Origin: Owenia fusiformis
Lineage: Eukaryota
NCBI GenBank assembly: GCA_903813345.2
Contig: CAIIXF020000001.1
Location: 24,862,001-24,926,000, forward strand
Direction: 5' to 3'
DNA: 64,000 nt
Shown here: positions 1-64,000 of the stretch, in pieces
Layout of the letters: the number at the start of each line of letters is the position of its first letter
Numbering within the stretch: position 1 is the first letter of the stretch
Notes under the pieces: generated by a model
The model's database searches: none
What the model saw: the letters and a program-made list of their open reading frames with translations, nothing else
What the model was told of the DNA's origin: nothing
Translations under genes and position numbers: made by a program

Positions 1-586
1 ATTGAGCGTCATGTGTTGTTTGAACTGTCTTGTCGCTCATAATTACATCAGCCAGTTGTCCATAATCCGGCGTTTCTCAGTCTGGCATGCTTTACTGATT
101 TTAGGAATGGTTGCAAGATTTCCCATATTATGTCCTTTTAATGGCCATTTTGTATGCCTTTTATTTCCACACCATGTTTTGATTTTGCCTTGATGCTATT
201 GTGTCATAGTGTTTTTGCTTTAAAAAAGCAAGAAATATCAACTTTTTAATTAAAGAAATGTTGGTTAATCTCTTGTTGTAAATCACATTGTTGATTATGT
301 TAACGGACCATGAGATAACATATTGTCAGGGGAAAGATATCAATAATATAAAATAAATATTATAGATATTAATTGTTTGCACTGAAGTAATGTGACTATT
401 CTAGCGAATCAGGTAGATATTTCTACGGTTTTCCGGTTTTTCCGTAATGAAAGCATTTATTTTTCGTTTCCATTAATTTGACTAGTAGGGTCGTTGATAA
501 ACACATTAAAACTGTAAAAGTATCTATTGGAAGTACTTGTTTTAACTGTCTTGTCGCCTCTCTTTTTGACTCTCAAAGTCAAATGG

Positions 587-807
587 CATAGCCGTAGCCA
601 GGGGGGGGGGGTGCGATGCATAACCAATAAAATAGAACCATGAAATAGAAGAAGAGAAAGAAGCTTCTAGCTCAATTTTGAAGGAAGTTGCATCTTTTGG
701 CCTGCTTTTGCCACGATTGCACCCCTCTCCCGAATGAAAACCGAGATTGTTTTTCTTGGCGATCGTATCCCCCCCCCCCCCCTGACTGAAAGTTGGCTAT
801 GCCCCTG
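587..807. mobile_element. Short non-autonomous DNA element (MITE), copy 1
   Basis: Imperfect inverted ends, CATAGCCGTAGCCAG(G)n ... (C)nTGACTGAAAGTTGGCTATGCCCCTG. The interior (GAAGCTTCTAGCTCAATTT..GAAGTTGCATCT) is shared with the copy at 4507-4791. Confidence 0.7.
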
Positions 808-3800
808 AACATGGATAATAGGGGCACTATTACCATGCGTACAGAGTCTAGTTATAAACTATAAGAAGACGAAACTCTCTTTTTCATACACATGCCTGCA
901 TAACAATCGGAGACAGAAGTTTTAACATTGTCCAACAAAAATAATAAGAATCTAACATTTAATGATAACAAAAGGATTAATTGCTATATAGTCTTTGTTT
1001 TTTAACTGCAGACGTATACCAACATCAACTTGATTACAGAAAAGATTATCTAACAGTCTAGAATTGCTCCTGGGTTTTAATTACAGTTTATGAATAGAGT
1101 TATTTTTGCCTCTATTCTCATTTTTAAACCGGTCTCTGTTTGCTTATCCATTATTTGTGATAAATTATTTCAGTTAGAGTCGAAATCAAACACCAAATAA
1201 ACCGGATTAAAATAAGCCAGTCTGATTGCGAATTTGCAAATCCTGTAAAAGTAACTTAAAGCCGCCTTTTAATTAGAGAAAACAATAAGCTTATCCATCT
1301 GATTAAGAAGAAATCAATGCTATTTGATTCGTGCATTATCTTCAAGCAAGCCAGTAAGACAATCAACGATCTGGCGTTTTGTTTAATCCCCGCCAGTTTA
1401 AATTCAATATTGACCAATGCATGACTTAATATTTTCATTCTACAAACATTGCAGTGTTTTAATGATTGTATAAACCACATTGTTACCATCCCCGATGCAC
1501 CATCAGGCCTGTCTCTCAACCCAAAGTTGTATATCTGTAATTTGGGGGGGGGGGGGGGGCGACGTTCATGTAGAAATATACAATAATTATGTCCGTGTAA
1601 AAGCTAAAATTATAAAAAATCTAATTTCAAAGTCATTCTATTCATGGAAGCGTCAAGTTATGAAAAACAATGCTAAACACTAAAATAAACAAATCGACTA
1701 GATTACTTTTGAAAACTTCCTGAGAGGAAATGGACAAATGTATTTTCCTAACTCATTAGAACGTCTGTCTGATTGAAATACTATTTTTCTAAATACAATA
1801 TAAATGAATAAATCTTGGTTGCAAAATAATGCTGAGCCTAATAAAAAATTCAAATACTTTCTTTTGCAAATTCCTGAAGAAACTAAAGGATTACAGGTTT
1901 GGTTAGAATAAACTGCTTAAATTGTACATTTTAAAACTATTAGTGTGATTTGAAACCCGGGATTTGAAACAAGTTTGTATTGAAGGTCTGTTACAGAGGG
2001 GGCATACAATGTCCCATTTACTCACCCCTCATCTCCCATACCCGATCTTATTTATGTCTCCAGTTTGTTTCTTGTATATTAATATTTGAAATCAAGTCAT
2101 TAAGAATGCCAGGGGCCAGTTTGGGGGTTTGATTCTAGTTATTTTCCTTTAGTCATAGTCTGACTTATTTGAAAATATGGAAATTCGGAAGATACCAATT
2201 ACCTATTTCAAATGGCAACATAGTGAAATTTTAGCACAAGAGCACGAATCAATAGTTTAAAGCAAAAGCATTTGAATATTGTAATTTAAAGCGTTTAAAC
2301 TTTCATGAGATTATACTTTTGGTTCCAATGATTTGACATCTTTGATCACCTGCAGTTAAGTATCTAGAAAAACATTGCTACTGTAATTAACTGTTAGACG
2401 CAGACGATCTTTTTTCCTTCACACAATATACATGTACATATTCACAAAAGGCATTCCCAACTAAATCACACGAATTGGTGTGATTGTGTAATTGATGTGT
2501 TATAATCTCTTTTTTATTGAATAAACCTTAAACTTTTCTTCAAACTTAACTTATTGCCCTTGGTATATAACCAATATCCCCCGGAACCCCTCTCAATAAA
2601 TACCCTGTATGATTAAATCGAGTTACAAGCCCTCCTGACAGTTGTTAAAGTGGATTGTACAGGGTCTTGAATAACTAGTATGATTTACATGTAAAACAAA
2701 ATGGTATTCGCGCATTTGTTGGTGAATGCTCAAGATTTGCTGCACAATCATTCCCCGATTCAACAGTGGTGCAAAAAGGCGTCCTTTGATCATTTGTTTA
2801 ATCTTAAGTTCATGTAATGAGGATTAGAAAAATAATGAAGTCTTAAATAATAATCTCTGCTGAAAATGATACCCTTATACTTGCAAAATCAAACCCTGAC
2901 TCGACATATTTCTAGTGATGCAATGAACGACCTGCGATTTTTAACAAACGCCAAATCCCGACGGCCGAACGTTAACTCTTAATGCTGAATATTAACACAT
3001 TAAAAAGTGACAAGAAACAAAAGGATTGTCTTCAAAATGCCAAACAGCCCCTGGAAACAGTCACATGTTTATTTCTATGCTACCGTATATCGATGGAAAA
3101 TATGTTAAAACTAACTGTAAACAATATCAAGTTGGTCTATTTTTAAAATTAATAATCTTGCATATAAGTGGCTTTATCAGATCAATGATCAATCACTTAT
3201 TCCATTTTAATCCTACAGGTCGGGAGGGAGCTGTGGGGGGTTACATATAATGAAATTTCTACATGCAAGATCATTTTCACATGTGCAGATACATGTATGA
3301 TTAATAAAGTCGATGCCATGAGATTTGTGATTGGGTTTTATCGAAAAGAATATCACCAAAATATTTTATCATCGTGTAGAAAGTCCAATCTAAAATCTGG
3401 TAAATGTGTTGCATTTTAATTGAAGCAATAACACTGTAATTAATACCACTGTAAAACTATATTGCAAATGTTTGATATGAAATTCGATTGTCAGGAGTAC
3501 GAAATACACATCAATACTTTTACATAATATCCAGTGTATTATAATAAGATGTTATGACAAAGTCAATTGAAAAACTTCAGTTTCAGTAAAACTAGTTGTA
3601 AAACTCCCTAAATCTGTTAAAGGGAAGCCCCGGGGGAAGCCTTCATTCAAGCACTGACGTTTAAGTTTATGTTTAAGAGGAAGAATTCAGTATCCCGTGT
3701 GTTCACTACCCCCCTCCCATCCCAAATTATTTAACTTCATGTATGCTCCAATGTGTTTCATTTCTGTGATTGATAAATGTAATCAATATGATAGCTCTAT

Positions 3801-4204
3801 ATTACTCAATTCTTAAGTCGCCACGAGGCGTTACTTAAAAGTGCCTCTTCGAATCTCAGCCTGAAAAACAATTCCTAGCCGATCTCCTGTAATCAAGTTA
3901 AACATTCCCAGTTATGAAAACAATGAAATTGATATCACTGATTGATTGGACAAGTATTAGAAATTTGTCTCCAATTGTAATACATACAGATGTATCGTAT
4001 TTTGAAATCCTGGGGATATGCATTAAGTGAAGCAAATCTGAAAAGTTTCATCTTAAACATAACCAAAATTAAGCACAGAGCTACATTTTGCACTTTGGAA
4101 CTTTCAACGTGTATCTAGTTTTTTGAAGCTCCGGCCACCGTATGCCCCCCGTAGAGAAAATGTGCGCAAGGTTTAATTTTAATCTTATTGAATTATGTTA
4201 ATTA

Positions 4205-4478
4205 GTTGCTTGGATGGTAGATTGTTTGTTTGCTTGCTTATCTGCACGATTGATTGCTTGATTGACCGTTTACTTGCTTACATTCTTTCTTTGTTGCTTA
4301 GTTGCTTCCTTGGTTTCTTTGCTGGATTAGAGTTTGATTAGTTACTTGATTGGTTGGTTTGTCGGTTGTTTGCTTGCTTTATTTGTAAGTTGCATGTTTT
4401 TTTTACTTGCTTAGTTTCCTGCTTGCTTTGATGGTCGTTTGCTTGCTTGCTTGGTTGCTTGCGTGGTTGGTTGCTAGG
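4205..4478. repeat. Degenerate tetranucleotide microsatellite (TTGC/TTGG/TTGA)n
   Basis: Runs such as ttgcttgcttggttgcttgc and ttgattggttggtttg. Confidence 0.75.
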
Positions 4479-4506
4479 TTATTTATTTGAAACTTGTCTA
4501 AATATC

Positions 4507-4791
4507 CATAGGCTTAGCCAGGGGGGGGGTTGCGAATAAGAATAAGACCCTGAGAAAGAGGAGAAAAAGAACTTTAAAGCTTTTTATTTGAAGCTTCTAG
4601 CTCAATTTGGAATGAAGTTGCATCTAATTTTGTAAAATTCAATATAAAAATCATTTTTTGGCTGGTTTATGTCACGATCGCACCCCCCGATTATGTCACA
4701 ATCGCACCCCCCCCCCCCCCCGACTGAAACCCGAAATCTTTTTGGCGATCGCACCCCCCCCCCCCCTGACTGAAAGCTGCCTACGCCCCTG
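4507..4791. mobile_element. MITE, copy 2 (same family as 587-807)
   Basis: CATAGGCTTAGCCAG(G)n ... (C)nTGACTGAAAGCTGCCTACGCCCCTG, with an internal duplication of TTATGTCAC.ATCGCACCCCCC. ATATC lies on both sides (4502-4506 and 4792-4796) and may be a TSD. Confidence 0.7.
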
Positions 4792-7284
4792 ATATCTGTT
4801 ATTGGCCATAAATAAAACTATATTTATATTGTGAGCATTTATGGGTTTTGATAATAATTGGCTTTATACAGTGTACATGTATAATTAATCAAATGTCATA
4901 TTGTATCATGTTGGCTAAATCGTTTCAAGTGAAATATTTAGAACTGAAATCGGGGTTCGCTTAGTTTGAGTCAGGGAACAATCACACAGACGGATTAATT
5001 AATATTTGTTTTGATACATGAGTATAATAGGTTATAGGCAGTATCATGAGAACCAAGTAAACGTGTAAAGGATTATTTTTTGTTTATTCGGAATTGAGTG
5101 AACCATCTGTAGTTTTAATTAAGGATCAATAAATACATCTAATCAAGATCAAATATTAGAAATCTATTTTTGACTGGATAAATTTTTGTTCGAATGTCAA
5201 ACAGAACCTTCACGTTCTTTATTCATTTGGAACTTTGGTTTGAATTATTTCAATCAAATGTGTGTTGATACCCCGGGCCAATGCCATTAATTGACATAAT
5301 GTTGCAATACATCGCACGCTCGGTCTTAACTGTGTTCATCGACGGGAGCCGAGTGAACGAAGATGGTTGCAATAGGGGGGGGGGGGGCATTATTGTCTTT
5401 ATTACAAATTACTTTTACACATTATCACATACATAGTAAACGCGACCGATCGGGGAAGGGATTGGGGTTGTGCACAATTTGCTATCTCTTTATACATGTT
5501 TTATTGCCAAATTAATATGAAAACAAGCTGGAGTAACATAAATATTTATTTAGTATTTTGTTACCACACATCAAAAGGCGCATTTGAAGTTCAGAAAATG
5601 CAAGAAGACTTGGCTAGATATTATGTACTTATATATTTATACGTTACGTATTTATTTTGTATTCAATTCCAATTCTCGCACTCCTTGAACCACCCCCACC
5701 CCTTGGCTACGGGTATAAGTACATTCGGCACACGGAGAGAATAATATTAGACTTCTGCAATGCAACTAATAAGAGAGACCTAAAATGAAAATAATGTAAC
5801 AAGTGCTCTACTTTGGTGATAAAAATAACTGTTCCTGTAAAAATATACAATTGTAGTCCATCACAAAGTTCATTTATTTCATGAACGCGTCAAGGGACAA
5901 TGCATCTAAACACTAAGATAAACAATTAATTAACTTCTGAAGAAACATCCTGTAGTGGAAAAAAACAAATGGCCTTTCATAACGGATTAGAATAGCCAGT
6001 CTGTCTGATTGTATAATATATAAGATACATTTTAAATTCCTTGGGAAATGAAAAATAGTTTTTTCTGGCTGTTTAATGAAAACATAAAAATAAAAAGATG
6101 AAAATTTCCCATTCATTAACATCTACATACCCCTAGTGGTATGGGCCGTGTGATTGCTACAAATGGACATGCATAATAGATGATGTATTTGAAAGGTGGC
6201 TTTGCCTCGATGTATTGGTTAATGAATGATATTATAAACTTTATTGATCGTGAATTCACCTTTCCAAATTCAAATCCCAAATAAATAAAGCACACAATTC
6301 AAGCGTGACACAAAAAGAGCAAAACTGAAAACCCTTTAACCTATAGTGCCCGACATTATGTTAATAAATAATTTCTACATGTTGAAATATATTGCTATTT
6401 GATTGAGTTCAAGACAAAAATTTTTGGAATTGTTTCACATAATGTAATATTCCTCGGATTTGGTGCATACAGATGTTTTACAATCAGAGACAAGGGTCTT
6501 ATACGGGGTATTATATTTGGCAAACCAATCAATAAGTAGTATTAAATTATCACAAGGTAAATAACTTAATCCCTTTTAAAATTGCGGTTAAGTAGCATCT
6601 TAATTACAGTAAAGAAAGATCATCTAGGAATTATTTCTGCCTCTCATTCCTTAAACCGGCTTCGTTAAACAGTGTCAAGATATTTAAGTCAGAGCCAAAA
6701 ACAAGACTATTTTTATATTTAAATCCCCTCACCTTGTCAATGTTTATGTCTGCATCTGGTTTTTCCTACCTTTTGGAGGGAGCCAATATACACATAGATT
6801 AATTACTGGCCATGGACAGGGGGCACAGAAACGAACATTCTGGGATCATTAGGGATAATTGGGGAAGGGGGATGGGTGGTGTTGAATAGAAAAGTCCGGG
6901 AGTGAAGTTAAGGGGTCCTGAAATCTTTCTTTTGATATTCAGTGCTTGAATGGAGACTTGTTTCCACTCCCCGCACTCTAGTAGAATTTAAATATTTGAT
7001 CCAAAGGAGTTATTTTTAATCAAAAATCAAAAATGATTAAATGCTTGCTGCATGCAAACATACTACACTTAAATTGAAATGCTTTACTTAGTTAATTAAC
7101 GCAGCAGTCACATGACACACGGATAAGACGTACCTGGGCAGAGGATACGCAATATTTATCTCTCAATAGGTATGATAAGTGTGAACTTTTTATTCCTGAG
7201 AATTAGTAGTTAGTAGTGCTTATTACTTATGGATAAGACATTAAGTATTCTTTCTTAGTAGTGCTTAGAAAATAGTGTTTCACG

Positions 7285-9765
7285 TTGTGTGTAGAGAACA
7301 ATGGCTGGACTCCAGAGGAGAAAAGGCAATATTTGGCTACTAATCTTCGTGGAGACGCCCAACAATTGGTGCTAGAACTGGAAGAGCGCTATTCCTATGA
7401 GGACTTAATAGAGGCCCTAGAAAAGAGATTTGGACCAGGGGGGAAAGCCGACGTGTTTGAAGCTGAGTTGTGCAGCCGCACACGAAAGCCCAAGGAGTCC
7501 CTTCAGAGTTTGGGCCAGAATATCCAGCGTTTAGCTTCGTTAGCCTATCCTGAGATGAGCAGGATGGCTCAAGATAGACTTGCCAGAAGGAGCTTTGAGC
7601 AAGCCATACCAGATGATGATTTGCGACAAGCCATTCACAGGAAGGATCCAGAAACACTTGATAAGGCCATTGAGGTAGCTCTCAAAGAGGAAAGCTACCA
7701 AGAATCGGAAAGAATCAGGAGAGGCCTAAAATCTAAGAGGGATCATAAAATTGTGCAAGTTGATGAGGAAGATGATATAAGTACTAAATTGCAGCAAATA
7801 CTAAAACCAGTGGAGCAGTTACTCGAAAAGACACTGGGAAAGATGAGTAAGGATATAGCCGATATCGCTAACAGAGGACCTTCTAAACGTACATTCAGTT
7901 GTAAAAAGTGCGGAGAGGAGGGACATAGAGTAAGATGGTGTCCAACAATTACCTGTTATAATTGCGACAAACCTGGGCATTTGTCATTTGACTGTCCATT
8001 ACCTGAGAAGCCAAAAAGAGAGAAAGATCAGTCCAGGACAGTAACCACCAATTCTGTGACTCCTGTGAGGTTTATGGCAGATCGTTATGAGGAGATAACT
8101 ACAGGGAATAGAGAGGAACTGGTGCGGAAGAAAGTAGCAGATGTGGATATCTGTGGCACTGGGATGGAATTCCTTGTTGATTCAGGGGCTGTTAGCACTA
8201 TGATAGGCTGGGGTTGCTACAATCGTATTCCAAAAGAGCATCGCCCTCCTCTGAGACCCTTAGATCGACTCTTCACCCAGGCAGATGGATCCCATTTAGC
8301 TATGTTTGGGATGATATCATGTGACATTGAACTAGATGGTAAAGTGATGCCCATGAATATAGCATTAGCAGATATTACCCCTGATGGTATCCTTGGGTCA
8401 GAGTATTTATCTGCAAGCGGAGCCATTATCGATTATCCTAATTTGAGAATTTACTACAGGGATCAGGAACAAAAGGCAGAAGAGATAATGCTGTGTTCCT
8501 CCTGCCACTCACAGAGGAGTAAACTTGAGATAGATAAGTACAACATAAGGGGAGATTCATATAAGACCAAAAAGACGACGTTCGATAGGAATGTGGATGC
8601 TGATGACACAGAAATGATGGAGTTTCCTGATAGCGAGGATGCTGAAAAATCCTGTCCAGAACCAGGAAAAGATACCTCTATGCTGGAATCAGGAGAGAGT
8701 GAAGAAGAAACCACTGAGAGACAGTATGATATACTTGATACAAATAGTGACAGTATGAGCAAAGGGAACAAAGGAGGACCAGTTTATGGAGAAGAGACGA
8801 TGAGTCATTTAACTAAGGTCAAAGATTTGTTCCAGAGTAAGAGGGTTGAGTCTGGTTTGACTGATGGAATCCAAAAGAATAAACCAGAAGTTCTTAGAAA
8901 TCTAGATTTGAAGAGTAAAGGGGCGAGTCTTACTCGTAGGTATTGCCAGGAGAGCGGAATGAGAACCCAAAGTGTGAACAGCAAGGGAACACTGAGAAAG
9001 TCAAAACAAGTCGGCAAGAACCCTACATTGGTGGAGTATGAGATGAAGAGGTCAACTCCCAATAACCAGAATCTTGGGAGTAGAAAGGACAACTGTACTG
9101 GGAGGGATAGCTTAGTACATAGTAAATCTACTAGGAGCAATGGACCATCACTGAGCCAGAGAGAACAGTCTTCTCTGAAGAGTGCACTTACAGGGAGTAC
9201 TCATGAAACTCTCACTTGGGATAATACTCAAGAGAGTAGATTAAAGAGGCCCAATAGAGACAAGGTCCACGAGCACAAGGTGGTAGCTCACAGGAATTTA
9301 AAGGAGAGGAAGATATGGCCACTTGAGAAAGACTCTGGTGGACAGGAGAGCAAACTAAAGGAGTTGACTATGAATCAGCCATTCATCAAGAGCAAGGCTA
9401 AGAAGTTTAATCAGAGGAATGATCAACTGAAGAATAGAGTTCCCTGTAGAAAGGAGTTACCATTGATGGAGGAAGCAAATATTGTTCCAGTGGAACGACC
9501 ATTGGTAGGAGGTATCAATGAGCCTGTACCAAGAGAAGATACGCAAAGGAGTAATATAGAGACTCCAATGCCAATAAGATACCATTTAAGGAGTAGAAGG
9601 GTAGAATCCACTCAGACAAACGGAATGTCTGGGAGAAGAGGAGGTTCCCAAAGGAGTGGAAGAGCAGAGCCTACTCGGAGAAGCAAGGTGTTTGAGAACA
9701 CATTAGTGGAGCCTATAGTAGAGAAAGAGCATGTTTCTCAAGAGACAGTTGAGATTTGGATTTAA
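7285..9765 (+). CDS. gag: Ty3/Gypsy-type Gag plus aspartic protease ORF (826 aa, 5'-truncated, no RT/RNase H/integrase)
   Basis: Capsid-like motif NNGWTPEEKRQYLATNLRGDA...LEKRFG; two CCHC knuckles (CKKCGEEGHRVRWC, CYNCDKPGHLSFDC); retropepsin motifs FLVDSGA and GILGSEYL. The C-terminal ~420 aa are charged and low-complexity with no YxDD. There is no ATG at the start, and an in-frame stop lies at 7273-7275. Confidence 0.9.
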   Translation: MCVENNGWTPEEKRQYLATNLRGDAQQLVLELEERYSYEDLIEALEKRFGPGGKADVFEAELCSRTRKPKESLQSLGQNIQRLASLAYPEMSRMAQDRLARRSFEQAIPDDDLRQAIHRKDPETLDKAIEVALKEESYQESERIRRGLKSKRDHKIVQVDEEDDISTKLQQILKPVEQLLEKTLGKMSKDIADIANRGPSKRTFSCKKCGEEGHRVRWCPTITCYNCDKPGHLSFDCPLPEKPKREKDQSRTVTTNSVTPVRFMADRYEEITTGNREELVRKKVADVDICGTGMEFLVDSGAVSTMIGWGCYNRIPKEHRPPLRPLDRLFTQADGSHLAMFGMISCDIELDGKVMPMNIALADITPDGILGSEYLSASGAIIDYPNLRIYYRDQEQKAEEIMLCSSCHSQRSKLEIDKYNIRGDSYKTKKTTFDRNVDADDTEMMEFPDSEDAEKSCPEPGKDTSMLESGESEEETTERQYDILDTNSDSMSKGNKGGPVYGEETMSHLTKVKDLFQSKRVESGLTDGIQKNKPEVLRNLDLKSKGASLTRRYCQESGMRTQSVNSKGTLRKSKQVGKNPTLVEYEMKRSTPNNQNLGSRKDNCTGRDSLVHSKSTRSNGPSLSQREQSSLKSALTGSTHETLTWDNTQESRLKRPNRDKVHEHKVVAHRNLKERKIWPLEKDSGGQESKLKELTMNQPFIKSKAKKFNQRNDQLKNRVPCRKELPLMEEANIVPVERPLVGGINEPVPREDTQRSNIETPMPIRYHLRSRRVESTQTNGMSGRRGGSQRSGRAEPTRRSKVFENTLVEPIVEKEHVSQETVEIWI

Positions 9766-9927
9766 TGGAAAGAGATGGGAGCTAAGGATGAGTAATTGGA
9801 ACATTATAGACTGTAAGATGTTTAATGTTCGTATATGGTATTTTCATAGTTGATTGAACTTTAGATTAAGATAGTTGTTTACTTGTTACTCGAGTTAAAG
9901 AGTAGCAATGCGAGGGCGCATTGATTT

Positions 9928-9940
9928 AAGATGGGGGGTG
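9928..9940 (+). other. Polypurine tract of the LTR retrotransposon
   Basis: AAGATGGGGGGTG directly before TGTGG, preceded by CGAGGGCGCATTGATTT, an arrangement typical of Gypsy 3' ends. Confidence 0.7.
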
Positions 9941-11890
9941 TGTGGGAAATTTAGGAATTCCCCACTTTGTGTTATTTTAATTAAATTGTAATAATCTTTA
10001 ATAAATTTAGAAGTTAATTGTTACATGTCATTAACAATATAAGAGAGACTCTCCCGGGAGTTACTAATTACACTGGACCGAAAGGTAAAGGGTATTTCCC
10101 CTAAAATTGGTCATGTGGGATCCCTGATTTACAATAGTTGAACCTGGGGCTTGAAGAAGAAGAAGCGTGAGGAAGATGGCGGCCATTTAGCTTTGGATTG
10201 ATGCTGAAACTTGTGGAGATATCGTAGGAGATAAGTGTAATCTATCATTAAGGATAGTGACATTTATTCGAGAAGTATTTTGTGCTGTTGTTGAGGCAGT
10301 TTAATCTACACGGAAGTAGGTTTATTGGACGTTTTGGAGAGGGAAGAGCGGGAGAGAATTAGGGCCATGTGTGGTGTGACTACCTGTTGATGACCCGAAG
10401 TTTGGAGTAAGGTATCTAGAAGCAGGAAGACGCATGTGGTAAGGTAACCTTTTTCTATGGCTCGTATTCCATAGCTTCAAATGATGTTGAGGATGATGAT
10501 GTGCTGATCATCTATTATTTTTGAGAAGCAGTGAATTATTTATAAGACTTTATTAAAGGTGCATTTATGTGCGTTTAACTTTGTATTTCCAAGCTAAATA
10601 TTTCCATCTGGCTGCCAGTGTTGTCTTCCAAGTGTTTGATATCTAAGCCTGTGAATTTGATTCTCAGTTGCGGCATCTAAAAGTGAGCTGGAGGTAATTG
10701 GTACTTCCCGCGGAACTACCAGAGAGTGACTGGGAATCAGTGTTGTTTATTGTTGATCAGAACCTGATTTATACAGTATTTTTATGCTTACATCAGTTTG
10801 AGATCGAGAATAACCTTTTCATAATTGTGCTTTTGGTATTTTCCTACTTTTGCTAATACAAGGGGAATCCATATCTCTGTAACAAATTAATTCATTATCA
10901 TTTAGCTTGTCTGAACAAATACTCCTTACTTTACTTTCCCAACGTTTCTTTAGTTAACTTTGCATAGTTTTGCTAGCTGTGGAGTAAATTGATCTTTTGC
11001 CTTTGCTCCTCATGTGGATTATCAGGGAGTAATATAGATTGTTCATTTCTCATTAGAATTACTCATCTCCAGCATTGTTTCACTCTTATTGTAAGAGCTA
11101 ATTTATTCAGGTTTACTCATTGGCCTTACAGAATCTACCAGTGAGCTGAGAGTAATTATTACTCTCCGCGGAACTAACAGAGAGTAAGCCAGGAGTAATC
11201 TGAGAGTTGAAAGAGTAATTTGAAGAGCAATTGGGAGTAACTTGTGAGTAGAGTGAGCCCGGAGTAATCTTGGAGCAGAAGGAGTAAGGAGTGATCGTAG
11301 GAGTAATTGTGGAGTAACCTGATCCTTAGAGCAATTAAGGAGTTACCGGAGGTTAGGAGTAATTGAGAGAGTAATCAAGGAGTAAATTGAGAGTAATCAT
11401 ATTAGCAGAGGAGGAGCAACTTGAGGAAACCAAGAGTAAATTGAAGTAAGCTGAAGAATAGCCAGGAGTATTATAAATTTTGATGTGAGGAGTAACCAGA
11501 GCAACGACCCTAGAAGAGACGAAGCAGCAGAGTGAATATAATTTTCAGGACATTGAGAGTAGTATTTCTTTATGAACAATTCAGTGATGATAGACATTTG
11601 AGTTTTATTTTATCAGAGCATTTGAGTAATAATAAGGACTTTGAGATTACTCTTTGAGTATATGAGAATAAATAAAGACAGTAGACATACATTATTTGAG
11701 TAGATTGCTATTTTATTGTAATTTTTATTGTAATTGTACAAATATATGTGTTTTTGTTGCCATTAATTCTTGTCGTGTATGTTCTCTTAAGCCGCAGTAC
11801 CACCAAACCAGGTCTGCGCCCACGTAGATAATCTGTGAGAATCCCATAATAAAATATTTGTCAGTGACTTGACCTCTCCACACTACCACA
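9941..11890 (+). mobile_element. Putative 3' LTR (~1.95 kb)
   Basis: Begins TGTGG right after the PPT and ends CCACA (inverted termini). AATAAA motifs occur in the 3' part, with internal GAGTAA-rich repeats. The right boundary is inferred, and there is no second LTR in the window to confirm it. Confidence 0.55.
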
Positions 11891-12879
11891 TTTTGGCCAG
11901 GTCCGACAATAGCTTTTCTGGAGTCTAAAGAGTTTTTTCCGTGGTCTAATTTTACATTTTGACACATTATTTGTGGGAAAGCTCTTGAACAATATATAAA
12001 ACCGGATACAAACAAGGAATAGGTAGGCAGAAACGTTTTAAAAATGTATATTGTGTTTAAAACAGAAAGATTATCTTACGTAATATTTTGAAATTTAGTA
12101 TACTAATAGGAAATCTCTGATCACACATGGGAGAGGAGTAGTCGCGATACCACGAAAAATCCGGGATCTAAACATTTCCTGGTGAGAATCCTGACTATGT
12201 TATGATACAAAACAAAATCGACCACTCAGTTCCACTTATTTTTTCACAGAAGTTGGAATATTTACCCTGCCTAATTTTTAAGGGTTGTCAGCAGGCATAT
12301 TTGAAATCAGAATATAACTTATTTGACATTTGCGTATGTCACACCATTTAATGCCGAAGAGATACCTGTATTTCCACAAAAGGTAATTCTTAAATTGTGC
12401 CTTAGGTTATCGTCATACATAAAATAAATTAACCCTTTGATCCACCATGTAGTTATCTTTGCAACACTTATGAACTCTTCAATAAAAATCGCCAGTTACA
12501 AAAATCTTGAGTTTTGAGAAATATTATCATTGTAGAAGACAATTAAATTTGGGAATAATAGTAACTGGTCACTAGTAAAGAATTATGTCTTTATGATTCT
12601 AGAAAAGTTTAAGACTACCACAATGTGTCACCACTTCTGGTGGTGTCATAATAATCCTCTGTTCTTGTACTAGTACGGTGTTCTTTGGCAAACAGAGCAG
12701 ATGTGACCACAATTGTTGTAGTTCTTCAATAACATGACTTTATTTAACTATTCCATTTAATGATCATTGGTGTAGTTACTGTGAGAGATTCAACCGAGGA
12801 GACACAACTCATGTCATGACACATATTTTAAAAGGAAAGCAGGTTATGCCTATATATTTTAACTGTACTAACTGTATAG

Positions 12880-13950
12880 TTAAAAGGACTTGGTTCACGT
12901 GTTTCTAGAAAATCGTTTTAAATTAATACAAGTGTTTAGAAAAGTATTTAAATAACTCCTATAAATGATATTCTTTTATGGGGAATACTAGGTCGATTAA
13001 TAAGTTTAAGAAAATCGCTCTCAAACTAAGAGTACTAGTTTTGTGCCTTTTCATTCAAAATTTCACAGGAGGTGCAAATAAACTCTTACTGAAATGAGAA
13101 TGCCAAATTTCACCGACTCTTCTCAATTTCGCTGGAAAATATGGTTACTAGGGTTACTCGTGTATTCGGTAGGTGGGGCAAATTATTGAAATATTTGGGC
13201 AAAGTGATTATACAGCGTTCGTGTTAATAAAAGCATCACCAGATATGCCAATATAACCAAAGGTGTTACTTTGGTCAAAAAGCAAGTCAATTCAATTTAC
13301 TTTTAAGTTACTTTTAGTTACATAGAGTAGTTTTCTGCTCATCAATACAGCTTTGCCTTAAAATCATTATTGATGAAACAAGCAATACTGACATTTGCTT
13401 AATTTTTTGGCTTTTTTTCTTTTTAGACTGAGTTGAACTAACTTTATTTTAAATTCTAGGTTCATGCTAGTTGCGTCCTTTTGAAATGCAATTTTTCAAC
13501 ATATGGGAGATAAACTATAGATCATCAAACATACCAGCTGTGTACATTTGTGAAACACGGCAGTGTGCATCCCAACTTTGACAGCTTCAAAGGCTTCCCG
13601 TGTGTGGCTCGAGTCCCATCAAAAATGAATAATTTACATGGAAAAGTGTTTTTCAAAAATTGGATGAACTTTAGTATTGACTACTTTTAACATTACTGTG
13701 TCACAATATTATTTTTACTTCTAAAATCGAATGCTTCTTTTGACGGTAAAATAATTTAAAGGTCCACAAAATTGGCTTTTATGATATTGCCCCGCCTATC
13801 AAAAACACGAGTTACTAAAGTATTAGTAACCATATTTTTCTCTAAGTTGGTGAAACTGATATCTGTTTTCATTTCACATACCCTGTGAAAATTTTAAGTA
13901 GAAAGTCATTAAACCCTTAATTTTTCTTAGAACATACTGATCGTCCTGTT
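12880..13950. mobile_element. Old foldback non-autonomous DNA transposon (possibly Kolobok-like)
   Basis: Diverged inverted arms, e.g. ATGGTTACTA..TACTCGTGT...GTGGGGCAA (~13140-13180) versus TTGCCCCGC...ACACGAGT..TAGTAACCAT (~13787-13835). The left end is TTAA-AAGGAC. Confidence 0.5.
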
Positions 13951-13995
13951 CACCTTAGTTTCTACTCTTCTTTTATCAATGATATAATCAACGCA

Positions 13996-15625
13996 AAAGG
14001 TTCAGGTAGGTTATCGCAGACAATTTCAGATGGCTATATATATGAGTATGACTTTTTTGGCTCACACAGTGAGCCTATGGGATCGACCAGGCGTCCGTTG
14101 GTCCGTCCGTCCGTTGGTCCGTCCGCGTCCGTCAACATTGGCCGCAAAAATTAAAACTGCTATTCGGATTGAGTCATATCCACATTCATTTTATGCATAT
14201 CCATAATGCCCATTTGACCTATCATCGCCATTTCCCAAGTTCGCCTGGTTTCTGAGAAATTGCGGATTTCGACATCAAAAAGTCAAATTTTCTGTAAATA
14301 CTAGACACTTTGTTGAAGTAGAACTTTCAAATAACTTTTAGTAGTTGCTGGATATGCAACTTATGTCCTCTGGAGATTTTAAAGCTCTTGGAATTATAGT
14401 TTTTGGTGTTTACTCCATAAAATTGACAAAAAGTAGGACTTTGTCATTTTCAGGAAACTTTCTCATGTATAAAGTCAATGGCAGGTTTTGTGATTGACAA
14501 GTTTCTCAAAGTTTGCCTTATACTTGATAATTTCTTGCAATGAATTACATCATTACTAGATTTAAGCATTCCCTACATATTGCTCGATATATGTCAGCAT
14601 CGAACTTTAAAAAAAACAGTAAAAATAAGTTATTTTTCAACTTGCTCCAATTTGACCAATTTTTTGAAAATCATCTACAAGTTGCCAGGAGTTCAAATCT
14701 GACATTAGTTTTAGGATTTGACCTTTACTTGACCTTCAGTGACCTTCGAGAGGTCGAAAAAGTTGATTTTTTCCAAATTGATTTTTGGATGTAAATTTTG
14801 GTCAGCTTAATCACAAAAGACCTTACTGAGCTCTGATTTAGTAAAATTTTCAAGGTCAAAGGTCATCAAACTAGGTCACACAACTGTGTTATCTAAGTTT
14901 TTCAAAGTTCGAGACTACAAATCCAAATCAATATTTTTGTTTGAAAGTCAGGATATACATTCCTCTGAAGGTTCCAAACTGTGTGAGCACAAAACTGTGG
15001 GTCCTTCATTCTGATCATGAAGACTTTTATCTTTTAGATCCATTGATTATCCCAAAGGAAACAATTTACAGTTATAATAAGGTCAATCGATCGCGGAAAT
15101 ATTTAGCTATCAACCCATCTGCATACTTTTTAAAAGATGTTGACCTCATTTTCACCAAAAATGCAATCATTTTTTACAATGTTTGCATTACTATTCTTTG
15201 TTTTGAGGTATCAAACAGTCTTAAAAGAAAAACTGAATTCCTTTAAGATAAGTGTTTCCAATGTTATTTCCCCATAGAAAAAACTCATGCTATCCATTGG
15301 TTTCAGCTCATTTTGGTCATCCAAATTCAGTACCTCTAAGGTCCCTAGAGGAATCCAATTTTCCTCTTATGAAATAGAACATGTCTCAAAGCACATTCTA
15401 ATTATGCATTTAACATCATAACAAAAGGTTGCATTTTGGTGCAACATTTCTGAAAAAGTATGTTGATTGGTCCATTGCTTTAATATCACTTCTAAAGGCC
15501 TGATAAACTTATTATCATTATATATATTTTTCTCGAAGATAATGAATGGGCCTAAAAGATACACCCATGTTCATAAGCAAGTAAGACTCTTCGGAAACTG
15601 TTTGTGATAACCTACGAGCTCCTTT
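13996..15625. mobile_element. Foldback DNA element interrupted by a Helentron-type insertion
   Basis: GTAGGTTATCGCAGACAATTTC (~14006) is the inverse of GAAACTGTTTGTGATAACCTAC (~15595). Arms ~15028-15215 and ~15380-15560 are inverted copies; spurious ORFs 14941+ and 15367- share YLLxPxIIxKxxIY. Confidence 0.6.
14053..15010 (+). mobile_element. Helentron-associated non-autonomous element (HINE/DINE-1/Pearl-like)
   Basis: T-run, hairpin GGCTCAC-ACA-GTGAGCC (14059-14075), (GTCC)n microsatellite (~14093-14133), and the matching subterminal inverted repeat CTGTGTGAGC at 14979-14988. The 3' end is approximate. Confidence 0.7.
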
Positions 15626-16822
15626 GGATTATGAAATGAAGAGTAGGAACTAGCTTTTTGGAAAACAACACAGTTTGGTCCGAATATACATGTATGTCCC
15701 TCCTTCAAATCCAAAATTTAAACAGATTTGTACAAGTGTACAGTATGTGTCATGTGAATCATATTTCTTTTGTTTGTATGTTTGCTTGTTTTTTGTTAGT
15801 TTGTTTATGTGTTATATGATATATTTTTTGTATTACAATGAAACGAAATGTTGAATCCAATGGTTTCCGATTTTAATTCTAATTTTACTTGCACTTAAAT
15901 TTTACAAGTACTTTTCATATTGATTGAATTTCCTCGAATTATTGGCTAGTGCAAACGTTTAAAGAGGCTGGGATATAAGTATTTGATTAAAATTTTGAAG
16001 GTTAAAGGTTAAATTCGAGGTATTTTTCTTTCTTTTGCAATAACCATGCGATTGACTTCAATATATTTTTTTTAATTGTATATACTGCCACTTCAAATTG
16101 TTGTATAAGTTCTTTTTAAGGGTCGTGATTTATTTAATATAATTTGATAATAAAAATAGATCACTGCAAATGTTCTTGAAAATGGCAGAAAGAGAAACAC
16201 AAATATATGTTTAGTGTGTCTACTTGCGAATTATCAGATTGAATGAAACTTAGTAGATCATGCATGAGGCAAAAGTGCCGTAGTAATGAAATTTACATTG
16301 GAATTCAGTAATATTAAAATAATACCGACTTATTAAAAATTTATGATTTAAAAATGAGTTTCTAGTTTGAACACCCAGATTGATTTAGAATGTCATTTAA
16401 CGTTACTTAAGTATAGCAAGGCATGTCGTATAGAAAAAAACATTTTATCAATATGATGCCAATTTTTAACAAAGTTTTCTTTCATAGTCAATATTACAAA
16501 AATCAGCTACAATGATAAGAATTGCAAAGGTTACAATAATGCTGTTTTAAACTTCCTGCTTCGAATCGTTTAAAACATGTGCTAGCTTCAGTAGCTTTAA
16601 TAATGGAGATGTAAGGCCAAACTTTCATGATATGAAAACATATTTGCAATTGTTTGAAAACTTATTGAAAAACGCATTTGAAGTCACTTCCTTAACTAGA
16701 TTCTGAGAATTCGCTTGACATTACGAATATTTTTCGACCAATTAGCGAATTCGAACATGATGAAGTTGATATCGATCAGCAGAGGACCAATGACGTGGCC
16801 CAACTTTACAGCCTATGATATG

Positions 16823-16940
16823 AAGGATCCGTAGCACACTAACGCAGCAACATTTGAACCAAAAGTTTATTAATATGGTACATATGTATGTGTGTAAATA
16901 TTAGATCAAATGTCGCTGCGTTTGTGTGCTTCCACTCCTT
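16823..16940. repeat. Small inverted-repeat element (MITE-like)
   Basis: AGCACACTAACGCAGCAACATTTGA versus TCAAATGTCGCTGCGTTTGTGTGCT. Confidence 0.55.
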
Positions 16941-18502
16941 TACTAGACGTCCCAGAAATGTCATACCATAGACTAGTATCTAAAGGTTATGTTATCATGG
17001 GTGCTACCTGGTTTTTATGGTGCGGGAAGAGCTGTGAATACAACAATTATGTACCTAATAGTTCTTTATACCAATCTGAATAACCAACTGCATGTTCTAT
17101 ATTTTATTGAAAAGAATATTTTTTCTATTTAATGCAACAATAAATAAATCGTAACATTTCTATGTGAACACTTTCTTAAAGAAACTCGTTCCGTAGATCA
17201 AGACCAACTACACAATCATGACGAAAGGAAATTAAATGGATATTATAAAATGGAAGTTACTTGACACGTTGTAGAATGGAATACTATCAATTTTTATAGA
17301 TGAAGAGGTATCCGTAAATACCATGCCGATTACGAAAATAAAAGTATCACTTTTTATAGTGATATTATTATTAAGTACAAGTATGTATAATTTTCTTCTA
17401 AGTAATTTGAGAAAAACATGATTTAAGGACATTTTACGATGATTGGTGATGACAAAATAAAACTGGAATTCAAATAACAAATATGACAATAAATTTATTT
17501 TTGAATGGTACAGGAAAACATTTTATGATTTCGTTTAAAGTGGCATCTTTGTCCCAATGTTGTCTTCTTGTCGATATGGGAAGATCCAAGGAAATCAAAA
17601 ATATCTCAATTATTTTGAACGTTACCTAAATAAAAATGAATCATGATCAACTAATATTACGACTGTTTTAATTCAAAAATAAACATGTTTTCTAAGAATT
17701 GTGTATTACTTTGATTTTAAATGTATGCAACTCAACACAATTGTTTGAAAATATTTGCTGCAATTAATATACTTTGAATGACCCTATGTTCATAACAATT
17801 GCTAAACAAATATGTAAGATCATGCCTAACCATTTTCAACGCACTATGTCAAAATATACCGCCGTACGGTTTCTCTGAACGTTGGCGCTTCCGCCATTGT
17901 AAGTTTCGACGGAGAGAGCGAGGTAAATAAATAAATATTATTAATTCGTATTAATATTGAGTCATTTTAACACCAAGTAGTCATCGCATTATTTATGTCC
18001 TTGCTTTGTAAATATTCGTACATATCTACATGGAATAATCTACATCAACATTATTAGCTTGTTATACCTCAACCCATTCGTCATCTAGCTTTAGTTTTTG
18101 ACTCGATTTCGCAAAATCCACTCCAATGTTTGTTTTACTGTGTAACAAAAATAGCTACGAATATCTCACCTAAATATATTTGATTTTATGTAGTTCTTGC
18201 ATTGCGTCATAGATCTAGATCAACACCGTGTTATGTTCGCAAAAACATAATTTTTATTTAACTGCAGAAATAACAGTAAAATTACAAATAACATACCTTT
18301 ATACAAAGGCCGATCCAGAAGTTCTGATAAAAATGCTGTATCTCTTTCTAAAGTAAAGGTAATCATCTGAAATTTTTCATATAATTTATATACATGTATA
18401 GCCGAAAATCTTCGGAATAGTGAATTGATAGAACTCTCTATAATCACACTTTTCCTACCCCATGGTAGGGGCACTTGGGCTCATATTGACGTCATAAATC
18501 AT

Positions 18503-20292
18503 ATTGAAAATCTGTATCAAAATTATTTGAGAAAATGATAACTGACCGAATTAAAAAACACTTAATTTCAAATGATCTTTTGTTCAAGTATCAGTCTGTT
18601 TTTTTACCAGGCCATAGCACCCATTCTCAACTAATGGCAATTGAAAATTTCTTACTTACAAATTTTGACCGAGGCAAGGCCTCTAAAACAATTTTTCTTG
18701 ATATTGCGGCTGCTTTTGACCGTGTTCCGCATAACTTACTTCTTCACAAACTAAGAGCCTATATGGTATTCATGGCCAACTTCTAAACTTATTGAATTCA
18801 TATCTGACAAATAGACGATTTCTGTAAACATTTCTGGTGAGTCATCAGTTACAACTGAAGCAGGCTTCCTAAACTGTGGTGTGCCACAGGGATCAATTTT
18901 AGGTCCACTTCTGTTTATTTTATATATCAACGATCTCCCAGATAATGTAAATTCCAAATGCTACATCTATGCAGATGACACATCTCTTCACTTTATTTTT
19001 GAGCCCAAAAAGCCCCAAGAAATTGATGAATTAGTAAAATCTGATTTATCTGAGATACAAAATTGGTCCAGACTGTGGAAGCTACAATTTAAACCAGAAA
19101 AGAGCTATGAAGTTATTTTCTTTGGAATTAGAACTAATCCTCAAAATGTAAGCAAATCCTAAGTTACTCTGAAATTGAAAGAACAAATGTACATAAACAC
19201 CTTGGATATACTTTTGATCATAATCTAATAAAGGAAATATACAATAAAGTTAGAAAAATGATAAATCCTTTGAAAAATCTTAAAACTAAGTTAAAGTCTA
19301 GAGATCTGGAAAAGTTTTTTAACTCCTTTATAAGACCTCATTTCGACTATGGAACTGCTCTATTTAACAATACGTCAAAAAATCTTCTAAATAGACTTGA
19401 TAAAATCTACTATCAGGCTGCTCTTGTGTGCTCTGGTTGTCTTCATGGCAGTAATACTGATAAGGTCTCAAATCTTCTTCAATGGCCTTCTTTAGAAACA
19501 AGAAGAAGAATGCAAATCAAAATCATGTTCAAGGTAGTTAATGGCCCAAATCCACCCTTTCTAGATGAAATCTTCGAGAAGTTCAAAAATCCGGGAACAC
19601 GAAATTTTCGGGATAGATTTGACTTTATTTTACCCACTAGGTGCTCAGAGGAGTTCTTAAATTCATCAATACCATCTGCAATATCAAACTGGTCACAACT
19701 ACCTAAAATATAATAATTCATTTACATACGTAATATGAAAACTTTTCAATCCTTTAAAAAACACCAAAAGATCTTGTTTAAAAATCAAGAAAGTTTTAGT
19801 AGCACTTCCAAATACTCAATCTGAAAAGATCTCATGAAATTCTAATTAACAGATTTAGAGCCGATCTTCTGAAGCCGAACTTTATGCACATAATTTCATA
19901 TATATTGATAATCCAAATTGTAATTGTGGAGCTTCTCAGACAGAAAAACACCTTTTCTTTCAATGTCCTCTCATCAAAGAAAGTATAACCAAATTAAACA
20001 CTGATCTTATGGATACAACTGGTTCTTCAGACGAACATTCAACTCAGATTGATCTGCTTTACTTAATGAAACATGGTTCTGAAAAAAATTTCCTTGATTT
20101 AAATTCAAAACTCCAAATCCTAATTGCTGAATTCATTGAAACAAACCTATGAGCTCTTTCCCCTCCTTAACAGCGCTTTAAATAATTTTGTCCACATAAA
20201 TATGTCCACCCCATGGTCAACCTCAAGTGTGGTATTAACCCCTTCTATAATGCCATTGGGCGATTGAAAATCTGAAAAACTGAAAAACTAAA
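18503..20292 (+). mobile_element. 5'-truncated, frameshifted LINE (CR1/L2/Crack-like ORF2 reverse transcriptase remnant)
   Basis: Fragments [52 protein letters not shown] and FIRPHFDYG, plus a C-terminal CNCG..QTEKHLFFQCP (~19915-19970). It has several stops and frameshifts, and a 3' tail of (TGAAAAAC)-like repeats. Confidence 0.9.
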
Positions 20293-21683
20293 TCCAACTG
20301 TGCATTCCTATTTGAGATAAAACTCAACGAAGATACTCAAATTGACGTCCTTCTGCACATTAATACACTCTGGTATCTATCCACTCACTGTTTGTACACA
20401 TCTTTGCAGTTCTAGTGAGGTTTTGACAGCATTCTTGACATATGAGACAACCGGATCCCTCTCTAATATTTTCTAACAATTGTAAAATTAATTGCTGCAT
20501 ATCTTGCCATAACTTCATTTTCAAAAAGGTTATATCAAAATAAAAATATGGACGTTTTTTGGCCCACCTTGTATGTTCCAATATTTTTGTCCTAAGCATT
20601 TGAACGTTGTATAATCAATAGAAAGGTTAAGATACACGTTTTTAAAAATAACTTGTGTATGAACGAGTAGAATTGTGGTTTTCTGTGGATTAGTTCTCCC
20701 ATTTGTACTATTTACTTGGACGATTTGAGATCGAAATATTACACGCTCGCGTACAAGTTCTCCTAGAACGTGTTACTAACTAGTATTAGGCGTTAGCGTA
20801 ATAACCCCGATGAACTGTATTGTAAACTGTATTGTTCAGATTCAATGTCAAAAGTGATTTTAAATAAACGTTTTGCATTCATCTTGAGTTATTTTAGAAG
20901 GGGATTTGAAGTCTTATTTCTCTTGGATAATGCATGTCACACATTGTGTGCAATTCGTCAATGGTATAATTCAATTTAATTTTACCAATAAGTTATAATG
21001 ACTTTGCCTTAACAAATGAAATAAACTAGTAATAAACAGCATGCTTCTTTACAGTGACGACTGTTAGCTCCTCCTCGCGCAATACATAACCACAATCGCA
21101 TTCGAATGTCACAATGTTCCAAAAGCATGTATGCTCAAAACATTCAACCCAAATGAAACTGAACTTAAATCCCGAATCTCGGAAAGTGCTGTCGAAGATG
21201 ACAGGACAGAATTGAGAGAACATTACATCCAGTTATACAAAATTAGTATGCCATGAAATATTTATGAGGAAAATGATGTAAAAGTGTGAACATTTAGATT
21301 CATTTTGACATTGCCACAGGCTGGTATCGAAAGATGTGTCCGCTGTGACGGAGCATGCAATTTTTCATTAAAACACTAAGAATACTTCACGATTTATTTT
21401 TTAACTCATATGTTTCGTTATATCAAAGAAAATTACTATTACTCCATGCAATGGGTATATATCATTTGCGGGTAACCTTCACTTCTGTTTGAAGTCCCAT
21501 AACGCTAGGAGTAAAAGCTATTGAAAACGGCGCCAGAGTATCAAACTCTAAAATGTACCATTTATTTTTTAATTTATTTTAATGGCATGATATAGTGACA
21601 CGATAATATTAACATGCGTTTTCAGCATAACTCTGAACGTATTAATGAGATATTGATGTATTGGATCTTTTTAATTCTTTTAC

Positions 21684-21787
21684 AAAAATAATGTTTATAT
21701 TTTTTGTCCGCTGTGACAGAGCAATCTAACAGTTCACATTTGCAGCTGCTCCGTCACAGCGGACAAAGAATATAAACATTATTTTTT
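21684..21787. repeat. ~40-bp-stem inverted repeat
   Basis: AAAAATAATGTTTATATTTTTTGTCCGCTGTGACAGAGCA versus TGCTCCGTCACAGCGGACAAAGAATATAAACATTATTTTT. A third copy of TGTCCGCTGTGACGGAGCA lies at ~21337. Confidence 0.7.
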
Positions 21788-23213
21788 CAAACTTGGTCAG
21801 GAGCAACATGTATATGATAGCTTGGTATTGTATTAATATCATTGAAAAAATATAATATTAACTATGTCATTTGGTTACCATAGTAACAGGACAATGAGGT
21901 AGGCGGAGCTGAATAAAATCACTGTTTATTACAATTTCTTGTCAAACAATGTGGTATTATTACAGAGTTTTAACGAGGGGTTTTAACATTAATGAAGGCT
22001 TTTATTTGATGCAATATCAATGTTTATTCTCCCTCAAAATAGTCCCCACCATGGGCCGTGCATTTATTGCATCGTTTTATCCAATCATTGAACACATGCC
22101 GAAGTCCATTCTTAGCGACTGAATACACACTGTTGGTAAAAGCTTCAATCAGCGACTCTTCATCTGCAAAACGAATCCCACGGAGGGGCTTCTTAGCTTC
22201 GGGAAACATGTGGAAGTCACAGGGAGCTGTATCTTTGGCCTATCCAATCCAACTCCACAGTACTGGCTACTCTGTAGCTTGTTCTCTGGGTCGTACTGAT
22301 AGCCCAATGTTTCATCACATGTTATTATTGACTTTAGGAACTCATCGCCCTCCTCTTGGTGTTTCACAATAAAATCCATGCAGGTTTCCACTTTAGCTCT
22401 TTTTGTTCAGGTGTACGAATCTTTGGGATCCATTTTGCACACTTTCGTCTATATTGTACGTCACCATGGACAAATCTTTGTATTGTTCCATAGCTTTCAC
22501 ATAACTGAGCAGATATTTCACGAAGTGTTATTCGCCGATCTTGTCAAATGAGGTCTTTGACTGCCTGGATCAGGTCCTCATTGCGCACTGTTGGCCTGCC
22601 ACTTCTCAGATCATGCCCAAGAATCTCTTTACCAGATGAAAACTTACCATACCACTGATATACGTGCTTCTGTGTGGTGCATTTTCACCATATGCTAGTT
22701 GTATTTCTTTTAATGTCTGTTTCCCACTTTTGCCAAGAAGCAAAAAAAAATATTTTCAAGTTTAGCTCCATCTTTCACAGACTTTGGCTCCAATTCGCTG
22801 ATTCAATGGCTGAAAATGATCACATGACCAATTTGCTGATTTTCATATTTCTGTGACATCAGATGAATGTTTACTGTGACATCACACTGAAAGTCTATGG
22901 AAATGATGCAGGAGAAACATGTTGTTGGCAACAGGTACATTGATGAATGAAATAGCATTGGTAATCTTCTTGGTTTAGGTTAACCTAAATATGTATACAT
23001 TTCATAATTCTGAATCAAATTCGAGCTCCACCTACCTCATTGTCGTGTTGCTATGGTAACCAAATGGTTATGTTAAAGTTGTAATTTTTCAACCATATTT
23101 ATGGAACATTAAACCATCATATATATGTTGCTCCTGACCAAGTTTGAACAAAATTCACCAAGAAATATTTTTTTAAGAACAAACGGTGGAGAACTTTTGG
23201 ATCAACCCTCGTA
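21786..23213 (-). mobile_element. Decayed mariner transposon (pseudo-transposase ~22024-22790)
   Basis: Minus-strand fragments HDLRSGRP, CAKWIPK, FLKSIITCDET..YQYDPE and APCDFHMFP...LRGIRF...CTAHGGDYFE. One terminus reads TA-CGAGGGTTGATCCAAAAGTTC. Inverted arms of ~130 bp at 21786-21915 and 23020-23150. It is frameshifted and internally deleted. Confidence 0.85.
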
Positions 23214-23266
23214 AAAGGCTAAATATTGTGCAAAAACAGGAGTTGACACGCTTACATTTGGAATTG

Positions 23267-24109
23267 AAAGGATAGGTATCGATATGGAGAACTGGATTCA
23301 ACAATGTTTTTCTCTTAAACAAATCATTGAAAACATTCTGTAAAAAACATGGTATTTTAAGTAAAGTTGACTGATTGACAACAACTTAATGCGAAAATTA
23401 TTTTGAAATATTTTATATAACTGTTTATTTTATAACATTTTTTGTTTTTTTTAGAGCAATTGTTTTTGAACCTTGTTGGAACAAAATAGCATATATAACA
23501 TGTTTTAGACCTCTCAATATTAAAGTTATACAAAGGAATTTTTGGTTGATTTTAAAAAAGTATTCAAAAAATTAAAACAAAATCCCCCCAAAATAGATAA
23601 AAATCAAGAAAAAACTTTTATTTCAATAACAAGATACTTTTTTAAAATCAACAAAAATTTCCTTTGTACAATTACAATATTGAGAGACCTAAACATGTTG
23701 TGTTTATGTCGTTTTGTTCCAATGAGGTTCGGAAAGATGTTCCATTTGACTCTGAAAACATGATACCAAGAACAAAACAAGTGTTTGATGTGTTTTTTAA
23801 AACAATATAGATGAAAATATGTATATCTATTTCAAATTATATTGTTACCATTCAAAAGATCGCCATTAAATTGACAATTTGTAAGATTTTCAGAATTTTT
23901 TGATGACTGGTTAAGAGAAACGTGTGTTCAAAAAGTTCGCCATATCGAACAATATAAATGAAAATATGTATATCTATTTCAAATTATATTGTTACCATTC
24001 AAAAGATCGCCATTAAATTGACAATTTGTAAGATTTTCAGAATTTTTTGATGACTGGTTTAAGAGAAACGTGTGTTCAAAAAGTTTGCCATATCGATACC
24101 CATTCTTTC
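23267..24109. mobile_element. Foldback non-autonomous DNA element with a tandem duplication in the right arm
   Basis: GGTATCGATATGG (left) versus CCATATCGATACC (right), with inner inverted arms ~23468-23522 and ~23673-23730. Confidence 0.6.
23801..24096. repeat. Near-perfect tandem duplication, 2 x ~147 bp
   Basis: AACAATATA.ATGAAAATATGTATATC...GCCATATCGA starts at 23801 and again at 23948. Confidence 0.9.
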
Positions 24110-25168
24110 CTACATGATTGTCGATTCGTGTTTAAAAGTCATCAAAACAAGGTTGAAGATAAAACATTGACCCATACTGTCTATTTAGCATGGGATCACT
24201 AAGGGAAATAATATTAATGACTTAAATCGTTAACGGTTAAGTTGTATTCCAAGAAACTTATCAATTTAGAAATGCAAAATGTTCAATATTGTTTTTCAAT
24301 TATTAAAAATGGCACCTGTATAGAGAACAACGTTTACAAAATTATTTAAAACGGAGATATTTACTTATGTAACATTCGTTTGCATGTGTCAGGGAGTAAA
24401 TACGAAGAATATCCTTTTGATTCTATATCTTGTTCCCAAAGGAATTTGTTAAGGAGCGGTATATCTTAACGTACTTTTATCATCCCGAACTCAAACATTT
24501 CGAATACTTATTTCGAGAACGCTTTGTTAAGAATATATTCGAGATGTACTCAAAATTAGTACGTTAAAATGTGTATTGTCATCTTAACCTCTTGAATACC
24601 AGCCTCTAAAAGGGTTTGAAACCAGAGCATTTTTCATTTTCTGCTATTTTTCTGGATATTTACATCTAAAAACACAATGTTCGATATTTGATTTCATAAG
24701 AATAGTAAACATAGACCCATTACATACATTCTAAAACCTAATTTGTGAAGATTGGATAAAAAATGCCAAAGTAAGAGCAGTTTTAGTGAAAAATTCTGTG
24801 ACATATATATCTGTCGCTCTGGGTTCCAAATGGATTTCATTTATGACAGATATATCCGTCATTCTGGGTATTCAAGAGGTTAATAACCACCTCAAAAATT
24901 ATTTTGGAAATCAAAGATGTACGATTTTTGAGATTTTATTTTCGAATGTTGACTCAGTTACCCGACTTGACTGTTATACTCCCACTCACCCCAGAAAACA
25001 CCACTTTAAATTTTAAGAATTTTTTACTTCCTCACAGCCATATTTTTAGATAAAACAAGGAGAATGGGCTCTCAGGATCGAAACTTGATATATTTCAACA
25101 ATGAAAACGTCAAAATGTCATCATTTTTTTCAAAAGATTCGAACTAATATCTCGATCATTTCTTACAG

Positions 25169-28100
25169 CTACAGTTGATAATACAACAACTACAGTGGCT
25201 AGCACAACTACGGCTGATGCTACAACAACAGTTGCTGACGCAACTACAGTGGCTGGCGCAACTACGGCAGATACCACAGCAGCTGATGCTACAACTACAG
25301 TGGCTGACACAACTACAGGTGATGCTACTACAACAGTTGCTGATGCAACAACGGCTGATGTTACAACAACAGTAGCTGACACAACTACAGTGGCTGACGC
25401 AACTACGGCAGATACTACAGCAGCTGATGCCACAACTACAGTGGCTGACACAACTACAGCTGATGCTACCACAACAGTTGCTGACACAACTACAGTGGCT
25501 GACGTAACTACGGCAGATACTACAGCATCCGATGCTACAACAACAGTTGCTGACGCAACTACAGTTGCTGACACAACTACAGCTGATGCTACAACAACAG
25601 TTGCTGATGCAACAACGGCTGACGTTATAACAACAGTAGCTGACACAACTACAGTGGCTGACGCAACTACGGCAGATACGACAGCAGCTGATGCTACAAC
25701 TACAGTGGCTGACACAACCACAGCTGATGCTACAATAACAGTTGCTGATGCAACAACGACCGATGTTACAACAACAGTTGCTGACACAACTACAGTGGCT
25801 GACGCAACTACGGCAGATACTACAGCATCCGATGCTACAACAACAGTTGCTGACGCAACTACAGTTGCTGACACAACTACAGCTGATGCTACAACAACAG
25901 TTGCTGATGCAACAACGGCTGACGTTATAACAACAGTAGCTGACACAACTACAGTGGCTGGCGCAACTACGGCAGATACTACAGCAGCTGATGCTACAAG
26001 TACAGTGGCTGACACAACTACAGCTGATGCTACAACAACAGTTGCTGATGCAACAACGGCTGATGTTACAACAACAGTAGCTGACACAACTACAGTGGCT
26101 GACGCAACTACGGCAGATACTACAGCAGCTGATGCTACAACTACAGTGGCTGACACAACTACAGCTGATGCTACAACAACAGTTGCTGATGCAACGACGG
26201 CTGATGTAACAACAACAGTTGCTGACACAACTACAGTGGCTGACGCAACTACGGCAGATACTACAGCAGCTGATGCTACAACTACAGTGGCTGACACAAC
26301 TACAGCTGATGCTACAACAACAGTTGCTGATGCAACGACGGCTGATGTAACAACAACAGTTGCTGACACAACTACAGTGGCTGACGCAACTACGGCAGAT
26401 ACTACAGCAGGTGATGCTACAATCACAGTGGCTGACACAACTACAGCTGATGCTACAACAACAGTTGCTGATGCAACGACGGCTGATGTTACAACAACAG
26501 TAGCTGACACAACTACAGTGGCCGACGCAACTACGGCAGATACTACAGCAGCTGATGCTACAACTACAGTGGTTGAAACAACTACAGCTGATGCTACAAC
26601 AACAGTTGCTGATGTAACAACGGCTGATGTTACAACAACAGTTGCTGACATAACTACAGTGGCTGATACAACTACGGCAGAGACTACATCAGCTGATGCT
26701 ACAACTACAGTGGCTGACACAACTACAGCTGATGCTACAACAACAGTTACTGATGTAACAACGGCTGATGTTACAACAACAGTTGCTGACATAACTACAG
26801 TGGCTGATACAACTACGGCAGAGACTACAGCAGCTGATGCTACAACTACATTGGCTGACACAACTACAGCTGATGCTACAACAACGGTTGCTGATGCAAC
26901 AACGGCTGATGTTACAACAACAGTTGCTGACATAACTACAGTGGCTGACGCAACTACGGCAGATACTACAGCAGCTGATGCTACAACTACAGTGGCTGAC
27001 ACAACTACAGCTGATGCTACAACAACAGTTGCTGATGCAACAACGGCTGATGTTACAACAACAGTTGCTGAAACAACTACAGTGGCTGACGCAACTACGG
27101 CAGATACTACAGCAGCTGATGCTACAACTACAGTGGCTTACACAACTACAGCTGAGGCTACAACAACAGTTACTGATGCAACAACGGCTGATGTTACAAC
27201 AACAGTAGCTGACACAACTACAGTGGCTGACACAACTACGGCAGATACTACAGCAGCTGATGCTACAACAACAGTTGCTGATGCAACAACGTCTGATGTT
27301 TCAACAACAGTTGCTGACACAACTACAGTGGCTGACGCAACTACAGCTGATGCTACAACAACGGTTGCTGATGCAACAACGGCTGATGTTACAACAACAG
27401 TTGCTGACATAACTACAGTGGCTGATACAACTACGGCAGAGACTACAGCAGCTGATGCTACAACTACATTGGCTGACACAACTACAGCTGATGCTACAAC
27501 AACGGTTGCTGATGCAACAACGGCTGATGTTACAACAACAGTTGCTGACATAACTACAGTGGCTGACACAACTACAGCTGATGCTACAACAACGGTTGCT
27601 GATGCAACAACGGCTGATGTTACAACAACAGTTGCTGACATAACTACAGTGGCTGACGCAACTACGGCAGATACTACAGCAGCTGATGCTACAACTACAA
27701 TGGCTGACACAACTACAGCTGATGCTACAACAACAGTTGCTGATGCAACAACGGCTGATGTTACAACAACAGTTGCTGACACAACTACAGTGGCTGACGC
27801 AACTACGGCAGATACTACAGCAGCTGATGCTACAACTACAGTGGCTGACACAACTACAGCTGAGGCTACAACAACAGTTACTGATGCAACAACGGCTGAT
27901 GTTACAACAACAGTAGCTGACACAACTACAGTGGCTGACACAACTACGGCAGATACTACAGCAGCTGATGCTACAACTACAGTGGCTGACACAACTACGG
28001 CAGATACTACAGCAGCTGATGCTACAACAACAGTTGCTGATGCAACAACGGCTGATGTTTCAACAACAGTTGCTGACACAACTACAGTGGCTGACGCAAC

Positions 28101-31100
28101 TACAGCTGATGCTACAACAACAGTTGCTGATGCAACAACGGCTGATGTAACAACAACAGTTGCTGACACAACTACAGTGGCTGACGCCACTACGGCAGAT
28201 ACTACAGCATCTGATGCTACAACTACAGTGGCTGACACAACTACAGCTGACGCTACAACAACAGTTGCTGATGCAACAACGGCTGATGTTATAACAACAG
28301 TTGCTGACGCAACTACAGTTGCTGACACAACTACAGCTGATGCTACAACAACAGTTGCTGATGCAACAACGGCCGATGTTACAACAACAGTTGCTGACAC
28401 AACTACAGTGGCTGACGCAACTACGGCAGATACTACAGCAGCTGATGCTACAAGTACAGTGGCTGACACAACTACAGCTGATGCTACAGCAACAACGGCT
28501 GGTGTTACAACAACAGTAGCTGACACAACTACAGTGGCTGACGCAACTACGGCTGATACTACAGCAGCTGATGCTACAAGTACAGTGGCTGACACAACTA
28601 CAGCTGATGCTACAACAACAGTAGCTGACACAACTACAGTTGCTGACGGAACTACAGCTGATGCTACAACAACAGTTGCTGATGCAACAACGGGTGATGT
28701 TACAACAACAGTGGCTGACGCAACTACGGCAGATACTACAGCAGCTGATGCTACAAGTACAGTGGCTGACACAACTACAGCTGATGCTACAACAACAGTT
28801 GCTGGTGCAACAACGGCTGATGTTACAACAACAGTAGCTGACACAACTACAGTGGCTGACGCAACTACGGCAGATACTACAGCATCTGATGCTACAACTA
28901 CAGTGGCTGACACAACTACAGCTGACACTACAACAACAGTTGCTGATGCAACAACGGCTGATGTTACAACAACAGTTGCTGACGCAACTACAGTTGCTGA
29001 CACAACTACAGCTGATGCTTTAACAACAGTTGCTGATGCAACAACAGCTGATGTTACATCAACAGTTGCTGACACAACTACAGTGGCTGACGCAACTACG
29101 GCAGATACTACAGCAGCTGATGCTACAAGTACAGTGGCTGACACAACTACAGCTGATGCTACAACAACAGTTGCTGGTGCAACAACGGCTGATGTTACAA
29201 CAACAGTAGCTGACACAACTACAGTGGCTGACGCAACTACGGCAGATACTACAGCAGCTGATGCTACAAGTACAGTGGCTGACACAACTACAGCTGATGC
29301 TACAACAACAGTTGCTCATGCAACAACGGCTGATGTTACAACAACAGTAGCTGTCACAACTTCAGTGGCTGACGCAACTACGGCAGATACTACAGCAGCT
29401 GATGCTACAACTACAGTGGCTGACATAACTACAGCTGATGCTACAACAACAGTTGCTGATGCAACGACGACTGATGTTACAACAACAGTTGCTGACACAA
29501 CTACATTGGCTGACGCAACTACGGCAGATACTACAGCAACTGATGCTACAACTACAGTGGCTGACGCAACTACGGCAGATACTACAGCAGCTGATGCTAC
29601 AACAACAGTTGCTGATGCAACAACGGCTGATGTTTCAACAACAGTTGCTGACACAACTACAGTAGCTGACACAACTACAGCTGATGCTACAACAACAGTT
29701 GCTGATGCAACAACGGCTGATGTTACAACAACAGTTGCTGACACAACTACAGTGGCTGACACAACTACGGCAGATACTACAGTTGCTGATGCAACAACGG
29801 CTGATGTTACAACAACAGTAGCTGACACAACTACAGTGGCTGACACAACTACGGCAGATACTACAGCAACTGATGCTACAACTACAGTGGCTGACACAAC
29901 TACAGCTGATGCTACAACAACAGTTGCTGATGCAACAACGGCTGATGTTACAACAACAGTAGCTGACACAACTACAGTGGCTGACACAACTACAGCTGAT
30001 GCTACAACAACAGTTGCTGATGCAACAACGGCTGATGTTACAACAACAGAATCTGACACAACTACAGTTGCTGACGCAACTACGTCAGATACGACAGCAG
30101 CTGATGCTACAATTACAGTGGCTGACACAACTACAGCTGATGCTACAACAACAGTTGCTGATGCAACAACGGCTGATGTAACAACAACAGTAGCTGACAC
30201 AACTACAGTTGCTGACGGAACTACAGCTGATGCTACAACAACAGTTGCTGATGCAACAACGGCTGATGTTACAACAACAGTAGCTGACACAACTACAGTG
30301 GCTGACGCAACTACTGCAGATACGACAGCAGCTGATGCTACAACTACAGTGGCTGACACAACTACAGCTGATGCTACAACAACAGTTGCTGATGCAACAA
30401 CGGCTGATGTTACAACAACAGAAGCTGTCACAACTACAGTGGCAGACGCAACTACAGCAGATACTACAGCAGCTGATGCTACAATTACAGTGGCTGACAC
30501 AACTACAGCTGATGCTACAACAACAGTTGCTGGTTCAACAACGGCTGATGTTACAACAACAGTAGCTGACACAACTACAGTGGCTGACGCAACTACGGCA
30601 GATACTACAGCAGCTGATGCTACAAGTACAGTGGCTGACACAACTACAGCTGATGCTACAACAACAGTTGCTGATGCAACAACGGCTGATGTTACAACAA
30701 CAGTTGCTGACACAACTACAGTGGCTGACGCAACTACGGCAGATATTACAGCAGCTGATGCTACAACTACAGTGGCTGACACAACTACAGCTCATGCTAC
30801 AACAACAGTTGCTGATGCAACAATGGCTGATGTTACAACAACAGTAGCTGACACAACTACAGTGGCTGACGCAACTACGGCAGATACTACAGCATCTGAG
30901 GCTACAACTACAGTGGCTGACACAACTACAGCTGACGCTACAACAACAGTTGCTGATGCAACAACGGCTGATGTTACAACAACAGTTGCTGACGCAACTA
31001 CAGTTGGTGACACAACTACAGCTGATGCTTTAACAACAGTTGCTGAGGCAACAACGGCTGATGTTACAACAACAGTTGCTGACACAACTACAGTGGCTGA

Positions 31101-34100
31101 CGCAACTACGGCAGATACTACAGCAGCTGATGCTACAAGTACAGTGGCTGACACAACTACAGCTGATGATACAACAACAGTTGCTGGTGCAACAACGGCT
31201 GATGTTACAACAACAGTAGCTGACACAACTACAGTGGCTGACACAACTACGGCAGATACTACAGCAACTGATGCTACAACTACAGTGGCTGACACAACTA
31301 CAGCTGATGCTACAACAACAGTTGCTGATGCAACAACGGCTGATGTTACAACAACAGTAGCTGACACAACTACAGTGGCTGACACAACTACGGCAGATAC
31401 TACAGCAGCTGATGCTACAACAACAGTTGCTGATGCAACAACGGCTGATGTTTCAACAACAGTTGCTGACACAACTACAGTGGCTGACACAACTACAGCT
31501 GATGCTACAACAACAGTTGCTGATGCAACAATGGCTGATGTTACAACAACAGTTGCTGACACAACTACAGTGGCTGACGCAACTACGGCAGATACTACAG
31601 TTGCTGATGCAACAACGGCTGATGTTACAACAACAGTAGCTGACACAACTACAGTGGCTGACGCAACTACGGCAGATACTACAGCAGCTGATGCTACAAC
31701 TACAGTGGCTGACACAACTACAGCTGATGCTACAACAACAGTTGCTGATGCAACAACGGCTGATGTTACAACAACAGTTGCTGACATAACTACAGTGGCT
31801 GACGCAACTACGGCAGATACTACAGCAGCTGATGCTACAAGCACAGTGGCTGACACAACTACAGCTGATGCTACAACAACAGTTGCTGATGCAACAACGG
31901 CTGATGATACAACAACAGTAGCTGACACAACTACAGTGGCTGACGCAACTACGGCAGATACTACAGCAGCTGATGCTACAACTACAGGGGCTGACACAAC
32001 TACAGCTGATGCTACAACAACAGTTGCTGATGCAACAACGGCTGATGTTACAACAACAGAGTCTGACACAACTACAGTTGCTGACGCAACTACGGCAGAT
32101 ACGACAGCAGCTGATGCTACAACTACAGTGGCTGACACAACTACAGCTGATGCTACAACAACAGTTGCTGATGCAACAACGGCTGATGTAACAACAACAG
32201 TAGCTGACACAACTACAGTTGCTGACGGAACTACAGCTGATGCTACAACAACAGTTGCTGATGCAACAACGGCTGATGTTACAACAACAGTAGCTGACAC
32301 AACTACAGTGGCTGACGCAACTACGGCAGATACGACAGCAGCTGATGCTACAACTACAGTGGCTGACACAACTACAGCTGATGCTACAACAACAGTTGCT
32401 GATGCAACAACGGCTGATGTTACAACAACAGTAGCTGTCACAACTACAGTGGCTGACGCAACTACGGCAGATACTACAGCAGCTGATGCTACAATTACAG
32501 TGGCTGACACAACTACAGCTGATGCTACAACAACAGTTGCTGGTGCAACAACGGCTGATGTTACAACAACAGTAGCTGACACAACTACAGTGGCTGACGC
32601 AACTACGGCAGATACTACAGCAGCTGATGCTACAAGTACAGTGGCTGACACAACTACAGCTGATGCTACAACAACAGTTGCTGATGCAACAACGGCTGAT
32701 GTTACAACAACAGTTGCTGACACAACTACAGTGGCTGACGCAACTACGGCAGATACTACAGCAGCTGATGCTACAACTACAGTGGCTGACACAACTACAG
32801 CTCATGCTACAACAACAGTTGCTGATGCAACAACGGCTGATGTTACAACAACAGTAGCTGACACAACTACAGTGGCTGGCGCAACTACGGCAGATACTAC
32901 AGGATCTGATGCTACAACTACAGTGGCTGACACAACTACAGCTGACGCTACAACAACAGTTGCTGATGCAACAACGGCTGATGTTACAACAACAGTTGCT
33001 GACGCAACTACAGTTGCTGACACAACTACAGCTGATGCTTTAACAACAGTTGCTGATGCAACAACGGCTGATGTTACAACAACAGTTGCTGACACAACTA
33101 CAGTGGCTGACGCAACTACGGCAGATACTACAGCAGCTGATGCTACAAGTACAGTGGCTGACACAACTACAGCTGATGCTACAACAACAGTTGCTGGTGC
33201 AACAACGGCTGATGTTACAACAACAGTAGCTGACACAACTACAGTGGCTGACGCAACTACGGCAGATACTACAGCAGCTGATGCTACAACTACAGTGGCT
33301 GACACAACTACAGCTGATGCTACAACAACAGTTGCTGATGCAACAACGGCTGATGTTACAACAACAGTTGCTGACATAACTACAGTGGCTGACGCAACTA
33401 CGGCAGATACTACAGCAGCTGATGCTACAAGCACAGTGGCTGACACAACTACAGCTGATGCTACAACGACAGTTGCTGATGCAACAACGGCTGATGTTAC
33501 ATCAACAGTAGCTGGCACAACTACAGTGGCTGACGCAACTACGGCATATACTACAGCAGCTGATGCTACAACTACAGGGGCTGACACAACTACAGCTGAT
33601 GCTACAACAACAGTTGCTGATGCAACAACGGCTGATGTTACAACAACAGAATCTGACACAACTACAGTTGCTGACGCAACTACGGCAGATACGACAGCAG
33701 CTGATGCTACAACTACAGTGGCTGACACAACTACAGCTGATGCTACAACAACAGTTGCTGATGCAACAACAGCTGATGTAACAACAACAGTAGCTGACAC
33801 AACTTCAGTTGCTGACAGAACTACAGCTGATGCTACAACAACAGTTGCTGATGCAACAGCGGCTGATGTTACAACAACAGTAGCTGACACAACTACAGTG
33901 GCTGACGCAACTACGGCAGATACGACAGCAGCTGATGCTACAAGTACAGTGGCTGACACAACTACAGCTGATGCTACAACAACAGTTGGTGATGCAACAA
34001 CGGCTGATGTTACAACAACAGTAGCTGTCACAACTACAGTGGCTGACGCAACTACGGCAGATACTACAGCAGCTGATGCTACAACTACAGTGGCTGACAC

Positions 34101-37100
34101 AACTACAGCTGATGCTACAACAACAGTTGCTGATGCAACGACGACTGATGTTACAACAACAGTTGCTGACACAACTACAGTGGCTGACGCAACTACGGCA
34201 GATACTACAGCAACTGATGCTACAACTACAGTGGCTGACACAACTACAGCTGATGCTACAACAACGGTTGCTGATGCAACAACGGCTGATGTTACAACAA
34301 CAGTTGCTGACACAACTACAGTGGCTGACGCAACTACAGCAGATACTACAGTAGCTGATGCTACAAGTACAGTGGCTGACACAACTACAGCTGATGCTAC
34401 AACAACAGTTGCGGGTGCAACAACGGCTGATGTTACATCAACAGTAGCTGACACAACTACAGTGGCTGACGTAACTACGGCAGATACTACAGCAGCTGAT
34501 GCTACAAGTACAGTGGCTGACACAACTACAGCTGATGCTACAACAACGGTTGCTGATGCAACAACGGCTGATGTTACAACAACAGTTGCTGACACAACTA
34601 CAGTGGCTGACGCAACTACGGCAGATACTACAGCAGCTGATGCTACAACTACAGTTGCTGACACAACTACAGTGGCTGACACAACTACAGCTGATGCTAC
34701 AATAACAGTTGCTGATGCAACAACGGCTGATGTTACAACAACAGTAGCTGACACAACTACAGCTGATGCTACAACAACAGTTGCTGATGCAACAACGGCT
34801 GATGTTACAACAACAGTAGCTGACACAACTACAGTGGCTGACACAACTACGGCAGATACTACAGCAGCTGATGCTACAACAACAGTTGCTGATGCAACAA
34901 CGACTGATGTTTCAACAACAGTTGCTGACACAACTACAGTGGCTGACACAACTACAGCTGATGCTACAACAACAGTTGCTGATGCAACAATGGCTGATGT
35001 TACAACAACAGTTGCTGACACAACTACAGTGGCTGACGCAACTACGGCAGATACTACAGTTGCTGATGCAACAACGGCTGATGTTACAACAACAGTTGCT
35101 GACACAACTACAGTGGCTGACACAACTACAGCTGATGCTACAATAACAGTTGCTGATGAAACAACGGCTGATGTTACAACAACAGTAGCTGACACAACTA
35201 CAGTGGCTGACGCAACTACAGCAGATACTACAGTAGCTGATGCTACAAGTACAGTGGCTGACACAACTACAGCTGATGCTACAACAACAGTTACTGATGC
35301 AACAACGGCTGATGTTACAACAACAGTAGCTGACACAACTACAGTGGCTGACGCAACTACGGCAGATACTACAGCAGCTGATGCTACAACTACAGTGGCT
35401 GACACAACTACAGCTGATGCTACAACAACAGTTGCTGATGCAACAACGGCTGATCTTACAACAACAGTAGCTGACACAACTACAGTGGCTGACGCAACTA
35501 CGGCAGATACTACAGCAGCTAATGCTACAACAACAGTGGCTGACACAACTACAGTGGCTGACGCAACTACGGCAGATACTACAGCAGCTGATGCTACAAC
35601 TACAGTGGCTGACACAACTACAGCTGATGCAACAACAACAGTTGCTGATGCTACAACGGCTGATGTTACAACAACAGTAGCTGACACAACTACAGTGGCT
35701 GACGCAACTACGGCAGATACTACAGCAGCTGATGCTACAACTACAGTGGCTGACACAACTACAGCTGATGCTACAACAACAGTTGCTGATGCAACAACGG
35801 CTGATGTTACAACAACAGTAGCTGACACAACTACAGTGGCTGACGCAACTACGGCAGATACTACAGCAGCTGATGCTACAACTACAGTGGCTGACACAAC
35901 TACAGCTGATGCTACAACAACAGTTGCTGACACAACTACAGTGGCTGAAGCAACTACGGCAGATACTACAGCAGCTGATGCTACAACTACAGTGGCTGAT
36001 ACAACTACAGCTGATGCTACAACAACAGTTGCTGATGCAACAACGGCTGATGTTACAACAACAGTAGCTGACACAACTACAGTGGCTGACGCAACTACGG
36101 CAGATACTACAGCAGCTGATGCTACAACTACAGTGGCTGACACAACTACAGCTGATGCTACAACAACAGTTGCTGATGCAACAACGGCTGATGTTACAAC
36201 AACAGTAGCTGACACAACTACAGTGGCTGACGCAACTACGGCAGATACTACAGCAGCTGATGCTACAACTACAGTGGCTGACACAACTACAGCTGATGCT
36301 ACAACAACAGTTGCTGATGCAACAACGGCTGATGTTACAACAACAGTAGCTGGCACAACTACAGTGGCTGACGCAACTACGGCAGATACTACAGCAGTTG
36401 ATGCTACAACTACAGTGGCTGACACAACAATAGCTGATGCTACAACAACTTTTGCTGATGCTACAACGGCTGATGTTACAACAACAGTAGCTGACACAAC
36501 TACAGTGGCTGACGCAACTACGGCAGATACTACAGCAGCTGATGCTACAACTACAGTGGCTGACACAACTACAGCTGATGCTACAACAACAGTTGCTGAT
36601 GCAACAACGGCTGATGTTACAACAACAGTAGCTGACACAACTACAGTGGCTGACGCAACTATGGCAGATACTACAGCAGCTGATGCTACAACTACAGTGG
36701 CTGACACAACTACAGCTGATGCTACAACAACAGTTGCTGATGCAACAACGGCTGATGTTACAACAACAGTAGCTGACACAACTATAGTGGCTGACGCAAC
36801 TACGGCAGATACTACAGCTGCTGATGCTACAACAACAGAGGCTGACACATTTTCAGGTGATGCTACAACAACAGTTGCTGATGCAACAACGGCTGATGTT
36901 ACAACAACAGTAGCTGACACAACTACAGTGGCGGACGCAACTACGGCAGATACTACAGCAGCTGATGCTACAACTACAGTGGCTGACACAACTACAGCTG
37001 ATGCTACAACAACAGTTGCTGATGCAACAACGGCTGATGCTACAACAACAGTAGCTGACACAACTACAGTGGCTGACGCAACTACGGCAGATACTACAGC

Positions 37101-40100
37101 AGCTGATGCTACAACAACAGAGGCTGACACAACTACAGTGGCTGACGCAACTACGGCAGATACTACAGCAGCTGATGCTACAACTACAGTGGCTGACACA
37201 ACTACAGCTGATGCTACAACAACAGTTGCTGATGCTACAACGGCTGATGTTACAACAACAGTAGCTGACACAACTACAGTGGCTGACGCAACTACGGCAG
37301 ATACTACAGCAGCTGATGCTACAACTACAGTGGCTGACACAACTACAGCTGATGCTACAACAACAGTTGCTGATGCAACAACGGCTGATGTTACAACAAC
37401 AGTAGCTGACACAACTACAGTGGCTGACGCAACTACGGCAGATACTACAGCAGCTGATGCTACAACTACAGTGGCTGACACAACTACAGCTGATGCTACA
37501 ACAACAGTTGCTGACACAACTACAATGGCTGAAGCAACTACGGCAGATACTACAGCAGCTGATGCTACAACTACAGTGGCTGATACAACTACAGCTGATG
37601 CTACAACAACAGTTGCTGATGCAACAACGGCTGATGTTACAACAACAGTAGCTGACACAACTACAGTGGCTGACGCAACTACGGCAGATACTACAGCAGC
37701 TGATGCTACAACTACAGTGGCTGACACAACTACAGCTGATGCTACAACAACAGTTGCTGATGCAACAACGGCTGATGTTACAACAACAGTAGCTGACACA
37801 ACTACAGTGGCTGACGCAACTACGGCAGATACTACAGCAGCTGATGCTACAACTACAGTGGCTGACACAACTACAGCTGATGCTACAACAACAGTTGCTG
37901 ATGCAACAACGGCTGATGTTACAACAACAGTAGCTGGCACAACTACAGTGGCTGACGCAACTACGGCAGATACTACAGCAGCTGATGCTACAACTACAGT
38001 GGCTGACACAACAATAGCTGATGCTACAACAACTTTTGCTGATGCTACAACGGCTGATGTTACAACAACAGTAGCTGACACAACTACAGTGGCTGACGCA
38101 ACTACGGCAGATACTACAGCAGCTGATGCTACAACTACAGTGGCTGACACAACTACAGCTGATGCTACAACAACAGTTGCTGACACAACTACAGTGGCTG
38201 ATGCAACTACGGCAGATACTACAGCAGCTGATGCTACAACTACAGTGGCTGATACAACAATAGCTGATGCTACAACAACTTTTGCTGATGCTACAACGGC
38301 TGATGTTACAACAACAGTAGCTGACACAACTACAGTGGCTGACGCAACTACGGCAGATACTACAGCAGCTGATGCTACAACTACAGTGGCTGACACAACT
38401 ACAGCTGATGCTACAACAACAGTTGCTGATGCAACAACGGCTGATGTTACAACAACAGTAGCTGACACAACTACAGTGGCTGACGCAACTATGGCAGATA
38501 CTACAGCAGCTGATGCTACAACTACAGTGGCTGACACAACTACAGCTGATGCTACAACAACAGTTGCTGATGCAACAACGGCTGGTGTTACAACAACAGT
38601 AGCTGACACAACTACAGTGGCTGACGCAACTACGGCAGATACTACAGCAGCTGATGCTACAACAACAGAGGCTGACACATTTTCAGGTGATGCTACAACA
38701 ACAGTTGCTGATGCAACAACGGCTGATGTTACAACAACAGTAGCTGGCACAACTACAGTGGCTGACGCAACTACGGCAGATACTACAGCAGCTGATGCTA
38801 CAACTACAGTGGCTGACACAACAATAGCTGATGCTACAACAACTTTTGCTGATGCTACAACGGCTGATGTTACAACAACAGTAGCTGACACAACTACAGT
38901 GGCTGACGCAACTACGGCAGATACTACAGCAGCTGATGCTACAACTACAGTGGCTGACACAACTACAGCTGATGCTACAACAACAGTTGCTGATGCAAAA
39001 ACGGCTGATGTTACAACAACAGTAGCTGACACAACTACAGTGGCTGACGCAACTACGGCAGATACTACAGCAGCTGATGCTACAACTACAGTGGCTGACA
39101 CAACTACAGCTGATGCTACAACAACAGTTGCTGATGCAACAACGGCTGATGTTACAACAACAGTAGCTGGCACAACTACAGTGGCTGACGCAACTACGGC
39201 AGATACTACAGCAGCTGATGCTACAACTACAGTGACTGACACAACAACAGCTGATGCTACAACAACTTTTGCTGATGCTACAACGGCTGATGTTACAACA
39301 ACAGTAGCTGACACAACTACAGTGGCTGACGCAACTACGGCAGATACTACAGCAGCTGATGCTTCAACTACAGTGGCTGACACAACTACAGCTGATGCTA
39401 CAACAACAGTTGCTGATGCAACAACGGCTGATGTTACAACAACAGTAGCTGGCACAACTACAGTGGCTGACGCAACTACGGCAGATACTACAGCAGCTGA
39501 TGCTACAACAACAGAGGCTGACACATTTTCAGGTGATGCTACAACAACAGTTGCTGATGCAACAACGGCTGATGTTACAACAACAGTAGCTGACACAACT
39601 ACAGTGGCTGACGCAACTACGGCAGATACTACAGCAGCTGATGCTACAACTACAGTGGCTGACACAACTACAGCTGATGCTACAACAACAGTTCCTGATG
39701 CAACAACGGCTGATGTTACAACAACAGTAGCTGACACAACTACAGTGGCTGACGCAACTACGGCAGATACAACAGCAGCTGATGCTACAACAACAGAGGC
39801 TGACACATTTTCAGGTGATGCTACAACAACAGTTGCTGATGCAACAACGGCTGATGTTACAACAACAGTAGCTGACACAACTACAGTGGCTGATGCAACT
39901 ACGGCAGATACTACAGCAGCTGATGCTACAACTACAGTGGCTGACACAACTACAGCTGATGCTACAACAACAGTTGCTGATGCAACAACGGCTGATGTTA
40001 CAACAACAGTAGCTGACACAACTACAGTGGCTGACGCAACTACGGCAGATACTACAGCAGCTGATGCTACAACTACAGTGGCTGACACAACTACAGCTGA

Positions 40101-41662
40101 TGCTACAACAACAGTTGCTGATGCAACAACGGCTGATGCTACAACAACAGTAGCTGACACAACTACAGTGGCTGACGCAACTACAGCTGATGCTACAACA
40201 ACAGTTGCTGATGCAACAACGGCTGATGTTACAACAACAGTAGCTGACACAACTACAGTGGCTGACGCAACTACGGCAGATACTACAGCAGCTGATGCTA
40301 CAAGTACAGTGGCTGACACAACTACAGCTGATGCTACAACAACGGTTGCTGATGCAACAACGGCTGATGTTACAACAACAGTTGCTCACACAACTACAGT
40401 GGCTGACCTAACTTCGGCAGATACTACAGCAGCTGATACCACAAGTACAGTGGCAGACACATCTACAGCTGATGCTACAACAACAGGTGCTGATGCAACA
40501 ACAGCTGATGTTACAACAACAGTAGCTGACACAACTACTGTGGCTTACGCAACTACGGCAGATACTACAGCAGCTGATGCTACAAGTACAGTGGCTGACA
40601 CAACTACAGCTGATGCTACAACAACAGTTGCTGATGCAACAACGGCTGATGTTACAACAGCAGTTGCTGACACAACTACAGTGGCTGACGCAATGACGGC
40701 AGATACTACAGCAGCTGATGCTACAAGTACAGTGGCTGACACAACTACAGCTGATGCTACAACAACAGTTGCTGATGCAACAACGGCTGATGTTACAACA
40801 ACAGTAGCTGACACAACTACAGTGGCTGACGCAACTACGGCAGATACTACAGCAGCTGATGCTACAACTACAGTGGCTGACACAACTGCAGCTGATGCTA
40901 CAACAACAGTTGCTGATGCAACAACGGCTGATGTTACAACAGCAGTTGCTGACACAACTACAGTGGCTGACGCAACTACGGCAGATTCTACAGCAGCTGA
41001 TGCTACAAGTACAGTGGCTGACACAACTACAGCTGATGCTACAACAACAGTTGCTGATGCAACAACGGCTGATGTTACAACAACAGTAGCTGACACAACT
41101 ACAGTGGCTGACGCAACTACGGCAGATACTACAGCAGCTGATGCTACAACTACAGTGGCTGACACAACTGCACCTGATGCTACAACAACAGTTGCTGATG
41201 CAACAACGGCTGATGTTACAACAACAGTTGCTGACACAACTACAGTGGCTGACGCAACTACGGCAGATACTACAGCAGCTGATGCTACAACAACAGTTGC
41301 TGATTCAACAACGGCTGATGTTACAACAACAGTAGCTGACACAACTACAGTGGCTGACGCAACTACGGCAGAAACTACAGCAGCTGATGCTACAACTACA
41401 GTGGCTGACACAACAACAGCTGATGCTACAACAACAGTTGCTGATGCAACAACGGCTGATGTTACAACAACAGTTGCTGACACATCTACAGTGGCTGACG
41501 CAACTACGGCAGATACTACAGCAGCTGATGCTATAAGTACAGTGGCTGACACAACTACAGCTGATGCTACAACAACAGTTGCTGATGCAACAACGGCTGA
41601 TGTTACAACAACAGTAGCTGACACAACTACAGTGGCTGACGCAACTACGGCAGCTTCTACAG
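25169..41662 (+). CDS. Giant coding exon A (~5,498 codons) of a mucin-like Thr/Ala/Asp/Val repeat protein
   Basis: The 5523-aa ORF has no stops or frameshifts. The acceptor CATTTCTTACAG (25168) lies exactly where the repeat begins (phase 1). A candidate donor, ACAG|GTACAA (41662/41663), lies where it ends (phase 1, weak). The 141-bp unit encodes ADATTTV-ADATT-ADVTTTV-ADTTTV-ADATT-ADTTA-ADATTTV-ADTTT. Confidence 0.8.
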
Positions 41663-41746
41663 GTACAAGTTCAGGGAATAATGCTCTCATTCGAAAGTTT
41701 ATATTTTTAATGAAATTTTCACATAACATCCAAAATATCTTGTTAT

Positions 41747-43598
41747 CACGGGGTACCATCGAATAATTTTGGCAACGTACCGGAGAACGAAATTTTACTA
41801 AGAAATGGCAATAATTCAGCACAATATATTTTTTAACTAGAGTTCTATTTTGATTTTGACAAAAGTAAGTATTCCATGCAATAACTATTTCATTCATGAG
41901 TTTGTAGGAATTCTGTTGGAACCCAGTTCTGATCAAGGGAAAGATCAATACCCGGTGATTTCAGCGGGAAGTGGCGTTTCGTTCATTGGATGAGCTGCGC
42001 GCGCACGCATAAATGTGATTATCCAATATAATTAGGGGAGGGCTATTTGAAGTAGTTTTTGGTCTCAGGCGCGACCCAGGGCTGTTGTCTTAAGGACATT
42101 TCGTTGAAAATGAGCCATTCGGCTGATAATTGGTAAGAGTTTGCGATCTTATAATGTATAACTGTTACTCAGACACATATTTTGACACGATTCTGTTGGA
42201 AATAAGCTTTGAACCGAGAGATATTCACGATTGATATGCACATTTTTGATTGTGCCATTGCTTTTCTATTGCACAACCCATGTATTGATAGAAGAAACAT
42301 TAATAATACAGATTGGTTTACCTTCAATACATGGCAGACACTACATATCGGTCTATTAATACCAGTTTGTGCCTTAAATAGTTTTATATTTCCATCCACG
42401 GCCTGGAGCCTGGGTGTGTTTGTCTCTTATGTGTATGCTTGTGCATGGACTTCTAATCACTAGCAGAATTTAACATGATGCAAACTCGACATTATAACTC
42501 ATGCTGTAACATTTTGACTTCGCTGGAAAACAATAGGAATTATTTTTCTTGCCAATCAATCATGAATCACAATCAAAATTTCAGAATGATCAATCAGGCA
42601 ATGATCCAAATCAAGTTATAACATTATATGATATTCAGCAAGAAGTCCGGTAGAAATACAGAATATTTAAACATCAAAGCTGAAAGTTGAAAGCTAATCT
42701 GTCAATTTTCTGTCTGCAAAAGAGCGTCCCAAGAGCGTTTACATTTGACACAATAACAGACTGAGGCCTTGAAATCTAGGATTCCCCAGGAAAATATGAC
42801 GTCATACTAATTAGCATAAGGATTTCCCTATTGGGGTGGGTCGAGCCTTGTTCGAAAACACAATCCATAAATACATGCTAATTTCTAAGGAGATAGGAAG
42901 TGTATAACGTGTTTATCGATTTTGTTTAAAGATTTAATCAATTATCAAATTGTTTAAGTGGATAAAGTGGTCACACTTGCTTCAATTCATAGCGAAATCG
43001 ACGGATAGAAACTGACCGAATTCCCGATATCCTACCCCGTATTACTGTAGGCTATAAGCACAGTGACCTACAGAGGGCGCTATCACAAACAAGTACTGGA
43101 CGAACCGATAAATTCCCGGGTATTGTAACGCCCTTGTTCTGATCAAGTACGAAGTTATTGAAATCGGCGCAGACGGACTTTACTCCGAAAGATGGTTTTT
43201 CGATTATAACTTTTCACAACATTTAAGTATAGACTTTTAATTAAACAAATCAGAGTCGTGTGAATCAGAAATAACAGAATTATTCAATAGTATAAGGACT
43301 ATTCTGTACTTTTATCAAAAGTCTATACTTAAATGTTGTAAAAAGTTATAATCGAAAAACCATCTTTCGGAGTGAAGTCCGACTGCGCCGATTTCAATAA
43401 CTTTGTATTTGATCAGAACTGGGTTCCAACAGAATTTCTACAAACTCATGAATGAAATAGCCATTGCATGGAATACTTACTTTTGTCAAAATCAAAGTAG
43501 AACTCTAGTTAAAAAATATATTGTGCTAAATTATTGCCATTTCTTAGTAAAATGTCGTTCTCCGGTACGTTGCCAAAATTATTCGATGGTACCCCGTG
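41747..43598. mobile_element. Young foldback element with CAC...GTG termini and a 5-bp TSD (Transib/RAG-like signature)
   Basis: GTTAT|CACGGGGTACCATCGAATAATTTTGGC ... GCCAAAATTATTCGATGGTACCCCGTG|GTTAT. Near-identical arms 41747-41933 and ~43410-43598 continue inward as ~43144-43235 and ~43315-43410. Confidence 0.85.
41934..43136. mobile_element. 1.2-kb non-autonomous insertion with CAAGGG...CCCTTG ends and a 7-bp TSD (P-superfamily-like)
   Basis: TTCTGAT|CAAGGGAAAGATCAATACCCGGTGATTT ... AAATTCCCGGGTATTGTAACGCCCTTG|TTCTGAT. Removing it restores the symmetry of the host foldback. Confidence 0.8.
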
Positions 43599-44084
43599 GT
43601 TATAGATCCCTACAATATCAGTATTTTTAATTTAATTGGTCAAAAGTTATGGTTTCTAAGGTAAATTGACTTTTGGGTAGGCGGGGCACTTTTACGTCAC
43701 TGTATTCCATAGAAAAACAGCCAATGTTACGATTGAATCACCTGGAGTTCCTTTTAATTTCTTTTCTATGTACATATCTGCTATTACTTCTCAGAGTCAC
43801 ATGTATCGTTGCGAGGTGTTCAAGTACATTCCCTTGTGTTTAATGCACAGTCGCTGGTGTCGAACCCATTGGTGATAGTATGCTTGGAAGCTTTTGGGAA
43901 AACTTGGAAGGGCGATCTGGAACTGCACTTGAAAATTCTTGCATTATTCCATACCATACATGTCTTAACTCATCCTTCATCCTGTTAAATCAAGGATTGC
44001 ATCATAGCATCTTTAACATACCCTTTCCAAATAATAACATACATAACATCGTTTCTTGGTTAATTTGGTCTGTCCTCCAAGGCA

Positions 44085-44805
44085 GATCTGGTCTGTTTAA
44101 GCTTTTCCTCTTTAGGAATTTCAGTCATCTTTGAATCTCTCAAGTGTGACTTTTGTTTGATGATGTCATGAGCAATCATGTATGATATAAAGTTTACTAG
44201 AATTGTGATTGTGATATCATTTAGTTGTACTACGTATACATTCACTATTTGTAATTTAAACGAGAAGAAATAAAATATAGCAGGGAAATAATAAAATGTT
44301 TGTTGGATGTTATGTGAAAATTGCATTAACAAATATTAGAACATATATTATTCATGTGTAATTTGCCAAAAGCTCCCTCAGAATGTGTCCTTAACTAGAA
44401 TATTTTGAATAGCAGTCAGTCATTGAACATGTTGAAAACATGATCATGTCGCTCTTGTGAATTTAATTCTCCTGCATTTGTGCTGTCAAATAATTGGTAA
44501 TCTCCTAACATTTAGATATCATCTATGCTCATAATAATTTTTGAGTCATTAATTTACGAAATAAGAATTCTTTTAAGAAGTAGCTAAAATACTTTTAATA
44601 ACTCATTATATTATGGCAGCTGTGATCTGTTAAAGCTTCTCTTCTTTTTGTATTTCAGTCATCTTTGAATCTCTCAAGTGTGATTTTGTTTGATGATGTC
44701 AATGAGTAATGATGTGTGATATGAAGTTTACTAGAACATAGATTATGATGTCACATAGTTATTCTTATTTTACGATTTGTAATTCAAACAGAACAAATGG
44801 AATAT
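44085..44805. repeat. Diverged ~200-bp direct duplication (~44085-44285 and ~44622-44805)
   Basis: Both copies share ATTTCAGTCATCTTTGAATCTCTCAAGTGTGA.TTTTGTTTGATGATGTCA...AAGTTTACTAGAA. Confidence 0.75.
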
Positions 44806-47800
44806 ACAGGGTGGGCCAAAACTAGTACATTCTGTGACGTAAAGTGCCCGCCTACCGAAAAGTCAAGTTACCATAGTAATCATCATTTCTGACCAATCAA
44901 ACTAGAGATGCTAATATTCTAGGACCCAATAACAAGACATTTTTGGATACTTTGTGAAAATTTCATAAAAATTATTAAAAACCTTTGAAATGGGTTACCT
45001 GTATTTACAGGCGAGCAGGCGACCCAGGCGGGCGCTTTTATTTTTTTCATAGGGGTGGTAGGATCAAAAACACATTCCAAAATTATTTTATTGCATGATT
45101 ATGTTTGAGATTCTGTCGTCGTGTAACTATATTGCTAACCACAATTGGAAAAAGTTCCCTACCCGAATAAAAATAAAAGTAACTAAATTGTCGTTGAAAA
45201 TAAGAAATCGTGTTTACTGAAGCAAGGTTGGGATGTGTAATTGGGAGGAATCAGGGCAATCCGCGCGAGGTTCGTTTTTTCTTGCTCTTCACAAGATACG
45301 CAAGTAGCAGCAAATTGGAATCTGTTAAAAAAACGAGAGTGATAGCGATGTATGGGTCTGGTCTACTGCGCGCTGATTGGTCAACAGTGATCAGTGACGT
45401 CAGGGTCAAGTGAGGTCACCTGCTTGACCACTGAGAACATTAAATTTAGAGAAAATCGGGACAAACTGAGCATGGCATAAGTAAACTGAACAATATTGCA
45501 AAATATTACACAGGATTTAAAAGGCCGAAACTGTTTGGAAAGTTCCTAAATTTAGTGTAATTAAAATCTTGAACGGAAGTTAAAAATCCAGTGTCCTTGA
45601 CCTGACCGGAAGACGACAACAACAAGATAGGTCCAACAAGATAATGCAGCAAACTCTTTGTCAAGATCTGCTTGGAGAAAAAAGTTGCCTAGCCCTGATA
45701 CCCCGGCCTGATACCATCAGTAGTGTAAGGCACTGAACGATACCATATTCTTGTTTGTTTTATTGTTGGTTAGGTAGCACGCCTGTGACGTCACAAACGA
45801 TTGACAAGAATTTAAACCTACTTCAGTTAACTTGATTTCTTATTTTCAAGGTATGAGTACCGTAATCCAACACCAAATTCGAAAATTCATAACAATACTT
45901 TGCAAATATGGCGTTCGCTTACCCCCTATAGTGTTATATATCAAAATGTACCTGTTCATATAGGGGTTCGATTGATGTACATCAAATTATAGGGAGTCGG
46001 GTTACTTTTTGAGATATCAGCGTCCATTTATTGTAACTCGCGTTTGCTACCATTTCCTCAATTCTGAGATGACGGGCAAACGCGTAGTAAACATGCTCAC
46101 GTCGGAACTATTTTGACCTACATCGCTATTTTCGTAATTCAAATGAAAGTTGAACTCCTCCTCTTTATTTTGATACCAAATAGTGGCATACTAGGTACCC
46201 TAGAAGCCAACTATGGCGTAATTTAGAATAATACCACAGGTTTTTAAATGGACTATATACCTGGTAAAAAAACATCTTGCAGTTGTACTCAAACCATTTT
46301 AATTGATTTCGATATATTTATGTGACCTTAAAGGCCACACTTAACGATGGTGAACCATCAACAATTCCAAAAGTTCATTTTATCATGATATCGGGGATAT
46401 AAAGTCAGCACGTGTCTGTTTTCGGGGCAAAACTGATTTCATTTTCAGAGCAGAAATTTTACATCACGTGACATGATGTGTGTAGTTGAAACAATTTGCC
46501 GCGAAATACGATTTTGTAGATAAACTTAAACCATGGCCTTCAAAAACGAGTTATTCGCTCTTATGTTGAGCCAATTATTGCATGATTGAGGCTATTCTCA
46601 TCAATTTCGCAAAGGGTATAATATCACTTGCAATTGAGTGCGGAATCAATCGAGCTGAAACGCTATTGCCAGTGTTTGGGGATTAAAACTTTTTAACCCG
46701 AATGTAATGCTTTAAGGCCAAAATATAATTACTGGGTGGTTAACATATTCAGTTATTGATATACCGGTTTAACAAATGCATTTCGATCAATTCCTTGTAT
46801 ATGTAATGAATAATATTGCACTGCTCTTTCCTCAGGAATTTCTTTTTGTGAAGTTCAATCAATTAAAAATATTTATGTGACTATTTGAATGCGTGCGAAT
46901 GTGGAACTAATTTATATTTCTACTTTGGTTCAGCCTTCGTAGTAGTTTACAGCAACAACTTTTCGATTTAGCGCCAGAATAACTTGGCACACGGTACGTC
47001 ATGGTCAGGTAACCTCAAAAATTGCGCAAAAACAACATTTCAGAGGTTGACAGTCTTATCTTAGTAAATCGTGTTGTGTGGGGAAATATCACAAGCTTTG
47101 TAGTCAAAATAACAAAAGGGATGCTATTTGTGCTAAAAACAAGACAATAAGAGATTCTTCATTTGGTTTGAGTACAACTTTAACTGCAACTATTTCCACT
47201 GCTAGAAAAAAATGAACAAAGAATTATTATTTCACTCTGAATGCATTGCACGTCGTAAAATCCATTGAAAAGAAAACTTTATTATACTTTTAGTGCAAAC
47301 ACATTGACTAAATTTAGTGGTGAAAGGTGTACAGGGTGACTAAATTATTTACATGCGATTAAATATTCTTCTTGTTAGGGTCAATTTAAAAATGTGTCCA
47401 CTTTCGACAGAAAAGAAAATTTCCGTGTCAACCAAAGGGTTACACATCATTTGTACCAATCACATTCTTTTAGGTTCCTGTTAAGCTGCATTTTGTGAGT
47501 GCAGAGGTTGAGATCATTAATAATGAGGAAGTGACTTCTGTTTTTGGAACAACATTCAATGCAATTACACACAGTGCTTTCAGGTGCCCTCATACCCCAT
47601 TCTAAGAAACCTCCCAAGATAGAAAAGCTGATCATTATTTCCATTTAGGTGTTTAAAAGTTCTCCTTTCTAGCTCTTCTAAATCATTTTTATATATTCGA
47701 CTTTGATACCACATGCCATGTAGTGCTTGACTGTGCATTCTGCTGTCTTAACGATTTCTTGAAAATTCGTCCAACAGAATTTTGTACAGCGTTTGAGGTG

Positions 47801-48643
47801 TTCTTGCTCAGAGGCCAAGCATTTCAGTCATCTGATTTTTACTGGGTGTTTTTACAATTGCTTATTCTTCATTTTTCATTTAGAATATTAAATGATGACT
47901 TTGATTTCACGTCTTTTTGGAATTTATTGCTAAATTTCTCATAAAATCTCAAAATACGATCTTGTCAAAATGTTGATTTTCCGAAAATTGGACACATTCT
48001 AAGATCATCAATGATATCACAAATAATCAATTTTATGAAACAACCTTTATATCATATTATCATCCATAGATTCCAGTTTATGGACATAAAAAATTGGGTT
48101 GATAGGATAGGTTTTTCAGAAAGTATTACACTTTAAGAGGGTTTTGTTTTTTGGGTCACCTTTTATTTAATTCATAATCTAAGTATTCGGTCTTTTGTAA
48201 AGCAACATTTCACGTTTTATAATAAGACGTGTAATCAAACCCCATTAAAACATTTTCAAGTTCAGGTTTTAAAGTTGTTCTTTTCGTAGATTGTTCTTAA
48301 AAAAGATGGCCTCGTCTTAGCTGGATTTGGTGAAAAAAGTTCACTTACCCCCAGTCTTAACAAACTGGAATGCATACCACAATGGCATTTGGGAAACCAT
48401 TGTGCAAATTTCTATTTTTATAGCCCCGCCTTCACGCGATGTTATCACGTATATGGTAATAGGCATAATAGGCTTCCGACAAATTAAGTGATGATGAAAA
48501 AGATTGACATTTTCAATGCTGGTTCATTTTTTCTGCCAATGAACAGCCTTTGAGTTAAAAGTAAACCAAGATTAACGTGTGAGGAAAGGAAAACACAGAT
48601 GTAATCAAATCGATTTTGTTTGATACGTCGTAGAATGGATTAT

Positions 48644-48674
48644 TATAAATCTTTAAATATGTAGAGGAATCAGT
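48644..48674 (+). promoter_or_regulatory. Candidate Pol II core promoter (TATA box plus initiator)
   Basis: TATAAA at 48644-48649 and TCAGT at 48670-48674 (A at 48672, so TATA is at -28), 10 nt upstream of an ATG. Confidence 0.55.
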
Positions 48675-48681
48675 GAACATC

Positions 48682-48733
48682 ATGGCGATTGCAACAACAA
48701 TAGTGCCACTCCTCCTTGTGGTGTTATCAACAA
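48682..48733 (+). CDS. Candidate first coding exon: signal peptide MAIATTIVPLLLVVLST
   Basis: Good start context (ATCATGG), hydrophobic core IVPLLLVVL, and donor A|GTATGA in phase 1, which matches the acceptor at 51722/51723. Confidence 0.6.
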
Positions 48734-50372
48734 GTATGAACTTTTTCTTTTCAATATTTTTTCATAATTAGTCTAAATTACACGCGACGGAATTTTGATT
48801 TTGAAATTTCAAAAATGCGTCAGTAAACAAATACATTTGCTTCAATTGACTTACATATACTATATATGCTAAGTCTATTGTTAGCTTTTGTTATATTTTT
48901 CTAAATTATTTGGTGACTGCATAAGTCTCCTGCAACTCAGTTGACGATTAAGAATTAAAAACTTCATTGTTTACTATATAAAAAATTGTCTATATAGTAT
49001 AAGGGCATGCGTTAGAATTGGTTTGCTGTTCAAAAATGTTGCATTTATAGACTTGACTTGACGTTGTCTGCATGTTTCAAAATATTTCTCTTGATTTAAC
49101 TTTAAGCCAATTTTCGTGATTCTTGCAAATGGAGTAAGTATTTATTTTTTCATTCTTGACCTGTCATTTTACATCATCCACAAAACAGATGTCAATTGCA
49201 AAGTACACGTGAATAACAATGTTTGTGCCTTTCAATTTTGTTAATTACTTCTTTGTTTTGTGTAGGTCAAGATTGTCGCTATATAATTAATTAGTTAATT
49301 AAGAGTTCTGTTGTTCAGAATTTTCGATCCGTTTGTGGCATTCTATAATAATATTACATTCAGGATGTGCCGATATCTTATCTACTTTTTTAAAATACTC
49401 GTGTATATAGTATATATCTGAAAAGAACTATCAGATGTTTTTGCTAATGTGGGCTAATCAATAACTTCCGTGCACATGCATTAATAATTTGGGCTTCTAT
49501 CAAAATTCATTACCCTTCTAACTCTCAATGATTTGGGCGTTGTATGAAATTATGAAAAATTCTTGGTAATCATTTTAGACGGCAAGAAATCTGGGTGTTA
49601 TCTGAATAACCCCAGTGACCCATAATATAAAACGCCAAGCCCAAATGTATTCAGCAAATGAATAAGTTTCATTCATCTTGAGTTCTTTGAGCAATGGAAT
49701 TATTTGAATTGTAGGTTCTCTTTGTTAATGTCATGTCATACACCGTGTACAATTGATGTATGGAACAAGCTATGTATACCTTGTATGAAAGAAAGTGGTA
49801 ACATAAGCATGCTTGTTCTTACAACACGGAAGTTATACTCTCATATAAAAAGCATCCAAGTGAAATGAATTTCTCATTTACTTTTTTTGCCCATAGAATG
49901 TCTTCTTTAAAATAATATTTATTGACATTGACATCCCATGCCCCATAGATAATATTAGCATCTGGTATTCTTAACATAGAGGTCAATGTCACGTTATAGA
50001 TGAACTAAACATGGATATTAATGTGACATTTGGATTGAGATGGTAGAATGTTGGAAGAACTATTTTCAAAATTCTATTTCCTGGAATACCTGACCCATTG
50101 CAAGCCTAAATTCATGAGAATGATTTTGCCTCAAACGATTTCAAGTGGAACGCTTATGATAAAGTAGTTGGAACAATAAAACTTATTACAAAATGATATG
50201 AAATGACTAACAATTTTTCGAAATGTATTCAGTCTAAATAACCTACTCGTTCTGGTTGCTTTTAATTTGATTCTAAACTGTAGAACGTAAAATAAACAAT
50301 ACAATTGGAGTAACGTCGACGTAACATTCAAAGTGATCAAAGAATTACTTAACTTGATTAACATGGGTGACA

Positions 50373-51660
50373 TTTTTATCGCACCCTAAGGTGCTTTATT
50401 GTAATCAGCCGGGCGGTTGGGAGGTCGGACAGGCGGTCGGGCGGGCGGGCCGGGCGTCCCGAATAATCTTGTCTACAGGTTTCCAGCTAAACAGTTTGAG
50501 GGATTAATTTGAAATTATCAGGGATGTTTCCACCTATGAAAGTTTAGAACTGATTAGTTTTTCGGCATTCTTGGTAAATGTTAAGCGGCGATTTTGAATT
50601 TTCCGTCCTAAAATCTTGTCTGTCAAGGCTTGTCTACAGGTTTCCAGCCAAACCGTTTGATGGATTCATTTGAAATTCTCAGGAATGTTTTTACTTAGGT
50701 AAGTTTAGAACTGATTAGATTTTCGGCATTCTGGGTAAATGTTAAGGCGGCCATTTTGGATTTTCCGTCCTAAAATCTTACCTGTCAAGGATTGTCTACA
50801 GGTTTCCAGCCAAACTGTTTGAGGTATTCATTTGAAATTATCAGGGATGTTTCCACCTATGAAAGTTTAGAACTGATTAGTTTTTCGGCATTCTTGGTAA
50901 ATGTTAAAGCGGCGATTTTGAATTTTCCGTCCTAAAATCTTGTCTGTCAAGGCTTGTCTACAGGTTTCCAGCCAAACCGTTTGAGTGATTCATTTGAAAT
51001 TCTCAGGGATGTTTCTACTTATGTAAGTTTAGAACTGATTAGATTTTCGGCACTCTGGGTAAATGTTAAGGCGGCCATTTTGGATTTTCCGTCCTAAAAT
51101 CTTGTCTGTCAAAGGCTTGTCTACAGGTTACCAGCCAAACTGTTTGAGGGATTCATTTGAAATTCTAAGGGATGTTTCTACCTATAAAAGTTTAGAACTG
51201 ATTAGTTTTTCGACATTCTAGATAAATGTTAAGACGGCAATTTTGGATTTTCCGTCCTAAAATCTTGTCTGATAAATGTTAAGGTGGCCATTTTGGATTT
51301 TCCGTCCTAAAATCTTGTCTGTCGTGGCTTGTTTACAACTTTGATCTTAGATCATATTGTAGTAAAATGAGTTTCTGGAGTACAGTATTTAAGCTTCGAG
51401 TATTGCCAATTACAAGGTTATATGAACTCAAGAAGTGTATCACTTGATTCAGGAAAATCTGAATTGTAGAAAAAAAGCTGATACACTGTGAACTATAAAT
51501 ACCTTAAAACGTTGCTCTTGAGGGTAGTTTTCAGGTTTCATGGAATTGATTAGTTTTTAGGCAGTCTGGGTAAATGTTAAGGTGGCCATTTTGAATTTTC
51601 CATCCCGAAAAGTGTATTCTGTTCAAGGGTGCGATTCTGTTCACCGTGTGGCTTATTCTA
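50373..51660 (+). mobile_element. Helentron-associated non-autonomous element carrying an internal satellite array
   Basis: T-run, ATCGCACCCT (50378) with hairpin GCACC..GGTGC, a (GGGC/GGTC)n microsatellite, and the matching subterminal inverted repeat AGGGTGCGAT (51626-51635). Confidence 0.75.
50468..51340. repeat. Tandem array of ~5 x 162-bp units plus partial units
   Basis: GTCTACAGGTT recurs at 50471, 50632, 50794, 50956 and 51119. Confidence 0.9.
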
Positions 51661-51722
51661 AATACTTTATAAACTCATAGATCTGAAACCTGTGCAAGTA
51701 AACATTTAACATTTATTTGAAG

Positions 51723-54700
51723 ATATGGCTGATGTTACAACAACAGTAGCTGACACAACTACAGTGGCTGACGCAACCATGGCAGATACTACATCAGCAG
51801 ATGCTACAACTACAGTGACTGACACAACTACAGCTTATGCTACAACAACAGTTGTTGATGCAACAACGGCTGATGCTACAACAACAGTAACTGACACAAC
51901 TACAGTGGCTGATGCAACTACGGCAGATACTACAGCAGCTGATGCTACAACTACAGTGGCTGACACAACTACAGCTGATGCTACAACAACAGTTGCTGAT
52001 GCAACAACGGCTGATATTACAACAACAGTTGCTGACACAACTACAGTGGCTGACGCAACTACGGCAGATACTACAGCAGCTGATGCTACAACTACAGTGG
52101 CTGACACAACTACAGCTGATGCAACAACAACAGTTGCTGATGCAACAACGGCTGATGTTACAACAACAGTAGCTGACACAACTACAGTGGCTGATGCAAC
52201 TACGGCAGATACTACAGCAGCTGATGCTACAACAACATTAGCTGATGCAACAACGGCTGATGTTACAACAACAGTAGCTGATGCAACAACGGCTGATGTT
52301 ACAACAACAGTAGCTGACACAATTACAGTGGCTGAAACAACTACAGCAGATACTACAGCAGCTGATGCTACAACTACAGTGGCTGACACAACTGCAGCTG
52401 ATGCTACAACAACAGTTGCTGATGTAACAACAGCTGATGTTACAGCAACAGTTGCTGACACAACTACAGTGGCTGACGCAACTACGGCATATACTACAGC
52501 AGCTGATGCTACAACTACAGTGGCTGACACAACTTCAGCTGATGCTACTACAACAGTTGCTGATGCAACAACGGCTGATGTTACAACAACAGTAGCTGAC
52601 ACAACTACAGTGGCTGACGCAACTACGGCAGATACTACAGCAGCTGATGCTACAACTACAGTGGCTGACACAACTACAGCTGATGCTACTACAACAGTTG
52701 CTGATGCAACAACGGCTGATGTTACAACAACAGTTGCTGACACAACTACAGTGGCTGACGCAACTACGGCAGATACTACAGCAGCTGATGCTACAACAAC
52801 ACTAGCTGATGCAACAACGGCTGATGTTACAACAACAGTAGCTGGTGCAACAACGGCTGATGTTACAACAACAGTAGCTGACACAACTACAGTGGCTGAC
52901 GCAACTACGGCAGATACTACAGCAGCTGATGCTACAAGTACAGTGGCTGACACAACTACAGCTGATGCTGCAACAACGGCTGATGTTACAACAACAGTAG
53001 CTGATACAACTACAGCTGATGCTACTACAACAGTTGCTGATGCAACAACGGCTGATGTTACAACAACAGTTGCTGACACAACTACAGTGGCTGACGCAAC
53101 TACGGCAGATACAACAGCAGCTGATGCTACAACTACAGTGGCTGACACAACTACAGCTGATGCTACAACAACAGTTGCTGATGCAACAACGGCTGATGTT
53201 ACAACGACAGTAGCTGACACAGCTACAGTGGCTGACGCAACTACGGCAGATTCAACAGCAGCTGATGCTACAACTACAGTGGCTGACACAACTTCAGCTG
53301 ATGCTACAACTACAGTTGCTGATGCAACAACGGCTGATGTTACAACAACAGTTGCTGACACAACAACAGTTGCTGACGCAACTACGGCTGATGTTACAAC
53401 AACAGTTGCTGACACAACTACAGTGGCTGACGCAACTACGGCAGATACTACAGCAGCTGATGCTACAAGTACAGTTGATGCTACAAGTACAGCTGATGCT
53501 ACAACAACAGTTGCTGATGCAACAACGGCTGATGTTACAACAACAATAGCTGACACAACTACAGTGGCTGACGCTACTACGGCAGATACAACAGCAGCTG
53601 ATGCTACAACTACAGTCGCTGACACAACTTCAGCTGATGCTACAACTACAGTTGCTGATGCAACAACGGCTGATGTTACAACAACAGTTGCTGACACAAC
53701 TACAGTTGCTGACGCAACTACGGCTGATGTAACAACAACAGTAGCTGACACAACTACAGTGGCTGACACAAATACGGCAGATACAACAGCAGCTGATGCT
53801 ACAAGTACAGTGGCTGACACAACTACAGCTGATGCTACAACAACAGTTGCTGATGCAACAACGGCTGATGTTACAACAACAGTAGCTGACACAACTACAG
53901 TTGCTGATGCAACAGCGGCTGATGTTACAACAACAGTTGCTGACACAACTACAGTGGCTGACGCAACTACGGCATATACTACAGCAGCTGATGCTACAAC
54001 TACAGTGGCTGACACAACTACAGCTGATGCTGCAACAACAGTTGCTGATGCAACAACGGCTGATGTTACAACAACAGTAGCTGATACAACTACAGCTGAT
54101 GCTACTACAACAGTTGCTGATGCAACAACGGCTGATGTTACAACAACAGTTGCTGACACAACTACAGTGGCTGACGCAACTACGGCAGATACAACAGCAG
54201 CTGATGCTACAACTACAGTGGCTGACACAACTACAGGTGATGCTACAACAACAGTTGCTGATGCAACAACGGCTGATGTTACAACAACAGTAGCTGACAC
54301 AGCTACAGTGGCTGACGCAACTACGGCAGATACAACAGCAGCTGATGCTACAACTACAGTGGCTGACACAACTTCAGCTGATGCTACAACTACAGTTGCT
54401 GATGCAACAACGGCTGATGTTACAACAACAGTTGCTGACACAACAACAGTTGCTGACGCAACTACGGCTGATGTTACAACAACAGTTGCTGACACAACTA
54501 CAGTGGCTGACGCAACTACGGCAGATACTACAGCAGCTGATGCTACAAGTACAGTTGATGCTACAAGTACAGCTGATGCTACAACAACAGTTGCTGATGC
54601 AACAACGGCTGATGTTACAACAACAATAGCTGACACAACTACAGTGGCTGACGCTACTACGGCAGATACAACAGCAGCTGATGCTACAACTACAGTCGCT

Positions 54701-57700
54701 GACACAACTTCAGCTGATGCTACAACTACAGTTGCTGATGCAACAACGGCTGATGTTACAACAACAGTTGCTGACACAATTACAGTTGCTGACGCAACTA
54801 CGGCTGATGTAACAACAACAGTAGCTGACACAACTACAGTGGCTGACGCAAATACGGCAGATACAACAGCAGCTGATGCTACAAGTACAGTGGCTGACAC
54901 AACTACAGCTGATGCTACAACAACAGTTGCTGATGCAACAACGGCTGATGTTACAACAACAGTAGCTGACACAACTACAGTTGCTGATGCAACAACGGCT
55001 GATGTTACAACAACAGTTGCTGACACAACTACAGTTGCTGATGCAACAACGGCTGATGTTACAACAACAGTTGCTGACACAACAACAGTGGCTGACGCAA
55101 CTACGGCAGATACAACAGCAGCTGATGCTACAACTACAGTGGCTGACACAACTACAGCTGATGCTACAACAACAGTTGCTGATGCAACAACGGCTGATGT
55201 TACAACAACAGTAGCTGACACAGCTACAGTGGCTGACGCAACTACGGCAGATACAACAGCAGCTGATGCTACAACTACAGTGGCTGACACAACTTCAGCT
55301 GATGCTACAACAACAGTTGCTGATGCAACAACGGCTGATGTTACAACAACAGTTGCTGACACAACTACAGTGGTTGACGCAACTACGGCAGATACATCAG
55401 CAGCTGATGCTACAACTACAGTGGCTGACACAACTACAGCTGATGCTACAATAACAGTTTCTGATGCAACAACGGCTGATGTTACAACAACAGTTGCTGA
55501 CACAACTACAGTGGCTGACGCAACTACGGCAGATACTACAGCAGCTGATGCTACAAGTACAGTGGCTGACACAACTACAGCTGATGCTGCAACAACAGTT
55601 GCTGATGCAACAACGGCTGATGTTACAACAACAGTAGCTGATACAACTACAGCTGATGCTACTACAACAGTTGCTGATGCAACAACGGCTGATGTTACAA
55701 CAACAGTTGCTGACACAACTACAGTGGCTGACGCAACTACGGCAGATACAACAGCAGCTGATGCTACAACTACAGTGGCTGACACAACTACAGCTGATGC
55801 TACAACAACAGTTGCTGATGCAACAACGGCTGATGTTACAACAACAGTAGCTGACACAGCTACAGTGGCTGACGCAACTACGGCAGATACAACAGCAGCT
55901 GATGCTACAACTACAGTGGCTGACACAACTTCAGCTGATGCTACAACTACAGTTGCTGATGCAACAACGGCTGATGTTACAACAACAGTTGCTGACACAA
56001 CAACAGTTGCTGACGCAACTACGGCTGATGTTACAACAACAGTTGCTGACACAACTACAGTGGCTGAAGCAACTACGGCAGATACTACAGCAGCTGATGC
56101 TACAAGTACAGTTGATGCTACAAGTACAGCTGATGCTACAACAACAGTTGCTGATGCAACAACGGCTGATGTTACAACAACAATAGCTGACACAACTACA
56201 GTAGCTGACGCTACTACGGCAGATACAACAGCAGCTGATGCTACAACTACAGTCGCTGACACAACTTCAGCTGATGCTACAACTACAGTTGCTGATGCAA
56301 CAACGGCTGATGTTACAACAACAGTTGCTGACACAACTACAGTTGCTGACGCAACTACGGCTGATGTAACAACAACAGTAGCTGACACAACTACAGTGGC
56401 TGACGCAAATACGGCAGATACAACAGCAGCTGATGCTACAAGTACAGTGGCTGACACAACTACAGCTGATGCTACAACAACAGTTGCTGATGCAACAACG
56501 GCTGATGTTACAACAACAGTAGCTGACACAACTACAGTTGCTGATAAAACAACGGCTGATGTTACAATAACAGTTGCTGACACAACTACAGTGGCTGACG
56601 CAACTACGGCATATACTACAGCAGCTGATGCTACAACTACAGTGGCTGACACAACTACAGCTGATGCTGCAACAACAGTTGCTGATGCAACAACGGCTGA
56701 TGTTACAACAACAGTAGCTGATACAACTACAGCTGATGCTACTACAACAGTTGCTGATGCAACAACGGCTGATGTTACAACAACATTTGCTGACACAACT
56801 ACAGTGGCTGACGCAACTACGGCAGATACAACAGCAGCTGATGCTACAACTACAGTGGCTGACACAACTACAGGTGATGCTACAACAACAGTTGCTGATG
56901 CAACAACGGCTGATGTTACAACAACAATAGCTGACACAACTACAGTGGCTGACGCTACTACGGCAGATACAACAGCAGCTGATGCTACAAGTACAGTTGA
57001 TTCTACAAGTACAGCTGATGCTACAACAACAGTTGCTGACACAACTACAGTGCCTGACGCAACTACGGCAGATATAACAGCAGCTGATGCTACAACTACA
57101 GTGGCTGACACAACTACAGCTGATGCAACAACAACAGTTGCTGATGCAACAACGGCTGATGTAACAACAACAGTAGCTGACACAACTACAGTGGCTGACG
57201 CAACTACGGCAGATACAACAGCAGCTGATGCTACAACTACAGTGGCTGACACAACTACAGCTGATGCTACAACAACAGTTGCTGATGCAACAACGGCTGA
57301 TGTTACAACAACAGTAGCTGACACAACTACAGTTGCTGATGCAACAACGGCTGATGTTACAACAACAGTTGCTGACACAACTACATTGGCTGACGCAACT
57401 ACGGCAGATACTACAGCAGCTGATGCTACAACTGCAGTGGCTGACACAACTACAGCTGATGCAACAACAACAGTTGCTGATGCAACAACGGCTGATGTAA
57501 CAACAACAGTAGCTGACACAACTACAGTGGCTGACGCAACTACGGCAGATACAACAGCAGCTGATGCTACAACTACAGTGGCTGACACAACTACAGCTGA
57601 TGCTACAACAACAGTTGCTGATGCAACAACGACTGATGTTACAACAACAGTAGCTGACACAACTACAGTTGCTGATGCAACAACGGCTGATGTTACAACA

Positions 57701-60700
57701 ACAGTTGCTGACACTACAACAGTGGCATACGCAACTACGGCAGATACTACAGCAGCTGATGCTACAAGTACAGTGGCTGACACAACTTCAGCTGATGCTA
57801 CAACTACAGTTGCTGATGGAACAACGGCTGATGTTACAACAACAGTTGCTGACACAACAACAGTTGCTGACTCAACTACGGCTGATGTTACAACAACAGT
57901 TGCTGACACAACTACAGTGGCTGACGCAACTACGGCAGATACTACAGCAGCTGATGCTACAAGTACAGTTGATGCTACAAGTACAGCTGATGCTACAACA
58001 ACAGTTGCTGATGCAACAACGGCTGATGTTACAACAACAATAGCTGACACAACTACAGTGGCTGACGCTACTACGGCAGATACAACAGCAGCTGATGCTA
58101 CAACTACAGTCGCTGACACAACTTCAGCTGATGCTACAACTACAGTTGCTGATGCAACAACGGCTGATGTTACAACAACAGTTGCTGACACAATTACAGT
58201 TGCTGACGCAACTACGGCTGATGTAACAACAACAGTAGCTGACACAACTACAGTGGCTGACGCAAATACGGCAGATACAACAGCAGCTGATGCTACAAGT
58301 ACAGTGGCTGACACAACTACAGCTGATGCTACAACAACAGTTGCTGATGCAACAACGGCTGATGTTACAACAACAGTAGCTGACACAACTACAGTTGCTG
58401 ATGCAACAACGGCTGATGTTACAACAACAGTTGCTGACACAACTACAGTTGCTGATGCAACAACGGCTGATGTTATAACAACAGTTGCTGACACAACAAC
58501 AGTGGCTGACGCAACTACGGCAGATACTACAGCAGCTGATGCTACAACTACAGTGGCTGACACAACTACAGCTGATGCTACAACAACAGTTGCCGATGCA
58601 ACAACGGCTGATGTTACAACAACAGTAGCTGACACAGCTACAGTGGCTGACGCAACTACGGCAGATACAACAGCAGCTGATGCTACAACTACAGTGGCTG
58701 ACACAACTTCAGCTGATGCTACAACTACAGTTGCTGATGCAACAGCGGCTGATGTTACAACAACAGTTGCTGACACAACTACAGTTGCTGACGCAACTAC
58801 GGCTGATGTTGCAACAACAGTTGCTGACACAACTACAGTGGCTGACGCAACTACGGCAGATACTACAGCAGCTGATGCTACAAGTACAGTTGATTCTACA
58901 AGTACAGCTGATGCTACAACAACAGTTGCTGACACAACTACAGTGCCTGACGCAACTACGGCAGATACAACAGCAGCTGATGCTACAACTACAGTGGCTG
59001 ACACAACTTCAGCTGATGCTACAACTACAGTTGCTGATGCAACAACGGCTGGTGTTACAACAACAGTAGCTGACACAACTACAGTGACTGACACAACTAC
59101 AGCATATACAACAGAAGCTGATGCTACAACTACATTGGCTGACACAACTTCAGCTGATGCTACAACACCAGTTGCTGATGCAACAACGGCTGATGTTACA
59201 ACAACAGTTGCTGACACAACTACAGTGCCTGACGCAACTACGGCAGATACAACAGCAGCTGATGCTACAACTACAGTGGCTGACACAACTTCAGCTGATG
59301 CTACAACTACAGTTGCTGATGCAACAGCGGCTGATGTTACAACAACAGTTGCTGACACAACTACAGTTGCTGACGCAACTACGGCTGATGTTGCAACAAC
59401 AGTTGCTGACACAACTACAGTGGCTGACGCAACTACGGCAGATACTACAGCAGCTGATGCTACAAGTACAGTTGATTCTACAAGTACAGCTGATGCTACA
59501 ACAACAGTTGCTGATGCAACAACGGCTGATGTTACAACAACAATAGCTGACACAACTACAGTGGCTGACGCAACTACGGCAGATACAACAGCAGCTGATG
59601 CTACAACTACAGTCGCTGACACAACTTCAGCTGATGCTACAACTACAGTTGCTGATGCAACAACGGCTGATGTTACAACAACAGTTGCTGACACAACTAC
59701 ATTGGCTGACGCAACTACGGCAGATACTACAGCAGCTGATGCTACAACTGCAGTGGCTGACACAACTACAGCTGATGCAACAACAACAGTTGCTGATGCA
59801 ACAACGGCTGATGTAACAACAACAGTAGCTGACACAACTACAGTGGCTGACGCAACTACGGCAGATACAACAGCAGCTGATGCTACAACTACAGTGGCTG
59901 ACACAACTACAGCTGATGCTACAACAACAGTTGCTGATGCAACAACGGCTGATGTTATAACAACAGTAGCTGACACAACTACAGTTGCTGATGCAACAAC
60001 GGCTGATGTTACAACAACAGTTGCTGACACTACAACAGTGGCATACGCAACTACGGCAGATACTACAGCAGCTGATGCTACAAGTACAGTGGCTGACACA
60101 ACCACAGCTGATGCTACAACAACAGTTGCTGATGCAACAACGGCTGATGTTACAACAACAGAAGCTGACACAACTACAGTGGCTGACGCAACTACGGCAG
60201 ATACAACAGCAGCTGATGCTACAACTACAGTGGCTGACACAACCTCAGCTGATGCTACAACTACAGTGGCTGACACAACTACAGCTGATGCTTCAACATC
60301 AGTTGCTGATGCAACAACAGCTGATGTTACAACAACAGTAGCTGACACAACTACAGTTGCTGACGCAACTACGGCAGATACTACAGCAGCTGATGCTACA
60401 ACTACAGTGGCTGACACAACTACAGCTGATGCTACAACAACAGTTGCTGATGCAACAACGGCTGATGTTACAACAACAGTAGCTGAGACAACTACAGTGG
60501 CTGACACAATTACCGCAGATACTACAGCAGCTGATGCTACAACTACAGTGGCTGACACAACTACAGCTGATGCTACTACAACAGTTGCTGATGCAACAAC
60601 GGCTGATGTTACAACAACAGTTGCTGACACAACTACAGTGGCTGACGCAACTACGGTAGATACAACAGCAGCTGATGCTACAACTACAGTGGCTGACACA

Positions 60701-63700
60701 ACTTCAGCTGATGCTACAACAACAGTTGCTGATGCAACAACAGCTGATATTACAACAACAGTAGCTTACACAACCACAGTGGCTGACGCAACTACGGCAG
60801 ACACTACAGCAGCTGATGCTGCAACTACAGTGGCTGACACAACTACAGCTGATGCTACAACAACAGTTGCTGATGCAACAACGGCTGATGTTACAACAAC
60901 AATAGCTGACACAACTACAGTGGCTGACGCAACTACGGCAGATACAACAGCAGCTGATGCTACAGGTACAGTCGCTGACACAACTACAGCTGATGCCACA
61001 ACAACAGCTGCTGATGCATTAACAGCTGATATTACAACAACAGTAGCTGACACAACTACAGTGGCTGACGCAACTACGGCAGATACTACAGCAGCTGATG
61101 CTACAACAACACTTGCTGATGCAACAACGGCTGATGTTACAACAACAGTAGCTGATGCAACTACAGTGGCTGACGCAACTACGGTAGATACTACAGCAGC
61201 TGATGCTACAACTACAGTGGCTGACACAACTACAGCTGATTCTACAACAACAGTTGCTGATGCAACAACGGCTGATGTTACAACAACAGTAGCTGACACA
61301 ACTACAGTGACTGACACAACTACAGCATATACAACAGCAGCTGATGCTACAACTACATTGGCTGACACAACTTCAGCTGATGCTACAACACCAGTTGCTG
61401 ATGCAACAACGGCTGATGTTACAACAACAGTTGCTGACACAACTACAGGGCCTAACGCAACTACGGCAGATACAACAGCAGCTGATGCTACAACTACAGT
61501 GGCTGACACAACTACAGCTGATGCTACAACAACAGTTGCTGATGCAACAACGGCTGATGTTACAACAACAGTAGCTGACACAACTACAGCAGATACAACA
61601 GCAGCTGATGCTACAACTACAGTGGCTGACACAGCTTCAGCTGATGCTACAACAACAGTTGCTGATGCAACAACGGCTGATGTTACAACAACAGTTGCTG
61701 ACACAACTACAGTGGCTGACGCAACTACGGCAGATACTACAGCAGCTGATGCTACATATACAGTGGCTGACACAACTACAGCTGATGCTACAACAACAGT
61801 TGCTGATGCAACAACGGCTGATGTAACAACAACAGTAGCTGACACAACTACAGTGGCTGGCGCAACTACGGCAGATACAACAGCAGCTGATGCTACAAGT
61901 ACAGTGGCTGACACAACTACAGCTGATGCTACAACAACAGTTGATGATGCAACAACAGCTGATATTACAACAACGGTAGATTACACAACCACAGTGGCTG
62001 ACGCAACTACGGCAGATACTACAGCAGCTGATGCTACAACTACAGTGGCTGACACAACTAAAGCTGATGCTACAACAACAGTTGCTGATGCAACAACGGC
62101 TGATGTTACAACAACAGTAGCTGACACAACCACAGTGGCTGATGCAACTACGGCAGATACTACAGCAGCTGATGCTACAAGTACAGTGGCTGACACAACT
62201 ACAGCTGATGCCACAGCAACAGCTGCTGATGCATTAACAGCTGATATTACAACAACAGTAGCTGACACAACTACAATGGCTGACGCAACTACGGCAGATA
62301 CTACAGCAGCTGATGCTACAACAACACTTGCTGATGCAACAACGGCTGATGTTACAACAACAGTAGCTGATGCAACTACAGTGGCTGACGCAACTACGGT
62401 AGATACTACAGCAGCTGATGCTACAACTACAGTGGCTGACACGACTACAGCTGATTCTACAACAACAGTTGCTGATGCAACACCGGCTGGTGTTACAACA
62501 ACAGTAGCTGACACAACTACAGTGACTGACACAACTACAGCATATACAACAGCAGCTGATGCTACAACTACATTGGCTGACACAACTTCAGCTGATGCTA
62601 CAACACCAGTTGCTGATGCAACAACGGCTGATGTTACAACAACAGTTGCTGACACAACTACAGTGCCTGACGCAACTACGGCAGATACTACAGCAGCTGA
62701 TGCTACAACTACAGTGGCTGACACAACTACAGCTGATGCTACAACAACAGTTGCTGATGCAACAACGGCTGATGTTACAACAACAGTAGCTGACACAACT
62801 ACAGCAGATACAACAGCAGCTGATGCTGCAACTACAGTGGCTGACACAACTTCAGCTGATGCTACAACAACAGTTGCTGATGCAACAACGGCTGATGTTA
62901 CAACAACAGTTGCTGACACAACTACAGTGGCTGACGCAACTACGGCAGATACTACAGCAGCTGATGCTACATCTTCAGTGGCTGACACAACTACAGCTGA
63001 TGCTACAACAACAGTTGCTGATGCAACAACGGCTGATGTAAAAACAACAGTAGCTGACACAACTACAGTGGCTGTCGCAACTACGGCAGATACAACAGCA
63101 GCTGATGCTACAACTACAGTGGCTGAGACAACTACAGCTGATGCTACAACAACAGTTGCTGATGCAACAACGGCTGATGTTACAACAACAGTGGCTGACA
63201 CAACTACAGTGGCTGACGCAACTACAGTGGCTGACGCAACTACGGCAGATACTACAACAGCTGATGCTACAAGTACAGTGGCTGACACAACTACAGCTGA
63301 TGCTACAACAACAGTTGCTGATGCAACAACGGCTGATGTTACAACAACAGTAGCTGACACAACTACAGTGGCTGACGCAATTACGGCAGATACTACAGCA
63401 GCTGATGCTACAACTACAGTAGCTGACACAACTACAGTGGCTGACACAACTACAGCAGATACAACAGCAGCTGATGCTACAACTACAGTGGCTGACACAA
63501 CTTCAGCTGATGCTACAACAACAGTTGCTGATGCAACAACGGCTGATGTTACAACAACAGTTGCTGACACAACTACAGTGGCTGACGCAACTACGGCACA
63601 TACTACAGCAGCTGATGCTACAACTACAGTGGCTGACACAACTACAGCTGATGCTACAACAACAGTTGCTGATGCAACAACGGCTGATGTTACAACAACA

Positions 63701-64000
63701 GTAGCTGACACAACTACAGTGGCTGAGGCAACTACGGCAGATACAACAGCAGTTGATGCTACAACTACAGTGGCTGACACAACTTCAGCTGATGCTACAA
63801 CTACAGTGGCTGACACAACTACAGCTGATGCTACAACAACAGTTGCTGATGCAACAACGGCTGATGTTACAACAACAATAGCTGACACAACTACTGTGGC
63901 TGACGCAACTACGGCAGATACAACAGCAGCTGATGCTACAACTACAGTCGCTGACACAACTTCAGCTGATGCTACAACTACAGTTGCTGATGCAACAACG
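51723..64000 (+). CDS. Giant coding exon B (at least 4,092 codons, runs off the window) of the same Thr/Ala/Asp/Val repeat family
   Basis: Acceptor CATTTATTTGAAG|AT ATG GCT GAT (phase 1) lies exactly at the repeat start. The frame at 51725 equals the frame at 63998, and all antisense shadow ORFs keep one register. It is probably missing from the ORF track because no stop is reached. Confidence 0.8.

What the first reader, a model, noticed from the sequence alone, without database searches (positions are those of the whole stretch)
25169..64000. Paired giant exons encoding a four-amino-acid, proline-free, acidic Thr-rich secreted polymer
Seen: two uninterrupted coding arrays (16.5 kb and at least 12.3 kb). 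The consensus 47-mer is 21 Thr, 13 Ala, 8 Asp and 5 Val, with no Cys and almost no Pro, Lys or Arg, giving about -8 charge per unit over roughly 117 units in exon A. Established: mucin PTS domains are often single giant exons, but they are normally Pro/Ser-rich. Inference: this is an atypical secreted polyanionic O-glycoprotein, possibly a mucus/slime, adhesive, tube/egg-coat or Ca-binding matrix protein. The Thr/Ala periodicity also recalls ice-binding and antifreeze glycoproteins. The function cannot be determined from the sequence.
Basis: partly seen in the sequence, partly recalled or inferred. Interest (0 to 1): 0.8.

Follow-up and report, generated by a model that had tools for sequence, protein, structure and literature searches.

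The report
Giant acidic membrane-anchored worm mucin
The two huge repeat stretches are the first two of three giant exons of a roughly 19,800-residue cell-surface mucin of the MUC4 type in a marine worm, and the same acidic, proline-free repeat also fills three neighbouring mucin genes of different build, one predicted at about 43,000 residues.

Summary
Observation confirmed; 'secreted polymer' and 'paired' are not. Exons A (25169-41662) and B (51723-65447) plus a third, C (23.8 kb, beyond the window), all phase 1-1, lead into 25 GT-AG exons encoding NIDO-AMOP-VWD(GDPH)-C8-Ig-EGFs-SEA-EGF-TM-tail: one frame of 19,781 aa with a candidate signal exon at 17323-17380. One spliced contig joins exon C's end to NIDO; joints into A and B were not tested, and three raw RNA runs show almost no exon reads. 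The last 1,685 aa equal a public Owenia fusiformis protein lacking the repeat exons. So: a MUC4-type tethered mucin whose repeat has 43.5% Ser+Thr, 0.14% Pro, net charge about -2,970. Antifreeze periodicity is absent. The surprise is outside the finding: the same 141-nt unit (consensus 0-4 nt apart) fills three neighbours with other architectures, including a predicted 43,034-aa SEA/EGF mucin whose membrane end is only 30% identical to this gene's; no RNA test there. The scan noted parts of two neighbours before, on adjacent DNA. New variant of a known kind.

The parts
17323..17380 (+). Candidate exon 1 (signal-peptide-like, 19 codons, phase-1 donor); two paralogous alternative first exons lie upstream of the window (C1:24848137, 24842747)
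   Evidence: Top-scoring ATG-hydrophobic-donor candidate of 9 listed in 50 kb; 69-80% DNA identity among the three; in frame with exon A. No signal-peptide predictor run, no RNA.
25169..41662 (+). Giant repeat exon A, 16,494 nt, phase 1-1, ~117 units of the 47-aa Thr/Ala/Asp/Val repeat
   Evidence: splice use inferred from GT-AG and phase, not seen in RNA
41663..51722 (+). Intron A-B (10,060 nt), includes a 162-nt x5 repeat at 50468-51271
51723..64000 (+). Giant repeat exon B, 13,725 nt, phase 1-1; runs 1,447 nt past the window end. Beyond the window the gene goes on with giant exon C (23,841 nt, G000:C1:24939617-24963457) and 25 exons (C1:24964239-24977115) for NIDO, AMOP, VWD with GDPH, C8, Ig-like, EGFs, SEA, EGFs, TM helix and tail
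   Evidence: exon C's last 242 nt spliced GT-AG to the NIDO exons, 15 listed joints in one 7,126-nt contig; Pfam; model ends exactly with public protein P0001

Best explanation
The arrays are exons 2 and 3 of a 29-exon, ~98-kb gene (W) for a type I membrane mucin of MUC4-type build, 19,781 aa (1.9 MDa bare). Shown: exon chain, single open frame, domains, splicing from exon C into NIDO. Inferred mechanism: a signal peptide sends it into the secretory path; the 18,021-aa repeat (7,844 Ser/Thr, no Cys) is O-glycosylated into an extended bottle-brush whose Asp residues, one every 5-7 positions, give a built-in negative charge of about -2,970; the chain self-cleaves at GDPH (aa 18,448) into a repeat-NIDO-AMOP alpha part and a membrane-held beta part, as described for MUC4; it forms a thick hydrated, cation-binding glycocalyx on an epithelium, and the alpha part may be shed into mucus. 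The repeat unit is young and shared with three neighbouring mucin genes by block transfer or gene conversion; selection keeps frame and composition rather than exact sequence.
For: 28 exons from A to stop, all GT-AG, give one frame of 19,762 aa with a single terminal stop. Run X11 holds one 7,126-nt contig spliced from exon C's last 242 nt through 15 listed introns. Pfam NIDO 2.9e-17, VWD 1.6e-11, C8-3_MUC4 7.3e-8, SEA 4.2e-8, EGF_CA 7 stretches, AMOP 4.2e-6 at exon level. GDPH at 18,448; MUC4 cleavage there per PMC8660890 passages. One TM-like segment. No frameshift in 54 kb of W arrays or 125 kb of U arrays, against 13 frameshifting indels per 102 substitutions in a nearby LTR pair; exon A's 154 distinct substitutions would predict about 20. 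Consensus units of 12 arrays in 4 genes differ by 0-4 of 141 nt while W and U membrane-proximal ends are 30% identical over 349 aa.
Against: Joints exon1-A, A-B and B-C were not tested by RNA; the contig holds only the degenerate last 242 nt of exon C, so an internal start or acceptor is not excluded. Three raw RNA runs (6-12% of each read) gave about zero depth on the 3' exons. pN/pS within arrays is 0.44, 0.59, 1.40 for B, A, C and 0.84-1.12 for U5, M1a, M1b: little amino-acid-level constraint. The indel control comes from AT-rich DNA and may overstate the rate in a repeat without homopolymers; neighbours M1 and M2 do carry frame breaks. The public protein starts inside NIDO. AMOP was not reported in the whole-protein scan. 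Glycosylation, cleavage and tissue are untested.
Confidence: 0.78

Rival explanations
1. Exons A and B are silent or skipped; only a short form (end of exon C plus NIDO-TM) is made, and the arrays are codon-phased satellite spread by conversion.
For: Only 242 nt of exon C are seen in RNA; pN/pS near 1 in several arrays; stops cannot arise in one step; public model omits the arrays.
Against: Each array starts at an AG and ends at a GT in phase 1 with the array filling the exon; no frameshift in 54 kb; all listed matches of the unit lie in the arrays of four TM genes (only 40 of 442 and 150 of 2,039 candidates were scored, and 71 and 139 matches were not listed); the contig ends where the repeat begins to be uniform, as short-read assemblies do (inference).
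Confidence: 0.1
2. The main product is a secreted, anchor-less polyanion (slime, tube lining or adhesive).
For: Composition fits a secreted polyanion; GDPH cleavage could release the repeat-bearing part; read-through of exon A's donor meets a stop at 41764.
Against: The one transcript seen continues from exon C into NIDO-VWD-EGF exons, and the model and public protein end in a TM helix and tail. No Cys in the repeat and no multi-VWD head for polymerisation.
Confidence: 0.07
3. The Pro-free, beta-branched repeat folds as a rigid beta-solenoid rod with Thr/Asp ladders that bind ice, Ca2+ or mineral grains.
For: AlphaFold2 on five units gives regular strands with a period near 23.5 residues; Thr and Val make up over half of the residues.
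Against: Mean pLDDT 52.7, pTM 0.54, 8 of 235 residues above 70; no PDB match at E<=0.001; AlphaFold2 is reported to give unrealistic solenoids for repeats, mucin 22 included (PMC11795689 passages); sub-units vary between 5, 6 and 7 residues; no Thr-x-Thr or lag-3 pattern.
Confidence: 0.07

Closest known systems
Human MUC4 (tethered mucin; TR-NIDO-AMOP-VWD/GDPH-EGF-TM)
   Same: Repeat domain N-terminal to NIDO, AMOP, VWD with GDPH, EGFs, TM and tail (PMC8660890 passages).
   Different: Repeat over three exons, 54 kb versus a longest MUC4 allele of 27,843 bp (PMC13345508 passages); almost no Pro, 16% Asp; many more EGFs (MUC4 has three); an added SEA domain and Ig-like domain. Orthology not tested.
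Invertebrate mucin4-like proteins (Acropora skeletal-matrix mucin4-like; Lytechinus 'mucin-4-like' P0004; Bulinus P0002; Biomphalaria P0003)
   Same: NIDO-AMOP-VWD-EGF type core; 28-31% identity over 55-91% of the 710-aa query, GDPH present in P0002-P0006 (PMC4890752 passages).
   Different: Coral forms carry TSP1 repeats at the N-terminus; P0002 and P0003 have no long Ser/Thr-rich region, P0004 a short one (about 300 aa).
Human MUC12 / MUC3B / MUC22 (giant or Pro-poor repeat exons)
   Same: Size range: MUC12 up to 23,080 aa, MUC3B exon 2 39,267 bp (PMC9578598 passages); the permuted MUC22 unit printed in PMC11795689 has no Pro.
   Different: No NIDO-AMOP-VWD (recalled); unrelated repeat sequence.
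Xenopus tropicalis mucins with alternating SEA and PTS domains (for neighbour gene U)
   Same: Alternating SEA and Thr-rich blocks (PMC4948705 passage).
   Different: Described as secreted; U is predicted TM-anchored, with cbEGF in each module, 43,034 aa.
Schistosoma mansoni SmPoMuc family (concerted evolution of mucin repeats between genes)
   Same: Repeats homogenised within and between genes, ascribed to gene conversion (PMC2576457 passages).
   Different: There all genes are one family and introns are homogenised while exons differ; here coding repeats are shared among genes of three architectures.

Membership tests
MUC4-type tethered mucin | NIDO, AMOP and VWD domains in order after the repeat | tested here: met
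   AMOP passes its cut-off only in the exon-level scan (27.4 bits vs 25).
MUC4-type tethered mucin | GDPH site at the start of VWD | tested here: met
   aa 18,448; cleavage itself not testable.
MUC4-type tethered mucin | EGF domains, one TM helix, cytoplasmic tail | tested here: met
   (hydropathy only).
MUC4-type tethered mucin | Large N-terminal tandem-repeat domain in the same mRNA | tested here: inconclusive
   Exon C end joined to NIDO in RNA; A and B by splice sites and phase only.
MUC4-type tethered mucin | Signal peptide | tested here: inconclusive
   Candidate exon 17323-17380; it does not reach the 19-residue hydropathy threshold; no predictor, no RNA.
MUC4 proper (orthologue) | No SEA domain (recalled) and orthology to vertebrate MUC4 | tested here: not met
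   SEA present, E 4.2e-8; no tree with vertebrate MUC4 could be built. Works like MUC4; not filed as MUC4 itself.
PTS domain (Lang et al. 2016) | Ser+Thr at least 40% | tested here: met
   7,844 of 18,021 = 43.5%; criterion.
PTS domain (Lang et al. 2016) | Pro often above 5% | tested here: not met
   26 of 18,021; at most 3 per 100.
Mucins generally | Dense O-glycosylation | not testable with these tools
   Needs glycoproteomics.
Antifreeze glycoproteins / Thr-x-Thr ice-binding proteins (motifs recalled) | Thr every third residue, or Thr-x-Thr arrays | tested here: not met
   Lag 3 at 0.13x, lag 2 at 0.55x expected.
Gel-forming mucins | Several N-terminal VWD-C8-TIL units, secreted, cystine knot | tested here: not met
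   One VWD, C-terminal to the repeat; TM present (description).

The most novel reading that the evidence does not exclude
A 141-bp coding cassette has recently spread among four neighbouring mucin genes of three architectures (NIDO-AMOP-VWD, multi-SEA/EGF, and bare repeat-TM), giving one animal about 100,000 residues of the same Asp-spaced Thr brush on different anchors with different release sites; one of them, gene U, is made as a single 43,034-aa chain from a 129-kb coding sequence with a 61.5-kb exon, longer than titin and within 5% of PKZILLA-1 (45,212 aa).
Probability: 0.4. Interest if true: 0.75.

Novelty: new variant of a known kind. Interest (0 to 1): 0.5.

Why it matters
It shows a full MUC4-type membrane mucin, with a giant repeat domain, in an annelid; the 2016 survey passage names Xenopus as the deepest animal with a Muc4-like protein as of 2007, and coral forms carry TSP1 repeats at that end. 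The public model misses 91% of the protein, so Pro-free repeat exons may be dropped from other invertebrate annotations. A charge written into the peptide (regular Asp) is a simple, testable design for a polyanionic brush. The shared cassette gives a clean case of repeat exchange between old, differently built genes, and neighbour U would be among the longest proteins predicted if its exons are joined.

Tried and rejected
Pfam on 500 aa of the repeat: 0 families. Repeat as protein query, longer proteins only (824-2,350 aa): 3 compositional hits, none with this unit; weak evidence. Exhaustive phmmer with the NIDO exon: 10 hits, unnamed apart from P0001, not followed. RNA-run search: no RNA holder listed on record. 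AlphaFold2 solenoid and Foldseek: low confidence, no match. DNA hairpin of two units: z -1.69, 11 of 200 shuffles as good. pN/pS as proof of coding: not supportive. Test for ongoing exchange: identical units with two or more derived alleles W-U 1 and W-M1 2 (8 of 200 shuffles reach each), W-M2 0, U-M1 0; cannot separate one block transfer from repeated conversion. First automatic splice picks for gene U were out of frame and were corrected by homology between modules. Small exons inside introns A-B and B-C: one weak candidate (69269-69328), not used. Paper searches that showed no description of this gene or repeat in their listings (listed papers mostly not opened); the library lacks most subscription papers and no supplements were read, where a gene list could name it.
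Full report
Observation. The window has two + strand stop-to-stop frames, 25105-41763 (5,553 aa) and 51710 onward (4,097 aa in the window), each 96% Thr/Ala/Asp/Val, with a 141-nt period. Exon A's consensus is 21 Thr, 13 Ala, 8 Asp, 5 Val; its 5,497 codons hold 0 Cys, 2 Pro, 1 Lys, 1 Arg. An open frame is weak evidence here, because no single substitution in the consensus gives a stop.

The gene. The window is G000:C1:24862001-24926000. Flanking DNA shows exon B ending at window position 65447, a third array exon C (77617-101457 in window numbering) and then small exons. With the joints and GT-AG sites, 28 exons from A to the stop give one frame of 19,762 aa; A, B and C are all phase 1-1. The best signal-like first exon is 17323-17380; two paralogous copies lie 31 and 37 kb further upstream; each is in frame with A. 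Total 19,781 aa, 29 exons, 97.8 kb. Pfam gives NIDO, AMOP, VWD, MUC4-like C8, Ig-like, EGF/cbEGF and SEA; GDPH sits at aa 18,448; one hydrophobic segment marks the TM helix. The last 1,685 aa equal public protein P0001, labelled 'unnamed protein product [Owenia fusiformis]', which starts inside NIDO and lacks the repeat exons.

Expression. Of four runs laid on the 10 kb from exon C's end to the EGF exons, X11 (contigs, library not on record) holds one 7,126-nt contig, depth 40, that begins with 242 nt of exon C and runs through 15 listed GT-AG joints (4 further joints not shown). The three raw RNA runs X15-X17 (one study, 6-12% of each read) show about zero depth on these exons, so the gene is off or rare in those samples. 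Joints into A and B were not tested.

Selection. No frameshift occurs in 54 kb of W arrays or 125 kb of U arrays. Six local control pairs gave 32 frameshifting indels per 140 substitutions, the LTR pair alone 13 per 102; at the lower rate exon A's 154 distinct substitutions predict about 20. The control is AT-rich DNA and may overstate the rate. Against strong sequence constraint, pN/pS is 0.59, 0.44 and 1.40 in A, B and C, and 0.84-1.12 in three neighbour arrays. I read this as selection on frame and composition only.

How it likely works (inference from the architecture and from MUC4; PMC8660890, passages). Signal peptide, O-glycosylation of up to 7,844 Ser/Thr, self-cleavage at GDPH into a repeat-bearing alpha and a membrane beta subunit, and a long polyanionic brush (net about -2,970; Asp every 5, 6 or 7 residues) on an epithelial surface, sheddable into mucus. 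Tissue, glycans and cleavage are untested. Antifreeze-type spacing is absent. AlphaFold2 draws a beta-solenoid at mean pLDDT 52.7 with no PDB match, a known bias for repeats (PMC11795689, passages).

The neighbourhood. The same unit fills three more genes within 0.9 Mb. Gene U, directly upstream, has five arrays alternating with SEA and cbEGF exons, then a conventional Pro-containing Ser/Thr region, EGF, SEA, EGFs, TM and tail: 22 exons, all GT-AG, 129,105 nt, 43,034 aa, one exon of 61,478 nt; six SEA loops carry a Gly-Ser-aliphatic motif like the self-cleavage site (motif recalled). It has no RNA test, and some boundaries were set by homology between its modules. Genes M1 and M2 (- strand) have a signal-like exon, a furin-like basic site (recalled), array, TM and tail, about 22,800 and 17,200 aa if their five frame breaks are read errors, which is unproven; 35 kb of M2 has only 7 distinct units among 249 and may be an assembly collapse. 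Consensus units of all 12 arrays differ by 0-4 of 141 nt; W shares exact runs of 138-382 nt with M1/M2 and 128-219 nt with U, and derived-allele frequencies correlate 0.85 (W-U), 0.69 (W-M1) and 0.03 (W-M2). Yet W and U are only 30% identical over 349 aa of their shared membrane-proximal end. The repeat is therefore far younger than the genes; a single block transfer and ongoing conversion cannot be told apart. Two earlier notes of this scan cover the end of M1 and the 3' part of U; I had modelled both before seeing them.

Comparison. It works like MUC4 but is not filed as MUC4: it has a SEA domain, fails the usual Pro content of PTS domains (PMC4948705, passages), and orthology was not tested. 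[quoted passage not shown] Size is within the human range: MUC12 reaches 23,080 aa (PMC13345508, passages), MUC3B exon 2 is 39,267 bp (PMC9578598, passages). Conversion among mucin repeats is known in Schistosoma (PMC2576457, passages). PKZILLA-1 is 45,212 aa, about 25% larger than titin (bioRxiv 10.1101/2024.01.29.577497, passages). Searches listed nothing on this gene; supplements were not read.

Verdict. Real, coding and partly shown to be spliced; an extreme, Pro-free variant of a known kind of tethered mucin. Interest 0.5, carried mostly by the shared repeat and gene U, whose full-length expression remains to be shown.

Noticed in passing
G000:C1:24665888-24837314 (+), upstream of the window (L019-L036): Gene U: predicted 43,034-aa TM mucin, five arrays of the same repeat alternating with SEA and cbEGF exons; largest exon 61,478 nt; no RNA test.
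   Followed up: partly
G000:C1:25535727-25456263 and 25601086-25541152 (-) (L042-L057): Genes M1 and M2: signal-like exon, basic cleavage-like site, same repeat, TM and acidic tail in one giant second exon; two and three frame breaks; 35 kb of M2 almost perfectly uniform.
   Followed up: partly
window 17323; G000:C1:24848137 and 24842747: Three paralogous signal-like first exons, all phase 1; a short Thr-rich frame at C1:24849181-24849339 follows the middle one. Possible alternative promoters.
   Followed up: partly
window 7276-9762 and 9940-11908; C1:24857538-24859530: LTR retroelement: gag-protease frame (zinc knuckles, Pfam), two ~2-kb LTR-like copies 90% alike, interrupted by about 8 kb of other DNA.
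   Followed up: partly
window 18508-20149 (+) and 22027-22406 (-): Broken frames resembling a LINE reverse transcriptase and a mariner-type transposase (recognised from recalled motifs) inside the first intron.
   Followed up: no
window 24584-24883: 300-bp element with 39 further listed copies at 93-100% identity on many contigs (40 of 2,056 candidates scored).
   Followed up: no
window 50468-51271: Five copies of a 162-nt unit in intron A-B.
   Followed up: no
G000:C1:24832252 to window 25169: U's SEA exons end in phase 1 and W's exon A starts in phase 1, so a read-through splice would stay in frame; no evidence that it occurs.
   Followed up: no
G000:C1:25018653-25014067, 25010198-25008495, 25042651-25041731 (-): Frames that look like a serpin and two guanylate-cyclase-type proteins downstream of the gene (by eye).
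   Followed up: no
G000, several contigs: 21 NIDO matches over the cut-off at about a dozen loci; whether others carry giant repeat exons was not checked.
   Followed up: no
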